In this document: piece by piece, positions 1 to 64,000 of the stretch
How positions within the stretch are numbered: the first letter of the stretch is position 1
How the letters are laid out: every line of letters begins with the position of its first letter
Translations under genes and position numbers: made by a program
The notes under the pieces: model-generated
The model's input: only the letters and a program-made list of their open reading frames with translations
Database searches by the model: none
What the model was told of the DNA's origin: nothing
NCBI GenBank assembly: GCA_008632985.1
Contig: QPGO01000019.1
Location: 620,001 to 684,000, forward strand
Length of the DNA: 64,000 nt
From: Psammoneis japonica
Lineage: Eukaryota
Direction of reading: 5' to 3'

Positions 1-490
1 GTCCCCTGTTGACACAGTGAACAAAGCAAATGCATTTGCCAATGACGCCAATCATGTCAAAGAATGCAGGCCCCCCCTGGCCCACACAAAGCCAGCGGCA
101 AGATGGAGATCTCTCCAAAGAAGACGACAATGAAGCCATTCATTTTGAAATGTGTCATGGTGACAACTCATTCCAGATGTCAGTTTCCGATGAAGATCAT
201 TCGACACCACCAGTGCCCTCTTGGAGAATGAATGTGGACGCACCATGCAGTCAGATGGTGTTGGTTGGTGCAGTGCGTGCGACGATGATCAGTCCTTCCG
301 TCTGTCGTTGGGAAATCCGCGACCACGAACGCCCGCCTTGCACAAACCAACGCGAGCCCCGATCGATAGCCACGCACCCCGCGCAAGCACGCCGCAAGCA
401 CGCCGCACGCCGCACCACTCGAAGATCGACGAGTGCATGCAGGATCTGCATGATGCGATCGTTGTTGTCCATCGCGTCGCTTCTTGTGTC
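1..490. other. TpA-depleted decayed sequence (end of a mutated block continuing left of the window)
   Basis: Only one TA dinucleotide (367-368) found by eye in the first ~490 bp; overlapping ORFs without recognisable product. Confidence 0.6.
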
Positions 491-550
491 ACCTATCGTT
501 GTCACTGTTACTGTCATTAGAGCGTAAAAGTAAGGCGCAGAAGATTCTAA

Positions 551-1252
551 ATGGCAGCTTACGTCTTGTACTGTTGGACGAGCACGTCAATGACTTCAGT
601 TCTGAGTCACGCCTCGACAAGGAGATGTACCTTCGCCACCGTGCTGTCCCGCGCAGAAACTCTCACGACGCAATCAAAAGCTCCTACTCCAAAAAGTGAC
701 GACAAGTTGAAGACTGGTACGAGCATAGGCGTTGTGACTCATGACCAAATTCGAAGAGCCAACAATAAGTATCGAGACCGAATAGAAATTCGTTCAGGTG
801 GGAAGGGATGGGGACTTTTTGCCTTTGATGATTTTCAACCGCATCAATTGTTGATGAAGAGTCGCTCTCTATCCAAAAGTCCAACCCGAACCTTGCATTC
901 TATCCAAACGAATTGGACGACACATGTCGAAATGGATTTGCCAGCTATCCTGATAAATCATGCCTGTGGGCCGTCCGCAGCCAATGTGTATGTCAAACCA
1001 AATGATTGGGGTGCGTACGACTTTTTTGCCATGAGGCTCATCAAAGATGGCGAGGAACTGCTGTTTGACTATGAAACGGTTGAAAGTGACATGACCAACA
1101 CGGGATTTACGTGCTCCTGTCATTCTCGAGATTGTCGAGGTAAACTGAAGGGATATCTACTTAATGCTGAGCTGATTCGAGATCAATACGGAGCGGGGGG
1201 TTGGAAGAAGTACGTTGCGCCATATCTCCTACAGGGAGGGCAACAAAAATAA
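551..1252 (+). CDS. SET domain protein with post-SET Cys cluster (putative lysine methyltransferase)
   Basis: GKGWGLFA, LINHAC, GEELLFDY and post-SET FTCSCHSRDCRG motifs; start codon choice uncertain. Confidence 0.85.
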   Translation: MAAYVLYCWTSTSMTSVLSHASTRRCTFATVLSRAETLTTQSKAPTPKSDDKLKTGTSIGVVTHDQIRRANNKYRDRIEIRSGGKGWGLFAFDDFQPHQLLMKSRSLSKSPTRTLHSIQTNWTTHVEMDLPAILINHACGPSAANVYVKPNDWGAYDFFAMRLIKDGEELLFDYETVESDMTNTGFTCSCHSRDCRGKLKGYLLNAELIRDQYGAGGWKKYVAPYLLQGGQQK

Positions 1253-2171
1253 ACGCAATACTTTAGAGATTTTATCGTCTTTTGTACAATGCAGTACTGT
1301 ACATCCAATCCAGTTCATCCATTCGAGATTGATGCATTTTTTGAACACCATCAGAAATAATGGTACTTCAAGCGTTGATGAAGAGTGAAAGCCCAGACAA
1401 GCTATTGAAAAGACGTCGTAACCCGCCACTTCTTTGGTTTCTATTAAGTTTGTGAGAAACTAGCCTTTGAGAGATGTCTTGTAACTCAAATCGCTTCCTA
1501 ATCCTCCGTGAAACCAACTCACCAAAAGAAAAAGCTGCAGCGTAGTACTTGTCGTCTGTCCACGTCCTTCGTCTCGGTGCTTCAATTTATGAATAATGCG
1601 TGCGTTGGTCGTTGCCGACTGGCAGCCAATTTCCCAATACATCACAAATTGGCACGCGGCTGAAGGTTCCCGAGATAATGTCAAATCCACCGAGATCAAG
1701 TCGTAATCTCAGCGAGGCGTTGCCCCCACCTGCACAAGCTCGTTGTCGATGCACTCAAAACTGGCTTGGATGCCTTGGCGAGGCTTGTCGACACACTGAA
1801 AAACATATCTCCTGATCTTTGAACTTGTGTTGAATAAAATGTAATAATCGATGCTTAGCTTTTGCTGACGAAACCTTCCCGTACCGGAGACCCAATGCGA
1901 TTTTCAATTTATACCAAGGTTAGCCAACGGGGATGGCAGGATATACGTAGGGTTCGTTGTGGTACCGCAGCTTCTCGCTAGCACACATATATTCCTGCAC
2001 ATCACCAGAAAAGATTGAGGAGCCCATTAGCTAAACACATTGAACATTATATCTGCTGTTGATACAATGCATCCCTCTCCGTTCCAATATCAGAACAGTC
2101 TTGCGAATCACCGTAGGCTGGTTCTTGTTGCTCGACAGTACCCTTCACTAACATGTCATGCTGGCAGAACT

Positions 2172-2792
2172 TCATAGCACACGAGACTGCAGTTCACTTG
2201 GTGACTTCTCTTTTGCTCTCCATACAAATCCAATGTCCTCGAGTAGCTTCTTTCGGTAATCGCGAAGAGCGCTCTGGCTATTCAATTTTCTTTGCGTATG
2301 TACCCATTCAGCCAACGGCGGATCAATGGCATACTTCCAAGGCACACGACAATCTCCTGTCACCTCTTTGTATGCTTTCAGTTTCTCCAGCATGGCCATC
2401 CACTCACGGTCCCGCCTGTTTGCTCTCGTCTCCCAAACAAAACCGATTTCGTTCAGACACTTTCGTTGTTCGGCATTCGCTTTCACCTTACCACTACGAA
2501 TGTTTTTTACCCATTCTCCCAAATCTGAGGCAGCTGTGTACTTTGTGCTCAACCGATGAGGAACCAAACAGTGTCCATACCTCAGCTTGAAGGTTTTCAG
2601 ATCTTCAACGTGCTCGTCGAATGTCTTACGCTTCTTTTTTGGGCCACCCGCCGGCGCTGAAGCGTGTTGTTCTCTGGGTTTTCTTTTCTTTGGACTTGTC
2701 TTTGCTGCCGCTGATATTTGCTTAGACATGGCTGATGTACTTGTAGCGGCCGGTGCTGCGTCCTCGTTTTGCGGAAGGGTAGCCTGAGCCAT
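2172..2792 (-). CDS. Helicase-associated (HA) domain protein, two HA repeats with basic NLS-like N-terminus
   Basis: FDEHVEDLKTFKLRYGHCLVP...LGEWV...LNEIGFVW and WMAMLEKLKAYKEVTGDCRVP...LAEWVHTQR...LEDIGFVW; PKKKRK; start at MAQATLPQ inferred. Confidence 0.8.
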   Translation of the reverse strand: MAQATLPQNEDAAPAATSTSAMSKQISAAAKTSPKKRKPREQHASAPAGGPKKKRKTFDEHVEDLKTFKLRYGHCLVPHRLSTKYTAASDLGEWVKNIRSGKVKANAEQRKCLNEIGFVWETRANRRDREWMAMLEKLKAYKEVTGDCRVPWKYAIDPPLAEWVHTQRKLNSQSALRDYRKKLLEDIGFVWRAKEKSPSELQSRVL

Positions 2793-3707
2793 GTCAATAC
2801 CTTGCAGTGAGACGTAGCTGTGGGTCGTTGCCTGAATTTCGCGTTCACTTTCTGTTCTCTCTAGTATCTTATGCTGTAGACAGACATTACCGCATGAACG
2901 ACACGTCAAACTGGCGGACAACCTCGTTTCAGCCAAGAAGGAAATCATGCATCGCCAACACATCGAGCAACCGCCTGAAAGTTTTATCAGTTTTAGGTGT
3001 TTAGTGATGCGTAAAAGCAACGAGACATGACTCTATCACCAACACCAGAACTTACAAGGCACCAGGATAACATGACGTTCTTTTGAAAAGCAACAGCGAC
3101 AGCCCTGTTCTTCCGTCATGGTCGATCTAATCTTTTGATCGAGCGAAGTGAAACTTGGACTGTCTACGTACAACGGCCAGTCACTTGATCTATGGGAACA
3201 TGCAAGCTTACTGCTTCTCGTACCGACCCCAGTAGCATTCTACGTCACATACCAGAATTTTAAATTATTTATTTAGTCATTTATATATCATTACGAATTG
3301 ACAACCACCGATTTTTGGCACGCGACACCACCACGATGACACGTTCCGTCGAACGAGTTCGGGCCCACCCGGAATAGTTACCAAGCCATTTGGGTACAGC
3401 TATATCAATGAGGTACTTGCGGATCATATATGTCTCATTGGCTTGGTAATTCTTCGTGGTTGACAAATAAACGACGGCAAAGGATTCACGTGTTGTTTTG
3501 TCGTGCTTTGGCGTCAAGAGCCAGGTTAGTCGAGTTAATCCCAGTAGAAAACCTACGTAGGCCTACTCTGAGCCACAAGCGCGCGTAATAAGCTTGTACA
3601 CACACGCACGCACGACGCTCATTGACTCCTCCTCCCTCTCACAATACGGTACTTCTATGATAAGTACTAGTATATCTCTTTCCCCGCCTCCACCACTCTA
3701 GAGGGCC

Positions 3708-5787
3708 CTAATAATTAAACCCAACAGGCTTTGGACGTATCTTTTTCTCCACATCACCTTGAACATCGCCGCAGCCTTGTTGCAACGAATCCAGAATGGC
3801 TTCCGCCACCACCATGCCGTCCACAGCAGCAGATACAATCCCCCCTGCAAATCCAGCTCCTTCTCCAGCTGGAAATAAGTTTTCTGTTCCAATAGCTTGC
3901 AGGGTCTGACCATCACGGGATACTCGGACTGGACTTGACGTCCTTGTCTCCACGGCATGAAGCAGTCCATCATCGCACAAAAAGCCTGGCATGTTCTTGT
4001 CAAACTGGTTCACAATCGCGTCCCGGAGGGCCGTCACAATGGCCTCGGGATAGATTTCGTGGCATGCAGCTGGCTTTACTCCAAGACGATACGAGGAAGG
4101 AGGCGCCGATACGGAGGCTCTTCCTGCACAAAAGTCAGTGAGACGCTGTACAGGAACCGTCAGGTTGCCACCTCCCATTCGAGCGGCACGTTGCTCCATG
4201 TCTTTTTGGAACGCAATGCCAGCCAGCACACCGTGTTCCTTACGGTACTTATCGAGGATTGCATCGTCGGGTGCCACCGTCACGACGAGTGCTGAATTGG
4301 CCCACTGCGAATCTCGCTTGCTAAAGCTCATTCCATTGACACAGACTTCGTTGGGATCAGTCGATGCAGGAACGATTTGTCCACCTGGACACATGCAGAA
4401 ACTATACGCCCCCCGATTGGCAACTCCGTCAAATGCCTTGTCAGTAGCGAGGCGATAGGATGGAACAGGCAATTGACCTGGATGAATTGCCTGGTCCACA
4501 CCCAAGTACTGCTTATTGGCCGTGTCGGTAGACTTTTTCTTTGTCACAACAGACGCGGCCCAATCTTGTCCGTATTGAATTCGGTTAATGATTTTCTGAG
4601 GGTGCTCGACACGAAAGCCAGTGGCAAATCCCTTTGCCTCAAGCTTGACACCAGCAGCATGTAGTTCTTCGTACACATCTCGTGCGGAATGCCCAGTGGC
4701 CAACACGACGGCGTCTCCAAGAATGGTTTCCTCCTCTTTCACGGGTAGAGAAGTAGCAGCATTCCCCCCGCGTTCACTTGTTGGGGAGTACTGGACCTGA
4801 ACTCCTTTTGTAACACCCTCATCTATAACAAAGCCAGTCACTTTTGCTCCAAATCGTATAATGCCACCAAGCTGTCGTAAATCTTGTCTCATGTTTCGCA
4901 GCAACCGAACAAGATTGTCGGTACCCAAATGCGGAGCTCCGTCCACAAGTATTTTCTCAGGTGCCCCATACTTGACCAGTGTCTCCAATACATATCTCAC
5001 ATTGTCCGAGTTACGTCCAATCCGTGTCGTGAGCTTTCCATCACTCCACGTTCCAGCGCCACCCTCACCAAAACAAAAGTTGGAATCTTTGTTTAGAAAA
5101 CGTCTGTGCATGAGAGCTCCAATATCCTTTCCTCGTGCTTCGACTGGCTGACCACGTTCAAGCAGTATGGGCACACAGGCGCCCGATTTTGCCAATTGCA
5201 TGCACAAAACAATCCGCAGGTCCAGCTCCACAATCACGACACGGGGCTTGTTGGATTCTGGGTGCTGTGGCTTATTTCGCTGCAGCATTCGAGACAGTAG
5301 CCTCTTGATTTTCAATCAATTCCAATCGTCCCGGTTGGTGTCGTAGCTTGAGTCTCTTGGCTATGGATGGCGATACATCTACATCCACTACATGAGAATA
5401 TCGTGGATCACCTCGATTCTTCCGTCGTGCATCTACGGATCGACGAACCATGCGCACGTTCGACAGCTCGACAGATTTGTTTTTGAGATTGAGTCGCTTG
5501 GAAGAGCTACCAAGACGGGCTTGGATAAATACATTTGTCGATAGTCACCGCTTCGTCCGTAGTAGCGGTCAAAGATCAGGATGAACATTGACTCCAAACA
5601 CTCTCCACGTTTGTGTCTCTCTATGGGGTACGTTAGATCTGTCATGGTTTGTTTTTGACTTTATCTCCGTGTTTCTGCATCTTCTAGAATGAGAATTACA
5701 CGAGAGCGATGTTGATGTCCATCCTGAAGAGGAATATACAATGCAAAGTAGCAGTATTAGCGACTCTTTTGTTCTTAGAATCGCCAT
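3708..5787 (-). CDS. FAD/NAD(P)-dependent oxidoreductase (uncharacterised conserved dehydrogenase family) with N-terminal targeting peptide; 5' part carries several apparent frameshifts
   Basis: GEGGAGTWSDGKL, VVLATGHSAR, SFCMCPGG, ETRTSSP, GEGAGFAGGIVSAAVDG motifs; the Rossmann GAGPAG and VRRSVDARRK segments lie in shifted frames at 5200-5580; hydrophobic N-terminus MAILRTKESLILLLCIVYSSSG. Confidence 0.8.
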
Positions 5788-5866
5788 GACGACGGCTTCA
5801 GAAAAAAAGAAGAAAAATGAGGGATGATTGGCACTGGATGCGATGTGCGATGCGTGCATGCGCGCG

Positions 5867-6004
5867 ATTGTAGCAGCGCAGGGGGAAGGACAGACGCATC
5901 CACCTCCCACCGTACGCAGCCTTGAACGAACCTGAATGCCAATGGCATTCTTTGCAACTCGTCGCCGCCTATCGAGGCCGTAGTAGTAGTTGTAACTTTT
6001 TGAC
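5867..6004 (+). repeat. Split direct repeat A1 (138 bp; second copy A2 at 11941-12078)
   Basis: Ungapped alignment to A2 with 8 mismatches. Confidence 0.95.
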
Positions 6005-6037
6005 AAAGGGAGCGACATACGCCAACCTTGTCCTCTC

Positions 6038-8122
6038 ATGGCTGCTGTCCCTCCTGTGGCAGCCGGTGGAGCGCCTCCGGCTCCCCCAAAAACACACCAC
6101 GACAAGTGGATGAGTCAAGGAGATCACTTGGGTGGGGAGTGTGCGAATTTGTTCCGTCGGCACGATGCCACCATCGCTGCTCCCGAGCCGGCCGCCACGC
6201 CACTCGAGCACATCATCGACTTGAGCGATGTGGTCCCCAAGGCCTTCTTGGCGCCAGTGCGGCAAGGCACAGGTTGTCGTGCAACCTGCATCCACCGGCC
6301 CTCTGTGTGCATCAGAGACCCGGTGGAGACCTCGCCTTGGGACGGACGAGTGTTTTGTTTTCACGGAGACGTCCCACCGGGTAATTTTGTTGCCATTTTC
6401 GAGATGCCCAACACTCCGTTCGACATTGTGGGGCCTCAAGTGGCACCTGCTGTGGCCAACATGGCCGCCCTCGAAGGTGCCTTGGTGGATGACAATGATT
6501 TGACACCTCCACAAACAGATGGCGCCCCGGACACCGACACCATCTATGTCCGCCGCCTCGTACAAGTGCCCCACGCCCACCTGCATCTTGCACTGACCCA
6601 GGATCTCACCCCACTGCAAGCCTGGCGGGAACTGGCAGGAGCAATCCAAAATGACGGTCGCGCGGGGGACTTGAGTCCTCTCATCGACTGGTTGCGCGCG
6701 GCACTCACCACCGACACCGCGGCAAATCCAGATCCGGTCCATTGTCTGGGCGACCGTGCCACTGCCTTGCTGCCACTTGCGGTGGACGCCAGACTGCAAG
6801 AGCATCGTTGGCGCACGTTGCTGCAAGACCCACCCGCCTTGGATTCAACGGCCGTTGATGACACCGACCGTGTGCTGGCCTTCGCTGACATGGTGCGAGC
6901 CGATGCAGCCCACGTGGAAGCAACACGCTCTGCAGCTGCAGCCGCAGCCTCAGTGCCCAAGACTCTGGTGGAAGCCTTCCCGCAGACCACACCCGTGTGG
7001 CTCTTGCTGTCGAGCGCACCGGACGATGCAGCCTTGCCCGCACTGTGCCACGCTTGGGCCAATGGTGCAAAGGCCGAGCGGCACCTGTGTTTTGCTCGGG
7101 CCTTGGAAGCGCACACCCAAGAACCCAACGCGGCATCTCGCATCGCACCTGTGGTGTCGAAGGAGCCATGCGAGATGGCATTGCAAGGGAAGGTTGCACC
7201 CCACGTGCACCAAGTGAACGACTTAACCGCCGGCGTGTCGCCCTTCACCTGTGGTTTCTTTCTTGCCGGACAAGGTTCCACCATGCAAGTCCGGGCCGAA
7301 CGCTACGACCTTGCGTTGGCTGGCAACCTGACACCTGCGGTTGCGGAACAAGAGGAATTCCGCACCAAGGGTGTGCCGCTGCCGACGTCCACTTGCCATT
7401 GTGGAAGCATGCTTCAAGCCACCAGCCCAGTCTTGGACGTCATCCAAGGCTCCGACCACCCACATGCTGTGGCTTTCCGGCAGTTTTGCCTGGAGGACTG
7501 GCGAGACATGGTCGACTTGCTCGAGCAATCCGGGACCCTGCTGGCAGAGGGAAACGTCCCACCCCGGATTTGTCGCGAGGTGCAGATGCTCATGGGGGTC
7601 TGTCTTCGCAGGCTCACACAAAGCGGGGTGCCCCGGGTGCCTGACTGCACCGCAGTGGCGTACAAGGTGCTGCACGGGCAATTCTCCCTGCTGGCACAGT
7701 TGCCTTGTCATCTGCTGGGCCAGCCAGACAGGGCGGGTGGTCCCCAAATGAGCTCGACTGGCGCCCCCAACAGCAGGACCACCTCCGCACCAGCCACTGC
7801 CGCTGGGCGTCGCGATCCCGGTGCGGCCGTTACGAGTCCCAACCCAGTGCGAGCTTGGCCAGCAGCCTTCGCACAAGCCGGAATCCGTTTGGCCACGGTG
7901 CGCTGCTTCGCACCCCGCACCATGGACCCGAGTGGCACCGCACGCAAAGTGTGCCTTTCGCATCATCTAAAGGGGACGTGCTTCGCCAACTGCGAGTGCA
8001 GCAGCACCCACCGGAACCTCTCGCCGCATGAAAGAATGGCAATGAGCACCTTCGTCCGCGACCACGTGGCCAACCCTCAAGAAGGTGGGGCCCCAGCACC
8101 GGCGCCAGCGGCATCCACCTGA
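6038..8122 (+). CDS. Gag-like ORF1 of the Ngaro-like element with C-terminal Cys/His zinc-finger-like motif (mutated)
   Basis: 694-aa ORF just after A1; C-terminal VCLSHHLKGTCFANCECSSTH; only 3 Tyr in 694 aa. Confidence 0.8.
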   Translation: MAAVPPVAAGGAPPAPPKTHHDKWMSQGDHLGGECANLFRRHDATIAAPEPAATPLEHIIDLSDVVPKAFLAPVRQGTGCRATCIHRPSVCIRDPVETSPWDGRVFCFHGDVPPGNFVAIFEMPNTPFDIVGPQVAPAVANMAALEGALVDDNDLTPPQTDGAPDTDTIYVRRLVQVPHAHLHLALTQDLTPLQAWRELAGAIQNDGRAGDLSPLIDWLRAALTTDTAANPDPVHCLGDRATALLPLAVDARLQEHRWRTLLQDPPALDSTAVDDTDRVLAFADMVRADAAHVEATRSAAAAAASVPKTLVEAFPQTTPVWLLLSSAPDDAALPALCHAWANGAKAERHLCFARALEAHTQEPNAASRIAPVVSKEPCEMALQGKVAPHVHQVNDLTAGVSPFTCGFFLAGQGSTMQVRAERYDLALAGNLTPAVAEQEEFRTKGVPLPTSTCHCGSMLQATSPVLDVIQGSDHPHAVAFRQFCLEDWRDMVDLLEQSGTLLAEGNVPPRICREVQMLMGVCLRRLTQSGVPRVPDCTAVAYKVLHGQFSLLAQLPCHLLGQPDRAGGPQMSSTGAPNSRTTSAPATAAGRRDPGAAVTSPNPVRAWPAAFAQAGIRLATVRCFAPRTMDPSGTARKVCLSHHLKGTCFANCECSSTHRNLSPHERMAMSTFVRDHVANPQEGGAPAPAPAAST

Positions 8123-10214
8123 GGACGAGGGCCGGCCAGCTCTAGAGCTGGCCTGCAGCCCTCCTCTGCACACTTGCCAGATCCGTGCCAGCAGTGCTCG
8201 CGCAGCAACGAACTAGGTGAGTTAGCAGAGGAGCACGTCAAACTCTTACAAACTTCAGGCTAGAGCCAGTTCGTTGCACATTTGCGCAGGGAGCCGTGTC
8301 TGGCCGAAAATGTTCAGCAGTCACCTCATCCAGCTGCCAAACTGCTTTCCGATCTCCGCAACGATGGAGCACCGGTCCAGTTTTCAACGGAGGACTGGAC
8401 ACCGGACCAGGTCCGGATGGCCACCGAGCGCGGAAGCCATCCGTCCACCAACGAGCACCTGGGTTTCCTCGAGTCGGACATGGCGGACATGATCCGAAAG
8501 CAATGCTGGACAGTCCTGCCGTTCCGTGAAGCCTGCAAGTTGCCCCACCTGCGCGTCTCACCGATGGGCGTGGTGCCACAACGCGACCGCCACCTGCGCA
8601 CCATCATTGATCACAGTTTCTACGGGATCAATGACGAAACCGTGAAACACGCCCCACCGGAGGCAATGCAATTCGGCCGAGCTCTCGACAGGTTCCTCCA
8701 CAGGATCTTTCGAGCCGATCCGAAGCATGGCCCAGTGCACATGCTCAAGCTTGATCTCTCAGACGGATTCCATCGCGTTGGGCTCCGCCCCCAGGACATG
8801 CCAAAGCTTGGGGTGGCCTTCCCAGTGAGTCCAGGCGAGGAACCGTTGGTGGCACTGCCTCTCGTCCCACCCATGGGCTGGACTGAAAGTCCACCATTCT
8901 TTTGTGTGGGAACGGAAACTGTCGTTGACATTGCTGACAGCTGTTTGCCCACATCGTGGGACCCTCCGATTCACCCACTCGAACAGGCGGCATCCACTCC
9001 AGTGCCCCACGACGACACCATGCGCATCGATGTGCCACCGCCTTCCACTGCAGCTCTAGCCAGCCATGTGTCACGCCTTCCTTCTCCCACCGCACTTCAT
9101 CGCAGACACCAGCGCGGCTCCCAACCGTTGGAGCACTTTGATGTCTACGTCGACGACGAGATGTGCGCCACACAAGGATCGAAAGCTCGCCTCAACAAAT
9201 TATGTCGCCGCCTCTTGCACATCAACGACCAAGTCTTCCGGCCCAACACACCATCCGATGCTCACTGGCGGCGCGAGACTATCTCGCTCAAGAAGCTCCT
9301 CAAAGGTGACGCGTCCTGGTCTGCGGTCAAAGTTGTTTTGGGTTGGCTCATTGACACGCTAGCAGGGACAATCCAATTGCCGCCGCATCGACGACAACGC
9401 CTCCTGGACATGCTTGCTGACACCATTCCACGTCACCGCACATCCAACAAGCAATGCCACAAACTTCTCGGCGAAGTGCGCAGCATGCTGTTGGCGGTTT
9501 CCGGCGGCGCTGGCCTGCTCTCCAACCTCCAGCACTCTCTTGCCACCTCGAGTAACTCCCGCACTCGAATCAACCGTCATGCGCGCCGCCAACTCCAAGA
9601 CTTGCACACCTTGGCGGCAGACATTGCCTCTTGTCCCACGAGGCTCGCCGAACTGTTCCCTGCCGCCGATGGGCACTGCTGTGGTGCGTGCGACGCAGCC
9701 AAACCAGGGTTTGGCGGCGCGTCATTGCCAGGTCCCCTCGACGACTTCCCTCCGACCGCCTGGCAAATTCCACTGCCACCGGATCTGCAAGCTGCCATTG
9801 TCTCGGACGACAACCCCGATGGCACCACAACAAACTCTGACCTCGAACTCGCCGGAACTGTTTTGTCAAGAAGCCGTCGTAGGCATCACCGTCGATGTCA
9901 GAGAACGCACGGTCCACACGTGCTGCGACAACACCCCCGCGATTTCTCGACGCGGCAAAGGCTCCATCACCACCAACGGCCCAGGCGCCGATGTCCTGCG
10001 AACCAGCAGCCTGCAACAACGCAAGCTCCGACATGTCTCCCGCTTTCATTGCATGCCTGGCCCAGCAAATCTCCTTGCCGACATGTGCTCCCGCAAATTC
10101 AGCACACCGTCTCACCTCCTTGCCACTCTCACTTGCCTTGCCCCACAGACGAAACCTTGGCAAATGCCACTCCCGCCGCCCAACATCGTTTCTTTGCTGA
10201 TCTCCACCTTGTGA
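8118..10214 (+). pseudogene. RT-RNase H ORF2 of the Ngaro-like element
   Basis: SPMGVVPQRDR, LKLDLSDGF(H)R, PMGWTESPP, YVDD, CDAAK.GFGG, NSDLELAG, CDNTPA motifs; in-frame TAG at 8261-8263 and frameshift near 9865. Confidence 0.88.
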
Positions 10215-11731
10215 CGGCAAAGGCCCGCGAAGCTGTCACTGACAAGCAAGCCTGTGCCACGGACACTGTCTGGGCCAAATGTTGGTTGCCATTCCCACCC
10301 GACATCAGAGTTGAAGACCCTCTCCTCACCGGTGTCCAAGACAAAATCCCGATGCTCCAAGTCTTTGCCTGTCGCCTCAGGGATGGACGCCTCAGCCATG
10401 GCGGCAACCCAATCTCAGCTCTGCACGTTCGTGACGAAGTCCTTCATGTCGCGAAGACGTTCACCGAACTGGGGGCCCCGGACCCACGTTTAACGCCACA
10501 TGGCACCATGGATCCACGTCTCACTCGCCTGCACAGCGCGTGCTCCAAAGACGATCCACCTCCGAACCGTGTTAAACCTCTCCCAACACAAACAGTGCAC
10601 CACGCGCAGGCCCTTGTCGACAAATCTTCCCCACTCGACAACGCCATCATCGACATGTCCTGGATTGGGCTCTTCCACCTCTTGCGACCAGGTGAACATT
10701 GCAAAAGCAAAGACAATGATCCCTTGGTCTTGGCCGACATCAAGCTGCTCATTGGACAACGAGCACTCGACCACTTGACCTGTCCATTGCCGCAGCTGTT
10801 CCTCGCTGCACACAGCAGCATCACCTTCAACATTCAGAAAAACCGAGAACGCGGCAAAACGGCAGGTCACGCTCGAAGCTCACACTCCAAAGTGTGCCCC
10901 ATGCTGCCATCGCCCGCCACGTGCATTGCCTGCATTCAAATGGCGCCAACGCTTGAACAGCCCTGTGTGCCGTGCGCCTCGGCAGATGTTGGGGGACGTG
11001 TTCCAGCTCTAGGTGGGACCTCGTGCTGCTGAACTGTGACACAATTATTTTTTGTCATCCGTCGTATGTTTCGCACGTACATTTCTACGTGTTCCATTGT
11101 AAAAAATTGTTCCACACTGCCTGTTTTGCGAAGCCAAAGGCTTTCTGTTGTCTGCACTTGTGTCAATAAAAATGCGCTGGGCACATTCTTTAATGTCTAA
11201 AGAATGTGCCCGGGCATGCTGTAAAGAATGCACTTAAAGTGTGGAGGAGGAGATGCATTCGCAAAATTGCCTCTTTTTCTGTTGGCGATCATTCATGTGT
11301 CCATTGCTCAACGATTTTACTGCGGAGCTCGCACGTAGAATTCTGCGGGCCCAATGTCACAAAAAGTCCCACCTAGGACTGGAACCCGTCGGGGTCACGT
11401 CACAAGCCGTGCCATCACCAAAATGCTCCAAGTGTTGGCCGCCACCTTGCCACATCTGGGCTTCCCACCCAAGGACGTCACCGCACGTAGCCTCCGAGCA
11501 GGGGGCGCCACGGCACTCCTGTGCACCAAAGCAGACACCGACATCATCCACCTCGTCGGACGATGGAAATCCAACACCATGTTTCGACACCTTCATGCCC
11601 AAGCGCTGCCGCTGATCGCAGGACTCTCCACGAAAATCCTGAACCACGGCAACTTCACGTTACTCCCGGGTTCCGACGTCCCCCCCGTTGCACAAAATGT
11701 CATCAATCAAGCCAAAGCACCCGCCAACTGA
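10150..11731 (+). pseudogene. Tyrosine recombinase ORF3 of the Ngaro-like element, interrupted by a MITE
   Basis: DPPPNRVKPLP, LLRPGE(H)C, QKN, RSLRAGGATALL, VGRWKSNTMFR(H)LH; frameshift ~10900, TGA ~10955, insertion 10995-11390; start approximate. Confidence 0.88.
10995..11390. mobile_element. Non-autonomous DNA transposon (MITE), 396 bp, ~25-bp imperfect TIRs, GGGG target-site duplication
   Basis: Left GACGTGTTCCAGCTCTAGGTGGGAC vs reverse-complemented right GACGGGTTCCAGTCCTAGGTGGGAC; GGGG at 10991-10994 and 11391-11394; excision restores YR frame LGRCWGHVTSRAITKML. Confidence 0.85.
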
Positions 11732-11810
11732 CGGGTTCACATCTTTGCCCACCCTCAGCTCCGCTTCTGGCCCAACCCCTTGTCACTTGTCGGCGCTCCA
11801 AGAGTGGCAG

Positions 11811-12236
11811 ATCGGAGGCGGTCTCTGTTGCTGGTGAGCCAAAAGAGGGCAAGATGCCCCAGCAAAGCGCTGACACCACCAACTGCCACCTCCCAACTAC
11901 AGTGGGACGCACCCCCCAGCAATGTTGGTGGCAATCAGCCATTGCAGCAGCACAGGGGGAAGGACAGACGCATCCACCTCCCACCGCACGCAGCCTTGAA
12001 CGAACCTGAATGCCAATGGCATTCTTTGCAACTCGTCGCCGCCTGTCGAGGCCGCAGTGGCAGTTGTGACTTTTTGACCCTCCACTCCCACCCAGTGCCG
12101 CCTCATCGGAGGTGGTCTCTGTTGCTGGTGAGCCAAAAGAGGGCAAGATACCCTAGTGAAGCGCTGACACCACCAACTGCCGCCTCCCAACTATAGTGGG
12201 ACGCACCCCCCAGCAGCGTTGGTGGCGAACAGCCAT
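11811..12236 (+). repeat. 3' split repeats B1-A2-B2
   Basis: B1 11811-11942 and B2 12105-12236 are 132-bp direct repeats flanking A2. Confidence 0.93.
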
Positions 12237-12766
12237 GGATACATGAGTGATGAGCGTGGATGTGCGTTCGTCGTCCGTCATTCAAAGCTAACCACCCGCA
12301 ACCCGCAACCACTAGAGAGTAGCTTGGAAACTGCGCATTGGGCATCTTTAGAGTTGCTCTCTAGAGAAGTAAGTTACACATCACCGGTCCTTTTGTTAAG
12401 TGTGGCTCTGGAATTCTAGACTGTCGGCTGCGAGGAAACGGGCAGAAGAAAAAAATGTGATGACAACAGGGAACAAGGAAGATTTTGAAGGATGCGCAAG
12501 TGCGGAAAAAAAACTGCAGCAAAGTCACTTGTCATCTCCCAGAAGACCTCTACTCTAGAGAGTAGTTCTTCCACTCCCTCTCTAGATACAGTAGAGTAGA
12601 GCTGGGTAGCGTCATCAGACCCAATTCAACATTTTGTGTGCACATGAGTGAAACACTGCTAGCTAGTGGAGTTCTCACAAAAATCATTATCATTCTACTA
12701 CAATTATAAAGCATCATACGTCCAATTCACAAACAAGCAAATACTGCGGGATTTGATTCATCCCGT

Positions 12767-13981
12767 TTACTCCTCACGATAGTCACACTTTAAAATAAAG
12801 ACCCCATGAGAGTTACCGGTAAGAGCACCCAAGGCATATCCAAGAACCAAGTCCCCGTCCTTTGGACTCTTCTCGGATAATTCTAGACGATGATGCAAGG
12901 CGCATCCAACCGAAGTGCCCGCCAGATTGCCAAACTTGGATCCAATAACAGACGTCTTGTCGGCGCATTTGAAATGATCACACACCATGTTGATGACTTT
13001 GGGGTTAGCCTGATGAAACACAATGTGTTGAAAAGATTTCAACGAGTAACCATACTTGGCCCTCAAGGAAGTAAGCCAATAACGAAGACTGTCTGGTATA
13101 GCCTCGGGGCCTTTTGGGTTGAGGCAGAACACATCCATCGGATCACCGCCATCGTCGAGGTTAATAGAACCGCGCGACGAAATGAATAGATCGGGATCAC
13201 AAACAATGTCTGCATCCAGCAGCTTGTAGGTGCGCTTTGGTAGGTTTTTCGTCGAGGTGGACAAAATGCAGGAGAAGGCTGCGTCTCCAAAAATGACGCA
13301 GTTGATCCACCGGAGAAGGTTGTTGTCCTTGCAGAGGGCCTGCCTGTGTCTCTCTTCGACTCCAAACTTGGAAGTGCAGTTGCTAATCACAATCGCGACG
13401 TTGGTGTTCTCTGGTGACTGAAGAAGCTGATTGGCCATCCTGAGTGCGTGAACCAATGCCGGGCAACCATAAGGCAAAATAATGAGCTGGAGTCTCTTGG
13501 AGAGCTTGGGGTATCGCTTGTACCAGTCAATGCCAGCTTGATTGAAATAGACATTGTCCACCGTACAGGAAACGTAGATCAACACGTCAATATCTTCCAC
13601 CTTGGTCTGCGCTTTCTCCAAGGCCTCATCAAAGCTGCGGAACATGAGCTCTTCCTCCGTGATTTCGCCGTCAAACTGCATTTCCTCGGGAGGGACACGG
13701 CCCTCCATCCCTTCTGGCTTCCTTCCTATAGCAATGTGCGTCATGTTTAGGTATCGAACAGCCCAGTCATCGGCTAATCCTTTGCCATTTTTTGGGTTGT
13801 GAATCCCATACTGTTCACGAAGTCCCCGGCAAATAGTTTCCGTAGAGATACTGGCTCCTGGTACCCCATTAAAGCCCGGAATGGCGCTGGACATGCCACG
13901 AATGCGCACCGTTAGTTCGCCATCTGCCTGACCATGAGTCCTGCGCTTCGTTGATCGAGGTGCTCCACATATAAAGCGCAT
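12767..13981 (-). CDS. 3-oxoacyl-ACP synthase III (FabH/KAS III)-like condensing enzyme, intronless
   Basis: Cys-His-Asn triad motifs PYGCPALVHAL, IVFHQANPK, FGNLAGTSV; IFGDAA; first ATG at 13981. Confidence 0.8.
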   Translation of the reverse strand: MRFICGAPRSTKRRTHGQADGELTVRIRGMSSAIPGFNGVPGASISTETICRGLREQYGIHNPKNGKGLADDWAVRYLNMTHIAIGRKPEGMEGRVPPEEMQFDGEITEEELMFRSFDEALEKAQTKVEDIDVLIYVSCTVDNVYFNQAGIDWYKRYPKLSKRLQLIILPYGCPALVHALRMANQLLQSPENTNVAIVISNCTSKFGVEERHRQALCKDNNLLRWINCVIFGDAAFSCILSTSTKNLPKRTYKLLDADIVCDPDLFISSRGSINLDDGGDPMDVFCLNPKGPEAIPDSLRYWLTSLRAKYGYSLKSFQHIVFHQANPKVINMVCDHFKCADKTSVIGSKFGNLAGTSVGCALHHRLELSEKSPKDGDLVLGYALGALTGNSHGVFILKCDYREE

Positions 13982-15045
13982 GCTGGATGAGTAGTCTACG
14001 TTCGAAACGTTCAAGAGTACAAAAAGGACGACTACTGACTGCTGACTGCAGAGTAGGGGTAGAAAATATCACAGAAAAGATGTAACCGTTCGCAAAAATA
14101 AATTTGAAAATTGGGTGTCTTGTGGTCGTCTGTGTCGGTCGTGTGAAGAAAAAAAGATCGGGTTCAACGGTCATTGCCAAATTTCAAAATTTTAAAATCA
14201 CTGAGTATACGAAAACAAGACGAAAAGAAATCGAAATACTTCTATTCCCATCTAAAAGTCTGAATAGTTTTATATGTAATACTCATTGTAGGTAGTTTTA
14301 CGCGCCAAAACGAAAAATTTAAATTGCTGTATATGCAGTAGCGATAATTTTAATATATTTCGTAATTTTGTGACTGGATATTTCTGAATAGAAGAATTCA
14401 ACCCATATTCCCAAGATTTACAATGTTAATGTAGTTCTTTAAAGCATGGTTATCAACATTGATTTCGATTTTGTCTTTCCCGCGCAAATTTTCAACACCC
14501 GCCAATCCCTCTGCACACACGACCCATGGAATTGCGGGCTGGTTCATTATTCGGATTATTCGCATGGATGCCTTCAAGCTAGCTTCAAGTACCATAGAAA
14601 GAGAAGATATTTTTTGCACTTACAGTATTCGTTCCTCGCTCCTGGGTCCCTTGCTGCTTACAAAGTTCTTAGTTATATCGAATGCCTCATTACTTCTACC
14701 TATATCTACAGAGCATTGTATATCCACGGCTCTCCATGAAACCCGGGAAATGTATCACACCTTGCCTTGTAGTTTGCTTTTCGCTCCCATTTCAATCTAG
14801 CTTGAGTGCACTCGCTACTAGGAGCACTGTAGCTTGGTATTTAACTCTAAGCTCTAGAGCTAATTTTGATGCTATCTACTACGATGTTCACTACTCCCGT
14901 GATGCTGCACCTCATTTCACGCGATTGGAAACGACGATTGTTTAGAAGGGGTGTGTGCTTTGACTGGCGCAAAGGCGTGCACGAGCAGAACTGAATAGTA
15001 TTGCCAAATGCATCATCTCAGCACCAATAAGTATTCGAAAATATA

Positions 15046-15951
15046 TCAGTTACCGGTCTCGGGCAGTGGAAACGCAATCGGCCACGTTTCATTCTTCCCA
15101 CCAAAGCGAGTCGGTAAGTTCTCTTCAGAGATATACTTTAGCAACCTTTTCTTGTCCTTGTCACTGTGGGCGGGATTGATAAAAGCGATCCTTTCGACTA
15201 CCCGCTTTGGACACATTGGACGAAAAACTCTCCAGGGAATCTGGATCCAAACCGGAGCGTTGCAAACAAACAGGCTCTGAAGCATCTGAGGATAGAAATT
15301 TTCCATCGTGTGATTGACCTCAGCGTCGCGTCTACCCATCTCATAGCTAAGGCCCGACAAACGTGTCCCTTCCAGATTGAGCAGACGAACACTCTTGGTT
15401 AACCGACCTGTAGTTCGGGTCACATAGTCGCACCACTGGTGTGTCCACTCCGCAATGTACATAAAGTAAGGAAACAAAACATCTTTAGACACGTTTTTGA
15501 CCAAGGCATGTTGGTCAACCAGAGCGAGAGTGAGCACTGCAATCACACCCATTTGAGGATCCGGAACTGCAAACCTGACTGCAGCTTCGGGGCAGTATTC
15601 AAGGTATTGTTTCACTGCTTCAGATGGGCAATCCTTTCCGACAGGATGAGCTCGGATGTCCGTTTCGTCGAGCTTGTTTTCATGACGAAAGTGCAACGTT
15701 TCTTTTGCAGCCTCGATAGACTTCTTTACTTTCATCTTGTGACTCAGTAGGAAGCGCAAGGTCCACAGATCATCGTGCTTGCGCGTGTCGTAAAGCGGGT
15801 CTTCGACTAGTGCTTTACTGACTTGGTCGATTCCAATTCGATGCTTTTCAATGAGATCTCTCACGGTTGGTCGATCATCTTGATTGTGAACCGGAGGAAT
15901 GGGGTCAGAGACAGCGGTACCGATACCTTTCATCCACGGCCAAGACGTCAT
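15046..15951 (-). CDS. CRAL-TRIO (Sec14-like) lipid-binding protein
   Basis: DDLWTLRFLLSHK, ENFYPQMLQSLFVCNAP, ISEENLPTRFGG motifs; start at MTSWPW inferred. Confidence 0.82.
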   Translation of the reverse strand: MTSWPWMKGIGTAVSDPIPPVHNQDDRPTVRDLIEKHRIGIDQVSKALVEDPLYDTRKHDDLWTLRFLLSHKMKVKKSIEAAKETLHFRHENKLDETDIRAHPVGKDCPSEAVKQYLEYCPEAAVRFAVPDPQMGVIAVLTLALVDQHALVKNVSKDVLFPYFMYIAEWTHQWCDYVTRTTGRLTKSVRLLNLEGTRLSGLSYEMGRRDAEVNHTMENFYPQMLQSLFVCNAPVWIQIPWRVFRPMCPKRVVERIAFINPAHSDKDKKRLLKYISEENLPTRFGGKNETWPIAFPLPETGN

Positions 15952-17069
15952 GATGTGAAAGTGATGTGAAACTGAAAAATAGAAAAACGGGAGAACATAA
16001 AATAATGAGGGACCCCATAACCCACATAACCCGCCCGCCGCCGCGCACACCATCCACCTCGTGCGTTACGACCCTAACTTTTTCCGTACCCACGCGGTTT
16101 CGCGCGATTGCCCTATTTAAACAAAATTTTCAATTATGAAGAATACCAACATAAATAACAAAACTTTTCTATTCAAATAAATACAAATAAATGTGTGCTG
16201 TTTCGACCGTGACAGTTTTGTCTAATGGCATTACAAGCCCTATCATAGGACAGACTTTGGACCTGTAGTTTGGACAATTGCGAAGAGATCCGTGCCATAT
16301 ACACAACCGGACGACACATCTGAATGGACTATGGCAATAGGGTGCAAAAAAGTGACGGACAGACGCATACATACTGGGGACGTATGTAGACACCATGGAA
16401 GAGTGACTTTTGGCGATAATTTCCGAAATCTTCTGTCCTATTCAAAGTTTTGCATTATGCATAGGTTTTGTCAGCAGGGCTGTGCACCCTGCTTCATAAG
16501 TGTCTAAACTAAATGTCTATGGGTCGAAATGTGTTTTAAGCCGAGTCATTCTTCTGAAGCTGCTGACAAAGAGGAAAGGCAACATTTTCTATTCAAATAA
16601 TATAACACCAGGAAATATGTGATTAAATATATAAATAATAATGAAATAACAATTAGGGTCTGCGGGAAATCGCGGATTGAGGCGAAAAACGCAAAAAATC
16701 TATAGCAGAAATGTTAGAAGTAGTGTGATGACACATTGCATCTAGCAGTAGCACCGGTGCGATTTCAGCCTAGAGATTATGAACTGTGCTGTTTTACAAA
16801 AAGAGAACAGTGCCCAGGCCTTTATAGAAATACTCATCATTGCTTTTGAGGTTGCCTTGCGCACTGTCATGTTCTCAGAATCGGAAACTGCGGCATGTCG
16901 TGAAAGCCGTCGAGTCCCTGCGCCGTCGCCGAGCATTGGTGCTGTGCCAGGCTTGACACCTTCAACTGGTGGGTGCCAATTTGCCATGGATGGCACCAAC
17001 TTTGGTTCACCATCTGTTCGCAGGGCTGGAACAAAGAAAAACAATGTTTCCAAAGAAAATTGTTCTGTC

Positions 17070-18072
17070 CAATTGTAGATCCTTGTAATCTGCGTTAAAA
17101 AGTGGTTCACCATTTTGAATTGCAAGCTGTGTTATGACAGCTACAGCCTGAAATACATCGGCATGCTTCGACAGTGGTTTGTGGCGAAACCTTTTCTCCA
17201 GAATTGCCCAATTTTTGAAGCGTTCGTGCACGTCTCCTGTCGATTGAGAGCACGCCTCTGCATTTCTTCCATCTCCTTCGGGTTTGCAAAACTGCTGGGG
17301 CACTTAACATGGATGGGGGACTCACCCACACACCCATCGTCAGCCTCCATGCGTTCCCCTTGTCCAGTTCCGTCTTCAATGCCGATCGAAAAATGTCCAA
17401 GTCGTTGTGCACACCGGGCGCAAAGGGCCCATTAATCCACACAATGTGACCGGTCAAAATGCATGCTGCACTTCGTAACGAAGTCCGCAGTCATTGAATT
17501 TATGAGAGTAAAACTTCCTGCCGTGATTCGGGACACGAAAGTCTGTTCCGTCCACAGCAACTGGACAATCGTTTCCGACGTCACCAGTGCGGCGATTCTC
17601 CCAAATCATCTGGGCAGAACAAACAACAACACAAATGATGCGGGTGAGAATCAATTTTTTGAAAAATGTGGAAATGTTGTCGCAATTGGGCACTCACCAA
17701 GCATGGCTCGAGCAATGCAATGGCCTTGATCATTGGCCACTTCCATGTTCGGAAAGTTTTTTCGTCGACTCCCCCAGCTTTGCCGGCAAGGTCAGTTTCC
17801 TTGCCATCAGATTTCAAAAAATTAAGTGCCCACAGCATGTGGCAGGCATTTGCTCCGTGGGGCAGCACGTCGTGGTGGACGAGGAGGTTCCACAGCGCGA
17901 GAGCCACGATTGGGCCGCAACCAAAAAACTCACGAAAACGCCTGTCCTCGGTCATTGTGGCGCCAAACTTCTTGTCACCTCTGTTCATCATTCCACGCCC
18001 CAAATTCATGAGGTCCTGCAGTCCGAGGGCAAGCCAGCGCATCCTCTTTTTATCTGGTTGAAAAGCGGCCAT
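17070..18072 (-). pseudogene. Harbinger DDE transposase (DDE_Tnp_4-like), one intron (~17610-17696), about three frameshifts
   Basis: FREFFGC, VDEKTFRTWKW, VAVDGTDF, YSHKF..GLRYEV, TGHIVWINGP, EADDG(C)VGE, ERFKNWAIL..RFRH motifs across frames; 3' end approximate. Confidence 0.85.
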
Positions 18073-18842
18073 GGCGAGTGGTGGGCCGGAGCAAAACAAT
18101 GTTGTCTCAGTGTGAAGCATGAAGCGCAACAACAAAATCTCAATGATTGGTGGGACTGGGATGTCTTCCAGTGTGGACCGTAGCAGTGCCACTGCGCGGT
18201 GCGCACGTGGGACACTGCCTCCATGATGCGCAGATCTCTCGTTTAGCTGGGTGCGTGACGTGATGCAGTTGGATGTTTTTGTAGCTCTTGCGCAGAAAAG
18301 ACGCTTTTTTTTTTAGGCGAGCTCACGCGTTTTCTGCCACACATTTTTAGAAAGTGTGACAAAACTTTGGCTCAACGGAAAGTTGTGGCCACAGACATTT
18401 TGCTGCACATCCGGGTTTCTTCTTCAATCCCACAGGATTCTCAGTGCACTTTCTACACGAGCTTAGAGAATCCGGATGTACAGCGAAAAACTGTGACCAA
18501 AGCTTTACATCCGGGTCTTTGTGTGACGTAGCTGCCAGCAGTGATTCTACGTAACATCCGGGTTACATGCAAAGCCAAAGTTGCGCCATCAAAGTTTTTT
18601 GTCGAAAAGCTGTGACGCAACCAAATAGCCCACATAATCAGGGGCCCAAAAATGTGTGATAAAAATGTCATTTTCACGAGTTCGTTGTAGAGATGTGCTA
18701 GAGATCGCGCCATTTGTCCGTTGGTGTCGGTCTTGTTGATCGATCGTTTCAGAAAAACCAAAGCAGCTCTGCTGTTTGCTGTTCACACGGCACACTCAAC
18801 ACGGCCCACAACCCACAACAGGAGGAAGCCACGACGAATGCC

Positions 18843-20159
18843 ATGAGCAACGGCAGCTCTGCTCGTTGGACGAAAGAACACAACAAAAGGCTTGTGGAGC
18901 TTGTCAAAGCTGGCAAGATTGATCCGCAGCTCATTGACTTGCAACACGTCAAGAAGGCACACGAGAAGCACTTCAGTGACCTTCTGAAGTGTCAGACTTT
19001 CGCTCAGCAGTGCCGCAAGAAGTGCAAGCAGTTGGAAGTCGACGAACTTCTTGCAGGCAGGCGGAAGCAAGGCAAGCACCACAACAATGCCATTCTTGCT
19101 TGTTTTGTTATTCTTGTGCTCGTGCCATCGTCTGCCGGTGTCTGCTTTGATTGCACGACTTGCCACAGGCACCAAGCGACGCACCGAGGAAGAAGTGAAA
19201 GACCAAGAGGAGTCGAGCAAGGAAGAGGAAACCGAAGACGAATCCTCAGAAGACAAAGGCGCACACTCAAGTGACGAGGAATTTGGCACCAGCATGCCGG
19301 GCAAGACAAAGACCACCCCCAAGAAGTCCCAAGACGTGAACAACGACCTCGCATCAAAGTTCAAGTCGTCTGCTGTGATTTCGTCTTCTGGCAAGAAGAA
19401 GGTGGGGAGCAACAAGAAGGCAGACGCCTTTGTGAAGAAGGGAGCGATGACTCGTGAGTGTGGCTACTTTTTCTTAGCGTCTCCGTGGGCGGCGTCCGAC
19501 AAGCGCATGCACGTGACCGTGGATGTCCTTGTTCCGCCTTTCGCCACGTCACACTGGCACCCGAAGGTGTCTGATTGCGGCACCAAGGTGATCATCAATG
19601 AGCGCATCCCTTCTTGGATGTTTAGGAAGGATCGTGTGTGCAAATCTGTTCTCACTTCTAGGCTCTCTCTACAGAAGACCAAGTCCTGAAGGAAAGCGGA
19701 ATCGAGCAAGCCGGACAGGCGCTGCTCAAGTCTCAAGGCGTTGAAGAGACTGTTGGCAACGGCAAATGCCGCATGGTTCTCTACCGCCCCCACACTGTTC
19801 GCCTTCCATTCCCCTGTGAGAGTGATTTTTATTCTGCAAGCAGCAAGGCCGGTTGGAAGCTCGAAGCATTTGTCCATGACAACGAAGAACTTGTGGAGCA
19901 GGCGCAAGGTCACATGCTCCTTTCGATGGAGCTGGTGGCGGTGGAGAAGCCACTAGAAGAGGGCAAGGCAGTTGAAAGGATCAAGTTTCTTGGTCAGTCC
20001 CCTCTAGATGCTGCAATTGCCAAGAAGGAAGCGAGGCGCAGTCGTGAGGCACAGTGCGGACGTGCAGCGGCGGCGGGAGAGCACGTCAGCGGCTGTGATG
20101 ACATGGACTCCGATTCGGACAGTGAGGGCAACCTCAAAGATGATGATGATTACTTGTAG
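18843..20159 (+). pseudogene. Harbinger ORF2, putative Myb/SANT-like DNA-binding partner, with a likely intron 19072-19168 and frameshifts
   Basis: N-terminal ARWTKEHNKRLVELVKAG helix motif, acidic linker, position inside the TIRs opposite the transposase; splicing joins RRKQ to GTKRR. Confidence 0.65.
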
Positions 20160-20586
20160 GCATTGTTCTGTTTTTCTAAATAGCACAGTTTGTAATCTCT
20201 AGCCTGACATTGTAGATGCAATTGGCTTCGATGGCTTGGGCCTACCTGGCAGGCGTCCGTAAGATAAGTAAGACCGGACCCGCATTCGTCACATTTCTGC
20301 AAGATTTATGTGCGTTTTTCGCCTCAATCCGCGATTTCCCGCAGACCCTTACACTTGAGAGTTAAAAATTAGAGAAAATACCGGGACAAAAAATGTTGTC
20401 CTCAATAATATGACTCTGCTACATAGAGGTTGAAATGATATTCGCCATGATGATCTACATTATTTGTGTACAACGCCCAGAGATGACTTTTATTTTTTCG
20501 AAAATTCATCGGAACGAAATGACGAAACAGAAACAGCACCAAATTTACCACATTGAAATCAAAACACGAGGCTTTATCTCCCCGCT

Positions 20587-22601
20587 ATGACAGCCGCTGA
20601 GGAAGAAATTGAAGTTGACTTGGAGGAGCATGAAGAATTGGTTTTGGATAGTTTGGATGACACAGAGCACTCACGCGCTATCGAGTTGCCGAAACCGACA
20701 CCTGTGCATTTGGAGTACGGCGTGACCTTTTCTATTGAGACCGGTGAGAAGAAGAAGAAAGCGTTGTTGGAATGTGTTAAAGGAGAAGCAAAACCTGGTG
20801 ATTTAGTGGCCATAGTCGGAGCGTAAGTCGTTTCAACTTCGCTGATCAATTCGATGATAGCCATGACGGATCTTACTCATACATGCGCAGTTCTGGTGCA
20901 GGCAAGACCACACTCCTGACTGTTTTAGCGGGTCAAAAGTCTTCCTTTCGTGGCAGCGTATCCTTCAACGGCGTACCAATATATAAAGTACTGCAGAGCG
21001 AATCCCCTCTCTTTTGTTTCGTCCAACAAGAAGATTTATTCATCCCGAGCATCACTCCGCGGGAACACTTGATTTTCTCAGCACGTCTTCGTATTGACAG
21101 AAGCGTGTCTGACGAGGACAAACTCCGCCGTGTTGATGAGCTGTTGGAGGAATTAGGTCTAAAAAAGTGCGCAAACACTCCTATTGGAGGGGCCGGCGCA
21201 CTTGTCCGTGGACGGATCTCAGGTGGAGAACGAAAGCGTCTAAGCCTCGCGACAGAGCTCTTGTCGAATCCATCCGTTATCTTCACGGACGAACCCACGT
21301 CGGGTTTAGACAGCTTCATGGCTGAAACTGTGGTGGCAAAGCTTGGTAGCCTTGCTCGGGCGGGACATACGATCTTGGCAACGATTCATCAGCCATCCTC
21401 CTACGTCTTCTCTGCTTTTACAAAACTTCACTTGTTGTCGAATGGAAGAACCGCCTACTCAGGTACAACGTCAGGTGCCGTAGAATACTTTGCATCCATT
21501 GGAAAGCCGATCCCGCAATTCTTGAATCCAGCAGATTACTACATTAAGCTGCTGAGCATTCCAAGTGTCTCGGAGGAAGTCCTGGAAAAGTGGGAACAAA
21601 GAGCAATCGTTGAAGAAGATGCAAATTGCCATCGACGAAGCAAGCTCAGAAGGGCTTCGACTGTGAAGCTTATGCTCGCAAAGAAGAAATATGCTGTGTC
21701 CTGGTGTACACAATTCAATCAGCTCATGAAAAGGACAGTGTTGGCTTATAAGCGTGACGCAACACTCGGAAGGATTCGTCTGGGACAAACCGTTATAGTC
21801 GGCTTGGTGGTGGGGGCGATCTTTGCCATGCTTGGCAAATCCCCAATCAAGGCCGACAACGTCCAGTCAGTGAATGGTATTCTTTTCTTTTCTGTATTAA
21901 ATCAGAGTCTCCTTGGCTCAATAGGAGTGCTGCAGGTTTTCCCGCTTGAAAAGCCGATATTTTTGCGTGAAACATCGGCAAGTTCATACAAGACATCATC
22001 CTATTTCATGGCAAAATCCTTTGCAGAGTTTCCTTTCCAGGTGGTGTTCCCTTTTATTTTTGCAACCATTATTTACTTCTTAGTCGGTTTTGGTGCCGCC
22101 GGATCCGCCGGCTCCTACTTTACGTTCGTGTTGTTTGTTGTCTTGACGGCAGTTGCCGCAGTGAGTTTTGGATATTTCTTCGGGAGCATTGTTCCGAGCG
22201 TCGGACTAGCTCTGACTGTGGGTCCGTTATTTCTCATGGTAAGTTGTTATCTTTGTTGTATCTAGTCATTCTAGGAACGCATCGATCTGACGAATGTTTT
22301 CATTATGGGGTTGCAGCCGCTTATTATCTTCGGTGGGCTCTTTATGAATGTCGACCAAATTGATCCCTGGTTTGTGTGGATATCGTACCTGTCTTTTGTG
22401 CGTTATGGTTTTGAAGGAGTGATGATCGTGATTTGGGAGCAGGAAGGCGATCTTGGTCGCGCAGTTTTGGAATCATTTTCATGGAACGTCGACCACAAAT
22501 GGCGAAACGTTGGATGCCTAAGTGCACTCATTCTTGGTTCCCGAGTTCTGGCAATGGCAGCTCTCAAATTCCAGTCCGTGAACAAAACTAAAACGAGATG
22601 A
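20587..22601 (+). CDS. ABCG (White-like) half transporter; introns 20823-20890 and 22239-22316
   Basis: Walker A GASGAGKTT across intron 1, signature ISGGERKRL, Walker B IFTDEPTSGLDS, TIHQPS, then a multi-pass TM domain; GT-AG introns. Confidence 0.93.
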
Positions 22602-22756
22602 AAAAAATATGACACGGCAAAAAGCACTTCCGACTGGCGTTCTTCGAAAACTCAATTTATTATGATTTTGGATGCTGCAACACTGCTGCCGTGCTCTACT
22701 AAATAAGGAAGTTCCCATCCTACAAGTGGACCAAATTCAGTTTACAGCTAAACAGA

Positions 22757-25492
22757 CTAATTCTTTATACCACATGTCCTGCCTTCCTTGAAGTCACCAC
22801 GAGTGGGCTTCTCCAAGAAAATGCGGCAAAGATATACATCGTTCCTGTTCAGCTTTGAGTCATACCCCAAGCAAGAACTGGATTCTGCGCACCTTGCTTC
22901 ACAGTCAAACGGAAGTAAATTAGAAGTTTGGAAATTTTGCCCGGCACATTTGTAGTTCTCATGCACAGTGAAATCGTTGGTTGGGACAGTGACGGGCGAA
23001 CGAGTCGGTGACATGGTGGGAATCCGCGTTGGAGGCTCTGTTGGACTTCGAGTCGGTGCCTTTGTGGGACTCCGCATTTGAAGATCTGTTGGACTTCGAG
23101 TTGGTGATTCTGTGCTCGTAGACACCCCAAGTAACCCTGCAAGCTGACCGGAAGACAAGCTATCCGCCCAAACATACAATTCGTCAACCAGGCCAATGTA
23201 CGGTTCATGTGCAGGAAGCAACGATTGGTACGTTCTGTTTCTACTGTGTCCAAACCCGCCGATGCTGACTAAACCTGCAAGATCAAGAAAAAGATAGTTG
23301 TCCACTCCGTTCACTCGTGTTGCAACACGTTTGCCATCAACATACATTTGAACCTCGGATAATCTGCAACTGTTTCTAGGCATGCTAATGGCAACATGAT
23401 GCCATTCGTCATCAGCCAAATTCACCCTCCCCACCGGGGATAATCTCATGTTTTTGCCAGCATAGAGAGCAGGGACGCCTCGATCTAGTGTCAGAGAAAA
23501 GATGTGGTTCACGTATCGGCCATCATTAATGAAGTAAGCGCTGCCGTAGTGGATCAGTATTTGATTCTTCCGGGATCTTCCAGTCTTGAACCACATCGCG
23601 TACGAGATTTTGATGCCTCCGCTATGCGGACCACGCCTGTTAGAATAAAATTGAGCGCAGAATCAATTTGGAGTTAGAAGGAAAAACCGCGTGGCTGCAT
23701 AGGCTGCGCTGAGCTGATAACACAAAGAAAGCGCACTCACCCAAATACCGCAACACGACTAGTTGAATTCAATTCGGCGGCTTTACCAAAGACACCGTCT
23801 CGAAGAACAACATCTCCTACTTGAGCATCGTATTGTTCTAAGAACGCGGCGAGGACAACAAATCAGTGAGACTCTTCAAATTGCAGAGATGGCGAGTGCA
23901 AGAGAGACTGAACTTACGGTCATAGGCACCAAGATTGGCAAAGGAGTTTCGACATACAGTGCCAAGAATCGTAATCTTGCGCTGTACTTTGGTTTCCCAG
24001 TAATCATCATGCGATAGACCCAGCACTGGCCTATCTCGTAACGTGGACATGCTGTCGAAAGAGAAGTATATCATGGGACGCGTACGATCCAGAAGCTTCA
24101 AAGATCCCTCAGATTCAATCTTTGTTTTCTCCTCAGATTTATCGATAACCAACTGACCGTAGAAATCATAGTCAACGTTGTGGTACGGTCCCGGCCCCTT
24201 TCCAATATATTGATTAATTTTGATGGTATCATCCGTCATGTCGACCGTGATGAAATTTTCCACACCATTTCCGCGAGAAACTACCTGTACTAAGTTTGAG
24301 TTGTAGTCCTTGGTTGCAGTGTTTGCATGGACCTGAAAACCGACAAAAAATGTTTCAAGATATTGTTGATGAGATAGGTGACGCAAGCACAATGCGAGAA
24401 GAAGACGAGAAGAACGGACGCTCACCTCTCCTGCAAAATAAACGTCGACGTTATACTGCTGCATCGCCTTGAAGAAACCAGAGTTTTCCGCACCATCCAT
24501 GAACTGGCCACTACACTTTACCTTGCGCACAGGCTGCAAGATTGGCAAGTGTGCTTGAACGAAAATATGCTTGATCGTTGGGTCGTTTCTTGCCTCGGAC
24601 AACACATAAACGAACCAATCCAAATGGGCGCCAGTTACGTCGCACGTCACGGTACCCTCCCCACCTTTGCCTTGGGCAAGGTCATGAAAGTCAAACGGGA
24701 GTGACTTGAATGCATCAACCGTTACAATCAATGCGTTCTTGTGGCGGTAGGCAAAAGACGTGCGTTCAAAGATTGTTCCAATTGGACGGGAACTGGCTCC
24801 TGCAACAAGAGTAGTGTAGTTGAATTAGTCAAAGACATTGAAGCCAATTCAAATACAAATATGACAGACTTCATACTTACGTCCAATCGGATCTTGATAG
24901 AGAAACTGCCCTCTTCTATTTTGGTTGAACTTTTCATAAAATATCTGACGAAAGTTTGGCACCAACGCTGTTTTCTCTAGTTCTTTCAGCCAAGTATTTC
25001 CTCCGATTTCGTGATCCCCAACCGCCATTAGCAGCCTGGAATATCCAGCTTCGGCAAACACTTTCTTCATGCTTTCATAGCATCGTTCCCCTGCTTTACG
25101 AACCGCTTGCTCTTGTGTCCTCACGTTAAGATCGTCGAGAAACTCGGGCCGGTACCATTTCCCACTCTCAGCGTCCCCGGGGAGGACAACTAACTCGCCA
25201 CCGTACCGCTGCTTGATGAGTTTGAAGGCTTCGATCTTTTTCTCTCCCCCGGATTCTTTTGGTGGCCTCTTTACGTCAAGAATTGGATCCAAGACGAACT
25301 GAAAGAAAGAAAAATGAACGAAAGGAATGAATCGATGAAAGGTTCGAACGGATAGGTTACAGAAAAACACACACATACCGTCTCAGCCCCATGCCAATCC
25401 GCAATTACAATGAATCGCCACGAGTTTTGGGCTTGAGAAGTCATTGAGAAAAGCAAAAGCAGCAAAGCTCTTACACCAGATGACAGCCCCAT
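22757..25492 (-). CDS. Secreted calcineurin-like metallophosphoesterase + LamG/ConA-like + PT-rich stalk + Cys-rich C-terminal domain, copy 1 (multi-exon)
   Basis: Signal peptide; ADWHG, LPGD, AVGDHE, VQAHLP, FAGEVH motifs; LamG WHHVAIS...MYVDG...IDE-type motifs; PTRSPT repeats. Confidence 0.85.
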
Positions 25493-28088
25493 CTCCAAAA
25501 GCAAACCAAGAGTAACAATAACAACCACAACAACTGCAAAGAGGGCGTGTGTGTTTTTGTGTTTCGTGTTCGGTGTTTAGTGTTCGTGCTCTCTGTTCTC
25601 TGGCGTCAAGCTCACATCTCACACAAGATCAGAATACATACGGGGGTCGTGCCGACACGACAAGGTCAAATGACTCTGACACTTTGCTTGTAATAATTGT
25701 TGCTGAAAAAGTCATAATTGACAATGGCCTACAAAAAGACTTATAGAAAATCTTTGTCACTTGGGATTTGGACACTGGGCCTCGTTCGGTTGCATCTTGG
25801 TCTTTCCATTGATGTGCTGAGAAAGGATGATTGTTGCAATGTCATCTTGCTCAGCAAATCTGATCTTTTTGAATCCGCTGCACCCCACATTTTGATGCAC
25901 AGTGACTCGAGTGCACTGACCTTGTGGCAGCCCTTGCAGCCTGCAAGAAAGAGAGTCAAAAAACTGTTGGCAAATGCTCAGCAGAAAGTCGCCCTTTGGC
26001 TCACCTTCCTCAGATCCAACGCACAAATGACACGGGGTGGTGAGAACATCTCCCCACACTCACAGCATCAACACCACTGTCAACTCTCTTAAGATGACAA
26101 AGATCATGCACATCAAAGTTTCAGCCTGCAGCAAGGGCGCGGCAAACTCCTGCCTGCAGATGTGTCATTTGTGGACACAAGGCTTTAAAAGAAAAAATGG
26201 TGGCTGGCACAGCCTGCCAACAGACAAACCAAAATGTGTGAAGCCAACCACTGTGCTGCCTGCACAGAGGACCAACAAGCAACTTCATCAGCAGTTTTGC
26301 CCCCACTCAACTTTTGTCAAAGCAGGTGTCTTCCACAGCATGTGTGCCATTCCACAAGATCAGCTGGGTCCTGACGCCACTGTTTGACACCAGCACCAGC
26401 ATGACCCAGCATCTGTGCATGCAAAACCACCCCAAGCCAAGTGCCATCATTTTGCATTTGATTTGGGCACAATTCAACGTGAGTTAAACTTTAAAGAGAC
26501 ACATCTTTGAACAACAACCCCGTGCTTTGAACAAACCAAGTGCAAGAGTCAAACACAAAATGCAGTCATGGGAGGAAACACTGCCACAATTTTGAGAGTA
26601 AAGAGTGGGACAAGTGAGCAGGATGAAGGATCCTCAAGGACAATGGCAGCCACCATTCACCGTGCATTGTGCATGCACACCTGGCTGGCAACTGTTCCAA
26701 AGAGCACTGTCTGCAAGCTCCCAACTTTCTTGAAAAGTGCGGCACATGATGTTGCAGCAGAGTGAGAACAGTGACCCACCCCTTTGTTTGTGCGAGATGA
26801 CTTTTTGCTTGCATGGCTTGTGGCAAATGCATGTTTTTTCTGGAGCTCTAGCACACCACTCATCAAATCTCCCAAAGACAGCCTTTCTGGTCAAACCTCA
26901 ACTGCAGGGTCAATGAACTTGCAAGGATCTGAAAAATGTGAGGGGCAATGGTGGCACAAGTGACTGCCCTGCCATGTCGGTGCTTCTAAACAACAACAAC
27001 AACAACAACAAGTTGGCAAGAAATTCTCTCATTGAATGTGTGCTGCCCCCCCCTGATGGCTTCTCCAGAAAACCATTGGTTGCATGGGTCATTGCAAAAA
27101 AAAGCGTTGCAGCCATTCAACAAAAACATCCACAAAAAACAAAAAACTTGAGTCAACCCCTCATTGAAAAATTCTTTGATTCTTCTCTCAAAGGCAAAGT
27201 TGTCAAAGACACCATCAACAAGATGAAGGATGATCATGGCTTCAAGACACCAAAGAACACCATGAAGCTCAAGTGTCTCACTGCATTGCACAAGATCTGG
27301 GTGACAAAGATGGATTCACCAAGTCTCTGCCCAAGGGACTTGTCCACTTGGAAAAATCCCTTTGGCTTCCCACAAGATGATGAAGCAGGAGAAGACACCT
27401 TGCCACATGGAAGTTAGTTCACAGCAGATGAAGCTTCCATTGAAGAGTGTGTCAATGACAACCTCAGCGGGGGTGCTGGCAACAAGACTGGCAGCAGGAG
27501 ATCAATGAAGCAGAAGAAGAAAAACAAAGGAAAGAATCACAAAAATTCCCTCTCCTCATCATCAGCAAGCTCCTCCTTCTCTGACTCATCATCTGAATCA
27601 TCCTCATTGGCTCAAGCAGTGGGGGGATGAATTTCACTGCAAGAAAGAACAAGAAGATGATCAGAAAGATGATCTCAGCAACAACTTGTGTGAGATCATT
27701 GGGCTGGCAACATGAAGGACAAACCCATCACTCAGAAGGACAGCACTTTTTCAAAAATCAATTCCAGAAACTTCCTTTTGCTCAGATGAAGATGCACCTC
27801 CAATGATTAAGACCCAATGCTGAAAAGGATAACTGGGTTGACATGTGCCTTGGCATCAATGTTCAACAAGCCAAAAAACTTGTTGAGGCCATCAAGTTCA
27901 CCCTCAAAGATTTTTTGATGCATTTCTCAAGCTCAAGGTGCTGCAGAATGTGGAACACACTAAGATGTGCAGGTGGCCAATGATGATCTCCAATCAGATC
28001 AACCCAGGAAAACTGGAAAGAAGATCAGCAAGCTGCTTGGCAAGCCAGCAGAGCTGCGAGCCACAAAAGTTGCCAAACCTGCTGACAC

Positions 28089-28150
28089 TGTGGATGAAGC
28101 AAGACCAGCCCTCCAGCAGTGTGGATGAAGCAAGACCAGCCCTCCAGCAG
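28089..28150 (+). repeat. Perfect 31-bp tandem duplication
   Basis: TGTGGATGAAGCAAGACCAGCCCTCCAGCAG twice. Confidence 0.9.
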
Positions 28151-30859
28151 ATGTTTGTGAAAGCCAACAAGAACTGACCACTCAGACCCAAGGTTGATGC
28201 CAGAGCACTCACAATGCATCAGCTTGAATGAGGCTGATCTTGTTGACAAAGGAGTCATCCAGCAGCAGGCTCATCTGAAGCATGCAAAGACTCTCACACT
28301 TGACAATGTAGACCACAAGCACTGGACATTGCCAACCAGAACTCAGGACTGTCACTCCATGAGATGATTGTGGAGATCACACAACCCAACAAACCCGAGA
28401 TTCCTCAATTTGTGGAAGCAGGAATCCACCCCATGTCTCGAGGGGGACAAGAAAGTTGTGGTGGTGCATCACCCACAAGTGAAGTTGAAAGTGGTCCCCA
28501 TGGGACACACACTTCTCCCACACCTGTGTGTGGCAAGAACATGGAGAGGTTGTTCTTCCTCCCATCACATGCAGCCAACATGGAAGATGCCAGAAGATGG
28601 GATGACAAGGAGAAGCATGAAGCTGTGCACCCAAGAACAAACATGATGCTCAAGGACTTTGTGAGGACAGCAACTGTGACTTCAAGAATCTCAACAACAT
28701 TGACATCAAGGAAGGACAGGACAAACCAATGGAGAACTTGCCAGAAGTGCCAGACAATCCGATCAATCCTGCCATGCCAGGAGAAGGAGGCTTGGACAAA
28801 AACACAAGGGCTTCAGCAAGGAGAGTGCAAAAGGGCAAGTTGGCTCATGTTCCACCCAAGAAGACTGCAAACCCATGAAGGCTGACAGTGCCCACAAACA
28901 AGACAACTCTTTGGTGACTTCAAACACAGAAACTGCTGAGCAGACGCTGCACAATGCAAATGATCAGATGCACGCACTTTCAGCACTGGCACATCAACTC
29001 AAGGATGCAGCAACAAGAAAGAACAACAATGGACAAAATCCAGATGACAAGAACAGCACGTCCAGTGCCCCAGAGAGCAACTTCAAGATTGCAGATGGGT
29101 CTGATGACAAGAAAATGCCTGTTCATTTGGAATGGTCTGTTTGCTCTAACAGCAAAGAGAAAAGCATGTCCGGCAATGCCACGAAGGTGCCAGGGGAGGG
29201 AAGATGCATTCCTTCCATGGCATCCACAGCTCCATTCAAGCCAGCAAGCAAGGAAGCTCAGCTGGTGAGGGCAAGCAGTGGTGATTGAGAGAACCTGTGG
29301 TGGGTGGCCACATGGCTCCTTGACAAAAAGAGGCTGCTGCCAGGGAAAGAACAAGACAACCAAAAACACCAACAAACCTGAGTCGAGCTGCAACTGTGGG
29401 GCAAATTGCAACAAAAAAAGAGAAGACACACTCAGAGTGGCACTCCAAAATGTCATGTTTCACTTCCATGTCATTGCTTGTGCCGCCAACTCTGTGTCTC
29501 TTGGGAGGAGGAGATTTGGCTCCCTTGAATCTAGAGTTGAAATGGTGCATGTGAATGAACACTGGAGCGCAAGAGTGAGAACACCAGCACGCTGAAGACA
29601 GCACAAGAGCAACATCTTAACTCACCATCTTGCTGCTGCTGCTGCTGCTGGCACATTGCTTTTGCTTTTTACATGCAGGCTGGTGTTTGGATCAGTGGCA
29701 CCTGCAGCAAAGATCTTGAAATCAGGAGCATTGATGTCTCCTTCAACTTGTTTGACCATTCTGCTTTGATGGCTTCCCTCAGTTTTCTCACACAGGGTGC
29801 CAGAATTGAGTTGATTTCTGTGGGATGGAAGGAATGGGTGCACTGCAAATGACATCAAAATGCAGAGAGCATGCTGTCATTGCAGGTGAGTGAGGACCAG
29901 ACTGGCCATGCATCATGCAGACATGAGTGCCACTTGACCTCAACAGGCATTTGCTGCCATTGTTTGGGTGGCAACACACAAATTTTTTGAACAGCCGGTG
30001 CAGCGGCACTCTTCACACCCAAGTTTAGATGGAGACAGCATCCTCCAGCAAGCCTGTCCAACAAGCATGACTCTTTGACTGGTTTGATTGGAGGAGGGCA
30101 CCTCTGAGCCAACATGACTTGCTTTGGTCTTTCTGACTGTGACTCATCAAACCTCTTTTTTTTTTTGCTTTTTTCTCATTTTTCCACCTCTGTTGGAACA
30201 GGAACACTGACCACTGTGACTGGATCACATTGCAGTTGCTGTTTGTGACCAACACATGGTGAAATGCCAGATGTCACATTCAACAGGTGGCTTTTCAAAA
30301 CATGCCCAAGGAGAACTGGTTTTTTGTTTTGGCCATGAGCCCCCATGCTGCATGCATGCAGGACCCTTTGGAGGGTTTGGGATCACCCACCCCTCACCTT
30401 TGTGGAGCAGAGCTTGCACCAAAAGATTTGCTCCATGAGACTCCCAAGCACTCTAATGTCAAGTTGCTTCTCAGTGGTTCTTGGCTGGGATGTCAAGAGC
30501 TCACATTGGCAGCAGGCTTTTCTGAGTGCCAACTTGGGCCCCAATTGGTGATTGGGTCATTCTCCTGCATGCACTCCAGAGATGAAAAAATGCAAATGGT
30601 GCCCTCACCGACACATCATTTTGTCACTTGCAGAGTTCTGCATCCCAGACTTCCCCATGATCCACAATGATTCAACACAACTGAGGGAAGAGGCAGCAGG
30701 TGCAGCAAGCAACACCACAAAAGGAAGCAGCATGGCAACGCTGTGCCATGAACTGTTCAAATGCACACATGCACACAATCACAATGAACATGAGCAAATG
30801 CCACACCAAGCAATGTTTGGCAGTCATGACTGAGAGCTCCAGTCTTGGCTTTTCCAAGT

Positions 30860-31008
30860 GAAAGTTTGAGCAATTGCCCAAACTTGCATCCACCATTTGC
30901 TCAAACTTGGCAAGTTTGAGCAATTCCTCAAGTTTGCTGCAAGTTTGAGCAAATGCTCAAACTTTGAGATTGCTCAAACTTGCACAAGTTTGAGAAATTG
31001 CTCAAACA
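30860..31008. repeat. Cluster of short direct and inverted AAGTTTGAGCAA/TTGCTCAAACTT motifs (further copy ~31552-31570)
   Basis: Roughly ten half-sites forming AAGTTTGAGCAATTGCTCAAACTT-like dyads. Confidence 0.75.
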
Positions 31009-32049
31009 CATGCAAAACAACCTGTGTTGGCATGACACATGGCACTGTGACAACACAAAGATGATGCCAGCATTGGTGATCTGTTCACTGCAATTTTGAC
31101 TTGAAACACAATGAGTGTCAACATTCCAGCACATGTCAGTGCCCAGGCACACTTTGAAAAATGTTTTTGATTGAAACAAAAGGCAAAATGTTGTTGCATG
31201 AAGGTGTTCCTTGTTGGTCCCCACAGCCCCCCAAANNNNNNNNNNNNNNNNNNNNAACAAGCCTGTTCCACCAGAGCTTTCAAATTTTTTTGTGTGAGTT
31301 TGCACTGCATGTCTTTCATCAGATCATTGGGTTTCTTGGAGGCACTGTCATCAATTGTTGTTTGTGTTGCCATGGCACAATGGTTGTGATCATGTTGTTC
31401 ATTGCCAATGGCTGCAAGCACATTGTCTCCATTGCGTTTGTTTTGTGCTGACACTTGCATGCAGTAAAAGCAGCAATCACAGTGTGCACAGCAAGTGCTG
31501 CAAAGTGGTTTAGCACCAGTGGCATCAAATTTTGGACTCAAAATGCGCGTCTGAGAAATTGCTCAAACTTTCGCAAAAGGTTCAACAAAACATGATTCAA
31601 ACAGCACATTGTGACAGCTGCAATGGCAGCACATGTTTTGTTGCAAAAAACATCAAAGAAAGCAACAACAAAAAGCAACAGAAGCACTTCACACCCACCA
31701 TGTCTAAGAAAATGAGTTCAGCACTGGGAGACAGTGATGAAGCACAGCTGTCAAAACACCCAGCCAACAGAGTCTCAGCAACTCAAGTTGGAGACAGAAT
31801 GCATGGAAGGTTTTCAAAGTTTTCCCATGGCCACCAAGATTGCTTTGCTCCAGTCTGCAATCATGACAATGTGCTGCATGATTGCAACAAGACACTGCAT
31901 GAAAGCCACCATTGGAAACACTCATTGTTGTGATGGCCATTTCCATCTGCCACTTCTTGCCTTGAACGAAGCTGTCAAGCCCAGTGTTGGTGGACACAAG
32001 CATGCACAAAAGATTGGAGACAACAATGGCAATGAGAAAATCGTTGCCA

Positions 32050-33125
32050 CAAAGATCTCCCTGGCTGGAATTGTGGAGTGTGGAGAAGGCATGTGGACAG
32101 ATGACATGAAAGAAGTCAGCTTTCCAACCAACAAATTTGAGGGGATGGTTCTTTTGTTGTGAGTTTGCTTGGAAGTCAAGTCACAGCATGCACTGATGGA
32201 ACACCTCTTGAACATGTGAACAAGTCTGGCATGCAGGAACACTGCAAGCACCTCATTTGGGATGCACTCAGTGTCCTGGGACTGACCAAGCAACAAAAGG
32301 GTGAAGGTGAGACACATGCTGATCACTTGTGCTTGCTGAGCTGCCTGGCTGTGCCATCACTCACAATCTCCCTTTCCTTGGTCTTGCAACCACCACAGAT
32401 GCATCTTGAATCATCAATTTGTCTGTTGAAGCCTGACATTGTCCTTGTCCTAAAATGTGGCAGGAGCATTGTGTTCATTGTCAAAGCAAAGAGCCCTGAG
32501 CATGTGCATGATGACCAGAAAAAGAAGGCGGTCCATGGGAGTCAAAACATTGCTGGTCAGATTTGGTCACATCTGTGCACCATGATGAGCATCTGGTGTG
32601 AAAACTCCCATTGGTGCTGTCATGACTTGCAATGGAACTGCCATTGTCATGCTTGACAACCTTTTGAAAGACAAAGTTCATCTCCAGAAAGAAGAAGAAA
32701 ATGCAAGAAGTTTTGCTGGTGGGAAGAGTGCCCAAAGTTTTGTCTGAGAAGGAGGAAAATGAAAACTAAAGCAAAGAGATGGGAAATTGTCTGCAAGAAC
32801 CAATTCAAGGCTTGGGTCAGCTGTTTGGATGGCAAGCGCTCCCTTGTCATGCCCCATGGCCACAAGATTGCTGAGGATTGATTTGTCCACATTGTGCCAG
32901 CAATTCACAATGAGCCAAAGTTTCTCTGTGATCTGGAGTCTCTTGTTAAACTGGAGGAAGGCACCAATCACAGTGAAGCAGCACACCAACATTTGCTGAT
33001 TCTCTTGTGCCCAAAGTTTGAGCAATGCAAGATTGACATTGGCACCATTCTCAGGAAGGTGGCCACAAATTTTGATGGTTTCATCTTGGCAATTGTTGCA
33101 AACAAGATGCTCAAGGCATTCTTCC
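32050..33125 (+). pseudogene. Decayed gene with a PD-(D/E)xK nuclease-like segment
   Basis: LKPDIVLVLK(C)GRSIVFIVKAKSP...IAGQIWS(H)L(C)TM resembles PD...E.K..GQ..Y motifs once H/C are read as Y; family call is inference. Confidence 0.45.
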
Positions 33126-35747
33126 AATCAGTTGATGAGGCAAACTCTCTGTTTCCAGCAAATGCAGAGGGGGGGGATTCCAACTTTGGTGGAGAGTTTG
33201 TCATGCAGAGCAAAGGTTCTCCTTTGCATGTTTTTGAGCTTTCTCCTTTGGATTGGGACTCGTCCATGACAGACACTGACAATTCCGTCCCTGAATTGTG
33301 TGACACCAGAACTTGGCACATGTGTGAGCACAGCAACAAGGAAGGATGGACCAGGAAGTGTGCCAAAAATGTTCAAACAGGTCACGTCATGTGCACAAGA
33401 ACAACACATGCATCCACTGCACAAAGAAGCACAAGGTCAGTGTCAAGTAAAGTCTGCTTAGCAGCTCACAATCTTGTGGGTTTAATTGTGGATCCTGTTT
33501 GAATGCAGCTGCACAATGCCATGTCAGACACACAAACCACATTGCACTCAATTATTTTGAGGTGCCAGAAGTCCAAAGAAACTGCAAGCATTGAGTGAGC
33601 AGCAAGTGCAGGCACTGCTGAAAGAAACTGAATGTGGTTGGAACACTGCATTGCAGTTGCCACATTCACTTCAGCAGTGCCCCGTAGAAAGTGGCTGTCT
33701 GCACTTGCACCATCACCATTGCATTGGTGTGTTGTCTTTCATTTGAGCACCCAGTGATGACTGCACAACTTCCACAAGAGGCCAAACACTTTTGTTGCTA
33801 AGACAGAAATTTTCAAAGACTCCAACATGAGAGAATCCATCCCTTTCAGTTAACCCACACATGCACACCAACATGAGTGGACACTCCTGCCTTCCTTTTT
33901 GCCACTTTCAAACTTCCATGCCTTGCCAATCCAGAGAGTGCTTCTCCTTCTTGTCAGCAACCATTGGAGCATCATTCAAGCACATGCACCCCTCATTGTC
34001 ACAGCTGTAAACCAAACCAGTGTCCAAGCATGGCAGCATGGTTGCAGACTTTGAGTTTTTGTCATCTGGATTGAAAACTGCATCACCATCTGCATCAACA
34101 TGCCCATCATGGCACGGAGGAGCAGATGCCATCTTTTGTTCTTCTTCAATGGCAGAATCATTGGAAGTGGAGCTGAGCAAGTGCTGACAAGTCAAGAAGC
34201 AGTGGACAAGATCAGCAAAAGCAATTGCGAATGTGTCAGAAACAGCCAGGGTGTGCAGGCAATGACAAAGACAGGAAAGGTCTCATGAACGATGTGCATC
34301 AAGCAAAAAATGGCAGCTGTGACCACAATGTTGAATCCAGTCAGATGCTTGGCAACCTTTTGGCCATCGTTGGCTTGCTTTAGAGCCTTTGAACTTTCAT
34401 CCAGCCCACAACCTTCATGATTTCCCCAAGAACAAGCTGGCAACCACACCATGAACCAAATCATCATTGGAGGAAGAGCAGCCAGGGCTGAAAGGATCAT
34501 TCGCTACAAGCAGCAAATGCAGTGAAGGAAGGCATCACAAATCCCCATGAAGAAGGGAGCAAAACACAGGCTCCATCTCTCTCATCCACTGAATGACAAA
34601 ACATTTTTTTGGCCTGCTCCTGTCTGGGATGAACTGCTGTGACTGTGCGCTTTTTTCTTGCATTGGGTGACAAGATTTGCAGAGAAACAGGATTCACACA
34701 GTGTCGATCCTGAAAACACAAAAGGCATTTTTGGATGCAACAAGAGATGGGTGCATGTCACATGGATGGATTCCTGTTGCTTTGGAGTTCTTGCTGGCAA
34801 TGTGTGAACAGCTGTGTTGTGTCATGTTGACTCGCACACTGCTGCCAGCTTGCAATTGACTGAATGAACAATTGTCTTTGCAAGGCCATTGTCAATCTTG
34901 CAGAATTCAATGACTTGTGCAGGACATGCAGGTGGAGTCATTGTCCACACCAAAGTTGACTTCTTCCCCGTCATGCCAGGCTCCCTCCTTTGATTGGCAT
35001 TGTCAAACTGTTCCTGGCTGGGTTCCAGCTCTTGCATGGCCTCAAGGAAGAACTCCTTGCACAGTTTGCAAAAGTGACCATGCTGGAAGGTGAAGTTGGG
35101 CATCTTTTGAGTGGTGGTGGTGGTCAACAAGTCAACAGAGCAAGTCATCACAATCTCATCAGCTGCAACTTGGTCTTGACTGTCTGAGACATCAATGCAA
35201 TGTTCAAACATCAATGACTTGCAAACCATTTGGCAGGTGCCACAAAAAAGAAATGGGGTGGAAGAAAACAATGCTCCTTGCTGCTGTCCAAACAGCAGAT
35301 CATGAGTCTCCATGCAGAGCCTGTTGCAGGAGCTGACAGACATGCATTGTAAATTTGGGCTGTTGTTGTCATTCTTGTGAGCTGAGGAGTGGCTCGAGAG
35401 CAAAACTGCAAGGAACTGAATGCACACAAACCTGTGTGCAACAAACTGAAACAGCACCACATGACAAATCGTTCACAAACTGACATCCCATTCAATCAAA
35501 TCTGATCTGCAGCAGGCAACCCTGGACAACATGGCAAGGACATTGTCCTGCATTTGCAGGCTGGCCCAAGGGGGCATCTGATTGTGCAGAAGCATGCTTG
35601 GCTTGAAGCATGACTCTCAGAGCAACAAGTCTGCAGTTGGCCATGAAAGTTCTGTGCAGAGATGAGTCATGCATGGCCCAACTCCTGGCCATCATGCAGC
35701 TTGTGCATCTTGTGTAAAGAGGCTGCACAGAAGAGTCCACACACAAT

Positions 35748-36362
35748 GAAATGTGACCACTGTCATGTGGGGATTCCAACTCTACATGTCTTGCTGTGAT
35801 GTCAATGTGCACCTCACACAAAACAATCTTGCACACTTTCCACAATGCCCAGACTTGCTTGTCACTGCCCAAGTGCTTGGACTTCATCCTTGCACAGGTC
35901 AGGATGCCATCCGACAACTTCCCCCCCAGTGCCCAAAATCATTCCAACCATCAAGGCACATTGAGTGTGCTTCATTTTTTCTTGCTGGCCTGTGCCTGGG
36001 AAATGCTGCACATGGAGCTCCACAGAAGCTTGAGTCATTTTGTGCAATGACCGCCAATGAAATGTGACCCACTGTCATGCAGGGATTCTAGCTCTGCATG
36101 TCTTGCTGTGACGCGAATGTGCACCTCACACAAAACAATCTTGCACACTTTTCACAACACCCAGACTTGCTTGTCACTGCCCAAGTGCTTGGACTTCATC
36201 CTTGCACAGGTCAGGATGCCATCCAACAACTTCCCCACCAGTGCCCAAAATCATTCCAACCACCAAGGTGCATTGAGTGTGCTTCATTTCTTGCTGGCCT
36301 GTGCCTGGGAAATGCTGCACATGGAACTCCACAGAAGCTTAAGTCATTCTGTGCAATGACTG
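35748..36362 (+). repeat. Tandem duplication of a ~310-bp unit
   Basis: GAAATGTGACC...TGTGCAATGAC repeated at ~35748 and ~36059. Confidence 0.9.
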
Positions 36363-36659
36363 CCACTCTCAACCAAAAGTTTTGGTGAAATTGGCCAGAC
36401 TTTGACCCCTGCACTGGAGCCATGAAATGCCAACAAAAAGAAGCACTGACTGTCAGTCTGCTGCTTTTTGCACCAATGTGTTGTGAGCACATCCCACGCA
36501 GGCATTGTTCACAGTACAAGATGTTTGAAAATGGAGCAGACTTTTTGCACAGCACCTTCATTGTTCACGGGCAAGTGCAAGGGGCAAAAATCACAGTCAA
36601 CTCTGTGACTTGCCCTTTTTGCAGCACTGAAATGCCAGCAAACAACTCAACATTGTCAA

Positions 36660-37250
36660 GCAGCTTGCTTGCAACTCAATGCTGCCACAGCATGCATCCA
36701 TTTTCATGGATGATGGGTGCATGATGCCCTTTTTTATGCCTCCAACAGCATTGCCTTTTGGATCCCTCTCCAACCCATGCCAGCAGATGACAGTGCCTTG
36801 GAATTTGTCAGCAAGTCCCATTCCAATTTGACCTTGGCGTTTTTGGAATGACAGTGAAAGCAATGAGAACACCAACATCCAGAAGAATGGAGTTTGAAAC
36901 AAGGGCATTGTTCACTGCATGCCCATGGCATTGGGCAACATCACGGTTCATTTGGGATGGACTTTGCATTGCATGGCTGCTAGAGAAGAGCAGTTGGCCT
37001 TGGCCATTGTCTGTGTGGATGCCATTGTGGAAATGCAACACGGCGCTCAAGTCAAACATGATGCGGATGTTCGACAAGGAAGAGGCAATGGTGACAACGA
37101 AGCTTGTTGGAGCTACAAGCATTGGCTCGATGATGTCACACCTCGACAACCGTTTCAACATGCCACGGTTCCGACTGTGTGCCCCCCACTGACAAGTGAG
37201 CAGGTGTATTTTGCGAAAGCAGTTCCAACTTCGCCACTCAAAATTCAATG
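36660..37250 (+). pseudogene. Decayed phytanoyl-CoA dioxygenase (PhyH)-like gene fragment
   Basis: FWIPLQPMP..SALEFVSKSH and MPMALGNITVHLGWTLHC...ALAIV(C)VDA segments in different frames. Confidence 0.55.
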
Positions 37251-37255
37251 ATAAC

Positions 37256-37757
37256 TGCGCAGTTCTGGTGCAGGTAAGACCACACCCCCGAGCGTGTTAT
37301 TTGTTGTCTTGTCGGCAGTTGCCACAGTGATTTTTGGACAGTTGTTTGGGAGCATTGTTCCGAGCGTCGGACTACCCCTGGCTGTGGGCCCATTATTTCT
37401 CATGGTAAGTTGTTATCTTTGTTGCATCTAGTTATGCTGGGAACGTATTGACCTGACGAATGGTTTCACTGGATGGTGGCAGCAGCTTATTGTTTTTGGT
37501 GGGCTCTTTGTAAATGTCGATCAAGTTGATCCCTGGTTTTGTGTGGATATCGTACGAATCTTTTGTGCGTTATGGTTGCGAAGGAGTGATGATTGTGATT
37601 TGGGAGCAGGAGGGCGGGAGGTTTGGAATCATTTTCATGGAACGTCGACCACAAATGGCGCAATCTTGGATGCCTAAGTGCACTCCTTATTAGTTCCCGA
37701 GTTCTGGCAATGGTAGCTCTCAAATTCCACTCCGCGAACAAAACTAAATCAAGTTGA
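37256..37757 (+). pseudogene. Internally deleted duplicate of the ABCG gene
   Basis: 37256-37290 matches 20884-20919 (Walker A) and is joined to a match of 22127-22601; frameshifted. Confidence 0.85.
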
Positions 37758-37901
37758 AGAAATATCACACGGAATACAGCAGTTTCGAGAGGCGTTCTTC
37801 GAAATCTCTATTGTTATGATTGTAGATGCTGCAACACTGCTGCCGTGCTCTACTAAATAAGGAAGTTCCCATCATACAAGAGGACCAAACTCAGTTTACA
37901 G

Positions 37902-40636
37902 CTAAACAGACAGATTCTTTATACCGCATGTCCTGCCTTCCTTGAAGTCACCACGAGTGGGCTTCTCCAAGAAAATGCGGCAAAGATATACATCGTTCCT
38001 GTTCATCTTTGAGTCATACCCCAAGCAAGAAGTGGATTCTGAGCACCTTGTTTCACAGTCAAACGGAAGCAAACGAAAAGATTGGAAATATTGCCCGGCA
38101 CATTTGTAGTTCTCATGCACAGTGAAAACATTGGGTGGGGCAGTGACGGGGGAACGAGTCGGTGGCATAATGGGACTCCGCGATGGATGCTCTGTTGGAC
38201 TTCGAGTCAGTGACTCTGTACTCGTAGAAACGCCAGCTAACCCTGCAACCTGTTCCGAAGACAAGCTATTTGCCCAAACATACAATTCGTCAACGAGGCC
38301 AATGTACGGTTCATGTGCAGGAAGCAGCAATCGATACGTTCTCGGGTTACTGTGTCCAAACCCGCCGATGCTGACTAAACCTGCAAGATCAAGAAATAGA
38401 TAGTTGTCCACTCCGTTCACTCGTGTTGCAACACGTTTGCCATCAACATACATTTGAACCTCGGATAATCTGCAACTGTTTCTAGGCATGCTAATGGCAA
38501 CATGATGCCATTCGTCATCAGCCAAATTCACCCTCCCCACCGGGGATAATCTCATGTTGTCGCCAGCATAGAGGGCAGGAACGCCTCGATCCAGTGTCAG
38601 AGAAAAGATGCGGTTCACGTATCGGCCATCTTTATTGAAGAAAGCACTGCCGTAGTGGATGAGCATTTGATTCTTCCTGGATCTTCTAGTCTTGAACCAC
38701 AGCGCGTAAGAGATTTTGATGCCTCCGCTATGCGGACCACGCCTATGAGAATTGCAGAAACAATTTGGGGTTAGAAGGAAAAACCTGCGTGGCTACACAG
38801 GCTGCGCTGAGCTGACAACACATAGAAAGCGCACTCACCCAAATACTGCAACGCGACTAGTTGAATTTAATTTGGCAGCTTTACCAAAGACACCGTCTCG
38901 AAGAACAACGTCCCCTACTTGCGCATCGTATTGTTCTAAGAACACAGCAAGGGCACCAAATCACTGAGACTCTTCAAATTGCAGAGATGGCGAGTGCAAG
39001 AGACTGAACTTACGGTCATAGGCACCAAGATTGGCAAAGGAGTTTCGACATACAGTGCCAAGAATCGTAATCTTGCGCTGTACTTTGGTTTCCCAGTAAT
39101 CATCATGCGTTAGACCCAGCACTGGCCTTTCTCGTAACGTGGACATGTTGTCAAAAGAGAAGTATATCATGGGACGCGTACGATCCAGAAGCTTCAAAGA
39201 TCCCTCTGATTCAATCTTTGTTTTCTCCTCAGATTTATCGATAACCAACCGACCATAGAAATCATAGTCGAAGTTGTGGAACGGCCCCGGCCCCTTTCCA
39301 ATATATTGATTAATTATGATGGTGTCATCCGTCATGTCGACCGTGATAAAATTTTCCACACCATTTCCGCGAGAAACTACCTGAACTAAGTTTGAGCTGT
39401 AGTCCTTGGTTGCAGTGTTTGCATGAACCTGAAAACCGACAAAAAATGTTTCAAGACATTGTTGGTGAGATACGTGACGCCAAGACAAAGCGAGAAAAAG
39501 ACGAGAAGAATGGACACTCACCTCTCCCGCAAAATAAACGTCGACATTATACTGCTGCATCGCCTTGAAGAAACCAGAGTTTTCCGCACCATCCATGAAC
39601 TGGCCACTACACTTTACCTTGCGCACAGGCTGCATAATTGGCAAGTGTGCTTGAACGAAAATATGCTTAATCGTTGGGTCGTTTCTCGCCTCGGACAACA
39701 CATGAACGAACCAATCCAAATGGGCGCCAGTCACGTCGCATGTCACGGTACCCTCCCCACCTTTGCCTTGGGCAAGGTCATGAAAGTCAAACGGGAGTGA
39801 TTTGAATGCATCAACCGTTACAATCAAAGCGTTCTTGTGGCGGTAGGCAAAAGACGTGCGTTCAAAGATTGTTCCAATTGGACGGGAACTGGTTCCTGCG
39901 ACAAAAGTAGTGTAGTTGATGAAAGTAGCGGTGTAAATTTTAAGATTGAATTGATTTAGTCAAACACAGTGAATCCAATTCAAATACAAACATGGCACAC
40001 TTCACACTCACGTCCAATGGGTTTCCGATAGAGAAATTGTCCTCTTCTATTTCGGTTGAACTTTTCATAAAATATCTGACGAAAGTTTGGCACCAACGCT
40101 GTCTTCTCTAGTTCTTTCAGCCAAGTATTTCCTCCAATTTCGTGATCCCCAACCGCCATTAGCAGCCTGGAATATCCGGCTTCGGCAAACACTTTCTTCA
40201 TGCTTTCATAGCATCGTTCCCCTGCTTTACGAACCGCTTGCTCTTGTGTCCTCACGTTAAGATCGTCGAGAAACTCGGGCCGGTACCATTTCCCAGTCTC
40301 AGCGTCCCCGGGCAGGACAACTAACTCGCCACCGTACCGCTGCTTGATGCGTTTGAAGGCTTTGATCTTTTTCGCTCCTCCGGATGCTTTTGGTGGCTTC
40401 TTTACGTCAAGAATTGGATCCAAGACGAACTGAAAGAACGAAAAATGAACGAAAGGAATGAATCGATGGAAGGAACGAACGGAGGTTGAATTGAATTGAA
40501 CTACAGCAAAACAAACACATACAGTCTCAGCCCCATGCCAATCCGCAATAACAATGAATCGCCACGAGTTTTGGGCTTGAGCAGTCATTGCGAAGAGCAA
40601 AAGCAGCAAAACCTTTGTACCGAACGATAGCAACAT
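37902..40636 (-). CDS. Secreted metallophosphoesterase-LamG-PT-Cys protein, copy 2 (close duplicate of copy 1)
   Basis: Same motifs and intron positions as 22757-25492; collinear nucleotide match. Confidence 0.85.
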
Positions 40637-41856
40637 CTCCAAAAGCAAACCAAGAGCAAAAAACAACCAAACTTTTGGGTGTTTTTCGAGTTTTGACGTC
40701 AAGCTCACATCTCACAGAAAAAGGGGGCGGTCTGAGAAGGACGACACGAAAAGGACAAATGACTCTGATAATTCGGTGTAATAATTGTTATTTCAATTAA
40801 GTCATAATAAAAAATGGCCTACAAAAAGACTTATAGAATAACTGTAAAAATTTTATGTGTTTATTAGTGTCCGAAGCTTTTACATGAATCTAACATTATT
40901 GGCAACAAATTGATAAAATTTATATATATATATTGCCCATTTTTTCTTTATATATTGCCCCATCAGTCCCGGTGACAATTTTGAAAGTGGAGAGAGCAGA
41001 TGGGATGGAGGACAATGGCGGTCACCATTCATCATTCATCATGCTGAAAGCATCCACACCTAGCTGACAAATGCATGTTCGAGAGGGCCCTGTCTGTAAG
41101 CTCCCAACAATCTCATTCGAAAAGCATGGTATGACCCTTTATTTGCGTGACGACTTTGCGCACACATCGGCTCGTGAGTGCATACCATACTTTTTGTTGG
41201 TGCCCCGGCATGCTCCTCAAGGCTGCCAAAGACAGCTCTTATGGTTGGACCTCAACTAAAGGGTCGAAAAATTTGTAAGGATCTAAAGGATGTGAGGAGC
41301 AATGGCAAGTAAGTACCGCATATCGGAGGAAAGAACAACAAGTTTGCATCCGACGCATACAGGTCAAATCTTCCTTCCAAACGACGACAAAAGTCGCCCA
41401 GAAATTCTCTCAAGAAATGTACGCCCCTCTAGATTCTTCAGAACACCATTGGCTGTAGGTATGGATCGTTTTAGCGAACTGGATAACAGTTGGCGAGCCT
41501 CACCAGAGACCCGTGAGGAGACACATGCTAGATTCCAATACCAGGACGTCAGCTGAAGTGAGACTCGCACTATACAGTAGTTACTTTGCTGTTTAGTTGA
41601 GGGGCTGGGGTGTAGTTAATGACGTTCGTATAATGCAAGCTTTTTCTTCATTGCGGAAAAGTTATCAAAATGGTTTTTGCACGCGTCGGGGTTGCATTCT
41701 CTTGGGAGAGCTGAACTTGTACTGTACATTCTTCGTGCGTAACGCTATTCTCATTATTGGTCGGACTTCAAAAACATTAAATCTGCCTTAGAAATGACTA
41801 CAAAGAAACGCGATTCGCTGCAGAGCTTGTATGAGATCTCGGGGAAATCTCTCACG

Positions 41857-44798
41857 CTACTTTCTTATTCCGCAAGCGGACAGTCGATTGCTCCGTTTGC
41901 CCAGAGTTGGCTTTACGTCATACAAGCGACACACGTAGACTTTGTTTGGATTCAACTTGACATCAAATCCGACGCATTCACTTGACTCACGACACGTCCT
42001 TCTACATGCCTTCGGCTTCAAATTAAACGTTTTGAAAGAGTCGCCATTGCAAATGTAACCATCAACGACGGTAAAAAGCTCGGGACGACGAATGGGCGGT
42101 GTTGGGGCCTTTGTGGGCGTGCGAGTGGGTCCCTCTGTGACTTTGCCACCCTGATCCTTTGGATGATGAGCGGATGGGGATGATGGAGCAATTGGGGCGT
42201 TTGTTGGGGGGCTTGTTGAGGCCCTTGTCGGTGTGGCGGTCGGGGCCTTTGTAGGCGCGAGAGCATATCCTTCGACAAAGTTTCGGACCTGATCCAGGGA
42301 CAAGCTATCCGCCCAAACATACAGCTCGTCAATCAGTCCAATGAAAGGTTTGTAGCTTGGCATGAGCCTTCTGTTCATTACCACATCACTGTGCCCAAAT
42401 CCGCCGATGCTAATGCTTCCCGAGGTGGTGAAGAACAAGAAGTCATCTTTTCCTTGGACCTCCGTATCGACACGTACGCCATTGACAAACATCTGAACTT
42501 CCGACAGGCGACAACTATTCCTTGGCATTGAGATTGCTAAATGATGCCAAGCTGCATCTGCCAGAGCAACAGTTTTGTCCGTGGGAACCAGCTTCATGTT
42601 GGCTCCAGAATGGAGAGCAGGAATGCCCTGGTCTAGCGTCAATGTGAAAATTTGATTCTTGTTGAACTCCGTGAATACAAAGAGTTCACCAAAGTGAAGT
42701 AGTATCTGCTTCGCATTCGATGCCTTCGTTTTGAACCAAAGTGCATACGACATTTTGATGCCCCCACTATGTGGTCCCATTCTTTTGCGTCGAACAAGCA
42801 CATCGACGAGGACGGATGAGCGAAGAAAGACGCAAAGTAGGAAATATCTGCAAGCAGCACTCACGCGAAAATTGCCACCCGGCTATCGGTTGATTTGAAT
42901 GCTGCGGCTTTGCCTTTGACACCTTTCTCTAGGGCTACGTTTGCAACTTGGGCATCGTATTGCTCTAGTGGGAGCGAAGGGAGAGAAGTGACATTAGAGT
43001 GAATCAAAGAAGAGTGACTGCCATCAAGCACTGTCACACGAAGCACTTACGACCGAATTCTCCCATGTTTGGAAACGAATCCCAGCATTCAACTCCTTGT
43101 ATGGTGATCTTTCGTTGATTCAACGTCTCCATGATATCATCATGCTCCATAGCGAGAACGGGTCGTTCTGACAAAGGAAAGGTCTTGTCAAAGGAGAGGT
43201 GTATCATTGGCCTTTTCCTGTCCAGTAGCTTCATCGAACCAGAGGACTCAAATGTAGTTTCTTCTCCCGACTTGTCGATTACGATTTTGCCGTAGAATTC
43301 GTAGTTTTCGTTGTGTCTTGGCTTTGGTCCTATCTCGTTGTATTGAGTTATACTTATTATTTCGTCAGATACGTCAACCGTGACAAAATTCTGGACGGCA
43401 TTTCCCCTGAAGAGGAAATACGCGGAATGAAATCGTGGGGCGTTGTTGTTGTTGTCGTTAAAATCAAAGTCAAGAATAACGTGGAAATCCACACCAAAAA
43501 AATTCCTGGTATCATCAAGGCACGTAGACTCGAGTGATCAATCCATCTTTCAAAACTAACTTACCTTGACACTACTTGTACCACGTTTGATTCATCGTCC
43601 TTGGTAACGGTGTTTGCGTGGACCTATGGAAGCATCAAACAGCATGAAGAAACCACCAGAGTGTTAGACGGAGATGTACTCCTTTCCTATCACCGGCATC
43701 GTTAGTACTCACATCTCCGGAAAAGTAAACATCAACGTTATACTCTCGCATTGTTTTGAAGAAATCTGAGTTTTCTGCTCCATCCATGAACTGGCCAGTG
43801 CATCGAATCTTTCGCACGGGTTGTATGATTGGTGGGTGAGCTTGCACAAAAATATGCTTGATCGTTTCGTCTTTGCGGGCTTCACTCAGCACTTTTCGAA
43901 ACCATTCCAAGTGAGTCCCAGTCACGTCGCATGTAACGGAACCTTCCCCTCCAAGCCCACGACTTCTGTCCATGAAATCCGACGACATTGATTGGAATAC
44001 GTCAACAGTGACAAACAAAGCGTTTTTGTGTCGATACGCGTAGGACGTTGTATCGAATACGGTGTTCAAAGGACGGGAATCTGCTTCTGAATATCAATAA
44101 CGTCCGGAAAGGCACAGGTGACTGTGAGGTGAAAACATATGGAGTAGCGAGTTTTCGACAGATCGACTGCGTATACTTACTTCCAATAGGATCCGTATAT
44201 AGAAAGGTTCCATTCGTGTCTCTGTTGAACTCGCTGAAAAAGATATGCCTGAAGTCTGGCAAGAGATCAGTCTTCAATTCTGTAATTGGCCAAGAGTTTC
44301 TGTGGCGCAGTCTGTGAGTCAAGGCTTTGCTCACCGGATAATGAAAAGGGACTCCTCTATCTCATTTACTCACCCTCCCAGCTCATGGTCTCCGACTGCC
44401 ATAAGCAGCTTAGAGTATCCAGCTTTCTCCAAAACTAGCGTCATGCTCCCATAGCATCTTCTTCCTGCTTCCTTAACTGCCGCCTCAGCAGTTTTCACCT
44501 TGAGAATATCGAGAAACTCCTCCTTGTACCACTTCCCGGCGTTGGAGTCGCCCGGGAGCACCATTAATTCTCCACCGTAGTTTTTCTTGATATGCCTAAA
44601 CGTTGACATTTTTCGGCCTGCGGCATCATTCTTTGCAAATTGTTTTGCGGTATTTGCTGGATTGGCCACAAAAGGCTTGGCACCATGCCAGTCTGCAATG
44701 ACTACGAAACGCCACGCATTGTCGGCCTCGGCACCTGCCGTCAAACACGATGCAAAATGCAACAGTAATACATAGAAAATATGAGAAAATGAAACCAT
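41857..44798 (-). CDS. Secreted metallophosphoesterase-LamG-PT-Cys protein, copy 3
   Basis: Signal peptide, ADWHG, LPGDSN, VGDHE, VQAHPP, FSGDVH; LamG; PT stalk; Cys-rich end. Confidence 0.85.
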
Positions 44799-45608
44799 CT
44801 ATACTTCTATTCAATCCCTGATTACAACAGGACTAGTGCTGAACTTTGAAGGGAAGAAAAAAAAGAATTGGGAGGTAGGTGGTGTTGAGGAATTTTCCTT
44901 TTTCTTGGTGTGAAGTGGAAACGGATTCTTTTTTTTTTTGTCTCCCGCGCGCGATCTCACCCGGACACAATAATAAGTATGAACTGTATGGCCCTATACA
45001 CGACAGCACAAAACTTTATTGAAAAAATGTCCTGTGTTAAGTAAAAAAATCTTGATTTTGTCGCTCATAATTCACAATTAATATCAGGCATAGTGGGGAA
45101 GTACTGGATCCTATACAATACATCTCGTGAGTTTCCGATGACATTACTTAGGATACTTTTTTTTTTAACACAATGTCATTATATCGACACGCTTTGCTCA
45201 TTTAAAAACGAATAATGTCTTTATAAATGTTGCACTCACAAACCGTATGTAAGTCCCTAAGTCGTGTGAACAGTGCTCGTGCGTGCTCAGTACGCACGAG
45301 TACTGAGTACCGGTACGATACTACACACTACACGAGTATGAAGTCTCTAGAAACCCTGCTCGCACTCGCCTCGAAACAGACCATCCTCCATTATACTGTA
45401 AATGGACGACAGGAAGATGGACGATCTGCGCAAATGCGATTGTGACTCAACCTTCGCTCGCACTCCTCTTTGTTGGTTCTTAAAGCCCATTCTATCCACC
45501 GCACCTCGACCGACTCCTTCCGAGAAACAAACAAGTTTCTACTACTAGCTACCGTTAGAGCTCTAGCTACTAGTAGCGGAATCCCGCATCATGGGTACAT
45601 CTCTCACG

Positions 45609-48600
45609 CTAATTTTTTATTCCGCAGACGAATGGTTTTTTGCTCGCACGGCCAAGAGTTGGCTTTATGTCAAACAGGCGGCATATGTACGCCTTGTTAC
45701 GATTCAACTTGACGTCGTATCCGGCACATTCACTTGACTGACGGCACTGCCTTTTACACTCTTTTGGTTTTAATCTGAGGGATATGAAAGAGTCGCCATT
45801 GCACATGTGACCATCGAAAACGGCAAAAAGGTCGGGACGACGACTGGTGGTCGGGGTTGGGGCCTTTGTGGGCGTGCGGGTGGGTTCCTCTGTGACTTTG
45901 CTAACCTGATTATCGGTGCGATCAATGGATTGGGTCGGTTCAAGTGTGACGGACCTTGAAGGGGCAAGAGTTGTGGCCTTTGTAGGTGCAGCAGTGGGGA
46001 GTGTTGTTGATGCAGCACTTGGCCCCACAGTTGGCATCATTGTAGGTGCGGTGGTTGGGGCAGGTGTTGGTGCAAGAGTTGGAGACTTCGTAAGCGTAGC
46101 AGTTGGGGCCGTTGTAGGCGCGAAAGTGGGCCCGGCGATAAGCCTTTTAATCTGATCCGAGGACAAGCTATCTGCCCAAACATACAATTCATCAATCACG
46201 CCAATGTAAGGTTTGTGGCTCGGCATGAGCCTTCTGCTCATTCTCAAGTCACTATGCCCGAACCCGCCTATGCTCATACTGCCCGAGGTGGTGAAGAACA
46301 AGAAGTCGTCTTTTCCTTGAACCTCCGTACCGACAAGTTCGCCATTAATAAACATTTGAACTTCCGAGAGGCGACAACTATTTCTTGGCATTGAGATTGC
46401 CAAGTGCTTCCATCTCGCATCGGCAAGGCTAATGCTTCTGTCCGTGGGAACCAGCTTCATGTTGGCTCCGGCGTGGAGAGCAGGCACGCCTTGGTCTAGG
46501 GTCAACGTGAAAATTTGATTCTTCTCAAACTTAGTCATTGAAAACACTTCGCCAAAATGAAGTAGAACCTGGTTCGTACTGGATGCTTTTGTTTTGAACC
46601 AAAGTGAATACGATATCTTGACGCCACCGGTATGTGGTCCCATTCTTTTGTGTCGAACAAGCATATCAACGAGAAAGGATTAGTGAAGAATTTTGCATCG
46701 CACGAAATCATTGCCAGCAGGACTCACGCAAAAAATGCCACCCGGCTCTTAGTCGAATTGAATGATGCTGCTTTGCCTTGGACACCTTTCTCTAGGGCTA
46801 CGTTTGCAACTTGGGCATCGTATTGCTCTAGCGGGAGTGAATGGACAGAAGTGGACACAGAAATATGAATGCAAGGAAGAGTGACTGCAGATGAAGCAAA
46901 CGCACGAAGAACTTACGACCGAATTCTCCCTTGTTTGGAAACGAATTCCAGCATTCAACTCCCTGTATGGTGATCTTTCGTTGATTCAATGTCTCCCAGA
47001 TATCATCATGCTCCATAGCGAGAACGGGTCGTTCTGACAATGGAAAGGTCTCGTCAAAGGAGAGGTGTATCATTGGCCTTTTCCTGTCCAGTAGCTTCAT
47101 CGAACCAGAGGACTCAAATGTAGTTTCTTCTCCCGACTTGTCGATTACGATCTTGCCGTAGAATTCGTAGTTCTCGTTGTTTCTTGGCTTTGGTCCTATC
47201 TCGTTGTATTGGTTTATGCTTATAATTTCGTCAGATACGTCGACGGTGACAAAGTTCTGGGCGGCATTGCCCCTGAAGACAATAAGCGGAATGAAATCGT
47301 GTGGCAAGTTACAAGTTAAAAGTTAAAGTTTGAATCACAGTCAAGAGTAACGTTGAAGTTCACACCGAAAGAATTCCTTGTATCAGCAGAAATCTCAGAA
47401 TAAAATAATCAATCCATCTTTCAAAACTAACTTACCTTGAAACTACTTGTACCACGTTTGATTCATCGTCCTTGGTAACGGTGTTTGCGTGGACCTATAT
47501 GGCAGCAAACCGCATGAAAAAACCACCAGAGTGTGAGACGGAGAAGTACTCCTTTCCTATCACCGTCATCGTTAGTACTCACATCTCCGGAAAAGTAAAC
47601 ATCAACATTATACTCCCGCATTGCTTTGAAGAAATCTGAGTTTTCTGCTCCATCCATGAACTGGCCAGTGCATCGAATCTTTCGAACGGGTTGTATGATT
47701 GGTGGGTGAGCTTGTACAAAAATATGCTTGATAGATTCGTCTTTGCGGGCTTCACTCAGAACTTTTCGAAACCATTCCAAGTGAGTCCCAATCACGTCGC
47801 ATGTAACGGAACCTTCCCCTCCAAGCCCCCTGCTTCTGTCCATGAAATCCGACGACATTGATTGGAACACGTCGACAGTGACAAACAAAACGTTCTTGTG
47901 TCGATACGCGTAGGACGTTGTATCGAATACGGTGTTCAAAGGACGGGAATCCGCTTCTGAATACCAATAACGTCCACAAAGACAGCGGTGACAGAGAGGT
48001 AAATTATGATATGGAGTAGCGAGTTTTCGACAAATCGACTGCGTACAGGCATACTTACTTCCAATAGGATCAGTATATAGAAAGGTTCCATTCATGTCTC
48101 TGTTGAACTCGCTGAAAAAGATACGCCTGAAGTCTGGCAAGAGTTCGGTCTTCATTTCTACAATCGGCCAAGAGTTTCTATGATGCAGTGATTGGTGAGT
48201 CAAGGCTTTGCTCACTGGATAATGGAAAGGGACTCCTCTATCTAATTTCGAGTTACTTACCCTCCGAGCTCATGGTCTCCCACTGCCATTAGCAGTTTGG
48301 AGTATCCACCTTTTTCCAAAACTAGCTTCATACTTTGGTAGCATCTTCTTCCTGCTTCCTTAACTGCCTCTTCGGCAGTTTTCACCTTGAGAATATCAAG
48401 AAACTCCTCCTTGTACCACTTCCCAGAGTTTGAGTCGCCCGGGAGCACCATTAATTCTCCACCGTAGTTTTTCTTGATATGCCTAAACGTTAACATTTTT
48501 CGGCCAGCGGCATCGTTCTTTCCAAGTCTTTTTCCTTCATTTATTGGATTGGCTACAAAAGGCTTGGCACCATGCCAGTCTGCAATGACAACGAAGCGCC

Positions 48601-48691
48601 ACCCATTGTCGGCCTCAGCATCGGCCGAAGTTAGACCGCGGGATGCAAAATGCAACAGTAAGACAGCCAAAGTTTTAGGAAACGAAACCAT
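45609..48691 (-). CDS. Secreted metallophosphoesterase-LamG-PT-Cys protein, copy 4 (close to copy 3, longer stalk)
   Basis: As copy 3; start MVSFPKTLAV. Confidence 0.85.
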
Positions 48692-49285
48692 CCGTTCGTT
48701 CCCTCTGAGTAAACCAACAAGACTACCGAGTTTGGCGTCGATAATGAAGCAAGTGAGTGCACGCAAGTATTCCTGTGTTTTTCTCGTTTTCAGTGGTGAG
48801 GTGATGGGAAACCACCCGTCACATTTTTTTCGAGTCAAGGTTCGCGATCGAGGATATGTCCTATTGCCTGAATATCTTATACTCAATATTCTAAGCTTTA
48901 ATATTGTTTATTTCCGAGTCATCACATCGTCATTTTAAAAAAAATGTCTCCTTCAACTTTTCTTGAGAAAGGGATATTCGGGTATATATTTCTACTAGAG
49001 TGCAGTCGTGCGAGTAAGGGGTAGTTGTCGCGCGCAGTTTTTGACATCCGAAGAATCGATTCTGGCGCCGTAATCAGTATGTTGCTAGGTTTTTGTTGTC
49101 TTCTCGGCGTGATATCGGTGTTTTCTGTGAATAGTAGGTTGGTATACTTTCTGCATGAGTAATCTGGCCTAAGTAGGGTCCTCTAATGCTTGTATAGGGA
49201 TAGACTAGCGCCATCCTCCCAACTTTTCTGATTTCTGCTGAAAACGCAAAATGAAAACTCGAAAACTCTGGCTATTACGGTACTA

Positions 49286-52141
49286 CTAGTGCTTTATCCC
49301 GCAATCGACAAATCGTTTGCTCAAACTGCCAAGAGTTGGCTTGGTAAAGAAAATGCGGCATACAGGCACATCGTTTCGATTCAACTTGACGTCGTATCCT
49401 GCGCACCTGCTTGAATGGCGACACCTACTTCTGCAATGATGCGGTTTCAGACTGAGCCTGACGAAAGAAGCACCATCGCAGTAGTGACCATCATACGCTG
49501 TGAAATCGGCATCGGAACGACCGAGAGGTGGGGTTTCTGTAGGTCGCTCTTCAACTTTGCCATCCGAATTCTCGGAATTATAGCTCGGGTCAATAAATGG
49601 AGCCCTTGTAGGTGCACGAGTTGGAGTCTGCGTAGGAGAAGCGGTTGGGGCCATTTTGGGTGGGAGAGTGGGCCCTGCGATAAGCCTTCCAACCTGCTCC
49701 ATAGAAAGCCTTTCCGCCCAAACGTACAATTCGTCAATCAATCCCATGTAAGGTTTGTGGCTCGGAAAAATATCACGCCTTATCTTTCCGTCACTATGCC
49801 CGAATCCTCCAATGCTGATGCTTCCCGAGGTAGTGAAGAATAAGTAGTCATCTTTCCCTTGCACCTTTGTATCGACACGTTCGCCATTGACAAACATCTG
49901 AACTTCAGACAGGCGACAACTGTTTCTTGGCATTGAGATTGCCAAATGCTGCCAAGTTGCATCAGCCATAGCAATACTTTTGTCTGTGGGAACCAGCTTC
50001 ATGTCGGCTGCTGCATACAGAGCAGGAACGCCCTTATCGAGGGTCAATGTGAAAATTTTATTCTTGTTATACTCCGTCATTCCAAAGATGTCCCCAAAGC
50101 TAATGAGAACTTGGTTCGCTTTTGATGCCTTTGTTTTGAACCATAGCGCGTACGACACTTTGACACCACCGCTATGTGGACCCAATCTTTTGCGTCGAAC
50201 ACATCATGTCAACGAGAACGGATGAGAAAAGAACGACGCAGTACGAAAACATTACTGCAATCAGGACTCACGCGAAAATGGCCACTCGGCTATCTGTTGA
50301 GTTGAAGGCTGCTGCTTTGCCTTGCACACCTTTCTCAAGAGCTACATTTGCAACTTGGGCATCGTATTGCTCTGGCGAGAGAAAGAGAATGATGAAGAGA
50401 AGCGGACATCAAAATGTGAATACAAGAGCGAGTGACTGCATATCAAACTCAAGAAGAACTTACGACCAAACTCTCCCATGTTTGGAAACGAATCCCAACA
50501 TTCAACTCCTTGTATCGTGATCTTTCGTTGAATCAACGAATCCTTGATATCATCATGTTCCATCGCGAGAACCGGCCGTTCCAACAACGGAAAGGTCTCG
50601 TCAAAGGAGAGGTGTATCATTGGCTTTTCTCGGTCCAGCAGCTTCAACGAACCGGTGGACTCAAAGACAGTTTCTTTTCTCGACTTGTCGATTATCACTT
50701 GTCCGTAGAATTCGTAGTTCCTGTTGTATCTTGCCCTCGGGCCAATTTCGTTGAATTGATTAATTCGGATGACGTCGTCGGATACTTCGACAGTGAGAAA
50801 ATTCTGGCAGGCGTTTCCGCTAAAGTCACGATACCACACGAGAAAGCATTGGACAATGCATCAGTAAGTCTACGACTACGGAAAGATCCAGGAGAAAGGC
50901 CCACACAATCTTACCGTGATACTACCTGGACCAAGTTTGATCTATCGTCTTTGGTAACGGTGTTTGCGTGGACCTGTTTCCATCGTACATTCAGAAAGCA
51001 CCAGAGTGAGAAAGAAGTGCTTCACCTATAACATGAAACGGTGGCGACAAGAATACTCACATCTCCAGAAAAATAGACGTCAACGTTATGCTGCCGCATT
51101 GCCTTGAAGAAATCTGACGTGTCCGCTCCATCCATGAACTGGCCGGTGCATCGAATCTTACGCACGGGCTGTATGATTGGTGGGTGGGCCTGAACAAAAA
51201 TATGCTTGATCGTTTCGTCTTTGCGGGCTTCGCTAAGAACTTTTCGAAACCAGTCCAAGTGGGGCCCCGTCACGTCGCATGTTACAGAACCTTCCCCACC
51301 AAGGCCTCGGCTCCGGTCCATGAAATCCGACGGCATTGACTGGAACACGTCTACCGTGACAAACAAAACGTTTTTGTGGCGATAAGCGTACGACGTTTTC
51401 TCGAATACTGTGTTCAAGGGACGCGAATCCGCTTCTGCTTGCCGATAAAGCACAGAAAGGCGCAAGTGACAGTTAGGCGGTTGTTAATGATATGAAGGAG
51501 CGAGTTTCTAACAAATCCGAATGCAAACTTACTTCCAATAGGTTCTTTATACAAAAAGCCTCCATTTTCGTCTTTATTGAATTCACCATAAAAGATATTC
51601 CTAAAGTCTCGCAAGAGGCCAGTCTTCGGTTCTGCAAGTGGCCAGGAGTTTCTGCGACAAAGAATGGTGAGTAAAGAGATTCGTATTAGTCGAAAACGGG
51701 CTCGTCATCATTAACTTACCCGCCCAACTCATGGTCTCCGACTGCAAAAAGAATCTTGGAGTATCCAGCAAGTTCAAAGACAAGCTTCATGCTCTGATAG
51801 CATCTTTTTGCTGCTTTCCTCACTGCTTCCTTAGCCGTGTCTACGTTGAGAAGATCAAGGAACTCGTCTTTATACCATTTCCCACTGTTGGAGTCTCCTG
51901 GGAGGAGAACTAACTCTCCGCCGTAGTTTTCCTTGATGTGTTGAAACGTTTCAGACTTTCTGTTAGCATCGAAGTCATTTCTAAGACTCTTTTCATCCTT
52001 TATGGGGTTGTTAACGAAGGATTCTGCACCATGCCAGTCTGCGAAAACGACAAAACGCCATTCATCCGTCGCGGCGGACACACTCAAAGACAACAAAAGC
52101 AACAGCAATAAGGAGGCGAAAGAACCAAAGTAAAGCATCAT
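49286..52141 (-). CDS. Secreted metallophosphoesterase-LamG-PT-Cys protein, copy 5
   Basis: As copy 3; start MMLYFGSF with poly-Leu signal peptide. Confidence 0.85.
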
Positions 52142-52785
52142 TTCATTCCAAAAGAAAACGGGAGTTCGAGGACAATGGCTTCTACGTAGTGTTGTGTGTT
52201 ACTCTCGATTTACGAATCGAAATGAAAGTGTCGATCCGACCCTTTTCTCCCGCAAAATGAAGTCAGACGCGAGTTGTCGCATTTTGCGTGAGCCGCGTGT
52301 ACTCGTACGACCAATATGTCTTATCATGCATAGTGCGAGAATGCTAAAGTATACTTAAGATATATTACTTTTCATATTGCCCTATGATATAATGTTGAAG
52401 GAAGGCATAAGTCATTTCGGCCATTTCACTATTGATACACATATCGCTTTCCATGCTCGCACTTGTTTCAAATTCTCGATGACCGTCAGACACAAGTTTG
52501 AAGTTTTTTTGTCAAATCCTCTCAACTTTCCGCTCTCTGCAATGATGTGATATTCAACAATCGGCGAGTGTCGAGATCAGATTCGTCTTTTCTTCAGTGA
52601 TTCGCCTAGCTAGGAAGTACGCTCTTTCTTTCTGGCATTTTATTCTCTTTAATCTAAATTAGCATTCTACTGTTGTGCATCTATAAGGTCTAAACCGACG
52701 GTGACAATTGTTTATCGGTGAGTACACGGTCTTCATCATGGAACCCTGCATCACGTTTCACAAGTTCAAGCAAAAGAATCACCAA

Positions 52786-54486
<1,701 letters not shown>

Positions 54487-55088
54487 GGTGTTTGATGTGA
54501 TTGATGATGTAGCGGGTGCTTTATGTGTTCTATCGATTGTAATGGATGTAGTCCGTTGAATTATTATGAGCAAAATGAGACCAAAGCGAATGGTGGAAAG
54601 TGCCTGGGCCCTGACACCTTTCCCACAAACATGCCGAGTCGTGACAACCATGTTGTCATGAACGCGAATGAGAGTGTCAATTGTGGGACGCCGATAGCGG
54701 CCGATCGGCATGGAGAAAACTGGGAACGAAACCGAAAGATGTTCGCGGTTTTCGCGCCAAAACGTCTGTGACCACGTACGTGTGAACGAATCAGATCTCG
54801 AGAACACGAATCAGTCACGAATCTCGGTGTCAAACAAGCACGACTGCTTCGCTTTTCACCTCCCTTTTTTGGGAGTGCTTTATCAAAGGACGGGAACTGC
54901 ACACCCTTTCTATGGCTTTGAAAGCAGAGTAGTTGCTCTATCTACACAAGTACTGTAGAGTCTAGTGTTATAAAAAAAATGACGGAGAGCGTTGTTTTAC
55001 ACATGTTATTTCACTTTTCAACTAATCTTCTCCGCACAAATAATAATAATCCTTGTTTGTTACCCACGTTCTTTTTTGCAATCCTTCC

Positions 55089-56595
55089 TTAGTCCAGTAG
55101 CCAACACTTTACTGTTTGATCTACGCTACCAGATACCAAGATGGGAAGCGTGTAATGCATTGCAAGTGACGTTACAAAATGAGAATGTGCGTTATCCAAG
55201 GTACGAAGGCATCGATTCGCCTACAAACACACAAGACACAGACATACTGTACGTGAGCAAACAAACGGCACTTCAATTCAATTCACACACACAACAAAGA
55301 GAAAACGTACCTTGATATCAAAGACCCGTATGGTTCGATCATCCCCAGCACTGATAATATAATTCCCAGACGGATGAATCAAAACCGATCTCACCCAATT
55401 CTCGTGACTAGTGAATTTTGCCAGACACTCGGCACCACTAATCTTCCAGAGTCGTACCGTTCGATCCCTCGAACCCGATACAAGATAGTCTCGGACAGTC
55501 TCCATGTGCTTTGTTGGTTTTGTAGTAGCATTGGAATTGGCTTGTTCGGTAAGAAATGCCAAACTCTCCACAACATGTTCATGACCACGCAATTCTGCAA
55601 TTTTCGATTGTTCTTGGCCACTATAGACAAAAATCACTTGATCATTCCCCGACGATGCCCAACAATCACCATTGCATTGTCGTACCGCCAAACATCGTAC
55701 CCAATCCGTATGGTCGGAAACTGTCGTATCGCAAAAACCCGTTTCAATGTCCCATACCTTGACGGTGGAATCTCGTGATGCCGATAACAAATGCGTACTT
55801 CCAGCCATTTCCGCATCGACACCTGTTGTGGATGTTGTTGTTGTGGATGATGATTTCTTTTCTCCCATGGTTGGAATAAATTTTAATGCCGAAATTGTAT
55901 GATCGTGACCTCGCAGTGTCCGAAGACAGGCATAGGTTGAAAAGTCCCATAGTTTAATACTGAGATCTTGTGAACACGATGCCAAATACGAACCCGACGG
56001 TGAAAACGAAAGAGAATTGACCGTGTTTGTATGACCCTTCATGGTTCGAACATAATCACCACTCTCGTGGTCCCAAACCTTTTGAAAAAAAGACGTGAGT
56101 ATAACAGCCGTATTGAAGAAGCCAACAATTAAAAACAAAACTCAAGAAATACGTTTGCTGCGGTTTTCCTACCTTGATTGTTCCATCTTCACTTCCACTC
56201 ACAACGACTGTAAACACTGGATGTACTTCCACAACTGCTACCACTGCAGAATGTCCTTGCAGTGTATGAGAACACGGAAGTCGTGGTAGCATACGTCGTT
56301 GACCTGCTCCATCGGCTGTCGACGACGACGTTACACCCGCTCGATGGGCGTGTATTTTTGCGTTTTGTGCCGCGGTTCGTTCCAATTCCAACACTTTTTT
56401 TTGCAACCGAGGAATGGCGGTCCACTTTTTCTCCAACAACGGAGTTGTTGTGGATTTCTTCTCATTCTTCTTTGCCGAAGCATCGGGGTCGGCTTCTGCC
56501 AGTGCTTCGGCCGCTTTTTCAAATCCCGGTCGAGATTGGAGATACTCATAAATACCAGCGTGCAAATCGGCTCGTTGTCGGTCAGTTAAAACCAT
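55089..56595 (-). CDS. LIS1: LIS1/NudF-like LisH + WD40 dynein regulator (three exons; apparent 1-bp frameshift in the last codons)
   Basis: [39 protein letters not shown] repeats [24 protein letters not shown]. Confidence 0.9.
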
Positions 56596-57161
56596 GGTGT
56601 AAAACTTCTTGATTGACTTTTTCTATAGAACCAACCCAACACCGCTGATATTGACATTGCCCGTTTGCCGTTGCTCCGCCATTGGTTGTCTGGTTCGGTT
56701 GCGATGCGATGGGCGATGGCGATCGATCGATGAGGTGCGACGTGCTTGGTACAGTACTGTACGTAGGGCCCTACTGCGCGTAAATTAACGTCTGCATGCT
56801 GTGCCGTGTACTGGACCGGCATTCTTACTCACAGTAGTGCATACATACATCATGTAGATATTTTCTCTTACTGTATCATACCTGTAGTCGAGATGCCCTT
56901 GATTGAGTGCTTCTACCACGGCACAGTTGCAGTAGAGAGCTAGGAGTATCAAAAAAGCTGAAGTCTCCTCTAGCTAGAGACTAGAAGAGCGTGGTGCTCT
57001 AGCTTAGAGAGATCTGCTGTGTGGAGGAACCACCGAAACATTTGTGGTCACTGCCAGCTGCTGCGAACATGTCGCGCTTTCCGCACGCACAGAAATCTCT
57101 TGCACTTCATCGTTGAGAGTCCAACACACGAGAAAGTTGGATCCTTGTGAGCTTCAAAAGC

Positions 57162-58990
57162 TCAGCTCATGCAGGCAAGTTCCACATGTTCGCTGACATC
57201 CTTGGTGCGCCATGGCCATGCGCCCATCGCTCCCGACTCCCAACTCTTTGCAGCGACTCTCTTTGGGTCTTCTGCGACCCATTCACAGGAATGACTCTCT
57301 TCAGTGGAATGCCATCCTTTGTCATCCATGCACTTTTTTGATTTGTCATTTGGTGATTTGCATGTGTTGCAGAGGCGTGGGCATGACTGGAAGGCTGTTG
57401 TTGTCTTGCCGTTGACTGTTCCCAACTTGAGCTTCTCACATTTCTCATGCTTTTCTTCAAACTTCACAATTTCATTGCACATCTTGTCTTTAATTCTCCA
57501 CTTTGGATTGTCCTGGCACACACCGCTTGGCACGCAAGTCCCACATGTGCTTCTGCAAGACTCGTGTGCCAAGGTTCGTCTTCCGTTGCCATCAATGCCT
57601 TCCTCTTTGCATTGTCCTTTGGCTTCTCTGCGATCCATTCACAGGAGTGCAGTCTTTCATCTTTGTCAAGTTTTCGCCATTCTTGGTCATCTTGGCATTC
57701 TGTTTGGGGAATGGTCTCACCAAACATGCACACGTTGCACATGACAGGACATCCTGTGAATCCGCGTGCAGTTGCGCCGTTTGCCTTTCCAGGTTCAAAG
57801 CATTTCGAGTGCAGCTCTTCCTTTGTCTCAATGGCAAAATCGCAGCATGTCTTGCCGTCCTTCTTCTTTTCAGCCCAGTTCGGATCATCTTGACAGCCAC
57901 AATCATTGGAGAAATCTTGTTTGGTGGCGTCTTTGGTTGGTGTTCCCGCAGCCTCCAACCCTGGACAAGAACCGCAAATCCTTGGACAAGCCTGGTGTGC
58001 AGCAGCTGTTTCGCCGTTGCCATCAATTCCAACCTCTTTGCAGTTTCTAACGTCCTGTGCAATGCTTTTGCAAGATCCGCGTTGGCTGCTGTGACACCAT
58101 TGCTCATCATCTTTGCAATCGATCACCTTGGTGTCTTGTGATTTGCATGTGTCACATGAAAGTGGACAGGAATGGAATGCCATCGTAGCCGCGCCAACTG
58201 CAACTCCCAGTTTCTCGCAAGGTTTGCACAAGTCTTCCACAATGTTGCTGCACGTCATTGTCACTTCTCCATCCCGCATCTTTCTCCAATTTGGATTGTC
58301 CCGACAAACTCCTGAAATGCAAGTAGAGTGGCAGGCTGCAACGGTGCGGTTGGAGGATGACAGTGTTGCTGCGATGATGGCGGCGGAGCTGCAGGCTGCA
58401 ACGGCACGGTTGGAGGATGACAGCATTGCTGCGATGATGGTGACGGAGCAGTGGGCTGCAACAGCACAGTCGGAGGATGATGGCATTGCTGTGATGATGG
58501 CAACAGAGTGGCAGGCTGCAATGGTGTGGTTGGAGGATGACAGCATTGGTGCGATGACGGCGGCGGAGCGGCAGGCTGCAATGGCGCGGTTGGAGGATGA
58601 CAGTGTTGCTGCAACGACGGCGATGGAGCAGCAGGCTGCAACAGCATGGTTGGAGGATGACAGTGTTGCTGCGATGATGGCGATGGAGCGGCAGGCAGCA
58701 ACATGTGGTTGGAGATGAGTTGGATGACATTCTTGATGATGATTGAACAGAGTGACACACGGTGATCGGCGGGAGTGCTGTTCTTGAGAGTTGTCACCAC
58801 GACGATGTGAGTCCACCATGTCCATGATGGGGAGAATGATGAGGGTGATGCACAGTGGAGTCATCACGGTTGTGACATCTTGAGCATCGGGCAGAGCGAT
58901 GGAGGGAGGAGGGAGGAGAGCGGTCACGACCTCTTGGCCGAGGCGGAGCACTGCTGTCACCTCTTTTGCAAGATGCATGGCGTGAAGTGG
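57162..58990 (-). pseudogene. TpA-depleted, frameshifted paralogue of the Cys-rich repeat gene at 61537-64000
   Basis: Collinear CRDNP/CKDDEQW/CQDD/CQDNPKW repeats; His or Cys where the intact copy has Tyr; frameshift ~57615; 5' end approximate. Confidence 0.8.
58326..58713. repeat. 60-bp minisatellite, ~6.5 copies (Pro/Ser-rich linker on - strand)
   Basis: GCAGGCTGCAA...GGAGGATGA...TTGCTGCGATGATGG recurs every 60 bp. Confidence 0.92.
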
Positions 58991-59392
58991 ATGGACAAAC
59001 AAGGGTTGGCACTGACAGTGTGGACAGAAAGCAACAACAGAAAGGCTCGCGGTGGAGTGAGAAACACAGCGACAACCATGTTGCTTTGTCTTTTACGTTT
59101 GATGTGATGAGCTGGTGGTTACAGCACGTGGTGTGCCCAAAATGACCGTTAAATTTGTGCCAACGTGCCAAAATGACCGTTAAATAATGGGCACAACCGT
59201 AGATTCTCAAAAATTAACGGTGTCATTTTTAAAAATGACCGATTTGAGGAATGAGGATTAAGAATCCACGTTTTCGAAATTCCGGTAAACAATCTTTCAG
59301 CAAACCAAAACAGCAGCGGCGCAGCAGCGTAACTCTATAACAGAGGTGTGGTTGCTCAAAACAAACGCTGTAGTATTATCTTTCAGCATAAA

Positions 59393-61276
59393 ATGAGATT
59401 TTCTTGCTTGACAACACTACTGTTGTCACTCTTTGTAGTCTCTGCTGCTGCAGACAAGAATGATGAGTGCAGTATTTACTTGGCAGAATCGAGCAAGTCC
59501 GAACCAGGTGAATTCAAGTGGGGTCTGTATGCGGGTCAAGACATTCAACCCGATTCCATCGTAACGACACCCGATGTTGCCATTCACATTATAAACATGG
59601 CGGGCAATGCCAAGACTACTTCTAAAGAAGAAAAAGACAATTGGCTCGAATCGGTGATTGATTTTTTCGAACAATTCATTTGGGTTCCTGATGCGTCGGG
59701 TGGGAAATTTGAAGTCGATTCCAAAACAAAACCCGAACGCATCGTGGCGGCCATTCCCGGCGTCGGTGCGTTGGGTGGGTATAATCCTGAAATGACCAAT
59801 GCTCATTGGCGACACGATTATGCGTATTTTCGTCATGCGGTCGGAGAAGCGCGTGGCGTTGCTCATGCCGGTCGAGGTGCGTATTCGGTCTTTTACAATG
59901 CCACCATGACGGCCAAACACGTGATTCCCAAGGGTATGGAAGTGTTTGTGGATTATGGGGCCAATTATGAAACCGAAAGTGACGAGGATGAATTGGAACG
60001 GAGTGATTATGACAAGATTGATCATGTCGTCAATCGGGTTTTGGAATTTTACGATGAATTCGAGTCGGAAATGACGGACGAGGGAAAAAAGGATATTTAT
60101 GAGTTTTTGATTTCCGATGTCATGGCAGCCGTGGCGGGTCCCCGAAAGGGACCGCTCATTAAGCAATTGCTTCCAGACAATGTAAAAGGCCTTCGTGATG
60201 TCAAGGCCAAGGGTGGATCGTACTTTTTCAACAAGCCCGGAACACTCCGTGATGCCGCGTGGCTCGCAGAGAATGGGCTCTGTATGGATAACTTGGAAAT
60301 GGGCCCTTCGACCATTCCTCATGCTGGAAGAGGTGCTTTTGCCAGGCGTGACATTAAAAAGGGTGGACTGGTGGTTCCGGTTCCGCTCATTCATTTGCCC
60401 AGCAAGGAGATTATGGATTTGCACAAGTTGGAGGGAGACGACGAGGAAACGCTTCATCGTGCCGACGATACCGTCATTGGTCAGCAACTCATGCTCAACT
60501 ACTGTTATGGTCATCCCCAATCCAGTATGCTCTTTTTCCCTTCCTCACCGGGTGTGTCATTCATCAATCACAGTTCCAAGAAACCCAATGCCAAGATTGT
60601 TTGGTCGTCGAGCAAGCATCACAATCCCGATTGGTACAAGCTGTCTCTTGAAGAGCTACTCGAAGATGAGAATCAGTATATGGGACTCATGTTTGATGTC
60701 GTTGCGACACGTACCATCAAACAGGGTGACGAAGTCTTTATCGATTATGGCAAGGACTGGGAAAAGGCTTGGAAGGACCACACCAAGTCTTGGAAGCACG
60801 ACAAGGATTGGCCCTTGAGCGCCATGGATGTCAATCAAGACTACAAGACGAAACCGTTCAAGACTCCACAAGAACTCGAAACGGAACCCTATCCCGAAAA
60901 TGTGCAAATCATGGGATTTTTGGTGGTGGAAGTAGATGAAACCGAACAAGAAGAGCAGCAGCAGGGTAGTCAGACAAAGCGCAAATGGACGACACCGAAA
61001 CAGGGATCCGTGTTTGATACGGAATACCTTCAAAAGTGCCGCGTCACGGGACGCAAAGAAGTCGAAGACGAATCGAGTCTTGTGCCATTCAAGTATACAG
61101 TGGTGTGGAACGAGGGCGAGGAGGATGAAACAACGGTGACGGATGTGCCGCATTCGGCCCTCGTGTTTGTCGACAAACCCGGAACAAGCGATCATTTTGT
61201 GAAAGATGCCTTTCGGCATTTTATTGGTATTCCGGACGAAATTTTTCCCAAGGGTCCGTGGCGTGATTTGGCTTGA
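59393..61276 (+). CDS. Signal-peptide-bearing protein with duplicated SET-like domains
   Basis: MRFSCLTTLLLSLFVVSAAA; ECSIYLAES..WGLYAG, GMEVFVDYG; STIPHAGRGAFA, FINHS, QGDEVFIDYG; FRHFIGIPDEIFP end. Confidence 0.82.
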   Translation: MRFSCLTTLLLSLFVVSAAADKNDECSIYLAESSKSEPGEFKWGLYAGQDIQPDSIVTTPDVAIHIINMAGNAKTTSKEEKDNWLESVIDFFEQFIWVPDASGGKFEVDSKTKPERIVAAIPGVGALGGYNPEMTNAHWRHDYAYFRHAVGEARGVAHAGRGAYSVFYNATMTAKHVIPKGMEVFVDYGANYETESDEDELERSDYDKIDHVVNRVLEFYDEFESEMTDEGKKDIYEFLISDVMAAVAGPRKGPLIKQLLPDNVKGLRDVKAKGGSYFFNKPGTLRDAAWLAENGLCMDNLEMGPSTIPHAGRGAFARRDIKKGGLVVPVPLIHLPSKEIMDLHKLEGDDEETLHRADDTVIGQQLMLNYCYGHPQSSMLFFPSSPGVSFINHSSKKPNAKIVWSSSKHHNPDWYKLSLEELLEDENQYMGLMFDVVATRTIKQGDEVFIDYGKDWEKAWKDHTKSWKHDKDWPLSAMDVNQDYKTKPFKTPQELETEPYPENVQIMGFLVVEVDETEQEEQQQGSQTKRKWTTPKQGSVFDTEYLQKCRVTGRKEVEDESSLVPFKYTVVWNEGEEDETTVTDVPHSALVFVDKPGTSDHFVKDAFRHFIGIPDEIFPKGPWRDLA

Positions 61277-61536
61277 GAGAGAAAGGGCGCGCAACTCTCT
61301 CTAGATAGTATGGATCGAGATTGTAGAACATGTCCGCTTTACTTTTTAAAATTGTAGCTGTTTCAATCGAGTGATTTCGGTACATCTTTCCGACAGCGGT
61401 GGGCCGTGATTTGGCTTGAGGGCACATTCCTCTAGGTAGCATGGAACACATTGGTGTAATATGTAAGCATGACTACTGTTCATGTTCAATAGCTTCTTCG
61501 TTCGAGCTTGACAAATGATGGCGCTCAATCGGCCAT

Positions 61537-64000: not shown

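Follow-up and report, generated by a model that had tools for sequence, protein, structure and literature searches.

Apparent TpA-directed hypermutation of transposons and silent DNA in an ochrophyte genome

Several systems hypermutate DNA or RNA in a particular sequence context. Fungal RIP changes C to T, mainly at CpA, creating TpA and AT-rich DNA. It acts on DNA, through transitions in a dinucleotide context and within sharp limits, and irreversibly inactivates transposons and duplicated genes. Deamination of 5-methylcytosine converts CpG, a self-complementary YpR step, to TpG and CpA, and leaves TpA alone. ADAR hyper-editing and APOBEC3, both from animal families, are deaminase-driven, context-dependent activities against repeats and viruses; they act on RNA or on pre-integration single-stranded cDNA, mostly on one strand. 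ADAR prefers a 3' G. ADAT2/TadA enzymes deaminate A34 of tRNA, which comes directly after the universally conserved U33, and hence within UpA.

The closest described system is that of the chlorarachniophyte Bigelowiella natans. Mettrop et al. (bioRxiv 10.64898/2026.01.13.699255, 2026) report TpA hypermutation that appeared de novo, in mutation-accumulation lines, within integrated viral regions: of 231 de novo mutations in two such regions, 230 were A>G or T>C, and every one of these GC-biased changes lay at TpA. TpA-poor coding sequences in this alga are enriched for reverse transcriptase and DDE endonuclease domains. The preprint proposes DNA adenine deamination, with ADAT2/TadA as the candidate class; it cites reports of DNA editing by ADAT2/TadA in amphioxus and Trypanosoma, and its Discussion states the 5' U preference of ADAR.

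The window analysed here, 64 kb from the ochrophyte stramenopile Psammoneis japonica, carries the same signature, and thus appears to be a second case, in a stramenopile. The preliminary description of this DNA knew of no described natural system with such a signature; that claim falls, as the preprint reports the exact spectrum in what is the only earlier report, from one unrelated alga. So far as the preprint describes it, the B. natans process resembles that seen here in several ways: A>G or T>C changes at TpA only, which yield TpG and CpA on either strand; restriction to bounded stretches of non-host or silent DNA; and long-term depletion of TpA with gain of CpA and TpG, apparently not constitutive. 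The two cases differ in their targets (giant-virus and virophage inserts in B. natans; a retroelement, a TIR transposon, a dead paralogue and host-derived DNA here), in extent (a TA observed/expected ratio, o/e, of 0.45 in the B. natans NCLDV region; near-saturating erasure here, at 0.03-0.11) and in the nature of the record (new mutations directly observed in B. natans; end states here). Relative to the main text of the preprint, three features are new: near-saturated TA loss; a hierarchy of flanking bases, with RTAY sites lost more than YTAR; and spared element ends and spacer. The supplementary tables of the preprint may record a flank preference.

TA-poor tracts and their contents

Five sharply bounded tracts lie where the preliminary description placed them (Table 1); TA density is 1-12 per kb inside them and 43 per kb in the surrounding sequence. 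With expected counts set by the background density (43.3 per kb), Poisson probabilities for the individual deficits range from 1e-8 to 1e-152. The strong tracts have a TA o/e of 0.03-0.11 and the TIR element one of 0.22; the background value is 0.60. CA o/e rises to 1.36-1.97 (background 1.16) and TG o/e to 1.25-2.02 (background 1.17); since both are raised, both strands have been hit. The loss is equal across all frames and both strands. AA/TT is not depleted (o/e 1.0-1.4), and the dinucleotide tables show no noticeable depletion of TC/GA. The loss of TA breaks off over tens of bases at the edges of the tracts: 25 TA in the 250 bp preceding position 57006 are followed by none over 486 bp. Flanking genes show no departure from background TA, and TA is also normal in a five-copy tandem gene array (41.8-52.8 kb); the retroelement, the TIR element and the dead paralogue are affected.

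Four of the tracts keep CpG (o/e 0.6-1.0), which is lost only in the tract at 25745-37250. TpA loss is independent of CpG decay, as the preliminary description had argued. The direction is likewise the opposite of fungal RIP, as claimed: RIP makes TpA, whereas here TpA is destroyed, CpA and TpG are gained and GC content rises. Moreover, RIP mutates a duplication in both its copies; in the present pair of paralogues only one is erased, and neither the other nor the tandem array is touched.

Table 1. Features of the 64-kb window, with TA counts observed and expected from the background density
Feature	Position	Strand	TA observed / expected	Description and evidence
TA-poor tract, cut by window start	1-490	.	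1 / 21.2	1 TA in 490 bp; CpG kept
Ngaro/DIRS-like retroelement	5864-12236	+		split direct repeats; repeats, homologues, tblastn map
Split repeats A1, A2	5864-6004, 11938-12078			141 bp; pair identity 93.6%
Split repeats B1, B2	11811-11942, 12105-12236			pair identity 91.7%
ORF1 ('gag')	5996-8122			of the retroelement
pol (divergent reverse transcriptase)	8264-11032			C-terminal remnant 11396-11683
TA-erased zone of retroelement	6019-12149	.		TA counts, A1 versus A2
Tract within zone	6019-11009		23 / 216.1	
Tract within zone	11489-12149		3 / 28.6	
MITE-like insertion in pol ORF	11012-11373	.		~360 bp; TIRs, depth, homology break
TIR DNA transposon, PIF/Harbinger type	16656-20348	.		TIRs, target duplication, depth
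Tract within TIR transposon	16832-20150		41 / 143.7	
Host segmental duplication, first copy	22127-25748	.		normal TA; 87% identical to 37293-40838
Large tract	25745-37250	.	44 / 498.2	TA and CpG both erased; TA o/e 0.03-0.07, CpG o/e 0.07-0.17
Host-derived piece in large tract	26586-27000			matches 40975-41339
20-N gap in large tract	31236-31255			
Tandem duplication in large tract	35744-36056, 36055-36365			internal
Host segmental duplication, second copy	37293-40838	.		normal TA
Dead paralogue of gene 61537-63579	57006-59094	-	5 / 90.5	5 TA in 2089 bp
60-bp tandem repeat in dead paralogue	58265-58744			
Live paralogue	61537-63579	-		normal TA; 680 aa; Cys-rich repeats and Pro/Thr-rich region

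The retroelement displays the split direct repeat order A1 ... B1-A2 ... B2 of Ngaro/DIRS-like elements. Its 'gag' ORF, credited by eye with about 8 TA and abundant CpG, has 9 TA and 162 CG in 2127 bp when counted. The pol product has 370 homologues (best E 3e-192), several of which carry PF00078, and through these it may be assigned as a reverse transcriptase; RVT_1 itself is weak in the window pol (Pfam E 0.039), as it is in six homologues, and the PDB profile of pol matches reverse transcriptase only. Pfam searches of the window ORFs and of six long homologues, and the PDB profile, revealed no sign of the tyrosine recombinase that such elements have in place of an integrase; the label 'Ngaro' is supported by the architecture of the element. 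The erased zone leaves out the A1 end (7 TA in 155 bp) and the final 87 bp of B2 (3 TA).

The loss also shows at the protein level. Tyr makes up 0.2% of the pol ORF, against 1.1-3.6% in 120 homologues; His stands at 6.0% and Cys at 3.4%. At seven conserved Tyr columns pol has His in five and Tyr in none, and the codon for the invariant Tyr of the DGFYR motif now reads CAT.

The pol ORF is interrupted by a MITE-like insertion with 8-bp TIRs (GGTGGGAC / GTCCCACC) and a TA target duplication; pol homology picks up again at 11396. Its k-mer depth is 25,000-50,000, versus ~55 for single-copy DNA, and its TA density (35 per kb) is normal, though it lies within the erased zone: the insertion either postdates the hypermutation or is exempt from it. 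It occupies one of the few remaining TA sites.

The TIR transposon has perfect 39-bp terminal inverted repeats, a TTA target-site duplication on both sides and ~5-9 copies as judged by k-mer depth (280-520). Two blocks, 16832-18400 and 18700-20150, have lost TA, which is retained at both ends and in the spacer between the blocks (18401-18699). Of the features that define PIF/Harbinger elements, the TIRs and 3-bp TWA duplication are present. The DDE_Tnp_4 transposase, usually accompanied by a Myb-like second gene, was not detected: there was no Pfam hit among 14 ORFs of at least 100 aa, and a pattern search in six frames showed no DDE-type motif. The name 'Harbinger' therefore describes the TIR/TTA architecture and not a transposase.

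For the dead paralogue, the live gene serves as an unmutated reference. Across 61583-62591 the live gene keeps 33 TA, whereas its dead partner has none at the same sites. The 542-codon ORF of the dead copy (57464-59092) contains no Tyr, and at the three columns in which Tyr is common to the live paralogue and P0121 it has Cys, His and Asn. Together with pol, this bears out the earlier reading of conserved Tyr codons as His or Cys.

The large tract has single-copy k-mer depth, and none of its 37 ORFs has a Pfam hit. The first copy of a host segmental duplication terminates exactly at its start, and the second begins ~40 bp past its end; host-derived sequence inside the tract has been converted, as comparison with its normal copy shows. 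The tract at 1-490 has no Pfam hit and no match in purine/pyrimidine space elsewhere in the window.

Direction and context of the changes

The split repeats are identical at insertion, and A1 lies outside the erased zone while A2 lies inside, so the direction of change can be read. Nine of 141 positions differ. Seven of these nine are all seven TA sites of A1, which in A2 have become CA (four) or TG (three); none of the other 50 A/T bases has changed (Fisher P 3.8e-9). Among adenines, 7 of 14 changed after T and 0 of 17 after A. As A1 and A2 belong to one inserted copy, the changes postdate insertion.

Four polarised pairs were pooled, with the direction assumed for the two older ones. Of 112 adenines preceded by T, 43 show A>G, versus 88 of the 667 preceded by another base (odds ratio 4.1, P 1.8e-9). 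This is 38% per adenine but roughly 76% per site, since a TA site enters the count once for each strand. In the two older pairs, other contexts show 13-16% A/G differences; CA/TG doublets between copies may derive from an ancestral CG as well as an ancestral TA. The preliminary description had read the repeat-pair differences as TA/CA and TA/TG, products of A:T to G:C change at TpA on either strand, and had named the lack of a TpA excess over other A:T to G:C changes as grounds for abandoning this reading. The alignments and the joint rise of CA and TG agree with it, and the excess is present.

The process also has a wider sequence preference. In four tract sets, retention of TA is 0-2.6% at RTAY, 5-22% at RTAR/YTAY and 11-55% at YTAR: RTAY is removed most, and YTAR least. 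This hierarchy fits neither the 3' G preference of ADAR nor tRNA anticodon-loop contexts in any simple way. Only the 5' T is common to ADAR, APOBEC3 differs as well, and the -2 purine/+1 pyrimidine pattern has no evident counterpart in the anticodon loops served by ADAT2/TadA, which share the UpA context.

These sequences are faithfully assembled. K-mer contigs from public run X1 at ~55-65x show 0-1 differences to the window over 1.4-2.7 kb; one of them (2711 bp, depth 63.5) spans 25408-27999, across the boundary at 25749, with one difference. Assembly or polishing error is thereby ruled out. Nor does TA poverty appear to be a family trait, another outcome that had been named as damaging: TA o/e is 0.35-1.02 in 79 metagenome relatives, and 1-kb windows with TA o/e <0.25 number 6 of 1333 in these relatives versus 75 of 253 in the window, although the scan used one peptide pattern containing Tyr and is thus biased against TA-erased relatives.

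A candidate agent and its rivals

These end states very probably record real, locus-targeted hypermutation of TpA to TpG or CpA in DNA, in place. The conversion is A:T to G:C at the adenine of TpA, in either strand of integrated DNA; erasure is near-complete in the retroelement, the TIR transposon, the dead paralogue and the 11.5-kb silent tract. The leading inference as to agent, held tentatively, is a DNA adenine deaminase that would be brought to silenced transcription units (their limits here drawn from ORFs and homology) and would turn A into hypoxanthine, which is read as G. Recruitment might proceed via the transcripts or the chromatin of such units, and would permanently inactivate mobile and foreign DNA as a form of genome defence. 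No deaminase, ADAT2/TadA included, was found among the window ORFs, in keeping with the earlier remark that the responsible enzyme is not visible in this window.

A different chemistry could leave the same record. TpA to CpA on one strand is TpA to TpG on the other, so that change at A and change at T are indistinguishable in sequence data: thymine might instead be modified at TpA in silenced DNA (to 5-hydroxymethyluracil or a base-J-like form, by a TET/JBP-type enzyme), mispair with G and become C. Dinoflagellate 5-hydroxymethyluracil is enriched at TpA and TpC, but no TpC effect is seen here, and the host is not known to have such a modification or enzyme. The sole experimental report favours an adenine deaminase, itself by inference (10.64898/2026.01.13.699255). 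Thymine modification is accordingly judged unlikely.

Less probable still is error-prone patch repair in methylated heterochromatin, in which repair of deaminated 5-methylcytosine triggers polymerase-eta-like synthesis. Such synthesis has an A>G bias at WA motifs. The large tract did lose CpG and TpA alike, and most differences between copies are transitions of the CpG or TpA type. However, the four other tracts are nearly free of TA with CpG in place, and WA includes AA, which is neither depleted in the tracts nor changed between A1 and A2.

Misreading of a modified base at TpA, with the true sequence still TA, was already considered in the preliminary description and is very improbable. The platform of the sole run is not on record and its sample probably is that of the assembly itself, which leaves room for some chemistry-level artefacts. 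Against this, the near-perfect k-mer contigs are unlike noisy long reads, the window includes a 20-N scaffold gap, and the young MITE within the erased zone reads TA normally. Other genomic copies of the same elements also differ in outcome at each site (CA in one, TG or TA in another), as expected of independent mutations and not of a systematic miscall.

ADAR-like A-to-I editing of double-stranded transposon RNA, fixed by reverse transcription, could draw on the 5' U preference of ADAR and on the fact that the strongest fully annotated case is a retroelement. It is already refuted for most tracts and scarcely credible for the rest: A1 and A2 diverged after insertion; a TIR DNA transposon, host-derived DNA and a gene paralogue were hit, on both strands; and sites with a 3' purine are best preserved, opposite to the ADAR preference. 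The claim that the process acts on DNA and not on RNA stands on these same grounds. Equally implausible is native composition, by which foreign or fast-evolving DNA avoids TA under pressure from TA-targeting transposons or UA-cleaving RNases: TA-free DNA would offer no target to elements inserting at TA or TWA, and the MITE does sit at a rare surviving TA, but invariant Tyr residues of the catalytic region are destroyed, neither reading frame nor strand makes a difference to the loss, TA content is unremarkable in relatives elsewhere, and the host-derived piece is converted relative to its normal copy.

Implications

A broader reading of the adenine deaminase is possible, though less secure: a guided defence, common to stramenopiles and rhizarians, that erases TpA with an RTAY > YTAR preference. 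Its presence in both groups would make it possibly ancient in the SAR clade. It would be recruited to transcription units of transposons, integrated viruses and silenced gene copies, and would form a mirror image of fungal RIP, with DNA becoming GC-richer and TAA and TAG stops removed.

For annotation, erased elements lose Tyr and escape domain models, and the disappearance of TAA and TAG gives rise to long spurious ORFs. A natural, context-specific A:T to G:C mutator of DNA also is of interest to base-editing research. The RTAY > YTAR preference, and erased gene bodies beside spared termini, place constraints on any enzyme or guide. With B. natans as the first case, the search for the enzyme may now turn to genes common to both hosts and absent from relatives without the footprint. 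A second case in a distant algal lineage, with transposons as clear targets, looks like a class of genome defence, not a lone curiosity.

TpA depletion and the sequences affected

Dinucleotide counts in 500-bp bins locate five tracts from which TA (TpA) is almost gone; the retroelement tract comprises two blocks (see table). Outside the tracts, the ratio of observed to expected TA (o/e) is 0.60; it falls to 0.22 in the tract at 16832-20150 and to 0.03-0.11 in the strong ones. Both potential products are raised inside the tracts: CA to 1.36-1.97 (1.16 outside) and TG to 1.25-2.02 (1.17 outside). Therefore, both strands are affected. CpG is kept (o/e 0.6-1.0) in all tracts but the 11.5-kb large tract, where its o/e is 0.07-0.17. 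Tract edges are abrupt: at 57006, 25 TA within the preceding 250 bp give way to none over the next 486 bp. The preliminary description had drawn attention, by eye, to sharply bounded TA-poor tracts and to a gag ORF poor in TA and rich in CpG. The counts and ratios agree with the former, and ORF 5996-8122, with 9 TA and 162 CG, comes near the estimate for the latter.

Erased tracts and associated features (window positions; expected TA from a background of 43.3 per kb)
Feature	Position	TA observed	TA expected	Sequence
Erased tract	1-490	1	21.2	
Erased tract	6019-11009	23	216.1	Retroelement
Erased tract	11489-12149	3	28.6	Retroelement
Erased tract	16832-20150	41	143.7	TIR element
Erased tract (large tract)	25745-37250	44	498.2	Mostly without recognisable relative
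Erased tract	57006-59094 (-)	5	90.5	Dead paralogue
Retroelement	5864-12236			Split direct repeats and pol ORF
Repeat A1	5864-6004			Retroelement
Repeat B1	11811-11942			Retroelement
Repeat A2	11938-12078			Retroelement
Repeat B2	12105-12236			Retroelement
MITE-like insertion	11012-11373			Within erased pol ORF
Duplication copy	22127-25748			Host
Duplication copy	37293-40838			Host
Live paralogue	61537-63579 (-)			Unmutated reference

Long overlapping ORFs are present on both strands of the tracts, because TA->TG/CA changes create no new stop codon and delete TAA and TAG; such ORFs are no evidence of function.

The erased zone at 6019-12149 sits within an element whose split direct repeats, ordered A1 ... 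B1-A2 ... B2, give it the Ngaro/DIRS-type architecture. Its pol ORF (a divergent reverse transcriptase ORF of 922 codons) has 370 relatives, with a best E of 3e-192. Some of these carry an RT domain, and those that are named are diatom proteins. The Pfam RT match is weak both in the window copy and in six relatives. No tyrosine recombinase was found in the retroelement, either with Pfam (six pol relatives included) or with a PDB profile, which gave RT matches only. Among 77 tract ORFs of at least 100 aa, Pfam returned no credible match besides weak RVT_1.

The tract at 16832-20150 sits within a 3.7-kb element bounded by 39-bp perfect terminal inverted repeats (TIRs) and a TTA target duplication, an end structure that marks it as a putative PIF/Harbinger type. 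Pfam detected no transposase domain in this element, and a search for Harbinger transposase motifs gave nothing usable.

The tract at 57006-59094 is a dead paralogue of the live gene at 61537-63579. The family (61537-63579 and 57464-59092) consists of repeated Cys-rich modules with the motif ...YQ[AS]C..[TI]CG.C..., along with a Pro/Thr-rich region; its sole good homologue in the protein collection is P0121 (44% identity), and Pfam gives no match. The dead copy also carries a 60-bp tandem repeat (58265-58744; at least six units, 63-84% identity) that is without counterpart in the aligned live copy. SET-domain ORFs (551-1252 and 59333-61276) adjoin the tracts at 1-490 and 57006-59094, respectively. 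The encoded proteins show no specific relationship (their best local alignment has E 0.004 and spans 19 residues), so this placement is probably coincidence.

One copy of a host segmental duplication lies on each side of the large tract, which takes up exactly the space between them and is present at single-copy depth in the public sequencing run X1. Host sequence at 40975-41339 has a homologue within the tract, at 26586-27000, with transitions making up most of the differences. Self-alignment in a purine/pyrimidine-recoded alphabet found only this host-derived piece and an internal duplication; other matches did not exceed the shuffled control (control best, 58 bits). In tblastn searches of the window with 10 of the 120 pol homologues, matches were confined to the retroelement, with none in the large tract. 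Thus, the remainder has no recognisable relative by Pfam, recoded self-alignment, or tblastn with pol homologues. Palindromic stretches (in purine/pyrimidine space) at 30855-31007 lie near a 20-N gap (31236-31255) in mid-tract. The surroundings form a Laminin_G_3 (concanavalin-A-like) tandem array (22127-52800; at least five copies of units of about 3.8 kb, 65-87% identity, normal TA), which the large tract interrupts. A single X1 contig links 20913 to 22127, omitting 1213 bp; most likely it represents the second duplication copy (37256-37293), not a deletion allele. Elsewhere, a host ABC transporter has its best named relatives in brown and yellow-green algae (46-47% identity). Together with the diatom relatives of the transposon, this places the host as an ochrophyte stramenopile. 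Protein-atlas searches with two host proteins gave clusters of bacterial type for one protein and nothing usable for the other, and three proteins lacked any near-identical database entry, which rules out Bigelowiella natans as the host.

Direction and context of the substitutions

Split-repeat copies become identical at retroelement insertion. Copy A1, just outside the erased zone, and copy A2, inside it, differ at 9 of 141 positions. All seven TA of A1 are altered in A2 (four to CA, three to TG), compared with 0 of 50 other A/T bases (Fisher P 3.8e-9). In a pool of four polarised pairs (A1/A2, B2/B1, host versus tract, and live versus dead paralogue), A>G changes affect 43/112 adenines preceded by T, compared with 88/667 preceded by A, C or G (P 1.8e-9). 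Since every TA site enters the count twice, with one adenine on either strand, and one change destroys it, the former value (38% per adenine) means that about three quarters of TA sites were lost. At the positions of the live gene's 33 TA, the dead paralogue has no TA (15 read TG, 3 CA, and the remainder other dinucleotides), and 14 of the 50 CG remain.

Encoded proteins carry the same imprint. Tyr makes up 0.2% of the pol ORF, compared with 1.1-3.6% in 120 homologues, and both His and Cys are raised. At the seven conserved Tyr columns (Tyr in at least 60% of 60 homologues), the pol ORF has no Tyr and five His; the codon for the invariant Tyr of DGFYR is now CAT. Other substitutions include the expected Ile -> Met/Thr, Leu -> Pro/Ser and Val -> Ala, together with CpG-type changes of Arg to His, Cys or Gln. 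The dead paralogue ORF contains no Tyr in 542 codons. By these comparisons, the loss of TA is mutational, post-insertional, and TpA-specific. The preliminary description is thereby upheld on three points: repeat-pair differences of TA against CA or TG, Tyr codons read as His or Cys, and a substitution spectrum with a TpA excess.

Copies of the two transposons elsewhere in the genome diverge from the window chiefly through transitions (A>G 91, G>A 103, C>T 74, T>C 95), with only 6-15 in each transversion class. The 40 sites listed include seven adjacent CA<->TG doublets between copies, as well as some sites with TA in one copy and TG or CA in the other. Such per-copy outcomes are as expected from independent mutation; for the doublets alone, ancestral CG could equally be the source.

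TA retention, measured relative to background in four tract sets, depends on flanking bases: 0-2.6% for RTAY, 5-22% for RTAR/YTAY, and 11-55% for YTAR. The order is identical in each set (P 0.002, 1e-4, 6e-14 and 0.2). Individual tetranucleotides range from ATAT (0%) and ATAC/GTAT (0.8%) to CTAG (27%) and TTAA (35%). Product counts are inconsistent as to a -2 purine or a +1 pyrimidine: RCAR gains exceed RTGR gains, and Tyr codons yielded five His and no Cys. The hierarchy of loss, greatest for RTAY and least for YTAR, is claimed in its strand-symmetric form only.

Erasure is also a mosaic. In the retroelement, A1 and the terminal 87 bp of B2 keep background TA density (34-62 per kb); in the TIR element, so do the first 177 bp, the last 199 bp and a 299-bp spacer between its two erased blocks. 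In the dead paralogue, erasure extends from about 160 bp past the equivalent of the live stop codon to the ORF start. Given these limits, erased blocks resemble transcription units rather than whole elements, and we infer that they are such units. A MITE-like insertion of about 360 bp in the erased pol ORF (8-bp TIRs, TA target duplication) has normal TA density, so either the process ended before it arrived or it is exempt. This element, at roughly 500-900x single-copy k-mer depth in X1, is very abundant and apparently young; few TA sites survive in the ORF, and it occupies one of them. Repetition alone is no trigger, since a five-copy tandem gene array (75-87% identity) is untouched and, of the two paralogues, just one is erased.

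Candidate chemistry and alternatives

At the level of sequence, these data establish that integrated DNA undergoes A:T->G:C change in a targeted, strand-symmetric and context-dependent manner. The simplest chemistry would be adenine deamination: adenine would be converted to hypoxanthine and read as G, by a candidate deaminase that needs a 5' T. This proposal is tentative, with somewhat less than an even chance of being correct. tRNA adenosine deaminases target A34, which is preceded by the invariant U33. An ADAT2-like protein is the candidate enzyme named in a preprint on Bigelowiella natans (bioRxiv 10.64898/2026.01.13.699255).

Modification of thymine, yielding T->C, would look just like adenine deamination at the sequence level, and is a rather improbable alternative. 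Repair synthesis of the polymerase-eta type is unlikely: AA shows no depletion, and the loss of TpA does not follow that of CpG. Miscalls from noisy long reads are likewise unlikely as a source of TA loss. X1 contains 75% of sampled 31-mers from 3000-12999, and its k-mer contigs differ from the window at 0-1 positions over 1.4-2.7 kb (depth 53-65); one contig of 2711 bp reaches into the erased tract across its boundary at 25749. This agreement excludes assembly or polishing error, although X1 is probably the assembly's own sample, of a library type not on record, and so is not independent confirmation.

RNA editing ahead of reverse transcription is excluded for most tracts, because A1 and A2 came to differ after insertion, and because the TIR element and host-derived DNA are erased as well. 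An action on DNA and not on an RNA intermediate, as initially proposed, is thus corroborated.

Native composition or selection is excluded, as invariant residues are destroyed and relatives have ordinary TA content. Homologues elsewhere are not as TA-poor as the initial reading allowed they might be: TA o/e is 0.35-1.02 across 79 metagenome relatives of the pol gene. Values below 0.25 occur in 6 of their 1333 1-kb windows, compared with 75 of 253 here. The metagenome search revealed no comparably erased pol relative (longest TA-free gap 437 bp, versus 1011 bp in the window), in a scan biased against erased copies because one of its two patterns contained Tyr. Among the relatives scanned, TA loss is thus not a family trait. 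One metagenome contig with a pol relative (L041:1-5253) has a mild contig-wide footprint (TA o/e 0.18-0.62, CA/TG o/e 1.2-1.5), and may be a partly affected element of another organism.

Relation to known systems

The preliminary description had proposed a TpA -> TpG/CpA process without known natural counterpart. The action stands; the claim that it is undescribed does not, since the B. natans preprint reports the same signature. Of 302 nuclear single-nucleotide mutations in its mutation-accumulation lines, two integrated viral regions account for 231, and 230 of these 231 were A>G or T>C, all on TpA. RT and DDE endonuclease domains are over-represented in TpA-poor, CpA+TpG-rich clusters elsewhere in that genome; the available portion of the text mentions neither diatoms nor stramenopiles (bioRxiv 10.64898/2026.01.13.699255). 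Full-text literature searches found this preprint as the sole description of the signature. The window is therefore a further case of a very recently recognised TpA hypermutation.

Compared with B. natans, the host here is of a second lineage, an ochrophyte stramenopile; transposons and a dead gene are explicit targets, and erasure is near saturation. The flank hierarchy and the mosaic of spared segments are additions to what the available portion of the preprint describes. The logic mirrors that of fungal RIP, whereas chemistry and trigger differ. According to a paper on diatom DNA methyltransferases, many diatoms have RID-related DNMT4 genes whose function is not known (PMC9998398); they are a lead only, because DNMT-type enzymes act on cytosine.

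This second case broadens TpA hypermutation across a supergroup. Moreover, with two host lineages in hand, the search for the enzyme becomes tractable.

Follow-up and report, generated by a model that had tools for sequence, protein, structure and literature searches.

Loss of TpA from the interior of a dead Ngaro-like retrotransposon in a diatom genome, with TpA kept in its outer repeat copies

The window analysed here, a 64,000-nucleotide stretch of the nuclear genome of the diatom Psammoneis japonica, contains at 5864–12236 a dead Ngaro-like tyrosine-recombinase retrotransposon with split direct repeats. Its order is gag, reverse transcriptase/RNase H and recombinase, with the repeats arranged as A1 ... 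B1-A2-link-B2; the best protein match is only 57–58% identical, and the full-length reading is based on one copy of the family. On the plus strand, the outer 5′ copy of repeat A (A1, 5864–6004; 7 TpA kept, o/e 0.97) is followed by a gag-like ORF1 (5996–8122; 708 open codons, ATG at 6038) with 3 Tyr, 28 His and 23 Cys, whose sole Pfam match was zf-CCCH (E = 1.7). The spacer between ORF1 and ORF2 (8123–8263) contains a perfect 20-bp palindrome at 8134–8153, and its fold was not significant (z −1.78). The reverse transcriptase/RNase H part of ORF2 (8264–9862) is in frame and has YVDD, with conserved tyrosines 117 and 170 changed to histidine and a sub-threshold match to RVT_1 (E = 0.039). In the following zone (9863–10339) the long ORF departs from the frame of its relatives, and one base at 9866 is missing in three family contigs. 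The N-terminal and central part of the recombinase (10340–10993), where the LLRPGEY box has become LLRPGEH, is separated from the C-terminal part (11393–11725; SLRAGGAT..GRW.., with His for the catalytic Tyr, CAC at 11588) by a MITE-like insertion (10995–11390) with 25-nt terminal inverted repeats and 14 TpA kept in 396 bp. A model of the relatives' recombinase domain matches Cre and Xer. In the MITE the summed word depth is 67,773–160,537, against 42–59 in its flanks, and two family contigs join 10986 straight to 11387. The insertion, the frame break and the lost catalytic tyrosine mark this copy as dead. At the 3′ end lie the inner copies B1 (11811–11942; 1 TpA, 3 CpG lost relative to B2) and A2 (11938–12078), a C-rich link of 26 bp (CCCTCCAC..., 12079–12104) that is conserved in relatives, and the outer copy B2 (12105–12236; 4 TpA kept). 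Neither A2 nor the link contains any TpA, and the TpA-erased tract, bounded by the last TpA retained in A1 and the first retained in B2, spans 5995–12149.

An earlier note on this DNA had reported that A1 and A2 differ at eight positions, including every TpA of A1 and one CpG in ten, and direct pairwise comparison (5867–6004 with 11941–12078, 138 bp) confirms this. A1 has 7 TpA and 10 CpG, A2 has 0 and 9. All seven A1 TpA sites are changed in A2, four to CpA (T in A1, C in A2, at 5871, 5913, 5981 and 5987) and three to TpG (A in A1, G in A2, at 5971, 5985 and 5994); the eighth difference is CG in A1 and CA in A2, at 5878. A repeat search lengthens the pair to 5864–6004 and 11938–12078 (141 bp, 94%) and brings in a G/C transversion at 5866. 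B1 and B2 differ at 11 positions over 132 bp. Three are CA or TG in B1 and TA in B2 (11856, 11860, 11900; three of the four B2 TpA changed), four are of the CpG class (decayed in B1 at 11888, 11923 and 11933 and in B2 at 11819), two form a single CA-vs-TG double difference at 11863–4, and the remainder are a transition at 11922 and a transversion at 11935. The B pair was said to behave like the A pair, and for TpA it does, but its CpG change, four of seven sites, had been understated.

In these pairs the TA allele lies in the outer copy at all ten TpA differences (binomial p = 0.002), and both strands are affected, as had been claimed: the losses comprise four T>C and three A>G in the A pair and two and one, respectively, in the B pair. 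Of the 16 context-assignable transitions in the two pairs, 10 belong to the CpA–TpA class, against 47/353 (13%) when copies are compared with each other within 11 related elements (p = 5e-6). The process has progressed beyond CpG decay within these repeats, both in the A pair alone (7/7 TpA vs 1/10 CpG; Fisher p = 4.1e-4) and in the pooled pairs (10/11 vs 5/17; p = 0.002), and some tracts of the window have lost TpA and kept CpG. That it is much faster, as first suggested, holds quantitatively only for the A pair, since CpG decay is substantial in the B pair and the interior.

The depletion of TpA extends through the interior. Without the MITE, 6005–11810 holds 26 TpA in 5410 bp (o/e 0.17, 4.8/kb), with a TpA/ApT ratio of 0.18, G+C above that of the host and CpG not raised. 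Among 78 related elements TpA o/e is 0.32–0.85 (12.4–45.8 TpA/kb), and no 1-kb window in any of them falls to 0.2 or lower; the depletion of this copy is not a family trait. The edges of the tract fall at or near the repeat junctions, at 5995–6018 and 12069–12149, which leaves about 130 bp at one end of the element and about 90 bp at the other outside the loss. The same TpA loss recurs in four other sharp-edged tracts of the window (1–490, 17511–19470, 25751–37110 and 57001–59110). The last is a gene paralogue rather than a retroelement and carries the same signature; it has no Tyr in 542 residues, and a copy of the gene 2.4 kb away has 16 in 680. A 2.7-kb segmental duplication and the very high-copy MITE are untouched, and thus repetition alone is not the trigger. 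The MITE differs from its own family majority at two sites among those listed, neither of the TA-loss type, so either the process has been inactive there since the MITE arrived or it does not touch the MITE.

The direction of change was examined at 389 columns that at least 70% of relatives conserve, the relatives being represented by 60 proteins for the reverse transcriptase/RNase H and by 22 translated loci for the recombinase. At 84 of these columns this copy has a different residue; ten departures are single-step TA>CA/TG changes, with one more ambiguous, 11 are CpG decay, and none of the 84 is a CA/TG>TA change, the direction of fungal repeat-induced point mutation (RIP). The six in-frame conserved Tyr columns, the catalytic and RPGEY tyrosines included, hold four His, two Phe and no Tyr, and ORF2 as a whole has 2 Tyr in 922 residues (0.2%), compared with 1.1 to 3.3% in 120 homologues. 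At 8322 and 8936 the family majority has TA and the outgroup residue (Leu, Asn), where this copy has CA/TG and Ser and Asp. Relatives carry GTAGTAGTA followed by the C-rich link at the 3′ end of repeat A, in A1 and A2 contexts alike (L031 at 6 and 6954; L017 at 153, L014 at 5270; L029 partly), a form that agrees with A1 and disagrees with A2 of our element; the A1 motif itself, CGTAGTAGTAGTT, agrees with the A repeats of relatives. Judged by these outgroups from outside the genome (ten coding changes against none, and the GTAGTAGTA motif), the interior has changed from TpA to CpA or TpG, which bears out the proposed polarity, with about 13 CA and 7–8 TG products over the repeat and polarised sites.

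The earlier note had suggested polarising with the family consensus, where CA or TG would make A1 the derived copy. At 5971, the one such site among the variant places listed, most sister copies do read the converted G on A1, in seven contigs with a combined depth of 429 of 496; at least one of these extends 74 letters beyond the site. The TA allele is nearly private to this locus (depth about 67, vs 42–59 for unique flank). However, the consensus is not a valid polariser, because sister copies in the same genome undergo the same conversion. In the comparison with the family majority, for which 40 of 1589 variant places were listed, CpG>CpA/TpG accounts for 16 of the 38 best-supported non-MITE differences of this copy among the places listed. 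The sparing of the outer ends is true of this copy but, with most sister copies reading G at 5971 in an A1 context, is no family rule.

We consider it probable that a TpA-specific mutation process erased the interior, including B1 and A2, and that A1 and B2 escaped and keep the ancestral TpA. Such a process would act almost exclusively on TpA, giving CpA or TpG, equivalent to A-to-G on either strand, and the A1/A2 and B1/B2 differences would be its footprint. In split direct repeats A1 equals A2 and B1 equals B2 at insertion, according to the account of these elements in PMC4157794, and such identity is seen in relatives (L029; L031; L014/L017). Post-insertion timing, the most likely reading, presumes that this identity also held for the present family. 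If the core reading is right, the balance tips modestly towards a process acting in place, in a silenced, CpG-methylated part of the element: the inner copies hold four of the five CpG-decay differences of the two pairs, which makes the inner part look like the methylated domain, and the prevalence of G at 5971 in the A1 context of sister copies implies that end sparing is not built into replication. Two observations sit less easily here. Tract edges at or near repeat junctions are not predicted by a chromatin domain, and the ORF1–ORF2 spacer and the MITE, both within the tract, hold 5 and 14 TpA.

An unlikely but still appreciable alternative is that the same editing took place before integration, by a deaminase acting on a single-stranded replication intermediate (RNA and minus-strand cDNA). 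The B1-A2 'splint' is thought to circularise DIRS/Ngaro elements, and pairing with it could have protected the cDNA ends that become A1 and B2. A tract bounded near the repeat junctions would fit, as would an untouched MITE, which never passes through cDNA, and more generally the sparing of a very high-copy DNA element where a retroelement was struck. Protection of A1 is not systematic, however, given the seven contigs with G at 5971; the similar numbers of CA and TG products would require editing of both RNA and cDNA; the signature also occurs in non-retroelement tracts such as 57001–59110; and the corresponding process in Bigelowiella natans, as described in the preprint discussed below, targets DNA that is already integrated.

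It is improbable that the element is a chimera, in which A1 and B2 derive from an older unconverted copy or solo repeat and the interior with B1-A2 from a converted sister copy or circle, via recombination or gene conversion. Head-to-tail arrays among relatives (L002, L016, L058, L066, L067, L070) show that recombination among copies or circles is frequent, and both the switch points at repeat junctions and the nearly private TA allele at 5971 are consistent with it. Yet two exactly placed exchanges are needed, the donor still requires a TpA-erasing process, and an older outer copy should show more ordinary decay than the non-TpA private changes seen, at most one in A1 and about two to three in B2.

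We give very little credence to explanations without a mutation process, namely selection against UpA in transcripts or mis-called modified bases in silenced DNA during sequencing or assembly. TpA is kept in apparently untranscribed or spliced-out parts (A1, B2 and the spacer) and the assembly of the window contains a 20-N gap, but selection cannot swap the catalytic Tyr, or four of six conserved Tyr, for His, and strand-mixed mis-calls would also create CpG, which is not raised. Moreover, contigs of run X1 contain 71% of the 31-mers sampled from the stretch (word depth about 42), and one X1 contig, 598 nt long, matches 5600–5896 with zero differences, although X1 may be the assembly's own data. 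Least credible of all is a RIP-like origin, in which a family originally poor in TpA gained it in A1 and B2 through C-to-T transitions at CpA sites of both strands: the CpA–TpA class is typical of RIP, the same-genome majority is G at 5971 and diatoms encode DNMT4 enzymes of unknown function related to the RIP enzyme RID (as described in PMC9998398), but the outgroup tests contradict it (0/84 departures against 10–11 in the opposite direction), in relatives both copies of A carry the 3′ motif in its TA form, TpA/ApT in the interior is 0.18 and its G+C is higher than the host's, not lower, and the equally repeated interior would need to have escaped totally.

For the favoured process of TpA erasure, a tentative candidate chemistry is the one proposed for B. 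natans, in which an ADAT/TadA-like enzyme deaminates the adenine of TpA; oxidised-thymine mispairing or biased T:G repair could be alternatives. Its role would be to inactivate invading DNA, which would make it the mirror image of RIP in fungi.

The element resembles known Ngaro/PAT elements, as described in PMC4157794, in its gag, reverse transcriptase/RNase H and tyrosine recombinase, its A1-B1-A2-B2 repeats and an internal pair downstream of the recombinase; it differs in its diatom lineage, its distant best protein match and its being dead. Like RIP in Neurospora and other fungi, the process makes dinucleotide-specific transitions on both strands, inactivates repeated or mobile DNA and leaves sharp, nearly saturated tracts. 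Its polarity is reversed, however: RIP makes TpA from CpA and lowers G+C, whereas here TpA is destroyed and G+C goes up, and a high-copy MITE and a segmental duplication are spared. APOBEC3 and ADAR likewise offer deaminase-driven hypermutation that kills retroelement copies, and ADAR prefers a 5′ U before the edited A. Their traces are strand-asymmetric (plus-strand G>A for APOBEC, A>G for ADAR) and not limited to one dinucleotide, whereas here both orientations are similar in number and A shows no depletion outside this context. In enterobacteria, very-short-patch T:G repair depletes CTAG by turning TA words into CA/TG words. That depletion is tetranucleotide-specific, genome-wide and bacterial, and it is mentioned here solely as an alternative chemistry.

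The closest known case is the TpA-only hypermutation of integrated viruses in B. natans, an unrelated alga. In the preprint's account (Mettrop et al., bioRxiv 10.64898/2026.01.13.699255, 2026), the de novo changes that mutation-accumulation lines acquired in integrated viral regions (NCLDV and virophage DNA) were confined to TpA, which became TpG or CpA, and a defence against invading DNA was proposed. The two cases share TpA-only changes, TpG or CpA by strand, in discrete regions, and long-term TpA depletion with a gain of CpA and TpG; in B. natans the clusters concerned show an enrichment of reverse-transcriptase and transposase domains. Our host is a diatom (stramenopile) and not a chlorarachniophyte, and the evidence is comparative where that for B. 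natans is of de novo mutation. The depletion is far deeper (o/e 0.0–0.2, against 0.45 in the NCLDV region), and CpG decay, end sparing and coverage of a host-gene paralogue accompany it. The words diatom, retrotransposon, CpG and boundary are all absent from the main text of the preprint, and we found no literature report of TpA-erasing hypermutation in diatoms. The pattern in the diatom element may be the footprint of a TA-specific DNA-editing defence, of a kind so far reported, in that preprint, from one unrelated alga only.

The two repeat pairs of the element provide an internal control. The 6.4-kb copy has the order A1, interior, B1, A2, link, B2: A1 (5864–6004) and B2 (12105–12236) are the outer copies of repeats A and B, A2 (11938–12078) and B1 (11811–11942) are the inner copies, and the link, of 26 bp, separates A2 from B2. 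A search of the window found no second copy of the element. The earlier note had read the differences between A1 and A2 as conversion of TpA, and direct comparison reproduced its count of 8 differences over 138 bp. All seven TpA of A1 are altered in A2, to CpA at 5871, 5913, 5981 and 5987 and to TpG at 5971, 5985 and 5994, and one of ten CpG sites differs (5878; CG in A1, CA in A2). Between B1 and B2 there are 11 differences in 132 bp. Three of these belong to the TpA class, with CA or TG in B1 and TA in B2; four belong to the CpG class, with the decayed form three times in B1 and once in B2; and the remainder are one CA-versus-TG double difference, one further transition and one transversion. 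For the two pairs pooled, TpA sites differ at 10 of 11 compared with 5 of 17 for CpG (Fisher p=0.002; p=4e-4 for A alone), six changed sites reading CA and four TG, and the TA allele stands in the outer copy in all ten cases (p=0.002). As a control, diverged copies were compared within 11 related elements. Transversions were common there, and the CpA–TpA class made up 47 of 353 transitions (13%), as against 10 of the 16 assignable transitions in the present pairs (p=5e-6). The differences between A1 and A2 and between B1 and B2 are thus real and beyond chance.

The element is a Ngaro-like member of the DIRS order, because it combines gag, reverse transcriptase/RNase H and a tyrosine recombinase with the A1-B1-A2-B2 layout. 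The defining source places the internal pair of the split direct repeats 3′ of the recombinase (PMC4157794), and the inner pair of the present element lies downstream of its recombinase in the same way. ORF1 (5996–8122) and ORF2 (8264–11032) are open, and neither matched Pfam at default thresholds. ORF2 carries a YVDD motif and has 380 homologues, some already annotated as PF00078; the best share 57–58% identity, and those with a named source belong to the diatoms Fragilaria crotonensis and Epithemia. The RVT_1 profile stays under its curated cut-off, with E values of 0.039 in the element and 1.2e-4 in P0023, the protein of a relative. The reading frame of the relatives is abandoned near 9866. 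The 3′ domain is interrupted by a MITE-like insert inside the recombinase gene (10995–11390; 396 bp, with 25-nt inverted ends of 88% complementarity) and continues at 11393–11725. Alignment with 22 relatives defined the boxes LLRPGEY, SLRAxGA, GRW and RYLH, and the element itself has the recombinase motifs RPGE..SLRAGGA..GRW..RYLH. An AlphaFold model of the domain derived from the relatives' alignment (pLDDT 83.7) resembles Cre, Xer and the integron integrases (Foldseek E 1.6e-5, prob 1.00). The Phage_integrase profile gave sub-threshold matches in 7 of 24 members, and PDB sequence searches with P0023 and the recombinase profile gave none, so that the fold search alone succeeded. A methyltransferase domain is probably missing, as in Ngaro and in contrast to PAT/DIRS1: Pfam gave no match to one in the proteins P0002, P0023 and P0024 at E≤1, and little space is left between RNase H and recombinase. 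The ORF1–ORF2 spacer (8123–8263) contains a perfect 20-bp palindrome (8134–8153) and a GTGAGT...CAG pair (8218–8257) resembling a very short intron. Head-to-tail arrays of related elements, with periods of ~5.6–6.5 kb, were seen at six metagenome loci (L002, L016, L058, L066, L067 and L070); the units in L066 and L067 are only ~91–92% alike, which makes these arrays old features of the genome and not cycles of the assembly.

The host is a diatom. A FAD-dependent protein at 3708–5315 shares at most 72% identity with any protein found, and its named matches are all diatoms; nearby are the gene of a helicase-associated-domain protein and an array of Laminin_G_3 genes. At least five of these Laminin_G_3 (concanavalin-like lectin) genes lie in tandem on the minus strand at 22757–50203 and alternate with members of another conserved ORF family. 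In contigs of the coded sequencing run X1, the summed word depth of the element family is ~300–1100, compared with 42–59 in the flanks, and that of the MITE reaches 160,537; neither figure is a copy number.

The earlier note had proposed the family consensus as polariser. Of the seven A1 sites, 5971 is the only one among the 40 of 1589 variant places listed for sister copies, a single element copy having been read whole. There 7 contigs of sister copies (depth 429 of 496) carry G, and at least one of them extends 74 letters past the site. In one X1 contig an A2-like A repeat leads into the interior (12067 to 5994). On its face, this evidence would make A1 the derived copy, the outcome that the earlier note had named as its refutation. 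We reject the same-genome consensus as polariser, however, since the sister copies are themselves exposed to the process, and we polarised instead by relatives from other organisms, in three tests. In the in-frame part of RT/RH, 238 columns are conserved in 70% or more of the 60 homologues, and the element departs at 32 of them: four by TA>CA, two by TA>TG, one ambiguously, six by CpG decay and none by CA/TG>TA. In the recombinase 52 of 151 conserved columns depart, with three TA>CA, one TA>TG, five CpG decays and no change in the RIP direction. Pooled over these 389 columns, ten losses of TA (seven to CA and three to TG, with one further ambiguous case) stand against no reverse change. Six in-frame conserved tyrosine columns have become histidine (four) or phenylalanine (two), among them the catalytic position of the recombinase (CAC at 11588) and the tyrosine of RPGEY; ORF2 retains 2 tyrosines in 922 residues, compared with 1.1–3.3% in 120 homologues, and its histidine and cysteine are elevated. 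Two sites, 8322 and 8936, keep TA and the outgroup-conserved leucine and asparagine in the majority of the family; this copy has CA/TG there, with serine and aspartate, and these two losses are private to it.

The end of repeat A gives the same direction. Among relatives with recognisable split repeats it reads GTAGTAGTA(G/A), followed first by A/T-rich sequence and next by a C-rich link, for example CCCTCCAC, and the motif is found in A1 and A2 contexts alike (L031 at 6 and 6954; L017 at 153 with L014 at 5270; partly in L029). A1 of the element reads CGTAGTAGTAGTT and A2 reads CGCAGTGGCAGTT. Outgroup polarisation, including this TA form of the motif in relatives, shows that A1 is ancestral and A2 derived. 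The direction from TA to CA or TG proposed in the earlier note is therefore upheld, by the conserved coding columns and by the relatives' A repeats, although the polariser proposed with it is not. Neither A nor B had a significant BLAST match among the 78 relatives, and the alignment of repeat B to relatives is too weak for polarising it, L031 alone hinting at TAG at 12194. The A-end motif occurs in distant relatives at L014:5264–5313, L017:147–190, L031:1–40 and 6949–6992, and L029:6150–6194, corresponding to 5978–6004 and 12052–12104 in the window; its A/T-rich run is AATAAA in L014 and L017, and a role in termination, polyadenylation or priming is possible.

TpA depletion is not a trait of the family. 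In 78 related elements from metagenomes, taken from the best 80 of 465 matches, TpA o/e is 0.32–0.85 (12.4–45.8 TpA/kb) and no 1-kb window has a value ≤0.2, and among 120 homologous proteins none has less than 1.07% tyrosine. The interior of the present element has a TpA o/e of 0.17, or 26 TpA in 5410 bp (4.8/kb) without the MITE, and a scan of it gave TpA 0.07–0.23 with CA 1.38 and TG 1.53. A 500-bp scan of the window found four further sharp-edged tracts: 1–490 (low TpA o/e, CpG ~1.0), 17511–19470 (low TpA, CpG ~0.85), the 11.4-kb tract 25751–37110 (TpA 0.00–0.13, CpG 0.00–0.21, CA/TG 1.5–2.4; with a 20-N gap at 31236–31255) and 57001–59110 (TpA 0–0.11, CpG 0.6–0.75). Host genes have TpA of 0.35–0.88 and CpG of ~1. 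The last tract is a paralogue of the adjacent cysteine-rich repeat gene at 61537–63579 (44% identity over 291 aa). It has no tyrosine in 542 residues, whereas the normal copy has 16 in 680, and Tyr-to-His and Tyr-to-Cys pairs occur where the two are aligned; the process would thus not be restricted to transposons. Pfam gave no match for sets of 18, 10 and 2 ORFs from the TpA-poor tracts other than the element, and none for the 17 ORFs tested in the 11.4-kb tract. For 17581–18312 the ESM Atlas offered a weak lead, HTH_Tnp_4 (a Harbinger-type transposase family), present in 11% of one cluster's members. Within the largest tract, a 300-bp tandem duplication (35757–36056 and 36069–36365) differs mainly at pyrimidine–purine steps, including three TG-versus-CA doubles. 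That tract is flanked on both sides by a 2.7-kb segmental duplication (~22130–24824 and ~37294–39959; 83–94% protein identity, including the 3′ end of an ABC transporter gene), both copies of which have normal TpA.

CpG decay in the element is also real, and it is not slow. We took the 38 best-supported non-MITE differences between the element and the family majority, among the 40 of 1589 variant places listed. At 16 of these the majority has CpG and this copy CpA or TpG; at four the majority has TA and this copy CA or TG, with two the reverse; eight sites form four TG-versus-CA doubles, and eight are other changes. Such doubles, like those in the tandem duplication, are the expected product of an ancestral TA (or CG) resolved independently in two copies. 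In the repeat pairs the decayed form of CpG is in the inner copy in four of five cases, and transposons are CpG-methylated in diatoms according to PMC9998398; on these two grounds the inner element behaves as a methylated domain would, and the outer ~130 and ~90 bp do not. The tracts range from TpA gone with CpG intact, through CpG half gone, to both gone, and this agrees with a loss of TpA faster than the decay of CpG.

The closest precedent is the TpA-restricted hypermutation of integrated viral DNA in Bigelowiella natans (bioRxiv 10.64898/2026.01.13.699255). In that preprint, 231 of 302 new substitutions in 15 mutation-accumulation lines fell within two integrated viral regions; a single one of those was neither A>G nor T>C, and every GC-biased one was at TpA. 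The rate was ~1000-fold over background, in only some lines, and the authors propose an ADAT2-like adenine deaminase. The tract 5995–12149 would be the product of a process of this kind, because dinucleotide, direction and strand symmetry all match. Conversion would have taken place after insertion, in the integrated copy, since split repeats are expected to be identical at insertion (PMC4157794; L029, L031 and L014/L017), since the losses at 8322 and 8936 are private, and since CpG decay shows a parallel bias to the inner copies and A1 of sister copies is converted at 5971. Both edges of the tract lie at or near repeat junctions, the ORF1–ORF2 spacer inside it retains 5 TpA, and the MITE retains 14 TpA in 396 bp, a normal content; these features, together with the untouched segmental duplication, oppose a simple chromatin-domain model. 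The MITE has two listed differences from its own majority among the variant places listed, neither of the TA-loss type. That the MITE and the segmental duplication are untouched shows that repetition alone is not the trigger. A hairpin protecting the spacer TpA was considered and rejected: its fold does not stand out from shuffled sequences (z −1.78), and it would leave the central TA in the loop.

The main rival is editing before integration. A TpA-specific deaminase would have edited the single-stranded cDNA or RNA except at ends paired to the B1-A2 junction as a splint, leaving A1 and B2 as a replication footprint. Such editing accounts for the junction-sharp edges and for the exempt MITE, but it leaves unexplained why A1 is converted in sister copies, why the two strands are hit alike and why tracts outside retroelements carry the signature, and we consider it improbable. 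If true, the pattern would map the DIRS/Ngaro circularisation intermediate, long postulated and never observed, and would imply a cDNA-directed restriction system in diatoms. Weaker still are a RIP-like gain of TpA, which finds no RIP-direction change at the 389 conserved columns, a chimeric origin of the copy, selection against UpA and base-calling artefacts.

The repeat pairs also serve as a ruler that sets the loss of TpA (10/11) and the decay of CpG (5/17) beside a background change of ~1–2%. Models of target choice are limited by the sharp boundary inside the element and by the MITE and the segmental duplication that escaped; these are new constraints, and a rate faster than CpG decay is another. 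There are practical consequences too. Because TAA and TAG stops are lost, ORFs of more than 100 codons abound on both strands and in all six frames of the erased tract, and 5000–13000 is overlapped by 37 ORFs of 100 aa or more, so that gene finders would over-call in such tracts, and the dating of insertions by repeat divergence is distorted by them.

Compared with known systems, the element differs from fungal RIP, which converts C to T at CpA with an excess of TpA and a loss of G+C: its TpA/ApT is 0.18, its G+C is 0.59 compared with ~0.47 in the host, and RIP-direction changes are absent. Nor does it carry the strand-asymmetric trace of APOBEC- or ADAR-type editing, as both orientations are present, with CA o/e of 1.38 and TG of 1.53 and with ~13 CA compared with 7–8 TG at repeat and polarised sites. 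With the B. natans type it shares the change of TpA to TpG or CpA, the direction from A/T to G/C, and discrete tracts poor in TpA and rich in CpA and TpG; the cut-offs of the preprint are TpA ≤0.43 and CpA+TpG ≥1.52 in runs of 1-kb windows (bioRxiv 10.64898/2026.01.13.699255), and the element's CA and TG values lie close to the second. The targets here are a retrotransposon, and so mobile DNA, a gene paralogue (57001–59110) and tracts without a Pfam match, the high-copy MITE being exempt. In the literature searched, which lies outside the subscription journals, TpA-specific hypermutation is not reported for any diatom, and diatoms are absent from the main text of the preprint (bioRxiv 10.64898/2026.01.13.699255). 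The TpA-erasing process has so far been measured in one organism, a chlorarachniophyte, in that single 2026 preprint; what is new here is a deeper signature, polarised by outgroups, with converted and unconverted repeat copies as a built-in control. The same signature in a diatom suggests that the process is spread across SAR algae rather than a curiosity, and moves the question to a group that includes genetically tractable model species. The element is a new case, in another major lineage, of a very recently described process.

Follow-up and report, generated by a model that had tools for sequence, protein, structure and literature searches.

The question raised by this locus is how a retrotransposon can retain very long open frames and yet lose almost all of the tyrosines that its relatives conserve, and in which direction its DNA has changed. 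The window, meaning here the whole stretch of 64,000 nt that was analysed, is diatom nuclear DNA; the best named relatives of one of its host genes are all diatoms (65–70% identity) and the relatives of the transposon also come from diatoms. A protein-atlas query with a host gene returned solely clusters with bacterial names, which were uninformative on taxonomy. A preliminary description of the letters alone had proposed that conserved Tyr was replaced by His or Cys, and Leu by Pro, in the reverse transcriptase (RT) and the recombinase, that single TA→CA or TA→TG steps explain these changes, and that they fix the direction as a loss of TA. The analysis presented here favours, with a probability of about 0.8, a TpA-specific transition process that acted after integration on a dead copy of a diatom Ngaro element and on four other islands, leaving a signature of the type reported for Bigelowiella natans.

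Architecture of the element

Positions 5864-12236 are one dead copy of a multicopy Ngaro-type tyrosine-recombinase retrotransposon with gag, RT/RNase H and tyrosine recombinase, composed of the following features:

5864..6004, + strand: outer split direct repeat A1, which keeps 7 TpA and is 93.6% identical to 11938-12078 (self-BLAST)
6019..12148, strand not given: TpA-depleted tract, with 26 TA in 5734 nt without the MITE, o/e 0.115
6038..8122, + strand: gag-like ORF1, 694 aa, Tyr 0.4%
8213..9862, + strand: RT and start of RNase H (tblastn with P0021 and P0001)
8261-8263, + strand: TAG stop, TGG in other copies
9864..10214, + strand: remaining RNase H in the +1 frame, after a one-base shift at 9860/9864 (frame switch relative to 114-120 relatives)
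10331..10903, + strand: N-terminal part of the tyrosine recombinase, including LLRPGE[H] at 10697
10995..11390, strand not given: MITE-like insertion of 396 nt with 25-nt inverted ends
11414..11731, + strand: C-terminal part of the tyrosine recombinase (ARSLRAGGA ... GRWKS ... FR[H]LH)
11811..11942, + strand: inner split repeat B1, TpA lost, 91.7% identical to 12105-12236
11938..12078, + strand: inner split repeat A2, in which the 7 TpA of A1 are all CA (4) or TG (3)
12105..12236, + strand: outer split repeat B2, TpA kept at 12149, 12154, 12192 and 12194

The published definition places Ngaro in the order DIRS and gives it gag, pol (RT/RNase H), a tyrosine recombinase and A-pol-B-A-B repeats (PMC3783388). 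The window element has the three ORFs, and its terminal repeats follow the order A1-interior-B1-A2-B2 that Ngaro requires; it differs in that this family, intact relatives included, matches the RVT_1 profile below the Pfam cut-off and Phage_integrase not at all. In tblastn, ORF1 matches ORFs located 5′ of pol in 40 related loci, and a Pfam search with it returned no family. The pol region has 573 relatives at E ≤ 1e-3 (39-58% identity among the best matches listed), and its RNase H motif aligns to P0021. RVT_1 was found at E = 0.008, under the Pfam cut-off, and Pfam at E ≤ 0.01 gave no match for the 916-aa ORF, gag and the recombinase fragments; because intact relatives are likewise weak, the absent match is not due to mutation alone. 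Tblastn with the family proteins detected no second copy elsewhere in the window.

The identity of the recombinase was approached through its fold. The Pfam profile Phage_integrase was unmatched by the window recombinase and by intact relatives, and a profile of 20 recombinase relatives found no recombinase among PDB sequences. The predicted structure of an intact relative (pLDDT 83.5) matched Cre with a probability of 1.00 and a TM of 0.5-0.66, and the fold search with this model returned 28 chains at E ≤ 1e-3. The residues conserved in the family are R, K, R, W and Y, which, together with their spacing, presumably correspond to the catalytic residues of Cre. By predicted fold and motifs, the element appears to encode a tyrosine recombinase in place of a DDE integrase. 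Absence of a methyltransferase domain separates Ngaro from DIRS1 and PAT; neither the window nor its relatives gave a Dam/methyltransferase Pfam match, which is weak evidence in so divergent a family, and the gap between RNase H and recombinase is only about 40 codons.

Extent and specificity of the TpA loss

The o/e of 0.115 in the interior of the element compares with 0.49-0.68 (about 0.6) in the host DNA and with 0.30-1.02 in 78 related loci, which were retrieved with the pattern DGFYR, a choice that favours unmutated copies. In pol, TA o/e is 0.13 in the window and 0.33-1.02 in the 47 longer, non-duplicate matches out of these 78 loci, whereas the remaining 15 dinucleotides of the window pol all fall inside the family range. 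Among 1265 one-kb windows taken from the 78 loci, a single one lay under 0.2. The loss is confined to the TpA dinucleotide and to a tract with definite borders. Low TpA could also be native to the family, or selected in it by codon use, avoidance of UA-cleaving RNases or foreign origin, with no mutation involved, and it is true that high GC (0.47-0.64) and a moderate shortage of TA (median o/e 0.54) are native to the family. This explanation is scarcely plausible, since none of the 78 related loci reaches down to the 0.13 of the window copy, invariant catalytic residues are gone from a copy that also has a frameshift and a stop, and the depletion ends within the element's own repeats.

Conserved tyrosines and consequences for the proteins

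The effect on the proteins was quantified at Tyr-consensus columns, that is, those with Tyr in at least 50% of the relatives. There are 16 in gag, pol and recombinase, and the window copy keeps Tyr at 1 of them, with His at 9, Cys at 2 and other residues at 4, while 74-79% of the non-Tyr consensus columns are retained. The 1028 aligned codons of pol and recombinase contain 12 Tyr columns (1 kept, His 7, Cys 1, and Phe, Asp and Ala 1 each), against 417 of 529 other consensus columns kept (Fisher p = 5.7e-7). The 4 Tyr columns of gag read His, Trp, Cys and His in that order, and 114 of its 154 other consensus columns are kept. The polarity from Tyr to His/Cys put forward in the preliminary description, recombinase nucleophile included, is thus borne out by 11 His/Cys columns against 4 other replacements. 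All five peptides on which it was based are present in their frames (KQCWTVLP, 8498-8521; DGFHRV, 8762-8779; LPLVPPMGW, 8855-8881; GLFHLLRPGEHC, 10667-10702; GRWKSNTMFRHLH, 11558-11596), and each highlighted codon is one TA>CA or TA>TG step from a Tyr or CTA codon:

Codon 8504, + strand: TGC in KQ[C]W; among 120 relatives, Tyr 40, Phe 38, Gln 26, His 13
8771..8773, + strand: CAT (His) in the RT motif DGF[H]; Tyr in 120 of 120 relatives
8867..8869, + strand: CCA (Pro) in LPLV[P]PMGW; Leu in 111 of 120 relatives, Pro in 1
Codon 10697, + strand: CAT in RPGE[H]; Tyr 42 of 62, His 12
11588..11590, + strand: CAC (His) at the recombinase nucleophile, FR[H]LH; among 151 relatives, Tyr 146, His 3, Cys 2

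The five sites do not carry the same weight: DGFY, the nucleophile and LPMGW are strongly conserved, whereas the RPGE[H] column is only moderately conserved and KQ[C]W is a weak case. Homologues with the replaced residue are rare at the three strong sites (0/120 for DGFY, 5/151 for the nucleophile and 1/120 with Pro in LPMGW). At ten Tyr columns of RT/RNase H the window copy has 6 His/Cys, and the 120 relatives have 0, 1 or 2 in 52, 44 and 23 proteins, respectively, and 5 in one. Leu to Pro changes do occur but are minor, accounting for 2 of the 18 changed Leu columns, and the Pro-richness of the 916-aa ORF (10.3%) is close to the family-native level of about 9.5%.

Composition follows the same trend. 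The 916-aa ORF has 0.2% Tyr (1.2-3.6% in relatives), 5.9% His (about 3.8%) and 3.4% Cys (about 1%). Among the 123 changed consensus columns, one TA step would account for only 19 and a CpG step for a further 17. CpG decay therefore adds to the Cys/His excess through Arg>Cys/His changes, and TA loss is not the sole source of the Cys/His-rich character ascribed to these ORFs. Stop codons have been depleted too: both strands of 4976 nt of the tract contain 13 TAA and 18 TAG, and an equal length of host DNA contains 108 and 82. The 916-aa frame continues through an out-of-frame stretch past the +1 shift at 9860/9864, which agrees with the earlier proposal that removal of TAA/TAG leaves misleadingly long ORFs. 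Long open frames free of Tyr and rich in His/Cys may be called as proteins by gene finders.

Direction and timing of the changes

Four independent lines of evidence agree that TA was lost, as had been claimed, and the polarity is TpA to CpA/TpG. The split repeats provide an internal record. Seven of the 9 differences between A1 and A2 are TA in the outer copy and CA (4) or TG (3) in the inner one; 7 of 7 TpA were lost against 2 other changes in 141 nt. In the B pair, 3 of 11 differences are TA versus CA/TG, plus one double site, and TA is always in the outer copy. Over both pairs the outer repeat has TA at 10 of 10 such sites (p = 0.002), whereas the two host duplicates differ by TA versus CA/TG at 41 of 282 differences in an undirected manner (22 vs 19; Fisher p = 6e-5 against the repeat pairs). 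Two sites deserve caution: at 5971 of A1 most other copies have TG, like A2, and the TA of A1 may have arisen later, by G>A in the window copy; the double site of the B pair (GCA/GTG) could have its origin in CG as well as in TA. The other genomic copies of the element point the same way, with TA at CA/TG sites of the window where nearly all of them disagree with it. At 37 TA sites compared between a TpA-depleted gene paralogue of the window and its normal twin, TA>CA was found at 18, TA>TG at 3 and TA kept at 1. Finally, the columns at which 97-100% of the relatives agree on Tyr show it to be the ancestral residue. The last observation also bears on a reversed polarity, in which RIP-like C>T changes would have created TpA elsewhere and the depleted tracts would be the unmutated state: a comparison of two copies alone gives no direction, but the ancestral Tyr, together with host DNA and 78 related loci that are far richer in TpA than the tracts, makes the likelihood of this scenario negligible.

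The repeats imply that the changes took place on integrated DNA and not on RNA, because at sites with CpA/TpG in the inner repeats the outer ones still have TpA; the argument presumes that A1 = A2 and B1 = B2 at insertion. Action after integration is in this way visible in the element itself. An alternative is UA-directed A-to-I editing of the transcript by an enzyme resembling ADAR or ADAT, whose products reverse transcription would have fixed before the element integrated. The element does replicate via RNA, and known adenosine deaminases are reported to favour UA (Mettrop et al., bioRxiv 10.64898/2026.01.13.699255). Editing of one strand, however, would yield sense TA>TG only, and here TA>CA is the commoner change with both products on one strand; uniform editing of a transcript cannot leave TA in the outer A1 and B2 while removing it from the inner twins; and the same loss is found in a gene paralogue and in a tract with inverted repeats at its ends. 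RNA editing is on these grounds very unlikely.

A technical origin is also very unlikely. Modified bases in transposons might make T/A at TpA be read as C/G during sequencing or base calling, and the only public run containing the stretch may be the source data of the assembly, with its platform not recorded. Other copies in the same run, however, differ site by site, including TA at some CA/TG sites of the window, and the window copy carries ordinary lesions (the frameshift, the TAG stop at 8261-8263 and the MITE insertion). Some of these can be followed in other copies: one base is missing at 9866 in three contigs, and two contigs run from 10986 to 11387 without the MITE. Public proteins from other sources also have a His/Cys nucleophile (5/151), one relative is changed at 5 of 10 Tyr columns, and the same signature is reported as experimentally validated in B. 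natans (bioRxiv 10.64898/2026.01.13.699255).

Targets and spared sequences in the window

The Ngaro tract is not alone: four further sharply bounded islands of the window share the TpA loss, which makes five in total, and depletion in the islands is near saturation (o/e 0.03-0.21). Three of them can be described as follows:

16832-20150: depleted 3.7-kb element bounded by inverted repeats
25.7-37.1 kb: depleted 11-kb island
57006-59093: depleted paralogue of a host-like Cys-rich gene, from the 57 kb/61.5 kb gene family

Pfam found no match in the ten stop-to-stop ORFs of the element at 16.6-20.4 kb and no real match in 27 frames (TGA read as X) of the island at 25.7-37.3 kb. Transposons may thus become hard to recognise, as in this 11-kb island without a detectable domain. 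Other sequences were spared. The host duplicates at 22127-25748 and 37293-40838 are 87% identical and have normal TA, and the MITE at 10995-11390 has normal TpA (14 TA, o/e 0.49) and a GC of 0.46 and is very abundant, with a summed sequencing depth of 68,000-160,000 vs 300-1,100 across most of the element. Because these duplicates and the MITE keep normal TA, the process is not triggered by repeats; and with host genes spared as well, it is directed at certain mobile or foreign tracts and not at repeats in general.

The distribution of CpG is relevant to the possibility that TpA was lost passively in silenced or methylated chromatin, through context-dependent mutation or repair bias, with no dedicated targeted editing system. 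The islands are all likely to be silenced DNA, and CpG decay accompanies the loss: CG o/e is 0.11 for the island at 25.7-37.1 kb and 0.63 for the one at 57 kb, and of the 38 differences private to the window copy that have the best support, 16 are CG>CA/TG. Against this, the two losses are uncoupled, since CG o/e is 0.83-0.85 in the Ngaro tract and 0.11 in the big island; the 7/7 TpA lost in the A pair vs 2 other changes imply a TpA rate many-fold above background; the MITE within the tract is untouched; and the B. natans process is described as episodic and line-specific (bioRxiv 10.64898/2026.01.13.699255). A passive origin is accordingly considered unlikely.

Comparison with known systems

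The single report so far of TpA-specific, GC-increasing hypermutation of invading DNA is a 2026 preprint on a chlorarachniophyte, B. natans (Mettrop et al., bioRxiv 10.64898/2026.01.13.699255). There, 230 of 231 new mutations in two hypermutable regions are A>G or T>C, all of these GC-biased mutations are at TpA and arise de novo, and the TpA-poor coding sequences are enriched for reverse transcriptase and DDE domains; a chemistry of the adenosine-deaminase kind (A>G, 5′ U/T preference) is proposed, and diatoms receive no mention in the text of the preprint (bioRxiv 10.64898/2026.01.13.699255). The likeness lies in TpA-only changes to TpG/CpA on integrated foreign or mobile nuclear tracts, and the window displays the corresponding features: TpA-only loss, CpA plus TpG as products, and bounded mobile or foreign tracts. 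The differences concern host, targets and degree. B. natans belongs to Rhizaria, and its main targets are reported to be giant-virus and virophage insertions with partial depletion (TpA 1.8-fold lower), whereas in the diatom depletion is near saturation and has reached a Ngaro retrotransposon, an element with inverted repeats at its ends, an 11-kb island of no recognisable identity and the paralogue of a gene. No report of diatom TpA hypermutation was found in open-access papers and bioRxiv. A near-saturated diatom example would extend the process to a second major protist lineage, one that is ecologically dominant and has genetically tractable model species in which the enzyme could be sought by knockout. 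It would also add mechanistic constraints: action after integration, a stop inside the element's own repeats, independence of copy number and perhaps a strand bias.

Repeat-induced point mutation (RIP) of ascomycetes changes C to T at CpA in duplicated DNA and creates TpA and stop codons. It resembles the process in the window in its dinucleotide-specific transitions on integrated DNA, the missense inactivation of mobile elements and the sharp bounds of its tracts. The window process is opposite in direction, removes stops and spares 87% identical host duplicates and the MITE, and fungal RIP was rejected as an explanation on account of this polarity and the unaffected host duplicates. Natural ADAR and ADAT enzymes act on RNA. 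They share with TadA-derived adenine base editors the A>G outcome and the 5′ U/T preference seen here; the window changes, in contrast, point to integrated DNA and to both strands.

Proposed mechanism and strand bias

In the favoured reading of a TpA-specific process, almost every interior TpA would have been converted to CpA or TpG once the element had integrated. Conserved Tyr, including the invariant RT residue and the recombinase nucleophile, would have been replaced by His/Cys, and removal of TAA/TAG stops would have kept even out-of-frame DNA open. The same process probably struck the four other islands and spared host genes, host duplicates and the MITE. Its chemistry may be adenine deamination, in which the A of TpA on one or the other DNA strand becomes I and is then read as G, and the process may serve as a genome defence. 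A transcription unit may set the limits of the tracts, and its template strand may have been hit more often; a transcription-coupled model fits poorly with B. natans, because its main target is reported as transcriptionally silent (bioRxiv 10.64898/2026.01.13.699255).

A broader and clearly more tentative proposal, which we regard as possible but doubtful, is that diatoms have a natural DNA adenine-editing defence that marks entire transcription units in mobile or unwanted DNA and turns TpA into CpA/TpG on the chromosome, with a template-strand bias and independently of copy number and of CpG methylation decay. Such a system might be old and widespread in SAR protists because the same signature occurs in a chlorarachniophyte. 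If true, it would mirror fungal RIP, and the enzyme behind it would be nature's equivalent of the adenine base editors used in the laboratory.

No RNA run is listed among the public sequencing runs that contain the stretch. Two candidate regularities were discarded: the tract has more CA than TG in raw counts, which is native to related loci and does not serve as evidence of strand bias, and a rule that a 3′ purine blocks editing failed on the inferred events. A bias of the sense strand is seen in Tyr>His (9) vs Tyr>Cys (2) and in the paralogue (TA>CA 18 vs TA>TG 3). It is uneven across classes of sites, with Ile>Met at 3 vs Ile>Thr at 1 and, in the repeat pairs, CA at 7 vs TG at 4.

TpA-poor islands in the window

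The DNA of the window has a G+C content of ~46%, an observed/expected (o/e) TpA frequency of 0.5-0.7 and a CpG o/e near 1.0. Five islands with sharp edges stand out from this background, in which TpA is almost absent and CpA and TpG are enriched. The affected tract at 1-366 probably continues past the left edge.

TpA-poor islands of the window
1-366: island 1, 0 TA, at the left edge of the window
6019-12148: island 2, which holds the finding; TA o/e 0.16 (0.115 without a later insertion)
16832-20150: island 3, TA o/e 0.21
25745-37100: island 4, TA o/e 0.05, CG o/e 0.11
57006-59093: island 5, TA o/e 0.03

Judged by its sequence relatives, the source organism is a diatom: the named best relatives of the host gene at 3708-5315 (65-70% identity) all come from diatom genera, and the named relatives of the pol of the element in island 2 are likewise diatom. 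The ORF at 2172-3020 contains an HA domain.

A dead Ngaro-type element

Self-comparison revealed two pairs of direct repeats, A (5864-6004 and 11938-12078, 93.6% identity) and B (11811-11942 and 12105-12236, 91.7% identity). Their order is therefore A1-interior-B1-A2-B2, which the available text of PMC3783388 gives as the order that defines Ngaro elements. The interior encodes a gag-like protein, an RT/RNase H and a tyrosine recombinase. The RT/RNase H has 573 relatives at E <= 1e-3 (best 57-58% identity) and the C-terminal part of the recombinase 1160. Pfam matches are weak in this divergent family, intact members included, and the recombinase profile found no match among PDB sequences. A fold comparison paired the predicted model of an intact recombinase relative (pLDDT 83.5) with Cre recombinase at probability 1.00, and R, K, R, W and Y are conserved in the recombinase alignment, presumably as counterparts of the Cre catalytic residues, at similar spacing.

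Features of the element
6038-8122: gag-like ORF, with homologues lying upstream of pol in 40 related metagenome loci
10995-11390: MITE-like insertion of 396 nt with 25-nt inverted ends, splits the recombinase

The window copy is dead. Besides the insertion, it has a stop codon at 8261-8263 (TAG, against TGG in other copies), and its frame shifts by +1 at 9860/9864 when compared with 114-120 relatives, at a place where one base is missing in three contigs of other copies; the first frame is regained by about 10330, as compared with the fused Fragilaria protein P0021. In X1, the one public sequencing run that contains this DNA, some contigs pass from the element's right end directly to its left (joints 12236>5873 and 12067>5994), a sign that the family may have tandem copies or circular forms at other places in the genome.

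Loss of conserved tyrosines

The preliminary description had read a directed loss of conserved Tyr and Leu codons from KQCWTVLP, DGFHRV and LPLVPPMGW in the RT and from two recombinase peptides, all of which were found in their places. The His of DGFHRV (CAT, 8771) occupies a column with Tyr in 120 of 120 relatives, the Pro of LPLVPPMGW (CCA, 8867) one with Leu in 111 of 120, and the His at the recombinase nucleophile, in FRHLH (CAC, 11588), one with Tyr in 146 of 151. The other five relatives, three with His and two with Cys at the nucleophile, are public proteins from other samples. At RPGEH (CAT, 10697) Tyr is the majority residue (42/62) but His is also frequent (12/62), and the Cys of KQCW (TGC, 8504) is a weak case, its column being variable (Tyr 40, Phe 38, Gln 26 and His 13 of 120).

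In a frame-aware count over 1028 aligned codons, one of 12 Tyr-consensus columns was kept, seven had become His, one Cys and three other residues, whereas non-Tyr columns were kept in 417 of 529 cases (p = 5.7e-7). A MAFFT-based count with the frameshift uncorrected was similar (10 Tyr columns, 1 kept, 5 His). The four Tyr columns of gag read His, Trp, Cys and His, against 114 of 154 other columns kept. His at one or two Tyr columns is ordinary variation: across the ten Tyr columns of RT/RNase H, 52 of the 120 relatives have no His/Cys, 44 have one and 23 have two. The window copy has His/Cys at six of the ten, and the sole relative that comes close is P0047, a public pol relative with His/Cys at 5/10. 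Tyr makes up 0.2-0.4% of the ORFs of the element, compared with 1.2-3.6% in relatives and 1.4-3.4% in ten tabulated host ORFs.

The observation of the preliminary description therefore stands, and its interpretation has support, subject to three corrections. Leu>Pro occurs at the LPMGW column but is a minor trend overall; TpA loss contributes to Cys/His richness, as do CpG decay and the general CA/TG enrichment; and conserved residues were indeed replaced, but missense cannot be placed as the first cause of death.

Low TpA might be a trait of the family, in whose 78 related metagenome loci the TA o/e of pol ranges from 0.30 to 1.02 (median about 0.54). This was rejected, as the window copy lies below the related loci, among which 1 of 1265 one-kb windows has a TA o/e < 0.2. 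In the 47 loci with longer, non-duplicate matches, the TA of the window is far outside the range (z = -3.6) and every other dinucleotide inside, in a comparison biased toward unmutated copies by one of the two search patterns, which needed an intact DGFYR. High GC and Pro content are native to the family and not products of the process.

Polarity and timing

Four lines of evidence bear on polarity and timing: the Tyr columns, the repeat twins, the other copies and a gene paralogue. The two members of each repeat pair should have been the same when the element inserted. In the A pair, seven of nine differences are TA in the outer A1 against CA (4) or TG (3) in the inner A2, and every TpA of A1 (7/7) is changed in A2. 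The B pair has TA in the outer B2 against TG or CA in B1 at three sites, plus one GCA/GTG site that could derive from CG as well as TA. In host gene duplicates, used as a control, such differences number 41/282 and 31/322 and are undirected. Since the twins are expected to be identical at insertion and the inner ones are changed, the TpA changes arose on integrated DNA. The depleted tract starts about 15 nt beyond A1 and stops about 45 nt inside B2. Site 5971 of A1 is TG in most other copies, and its TA may have arisen later in the window copy, by G>A.

The other copies come from one run, X1, which is possibly the source of the assembly and so not independent; there the summed depth of the family is roughly 5-25x that of the flanks over most of the element. 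Of the places where the other copies almost all disagree with the window copy, the 38 with the best support were compared (1122 further places differ beyond these). CA/TG of the window copy faces CG at 16 of them and TA at 4; CA and TG face each other, in either order, at 4 double sites, TA of the window copy faces TG at 2, and 8 show other kinds of difference.

The tract 57006-59093 and the normal ORF 61537-63468 are paralogues with about 66% identity. At the 37 TA sites of the latter, the depleted paralogue has CA at 18, TG at 3, TA at 1 and other dinucleotides at 15, and the conserved GYQAC motif reads AHQAC. The tract is virtually TpA-free, and its 512-aa ORF lacks any Tyr. The process may also hit gene duplicates, not transposons alone. 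The normal-looking ORF is lineage-specific and Cys-rich; the protein collection contains only two relatives for it, and ShK and PT domains occur in one.

Nature of the process

CpG decay accounts for part of the changes, since 17 of 123 changed consensus columns fit a CpG step, against 19 that fit a TA step, and it also yields Arg>Cys/His in the element. As the cause of TpA loss it was rejected: CG o/e is independent of that loss, at 0.83-0.85 in the Ngaro tract, 0.63 at 57 kb and 0.11 in 25745-37100. RNA editing fixed by reverse transcription was rejected as well, because both CA and TG products lie on one strand, TG, the product expected on the sense strand, is less frequent than CA, the outer repeats escaped, and the inverted-repeat tract (16655-20349) and the gene paralogue are affected too. 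Induction by repetition was rejected because an 87% host duplication and the abundant MITE have normal TpA. The duplication (3.6 kb, 22127-25748 and 37293-40838) flanks the largest island. The MITE, within the depleted tract, holds 14 TA (o/e 0.49), with a summed contig depth about 100x that of the Ngaro family in one run; it either inserted after the mutation episode or is not a target.

It is likely that a TpA-specific process acted on mobile or unwanted sequences in the chromosomal DNA (probability roughly 0.8). TpA-targeted adenine deamination of that DNA would be the most likely mechanism, and it may serve as a defence against mobile DNA. The same signature is known from Bigelowiella natans, where, according to the available text of a 2026 preprint (10.64898/2026.01.13.699255), TpA hypermutation arises de novo in mutation-accumulation lines. 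Two regions proved hypermutable there, one an integrated giant virus and the other a virophage. Of their 231 new mutations, 230 were A>G or T>C, and these GC-biased changes all fell at TpA, giving TpG or CpA. RT and DDE domains were over-represented among TpA-poor coding sequences, and the authors suggest that an ADAT2-like deaminase acts on adenine in the DNA; diatoms do not appear in that text. A full-text search of open-access papers and bioRxiv found no report of TpA hypermutation in diatoms. The present case is best filed with that of B. natans, in a second lineage and near saturation. It behaves like a mirror image of fungal RIP, but without its direction and duplication trigger. Hypermutated copies of the element family probably exist in other diatoms.

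Sequence context and strand can be addressed tentatively. The TpA remaining in the tracts has a 5' A in 5 of 113 cases (30% in host DNA) and a 3' T in 10 of 113 (28%), so that ATA/TAT appear struck hardest and YTAR relatively spared; the inferred events did not bear out a strict context rule. On the sense strand, Tyr>His exceeds Tyr>Cys (9 vs 2), as CA exceeds TG in the paralogue (18 vs 3), whose ORF is oriented opposite to the element, and in the repeat pairs (7 vs 4); Ile>Met and Ile>Thr show the opposite trend (3 vs 1). This TA>CA bias, with tract edges that leave out the outer repeats, might point to a link with the transcription unit and the template strand.

Other islands and their surroundings

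The 3.7-kb element at 16655-20349 has inverted-repeat ends (16655-16714 vs 20349-20291, 16762-16868 vs 20210-20118), and its TpA loss is confined to the interior, 16832-20150; no protein families were found in its ORFs. The 11.4-kb island at 25745-37100 has CpA and TpG near 1.8-1.95 and all six frames open except for TGA, and none of 27 read-through frames has a detectable Pfam domain. A transposon, or a nest of them, degraded past recognition is its probable nature, and it lies exactly between both copies of the 3.6-kb host duplication. These copies and 41841-52060 hold tandem genes with laminin-G/concanavalin-like domains, of 65-87% identity and normal dinucleotide frequencies.

What the first reader, a model, noticed from the sequence alone, without database searches (positions are those of the whole stretch)
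16656..20348. Harbinger DNA transposon carries the same signature; ends and central promoter are spared; a splice donor appears hit
Gene bodies show Tyr->His/Cys (ADDGCVGE, QHVKKAHEKHF..LKCQTF). The ORF2 intron donor reads GCAAGC at 19072 (GTAAGT expected), and the probable transposase stop reads CAA near 17070. The terminal ~170 bp and the intergenic 18240-18700 keep many TA. A cut-and-paste element has no RNA intermediate, so RNA editing or RT error cannot explain this. The spared zones suggest chromatin-guided targeting.
Basis: partly seen in the sequence, partly recalled or inferred. Interest (0 to 1): 0.7.

Follow-up and report, generated by a model that had tools for sequence, protein, structure and literature searches.

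The report
Position-dependent TA hypermutation of diatom transposon
Copies of a cut-and-paste transposon in a diatom have had about two thirds of their TA steps rewritten to TG or CA after they landed, and the same end escapes next to ordinary gene DNA but is hit next to other mutated DNA, so the unexplained mutator acts on DNA and appears to pick its targets by chromosomal neighbourhood.

Summary
The element (16656-20348; 43-bp TIRs, TTA duplication, DDE_Tnp_4 transposase) lies in a diatom genome. Five full copies differ mostly at TA steps (256 of 390 variable columns), in both directions, so the change came after insertion and on DNA. The Tyr>Cys/His, GC-donor and CAA-stop readings hold against sister copies and homologues. 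End sparing is real but conditional: terminal 200 bp lost 11 of 73 TA beside normal DNA and 49 of 72 beside TA-erased DNA, and three copies have one end of each kind. A sister family, a truncated copy and a short repeat agree. The 'spared central promoter' is mostly higher original TA density (rate ratio 0.79, not significant). The mutator prefers TAY, shows no transcription-strand bias or long runs, and sometimes co-edits a neighbouring A. Best reading: a TadA/ADAT-like DNA adenine deaminase acting in silenced, probably CpG-methylated domains that stop short of active promoters; enzyme and chromatin are inferred. Closest known: TpA hypermutation in Bigelowiella natans (2026 preprint). I found no diatom report in print. 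This scan noted the process, and position-dependent sparing, on other DNA of this genome.

The parts
16653..16655 (+). left target-site duplication TTA
   Evidence: empty-site allele with a single TTA in run X1
16656..20348 (.). PIF/Harbinger-like DNA transposon, about 95% identical to 4 other full copies and 1 truncated copy
16656..16698 (+). left terminal inverted repeat, begins GGG
   Evidence: I1, 95% complementary
16762..16856 (+). subterminal imperfect inverted repeats, matching 20127-20210
   Evidence: I2, I3
16656..16835 (.). spared left end in this copy; hit in the three copies whose left flank is TA-erased
   Evidence: 1 of 13 lost here; 8 of 13 in L002, L003, L004
17073..18072 (-). 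DDE transposase gene (start inferred from homologues), frameshifted here at 17226 and 17355
   Evidence: PF13359 E 7.9e-7 on copy L006; 814 homologues incl. diatom proteins
17073..17075 (-). transposase stop, TAA>CAA in this copy
   Evidence: TAA in 5 of 5 other copies
17330..17332 (-). ADDG-Tyr codon, now Cys
   Evidence: copies C,C,C,H,H,Y; 117 of 120 homologues Y
17610..17697 (-). inferred transposase intron; donor GTGAG in 2 of 6 copies (this one included) and GCAAG in 4 of 6
   Evidence: position inferred from frames and from homologue P0001; no RNA
18240..18700 (.). central intergenic stretch with high original TA density; not significantly spared
18843..19071 (+). ORF2 exon 1, possible Myb/SANT-like domain (lead only)
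   Evidence: Atlas best score 0.85 Myb_Rap1; no Pfam match over cut-off
19072..19168 (+). ORF2 intron, donor GT>GC in this copy
   Evidence: removing it gives an open 1218-nt frame in 4 of 4 other full copies; donors
19169..20159 (+). ORF2 exon 2, 2-nt insertion at 19663-19664 in this copy
20149..20348 (.). spared right end in this copy; hit in the two copies whose right flank is TA-erased
   Evidence: 3 of 15 lost here; 11 of 15 in L003 and L005
20306..20348 (-). right terminal inverted repeat
20349..20351 (+). right target-site duplication TTA
16165..16600 (.). about 435-bp dispersed repeat in the left flank, fully spared here (0 of 19 TA lost)
15046..15951 (-). host CRAL-TRIO gene whose 5' end faces the left end
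20587..20823 (+). first exon of a host gene 239 bp from the right end (ABC-transporter-like by a Walker A motif read from the sequence; label recalled)
   Evidence: Pfam scan of this 79-aa piece found nothing

Best explanation
A host mutator converts A:T to G:C at TpA steps directly in chromosomal DNA after a mobile element has inserted (shown). It works site by site on either strand with a 5'-TAY preference (shown) and is confined to a chromosomal domain: long inserted elements are hit through their interior, the domain runs through an element end when the neighbour is also TA-erased, and stops about 180-950 bp inside the element when the neighbour is ordinary, mostly promoter-side, host DNA (shown). 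The domain is most likely the silenced, CpG-methylated chromatin that diatoms lay on transposons (inferred), and the chemistry most likely deamination of dA to dI by a TadA/ADAT-like enzyme opening a few bases at a time (inferred). The result is loss of Tyr codons, stop codons and GT donors in the element.
For: Spectrum: T[A]>G 476 of 1508 strand-targets, other A>G 31 of 7891, CpG C>T 144 of 2255, other C>T 9 of 6718. Flank dependence: 11 of 73 against 49 of 72; all 5 host-flanked ends rank below all 5 erased-flank ends, 1 in 252; rate ratios 0.12 and 1.09. Sister family: host-flanked end 3 of 26 lost, against 19 and 20 of 26. Truncated copy L006: 4 of 46 lost over 950 bp, others 23-30 of 46, then 9 of 11. 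435-bp repeat: 0 of 38 with both flanks normal, 209 of 218 with both erased. CpG decay is spared with TA: 0 of 57 in L006 against 2-9 of 57; 0 of 56 in five spared repeat copies against 12 of 48 in four erased copies of like divergence. 5 of 7 normal flanks face the 5' end of a long ORF, three with Pfam support. +1 pyrimidine x2.6, same trend in three other families; TadA-8e editors prefer a TAC motif on RNA (PMC9126838, passage). Same-strand neighbouring A>G: 27 of 38 events, 17.3 expected, p 2e-4. Diatom TEs carry DNMT5a-dependent CG methylation with H3K9/H3K27 marks (PMC9998398, section 9).
Against: No methylation, chromatin or RNA data for this genome. CpG loss at Harbinger ends did not differ by flank (1 of 49 against 3 of 46, p 0.35) although TA loss did. 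10 of 32 copies of a 396-bp MITE lost at most 4 of 33 TA inside TA-erased DNA, so an erased neighbourhood is not sufficient. The control for the bystander test (C>T near TA) was also mildly raised, 17 of 43 against 12.2, p 0.04. No deaminase fused to a chromatin-reading domain turned up in the ORFs scanned. Sequence alone cannot tell whether A or the T opposite is the base attacked. The 0.35 flank threshold was set after seeing the values (gap 0.21 to 0.50). Two of seven normal flanks show no clear gene start.
Confidence: 0.55

Rival explanations
1. Same domain targeting, other chemistry: short-patch error-prone resynthesis (Y-family polymerase misreading template T) triggered by repair in methylated DNA.
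For: TA loss co-varies with CpG decay; tandem TAA>TGG changes fit a short patch; no specialised deaminase found.
Against: A[A]>G is 7 of 2952 against T[A]>G 476 of 1508, far stricter than the WA pattern recalled for polymerase eta; transversions are rare (8 of 390 columns); no strand concordance between co-mutated TA sites even at 2-10 nt.
Confidence: 0.15
2. The thymine is the target: T in RTA context is modified (for example oxidised to 5-hydroxymethyl- or 5-formyluracil) in silenced DNA and then pairs with G.
For: T>C at RTA is the exact mirror of A>G at TAY, so every count fits equally; modified thymines on repeats are recalled from dinoflagellates (not checked here).
Against: No T-modifying enzyme family was searched, so no positive evidence; the TAY motif matches a known adenine deaminase preference.
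Confidence: 0.1
3. RIP-like, homology-triggered mutation: repeats are found by pairing, efficiency falls at repeat edges, and ends are hit by leakage from neighbouring repeats.
For: All targets examined here are repeated; ends next to other erased repeats are hit.
Against: Same sequence is fully spared at some loci and erased at others of like divergence; 950 bp of L006 with five homologous copies is spared; the Bigelowiella target is single-copy.
Confidence: 0.1
4. Targeting follows the element's transcripts (small RNAs or R-loops): transcribed parts are hit, untranscribed ends escape.
For: The right boundary falls at the ORF2 stop in both Harbinger families although it lies about 190 and 355 bp from the end; L006 lacks the central promoter and is spared over most of its length.
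Against: No template/non-template bias in either gene (TG fraction 0.56 and 0.48 against 0.49 and 0.52 expected); intergenic DNA is hit nearly as hard; trans-acting RNAs would not spare one copy's transposase half; ends are hit at full rate beside erased DNA.
Confidence: 0.08
5. Ends are kept by selection for transposase binding, or the pattern is assembly error.
For: Terminal repeats must be intact to transpose (own knowledge).
Against: 5 of 10 ends are hit at the interior rate; directions differ between copies, so changes postdate insertion; contigs of run X1 show the same transition classes (the run may be the source sample).
Confidence: 0.02

Closest known systems
TpA>TpG/CpA hypermutation of integrated NCLDV and virophage DNA in Bigelowiella natans (bioRxiv 10.64898/2026.01.13.699255; parts 1-4 of 5 of the text read, supplements not seen)
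   Same: A>G/T>C confined to TpA, both strands, local to foreign DNA; the preprint finds DDE endonuclease and RT domains enriched among TpA-poor CDS and proposes an ADAT2-like deaminase.
   Different: Here a diatom (stramenopile, not rhizarian); a cut-and-paste element read across dated copies; flank-dependent boundaries, a TAY preference and neighbouring co-edits, none of which the main text treats (0 hits for diatom, Harbinger, boundary, flanking, DNA transposon, context). No de novo rate was measured here.
Repeat-induced point mutation (RIP) of ascomycetes (recalled; no RIP paper read)
   Same: Post-insertion, dinucleotide-specific transitions on both strands that disable transposons; works like it as a mutational defence.
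   Different: Opposite chemistry: RIP makes TpA from CpA, this destroys TpA ([C]A>T 1 of 2580); repetition alone is not sufficient here.
TadA/ADAT2 deaminases and TadA-derived adenine base editors (PMC9126838 and PMC12398605, passages)
   Same: A>G outcome, 5'-T requirement with +1 pyrimidine preference, editing of neighbouring adenines.
   Different: Natural TadA acts on tRNA; no enzyme was tied to this process; the -3 T and +2 A penalties were not compared with any enzyme.
PIF/Harbinger transposons (features recalled; Harbinger-like elements in Thalassiosira pseudonana noted in PMC2806351, passages)
   Same: GGG-starting TIRs, 3-bp duplication, DDE_Tnp_4 transposase and a second ORF.
   Different: Duplications are TTA, TCG, TGT, TTT, TGT in the five full copies, not strictly TAA/TTA; Myb/SANT identity of ORF2 is only a lead.

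Membership tests
PIF/Harbinger superfamily | terminal inverted repeats | tested here: met
   43-bp arms, 95% complementary; present in all five full copies
PIF/Harbinger superfamily | 3-bp target-site duplication | tested here: met
   identical 3-mers on both sides in 5 of 5 full copies; empty site with one TTA
PIF/Harbinger superfamily | TAA/TTA target preference (recalled) | tested here: inconclusive
   TTA in 1 of 5 full copies; TCG, TGT, TTT, TGT in the others
PIF/Harbinger superfamily | DDE_Tnp_4 (PF13359) transposase | tested here: met
   E 7.9e-7, over cut-off, on copy L006; the window copy's own frameshifted pieces gave no match
PIF/Harbinger superfamily | second ORF with Myb/SANT domain (recalled) | tested here: inconclusive
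   spliced 405-aa ORF exists; Atlas leads to Myb clusters at 0.85 or less; no Pfam match over cut-off
Bigelowiella-type TpA hypermutation | A>G/T>C concentrated on TpA, both strands | tested here: met
   476 of 1508 against 31 of 7891; TG and CA about equal
Bigelowiella-type TpA hypermutation | local to foreign DNA, host genes spared | tested here: met
   TA O/E 0.13-0.18 in the element's gene regions, 0.47-0.60 in three neighbouring host stretches
Bigelowiella-type TpA hypermutation | de novo rate about 1000-fold over background, active in some lines only | not testable with these tools
   needs mutation-accumulation lines; copy comparison gives about 80-fold over other A>G, uncorrected for saturation
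Bigelowiella-type TpA hypermutation | homologous enzyme | not testable with these tools
   enzyme unknown in both; deaminase loci exist here but none is tied to the process
Fungal RIP | C>T transitions at CpA | tested here: not met
   [C]A>T 1 of 2580
Fungal RIP | triggered by repetition of the sequence itself | tested here: not met
   high-copy repeat 0 of 19 lost at some loci; L006 spared over 950 bp; necessity of repetition not tested
Fungal RIP | premeiotic timing and RID/DIM-2 dependence | not testable with these tools
   27 PF00145 matches exist; not classified into DNMT subfamilies

The most novel reading that the evidence does not exclude
Diatoms, like the distant alga Bigelowiella, own a natural DNA adenine base editor that is recruited to CpG-methylated silent chromatin, rewrites TAY sites in double-stranded chromosomal DNA, and is stopped by active promoters, so that TA loss is a permanent record of past heterochromatin borders and of a SAR-wide genome defence that mirrors RIP.
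Probability: 0.3. Interest if true: 0.9.

Novelty: new variant of a known kind. Interest (0 to 1): 0.7.

Why it matters
It removes RNA-level explanations for TpA erasure, since the target is a DNA transposon whose copies mutated separately. Five copies with every combination of flanks form a natural factorial experiment: identical sequence is spared or hit by neighbourhood, which makes the targeting rule directly testable with methylation and chromatin maps at named loci. The TAY preference and same-strand co-edits give a fingerprint for finding the enzyme; a natural editor of A in chromosomal DNA would matter for genome-defence biology and for base-editing tools. In practice, transposon ages and protein annotations in this genome are distorted: about 5% divergence between copies hides about 0.2% ordinary divergence.

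Tried and rejected
Central promoter as a protected zone: rejected after context correction. Ends protected by their own sequence or by selection: rejected. Transcription-strand bias: not found. Long strand-coordinated runs as in processive editing: not found at any distance from 2 to 300 nt. MITE as a test of host versus erased flanks: uninformative, 0 of 32 copies had two normal flanks, and the set is biased towards likeness to the window copy. DIRS-like copies as a test of ends: the four-copy alignment did not cover the ends. Use of the GC donor: no RNA holder listed, so untested. Enzyme hunt: PF00383 gave 9 matches (dCMP-deaminase-like, a TadA-like ORF with a hydrophobic N-terminus, others), PF02137 gave 4 matches at two loci, PF00145 gave 27 matches; the ORFs scanned showed no second domain of interest; introns and flanks limit this. 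DNA for homologue P0091 was not recovered; the 2 loci found are distant and not TA-erased (O/E 0.56, 0.77). Literature: searches gave no diatom TpA-hypermutation paper in the listings seen (20 of 35, 2 of 2, 15 of 593, 3 of 3, 12 of 91, 0); the library lacks most subscription journals. PMC9399415 was irrelevant. An earlier count said 256 of 371 columns; the correct denominator is 390.
Full report
Observation. The element spans 16656-20348 exactly. It has 43-bp inverted arms beginning GGG, weaker subterminal inverted repeats out to about 200 bp, and TTA on both sides. Contigs of run X1 join the left flank to the right flank over a single TTA, an empty-site allele (X1 may be the source sample). 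It holds 65 TA against 226 expected, with 196 the lowest of 1000 shuffles. TA O/E is 0.81 and 0.82 at the ends, 0.18 and 0.13 in the gene regions and 0.49 in 18240-18700; three neighbouring host-gene stretches give 0.47-0.60. The genome encodes many silicon transporters (24 matches) and the named transposase homologues are diatom proteins, so the host is a diatom.

Copies. The genome search found 4 more full copies and one truncated copy at 94-95% identity, plus a sister family at 72-78% (counts are lower bounds). Among the five full copies, 390 columns carry substitutions: 256 are TA against TG/CA, 103 are CG against TG/CA, 23 are other transitions and 8 are transversions. At 65 sites some copies read CA and others TG with no TA or CG left, which needs an original TA mutated separately on either strand. 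Polarised counts: T[A]>G 476 of 1508, other A>G 31 of 7891, CpG C>T 144 of 2255, other C>T 9 of 6718. So young copies have lost about two thirds of their TA while ordinary divergence is near 0.2%. Sites that mutated the same way in all copies are missed; the likelihood model conditions on this.

ADDG-x reads C,C,C,H,H in the full copies and Y in the truncated one; 117 of 120 homologues have Y. The transposase stop is TAA in 5 of 5 other copies and CAA here, at 17075-17073. The ORF2 donor is GCAAG in 3 and GTGAG in 2 of 5 copies, hence GTAAG before; removing 19072-19168 gives an open 1218-nt frame in 4 of 4 other copies. An inferred transposase intron shows the same: GCAAG in 4 and GTGAG in 2 of 6. 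This copy is also frameshifted at 17226, 17355 and 19663, which I could not separate from assembly error. No RNA holder was listed, so use of the GC donor is open.

Spared zones. The ends are spared only at some loci. Flank TA O/E splits the ten ends into five at 0.50-0.83 and five at 0.03-0.21. In the terminal 200 bp the first group lost 11 of 73 TA and the second 49 of 72. The groups do not overlap (1 in 252 with ends as units), and L002, L004 and L005 each have one end of each kind, so copy-wide load does not explain it. The difference is gone beyond 200 bp (5 of 5 against 5 of 5 at 200-300 bp). With sequence context in the model, rate ratios are 0.12 for host-flanked ends, 1.09 for erased-flank ends and 0.79 for 18240-18700 (p 0.07; site permutation 0.23). 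The centre and ends also began with more TA (6.3-7.5 per 100 bp against 2.6-3.8). The central 'sparing' is therefore mostly density and context.

Replicates. In the sister family the one host-flanked end lost 3 of 26 against 19 and 20 of 26, over about 355 bp from the ORF2 stop. Truncated copy L006 lost 4 of 46 over its first 950 bp where others lost 23-30, then 9 of 11 next to the foreign DNA that follows it; CpG decay is spared too, 0 of 57 against 2-9. A 435-bp repeat beside the window's left end was scored in 21 near-full copies of 30 fetched: 0 of 38 lost with two normal flanks (2 copies), 209 of 218 with two erased flanks (13 copies), and all-or-none with mixed flanks (three at 0-1 of 17-19, of which two look like duplicates; three at 18 of 18). 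Loss also rises with age (rho 0.82), but spared and erased copies overlap at 1.7-2.6% other divergence. Five of seven normal flanks face the 5' end of a long ORF 100-700 bp away: CRAL-TRIO, HDAC-domain and NOSIP-like genes by Pfam, two others without a match.

Against a simple neighbourhood rule: 10 of 32 copies of a 396-bp MITE lost at most 4 of 33 TA though both flanks are TA-erased. These ten all sit in CpG-poorer flanks than the 17 heavily hit copies (means 0.34 and 0.77, no overlap; rho 0.70 over all 32), with similar other divergence (1.5 and 2.4 changes, p 0.06). That fits a mutator that needs CpG-rich silent DNA, or later insertion into old blocks after a burst. CpG loss at Harbinger ends is lower than inside (4 of 95 against 137 of 1030, p 0.009) but not flank-dependent at this sample size.

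Fingerprint. On the mutated strand a pyrimidine at +1 raises the rate 2.6-fold; A at +2 and T at -3 lower it to about 0.4. The +1 and +2 trends recur in the sister family, the MITE and four DIRS-like copies. There is no bias by transcribed strand and no strand concordance between TA hits at 2-300 nt. A>G outside TA is raised within 3 nt of a same-strand hit: 28 of 1045 against 8 of 1114 (opposite strand), 5 of 1249 (kept) and 60 of 16623 (far), pooled over three families with the MITE left out; the MITE alone showed little (4 of 354). A site-level test gives 27 of 38 against 17.3 (p 2e-4), while a C>T control is mildly raised too (17 of 43 against 12.2, p 0.04). I rate the co-editing as likely, not proven.

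Mechanism. Shown: DNA-level, post-insertion, TpA-specific, both strands, site by site, locus-dependent edges. Inferred: the domain is silenced CpG-methylated chromatin (co-sparing of CpG decay; DNMT5a-dependent TE methylation with repressive histone marks in Phaeodactylum, PMC9998398 abstract and section 9), limited by active promoters; the chemistry is dA deamination by a TadA/ADAT-like enzyme (TAC preference of TadA-8e editors on RNA, PMC9126838 passage; bystander editing, PMC12398605 passages). Ordinary deaminase and DNMT loci exist, none singled out. Rivals: error-prone patch repair, thymine modification, RIP-like pairing with leakage, and transcript-guided targeting; the last gains from boundaries at the ORF2 stop in two families.

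Known and new. The closest case is TpA hypermutation of integrated viruses in Bigelowiella natans (bioRxiv 10.64898/2026.01.13.699255; parts 1-4 of 5 read; its supplements are closed and may hold context or transposon data). It already lists DDE endonuclease domains among TpA-poor genes, so a DNA-transposon target is hinted there but not dissected. I found no diatom report in the searches. It works like RIP but fails RIP's defining chemistry. The element is Harbinger-like, with two features inconclusive. Earlier notes of this scan report the process, the TAY rule and position-dependent sparing on other DNA of this genome; they are unchecked leads, and my counts were made independently. Verdict: new variant of a recently reported, mechanistically open kind; interest 0.7.

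Noticed in passing
window 16165-16600: About 435-bp dispersed repeat with 16-bp terminal direct repeats (solo-LTR/TRIM-like or MITE-like; not classified); fully TA-intact here, fully erased at many other loci.
   Followed up: partly
window 10995-11390: 396-bp MITE with 4-bp target duplications; 31 of 32 copies fetched have two TA-erased flanks, and TA loss is bimodal and tracks flank CpG content.
   Followed up: partly
window about 5870-12230: GC-rich element with split repeats and a tyrosine-recombinase-like frame read from the sequence (DIRS/Ngaro-like, label recalled, not scanned); TA-erased, CpG largely kept; several subfamilies at 82-95%.
   Followed up: partly
window about 26000-37000: Block with both TA and CG nearly gone (O/E about 0.02-0.2), an older end state than the Harbinger; 57000-59000 is TA-erased with CG partly kept.
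   Followed up: no
protein P0091: A transposase from a JGI metagenome, 54% identical to the query, has Cys/His at 5 of 5 Tyr-rich columns and no Tyr in 326 aa; 1 of 120 homologues shows this, a hint of the same process in other DNA. Its DNA was not recovered.
   Followed up: partly
L142 (G000:C301:34166-37723): A C5-DNA-methylase frame inside TA-erased DNA (O/E 0.07), possibly carried by a mobile element; broken look-alikes on C297.
   Followed up: no
window 16655/20349, run X1: Empty-site allele with 5 bp of small indel differences: the insertion is probably on one haplotype only.
   Followed up: partly
L002-L006 insertion sites: Target duplications TCG, TGT, TTT, TGT (and ATA left of L006) are looser than the TAA/TTA recalled for Harbingers.
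   Followed up: no
window 12767-14068 (-): Intron-free 433-aa frame with ketoacyl-ACP synthase III / type III PKS-like domains.
   Followed up: no
G000:C38:226311-230342: A 1511-aa open frame with three tandem silicon-transporter domains.
   Followed up: no
window 19465-19475, 17433-17509, 19623-19670: Some interior TA sites are kept in nearly all copies beyond what the three-term context model predicts (bin 19406-19555: 0.10 observed, 0.77 expected, 2 sites); unexplained.
   Followed up: no

Follow-up and report, generated by a model that had tools for sequence, protein, structure and literature searches.

Locus and features

The window is a stretch of 64,000 nucleotides from the diatom Psammoneis japonica (contig QPGO01000019.1, positions 620,001 to 684,000, forward strand), and all coordinates below count from its first letter. 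It contains four blocks depleted in the dinucleotide TpA (TA), labeled A to D, whose edges are sharp at the 250-bp scale and whose surrounding DNA is otherwise normal. The blocks and the features used to interpret them are as follows.

5864..12078, plus strand: block B, a two-ORF retroelement with 141-bp direct repeats at 5864-6004 and 11938-12078 (93.6% identical)
5996-8122, plus strand: ORF1 of block B, conserved upstream in related loci
8264-11032, plus strand: ORF2 of block B, a reverse transcriptase with 380 relatives at E<=1e-5, some with RVT_1, the named ones from diatoms
17001..20000, no strand assigned: block C, a TA-poor tract (TA rho 0.22) with a weak inverted repeat at 16762-16868 and 20118-20210
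22127..25748, no strand assigned: unmutated host array unit left of block A, with 87% BLASTN identity over 3676 bp to 37293-40838
25749..37292, no strand assigned: block A, a tract read as hypermutated (TA rho 0.05, CG rho 0.12, CA/TG rho 1.85)
26583..27100, no strand assigned: host-derived part of block A; the intergenic DNA of which it is a mutated copy stands unmutated at 40972-41454
35744..36365, plus strand: tandem duplication within block A, two copies of ~311 bp with 92% four-letter identity and 98% in purine/pyrimidine (R/Y) code
57001..59092, minus strand: block D, copy of a cysteine-rich repeat gene of the host, exhausted in TA (TA rho 0.04)

In the rest of the window, outside block A, the dinucleotide rho is 0.60 for TA, 0.98 for CG and 1.16 for CA/TG. 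The number of TA per 250 bp falls from 11 to 0 at 25750 and rises from 2 to 11 at 37250. The left edge of block A is the end of the 87% duplicate 22127-25748, which holds a Laminin_G_3 gene at 22757-23662 on the minus strand, and the right edge is the start of its sister, 37293-40838. A scaffold gap of 20 N lies inside the block at 31236-31255. Coding content is not recognizable in block A by a six-frame Pfam scan with stops read as X, which returned 0 families, and its ten longest ORFs gave matches at chance level only. When the block was compared with the window by BLAST in R/Y code, chance matches near 73-75% dominated. A dot-plot in R/Y code without gaps, with a threshold of 98 matches per 120-bp window, showed only the internal duplicate and the host homology at 26.8 kb, where 104 of 120 positions match (26825-26983 versus 41179-41337), so that most of block A is without a paralog in the window.

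Contigs rebuilt from a public run containing the stretch, possibly the assembly’s own sample, reproduce block A at a depth of ~63-66, with its flanks alike. In these contigs, which represent one DNA run and in which rare variants are invisible, a single TA/CA difference is present at position 34008, and parts of block A are multi-copy. No RNA run containing the stretch was listed.

Both ORFs of block B are open, its TA rho is 0.12 and its CpG is largely kept (0.83). The observed/expected ratio of TA in this block lies under that of all 78 related loci, which are metagenome contigs spanning 0.32-1.02; none of the 78, down to the minimum of 0.32, could serve as a second mutated copy for polarizing changes. 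A tblastn search of the window with 120 relatives (242 HSPs) found no reverse-transcriptase relic outside block B. The ORFs of block C contain no Pfam families. Block D encodes a protein (57464-59092, minus strand) with 44% amino acid identity to that of its unmutated neighbor at 61537-63579 on the same strand. The sequences affected include retroelement DNA in B, a gene duplicate of the host in D and intergenic host DNA at 26583-27100, and Pfam scans of block A and of the window ORFs found no viral genes.

The selective loss of Tyr codons proposed in the preliminary description of this DNA is evident in both coding blocks. Tyr makes up 2 of the 922 residues of ORF2 (0.2%, versus 1.1-3.3% in 120 relatives) and none of the 542 residues of the block D protein. 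Among 121 family members ORF2 is the lowest in Tyr and the highest in Cys and His. At the 13 columns that are often Tyr in its relatives, it has His at six, Phe at three and Cys, Tyr, Arg and Trp at one each.

Direction and specificity of the change

Block A had been described as mutated rather than natively poor in TA, and alignments with paralogs agree with this by showing TA replaced by TG or CA. Across 446 aligned positions of the host-derived part, none of the 15 TA in the paralog is kept (8 have become TG, 5 CA and 2 TC) and 1 of 16 CG is kept (8 TG, 5 CA). A DNA alignment of block D with its unmutated neighbor retains 1 of 32 TA, with 16 now TG and 3 CA. The control pair, 22127-25748 and 37293-40838, keeps 110 of 139 TA and 137 of 170 CG in a global alignment, and its changes are symmetric. 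In dinucleotide composition TA and CG alone fall and CA/TG alone rises, with AT, AA and the others near control. The loss of TA and CG, calculated from control composition, predicts TG plus CA at 11.46% of positions, and 11.52% is observed. Conversion of the T:A pair of TpA to C:G, giving TpG or CpA and specific to TpA, is shown by the aligned sequences and the composition. GC-biased gene conversion was rejected as the process, since CpG has been lost and AT, AA and TT have stayed intact.

The tandem copies within block A differ by 18 transitions and 3 transversions over 312 aligned positions. Their dinucleotide differences are CA/TG (three), TA/TG (two), CG/TG (two), CA/TA (one) and CA/CG (one). 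As read from these two copies, mutation of block A is shown to have continued after the internal duplication, and the process would be an ongoing one.

The outcomes are unequal between strands. Polarized sites with 28 outcomes give 22 TG to 6 CA (p 0.004), and this overall TG:CA bias alone accounts for part of the excess of TG outcomes at YTAY sites given below. Read on the coding strand, block D has TA>CA as 16 of its 19 TG/CA outcomes. Next to minus-strand genes, the host-derived part of block A has a skew of 8 TG to 5 CA. ORF2 of block B has gained more CA than TG (+80 versus +22) and contains 284 CA versus 198 TG (p 1e-4). In these three regions the change is biased, in small numbers, toward T>C on the sense strand of local genes.

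The chemistry may be adenine deamination on DNA, a tentative assignment to which we give somewhat less than even weight; no deaminase domain was found in the scanned ORFs of the window. An unlikely alternative is the same process with the same motif in which the primary lesion falls on the thymine of 5'-R-T-A, as an oxidized or modified T that pairs with G. The two readings describe one base pair from complementary sides and cannot be told apart by sequence, and thymine lesions on a displaced or unrepaired sense strand would give the T>C sense bias seen in the three regions. Thymine is modified preferentially at TpA in dinoflagellates; in diatoms we know of neither a thymine-modifying enzyme nor a modified base. 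Against the thymine lesion, the strand bias comes from small numbers and could just as well stem from deamination of template-strand adenines in RNA:DNA hybrids. The sole experimental precedent, in its main text, also reads its data as adenine deamination, which is itself unproven there (Mettrop et al., bioRxiv 10.64898/2026.01.13.699255).

Sequence context of surviving and mutated TA

An exact count over 25749-37250 gives 44 TA, divided into YTAR 27, RTAR 9, YTAY 6 and RTAY 2. The earlier tally by eye, of about 43 with ~27 YTAR, ~15 of the two mixed classes and 1 RTAY, was thus nearly right (27/15/2). By tetranucleotide, the survivors are TTAA 10, CTAA 8, GTAA 6, TTAG 5, CTAG 4, CTAC 3, GTAG 2, TTAT 2 and one each of ATAA, TTAC, GTAC and GTAT. 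The expectation of 25/50/25% for TA without context effects, against which the tally had been set, does not hold: the 1687 TA in unmutated parts of the window are skewed the opposite way, with YTAR at 16.6%, RTAR 27.1%, YTAY 24.7% and RTAY 31.5%. Relative to this control, block A deviates with a chi2 of 66.2 (p 2.8e-14; binomial p for YTAR 3.1e-11). Normalization for composition leaves the YTAR excess in place: against an in-block first-order Markov expectation of 31.5% YTAR, chi2 is 19.7 (p 2e-4; YTAR p 5.6e-5), and unmutated DNA does not share the bias. Blocks B (counted over 6005-10999), C (17001-20000) and D (57001-59000) together hold 69 TA, with YTAR/RTAR/YTAY/RTAY at 26/17/21/5, and also differ from control (chi2 32.5, p 4e-7). 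Taken singly with in-block Markov normalization, they are not significant (p 0.25, 0.11 and 0.12).

An additive two-strand hazard model was fitted to the ten NTAN classes with flanking host DNA as the baseline, or the retroelement family for block B. Both this survival model and the product models below assume that each block started with that composition. Survival in block A is 0.42 for TTAA, 0.32 for CTAA, 0.12 for GTAA, 0.04 for ATAA and 0 for ATAT (LRT p 6.6e-13). The joint fit to all four blocks has p 3e-21, and the effect is present in block C alone (LRT p 1.7e-4). Without block A, the fit to B, C and D has p 3.5e-9; taking the retroelement family as the baseline for B changes this to 1.1e-7, and the order T>C>G~A is unchanged. 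By the base 3' of the A, relative hazards are 6.0-6.8 for T, 3.1-3.6 for C and 1.3-1.6 for G, with A set at 1. These values uphold the proposal that TpA is the target and that its rate of mutation depends on the base 3' of the A, being highest before pyrimidines (TAT > TAC > TAG, the last at least as fast as TAA).

The YTAR excess could in principle arise if TA were re-created with a bias, through C>T at CAR and through G>A at YTG, in place of slower destruction of YTAR, although we consider this improbable. Each of the three TA within the aligned stretch of block A has TG, CG or CA as its counterpart in the paralog, so some “survivors” are regenerated rather than protected, and the double changes between CA and TG (6 and 4 in 446 bp) imply TA or CG intermediates. 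The contexts of TG and CA are near uniform, however, with flanking bases at 0.20-0.33, and cannot give the more than 10-fold spread between TTAA and ATAT. By our estimate, re-creation alone predicts ~45% YTAR and 0% RTAY, whereas the additive destruction model reproduces all ten classes. Product-side tests, which are independent of survivors, agree with destruction.

The survivors were the original argument for a T-A-pyrimidine target. That argument is incomplete, because a rule requiring a purine 5' of T on the edited strand (R-T-A>G) predicts identical YTAR survivors, so that the choice between the two rules depends on the products. Product models were therefore compared for a pyrimidine at +1, after the A (rule P), and a purine at -2, before the T (rule Q). 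In block A (n 2644, SE 0.01), TGY stands at a fraction of 0.553 and RTG at 0.466. The predicted pairs are 0.537/0.469 under P, 0.509/0.496 with no rule and 0.482/0.524 under Q. By multinomial logL, P (-7280) is ahead of no rule (-7288), and Q (-7314) is the worst of the three; the product models leave a misfit (chi2 70 on 16 classes), chiefly from a TGC/GCA surplus. Polarized YTAY sites became TG nine times and CA once, and RTAR sites became TG 0 times and CA three times (Fisher p 0.014), which is 12 to 1 against Q. Compared with its family, block B has TG gains only in TGY contexts (+21.5 and +16.9 versus -6.8 and -9.3) and none in RTGR. GpC is up in all four blocks (from 0.99 to 1.08-1.24), and GpA and CpC are not; TAC>TGC and GTA>GCA predict such a rise, which fits the +1 pyrimidine rule. 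In favor of the -2 purine, six of the seven TA-mutated Tyr codons in block B have become His, as it predicts for NTAY. Three of the six Tyr>His changes follow a pyrimidine, against a strict +1 rule, and when these sites are added 12 of 16 are consistent with that rule (p 0.08). On the product-side tests as a whole, the sequence data favor the +1 pyrimidine rule, and the -2 purine is left with very little probability. The proposed motif is therefore preferred on product grounds that the survivors could not supply.

Loss of CpG

CpG loss had been taken as a mark of an older tract, a reading that two observations contradict. In the host-derived part of block A, 15 of 16 CpG are gone, yet identity between its unmutated sister flanks is 91.5%; in block D the exhaustion of TA equals or exceeds that of block A, yet its CG rho is still 0.63. 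Fast loss in A and retention in D indicate that CpG loss is a second, locally accelerated process and no clock. Blocks B and C have lost little CpG and block D part of it, while TA is lost in all three, so that the TA and CpG processes are separable. Block A resembles methylation-driven CpG decay in that CG has become TG or CA at 13 of the 16 aligned sites (CG rho 0.12), with no strong flanking effect. Such decay covers only the CpG half of the block A signal.

Comparison with known systems

The closest described case is the chlorarachniophyte Bigelowiella natans. In mutation accumulation lines of this alga, two integrated viral regions gathered 231 mutations, of which 230 were A>G or T>C, all at TpA. 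They arose at ~1e-7 per site per generation and in some lines only, and the main text puts forward a DNA adenine deaminase to explain them (Mettrop et al., bioRxiv 10.64898/2026.01.13.699255). The same source describes 124 TpA-poor, CpA+TpG-rich clusters in the genome that are enriched in reverse-transcriptase and transposase domains. Its main text uses the words “context,” “flanking” and “trinucleotide” 0 times and gives no flanking-base rule, although Table S2 or Fig. 2B may hold one. This preprint was the only match on the phenomenon, and no literature linking diatoms to a TpA-loss signature was found.

The diatom tracts share with the NCLDV and virophage DNA integrated in B. natans, as described in that main text, the A:T>G:C change at TpA, the discrete regions and the TpG and CpA products. 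They differ in lying in a stramenopile host, in deeper depletion (TA rho 0.04-0.22, against 0.45 in the B. natans NCLDV region) and in the CpG loss of block A. A retroelement, a host gene duplicate and intergenic host DNA are among their targets, where those described in B. natans are integrated viral DNA.

Fungal RIP changes C to T mainly at CpA, which creates TpA and lowers GC. It is similar in that a defence-like burst of transitions, limited to certain regions and tied to a dinucleotide, decays repeats and can reach adjacent DNA. Here, TpA is destroyed (rho 0.05) and CpA/TpG created (1.85), which is the opposite direction at the other base pair. RIP itself was rejected as the process, its direction being contradicted by both composition and alignments.

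ADARs are metazoan, act on dsRNA, favor a 3' G and disfavor a 3' U, and APOBECs deaminate C. These enzymes likewise produce clustered transitions with a neighbor preference in selfish elements, and ADAR prefers a 5' U (per the main text of bioRxiv 10.64898/2026.01.13.699255). In the diatom, non-retro sequence has been mutated in place, with a 3' preference of T>C>G>A. RNA-level A-to-I editing of element transcripts, fixed through reverse transcription or retrotransposition, is accordingly hardly credible: block B is indeed a retroelement with open ORFs, but the host-derived part of A and the tandem gene duplicate D were mutated in place beside unmutated sisters. The 3' preference is the reverse of the ADAR preference for G, and editing of sense RNA would give Tyr>Cys (TA>TG on the coding strand), where block B has His and Cys in a ratio of 6 : 1.

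The TadA/ADAT-like enzyme suggested in the preliminary description is a conjectural agent, which would be a DNA-active HxE-PCxxC deaminase encoded by the host. The wobble target of TadA and the ADATs, A34, always follows U33, and the loop read by TadA is UACG. This agrees with a T-A-pyrimidine motif for TadA or ADAT2-ADAT3, and the trait of a T before the target A is present here, in that the loss is specific to TpA with ApA and ApT unchanged. Amphioxus ADAT2 deaminates DNA, in GAA context for adenine and TCG for cytosine, and TadA variants of the ABE type have a broad adenine context, according to the parts of the source consulted (PMC10354150). The diatom tracts differ in that TAT is hit faster than TAC and in the adenine context, measured as GAA for ADAT2. 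Their surviving CpG also has no 5' T effect (0.27 preceded by T versus 0.31 in control); on this ground the CpG loss was judged not to come from a dual A/C deaminase that shares the TCG preference of the amphioxus enzyme.

Interpretation and significance

It is very improbable that the blocks are natively poor in TA and CG through foreign origin or selection against TA. The source of most of block A is indeed unrecognized (0 Pfam families), but the idea is contradicted for the left part of A and for B and D: paralog alignments show conversion, block B stands apart from its own family, the edges are sharp within non-coding DNA, and the internal duplicate of A has CA/TG double differences.

On the sequence evidence, the four blocks are probably genomic DNA hypermutated in place by a region-confined process that acts on TpA. 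The T:A pair would become C:G, leaving TpG or CpA according to strand, at a rate set by the base 3' of the adenine, which is the base 5' of the thymine on the other strand (T ~6, C ~3, G ~1.3-1.6, A 1). With each TpA attacked independently from both strands, the YTAR sites (TTAA, CTAA/TTAG, CTAG) would last longest and ATAT would be lost first. The process would act on a domain beyond any single element, as suggested by its reach over a retroelement, a duplicated gene, tract C and the 11.5 kb of block A, where host intergenic DNA lies beside partly multi-copy sequence. Block A would have undergone in parallel a decay of CpG to TpG/CpA of the kind expected from cytosine methylation.

Because TpA-only hypermutation has been shown in B. 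natans, the diatom tracts are classed with that system and appear, by analogy, to represent the same kind of targeted hypermutation. The flanking-base rule would be new to it. Its role is presumably to disable foreign or silenced DNA. A wider reading, which we offer as a speculation with perhaps one chance in three, is that diatoms have a RIP-like defence on the other base pair, in which a domain-targeted mutator removes TpA, in the form of T-A-pyrimidine, from DNA that is silenced, duplicated or invading. If the system is the same in Bigelowiella and diatoms, it would be old and widespread in the SAR supergroup; the motif would point to a DNA-active adenine deaminase, and the transcription-linked strand bias (A>G on the template) would hint at RNA:DNA hybrids.

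Region-targeted, TpA-only hypermutation of DNA has so far been the subject of one preprint on one rhizarian alga. A footprint in a diatom carries the phenomenon into a second major lineage, whose ecological weight is great, and indicates that retroelements and duplicated host genes can be targets beyond integrated viruses. The quantitative order of the four trinucleotides can be checked against the published de novo mutations and used for in vitro screening of deaminases. Finally, the change from TA to TG or CA makes no in-frame stop and removes TAA and TAG, which leaves long spurious ORFs on both strands of the tracts, and Tyr-free “proteins” from such tracts will be annotated wrongly.

Composition of the TA-poor blocks

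The window consists of gene-rich eukaryotic DNA with ~47% GC, CpG close to expectation and a TA rho of 0.60. Four TA-poor tracts, blocks A to D, differ in composition from the rest.

Dinucleotide ratios (rho) of the four blocks and the remaining window
Block A, 25749-37292: TA 0.05, CG 0.12, CA/TG 1.85
Block B, 6005-10999: TA 0.12, CG 0.83, CA/TG 1.46
Block C, 17001-20000: TA 0.22, CG 0.83, CA/TG 1.38
Block D, 57001-59000: TA 0.04, CG 0.63, CA/TG 1.68
Outside the blocks: TA 0.60, CG 0.98, CA/TG 1.16

Other dinucleotides shift little except GpC, whose rho rises from 0.99 in control DNA (the unmutated window) to 1.08 (B), 1.15 (C), 1.24 (A) and 1.21 (D). Long overlapping ORFs fill the blocks on both strands, with eight of at least 150 aa across 5969-8122 and eight across 57162-59092. 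These ORFs arise because TA to TG or CA changes create no in-frame stop and delete TAA and TAG, which makes such blocks a pitfall for gene callers.

Evidence for mutation

The blocks are mutated DNA and are not TA-poor by origin. Block A lies in a host tandem array whose five or six units (65-87% identical to one another) each carry a Laminin_G_3 gene.

Tandem array and its Laminin_G_3 genes
22127-52100, minus strand: tandem array
22757-23662, minus strand: Laminin_G_3 gene
37902-38792, minus strand: Laminin_G_3 gene
41857-42882, minus strand: Laminin_G_3 gene
45609-46679, minus strand: Laminin_G_3 gene
49286-50203, minus strand: Laminin_G_3 gene

Block A fills exactly the gap between two unmutated unit copies, 22127-25748 and 37293-40838, which are 87% identical by self-comparison. 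Within the block, homology to the array starts again at ~26583-27100, which aligns with the intact paralog 40972-41454 over 446 positions. In this host-derived part none of the paralog's 15 TA sites is kept (8 TG, 5 CA, 2 TC) and 1 of 16 CG sites is kept (8 TG, 5 CA), with purine/pyrimidine matches at 104 of 120. The two unmutated unit copies, taken as a control pair, retain 110 of 139 TA and 137 of 170 CG sites, and their changes are symmetric. Across block A, the missing TA+CG predict TG+CA at 11.46% of positions, against an observed 11.52%. The copies of a 311-bp tandem duplicate differ by 18 transitions and 3 transversions; since the differences include CA/TG (three), TA/TG (two) and CA/TA (one), the process went on after the duplication.

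The process would act on a domain rather than on one element, given that mutation in block A spans host intergenic DNA beside the insert. The mutated domain ends ~370 bp upstream of the intact host ORF 24849-25382. At its left end, ~835 bp (25749-26582) stand in place of ~133 bp in the sister unit (40839-40971); this segment, whose start coincides exactly with the start of TA depletion, is probably a separate small insertion within the mutated domain.

Contigs rebuilt from the single public run containing the stretch recover block A at flank-like depth with four differences, one being GTAA versus GCAA at 34008. Additional run contigs cover 29774-31509 and 34982-35415 at summed depths of 214-335 and 1004, against ~66 elsewhere. 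With 69 contigs matching at only 90-95%, these segments exist in multiple genomic copies. Next to a 20-N scaffold gap (31236-31255) lies a ~150-bp palindrome (30858-31007).

Flanking-base rule

TA sites are classed by their flanking purine (R) or pyrimidine (Y). The exact count in 25749-37250 is 44 TA (27 YTAR, 9 RTAR, 6 YTAY, 2 RTAY), so the by-eye figures of the preliminary description were essentially right. Bias runs in the opposite direction among the 1687 TA of the unmutated remainder (YTAR 16.6%, RTAR 27.1%, YTAY 24.7%, RTAY 31.5%; chi2 66, p 2.8e-14 against block A). The YTAR excess among survivors is confirmed, as it persists in block A after normalization to the Markov expectation from the block's own dinucleotides (chi2 19.7, p 2e-4) and unmutated DNA lacks it. 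Blocks B, C and D pooled contain 26/17/21/5 sites in the same class order among 69 TA (p 4e-7 against control); taken singly, none has a significant class bias after in-block normalization.

Survival is described by a model with two independent hazards per TA, one per strand, each set by the 3' neighbor of the A on its strand. It reproduces block A survival across all ten NTAN classes (likelihood ratio test p 6.6e-13).

Survival of TA sites in block A by flanking context
TTAA: 0.42
CTAA/TTAG: 0.32
CTAG: 0.22
GTAA/TTAC: 0.12
CTAC/GTAG: 0.07
ATAA/TTAT: 0.04
GTAC: 0.03
ATAC/GTAT: 0.01
ATAG/CTAT: 0
ATAT: 0

A joint fit to all four blocks gives relative hazards of 1 for A, 1.3-1.6 for G, 3.1-3.6 for C and 6.0-6.8 for T (p 3e-21). 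The order is identical when blocks B, C and D are fitted without A (p 3.5e-9), and the fit gives p 1.1e-7 with B normalized to its own family.

From the survivors it had been proposed that 5'-TAY is the mutated motif. Survivors, however, fit two rules alike, and only products discriminate between them. Under rule P, an A is edited if Y follows on its 3' side, giving TGY and RCA; under rule Q, it is edited if R precedes the preceding T, giving RTG and CAY. Four product-side tests favor P. First, the 2644 TG of block A have TGY and RTG fractions of 0.553 and 0.466 (SE 0.01), where P predicts 0.537/0.469, no rule 0.509/0.496 and Q 0.482/0.524 (logL -7280, -7288 and -7314, respectively). Second, polarized YTAY sites became TG nine times and CA once, and RTAR sites TG zero times and CA three times (Fisher p 0.014). 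Third, block B gains TG relative to its family only in TGY contexts. Fourth, all four blocks have raised GpC, a change required by TAC>TGC and GTA>GCA, and GpA and CpC, expected to rise under Q, do not rise in the blocks. Against a strict P, a pyrimidine precedes three of six Tyr>His changes in block B, and polarized sites are strand-biased overall (TG 22 : CA 6). All product models leave a TGC/GCA surplus (801 in block A, ~640 expected). TAY as the putative target motif has moderate support. Sequence cannot separate an altered A of T-A-Y from an altered T within R-T-A on the opposite strand.

Strand asymmetry

In block D, with a minus-strand gene, A>G falls mainly on the top strand (TG 16 : CA 3), as it does in the host-derived part of block A (TG 8, CA 5), where local genes are also minus. 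In block B, with plus-strand ORFs (ORF2, 8264-11032), A>G falls mainly on the bottom strand: ORF2 has His 6 versus Cys 1, CA gain is +80 versus +22 for TG, and ORF2 contains 284 CA versus 198 TG (p 1e-4), a bias missing from control genes (1056 versus 1097). All three regions, with small numbers, thus appear to have T>C on the sense strand, equivalent to A>G on the template strand. Deamination of template-strand adenines within RNA:DNA hybrids would produce such a pattern, as would a sense-strand thymine lesion.

CpG loss and candidate process

CpG loss in block A had been taken to mark an older tract. This does not hold: 15 of 16 CpG are gone from its host-derived part although the sister flanks have diverged by only 8.5%, and block D, with a fitted TA exposure of 0.66 versus 0.53 for A, keeps five times more CpG. 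Surviving CpG sites show no influence of a 5' T, which makes methylation-type decay limited to block A the simpler account.

The TadA/ADAT-like enzyme proposed earlier is a lead as candidate agent. On DNA, amphioxus ADAT2 is described as preferring GAA; for ABE-type TadA variants, broad tolerance of adenine context is described (PMC10354150).

In Bigelowiella natans mutation-accumulation lines, two integrated viral regions mutate ~1000-fold faster than the remaining genome, with A>G or T>C in 230 of 231 changes, all at TpA according to the text (bioRxiv 10.64898/2026.01.13.699255). In that genome, 124 clusters are poor in TpA, rich in CpA+TpG and enriched in domains of transposons and reverse transcriptases; as agent, the authors put forward, without proof, a DNA adenine deaminase resembling ADAT2, and neither a flanking-base analysis nor any mention of diatoms occurs in the preprint's main text (bioRxiv 10.64898/2026.01.13.699255). 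The blocks carry the same TpA signature, but depletion here is far more advanced, and on this comparison they are most likely the long-term footprint of a B. natans-type process in a stramenopile. For the process itself there is a precedent, one preprint on another lineage; the quantitative context rule is new.

Mutated genes in blocks B and D

Block B is a retroelement bounded by 141-bp direct repeats. For ORF2 there are 380 relatives with E<=1e-5, part of them with RVT_1, and the named ones come from Fragilaria and Epithemia; ORF1 is kept upstream in related loci. Family members are ~5-6 kb, with an ORF1 of ~700 aa and an ORF2 of ~800-900 aa whose reverse transcriptase Pfam recognizes weakly (RVT_1 E 0.04 to 1e-4). 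Block B has a lower TA observed/expected ratio than all 78 related loci from metagenome contigs (0.32-1.02; GC of family loci 50-63%). Of 121 proteins compared within the family, the block B ORF2 is lowest in Tyr (0.2% versus 1.1-3.3%) and highest in Cys and His. That the ORFs of block B are open does not indicate a live element. The family is abundant in metagenome contigs of marine, freshwater and microbial-mat origin.

Block D gene
57464-59092, minus strand: paralog (44% identity) of the normal gene 61537-63579

Relative to this paralog, block D keeps 1 of 32 TA sites, with 16 changed to TG and 3 to CA, and Tyr is absent from all 542 residues of its ORF. The ORF also contains an internal tandem repeat (58325-58718; ~60 bp units, 78-86% identical) coding for a recurring Ala/Ile/Ser-rich motif, which the aligned part of the paralog lacks.

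Host genes

Conserved host gene
3708-5315, minus strand: FAD-dependent dehydrogenase, 62-72% identity to 120 listed hits

All organisms named among these 120 listed hits are diatoms, and the host is read as a diatom or near relative. The window also has SET and WD40 genes and one for an HA domain protein. The first 139 bp of array unit 2 copy the 3' end of an ABC transporter gene (20802-22265). A Glu/Leu/Phe/Val dehydrogenase gene (52786-54810, minus strand) is broken into three ORFs (52786-53328, 53315-53776 and 54139-54810), presumably by introns or a frame change.
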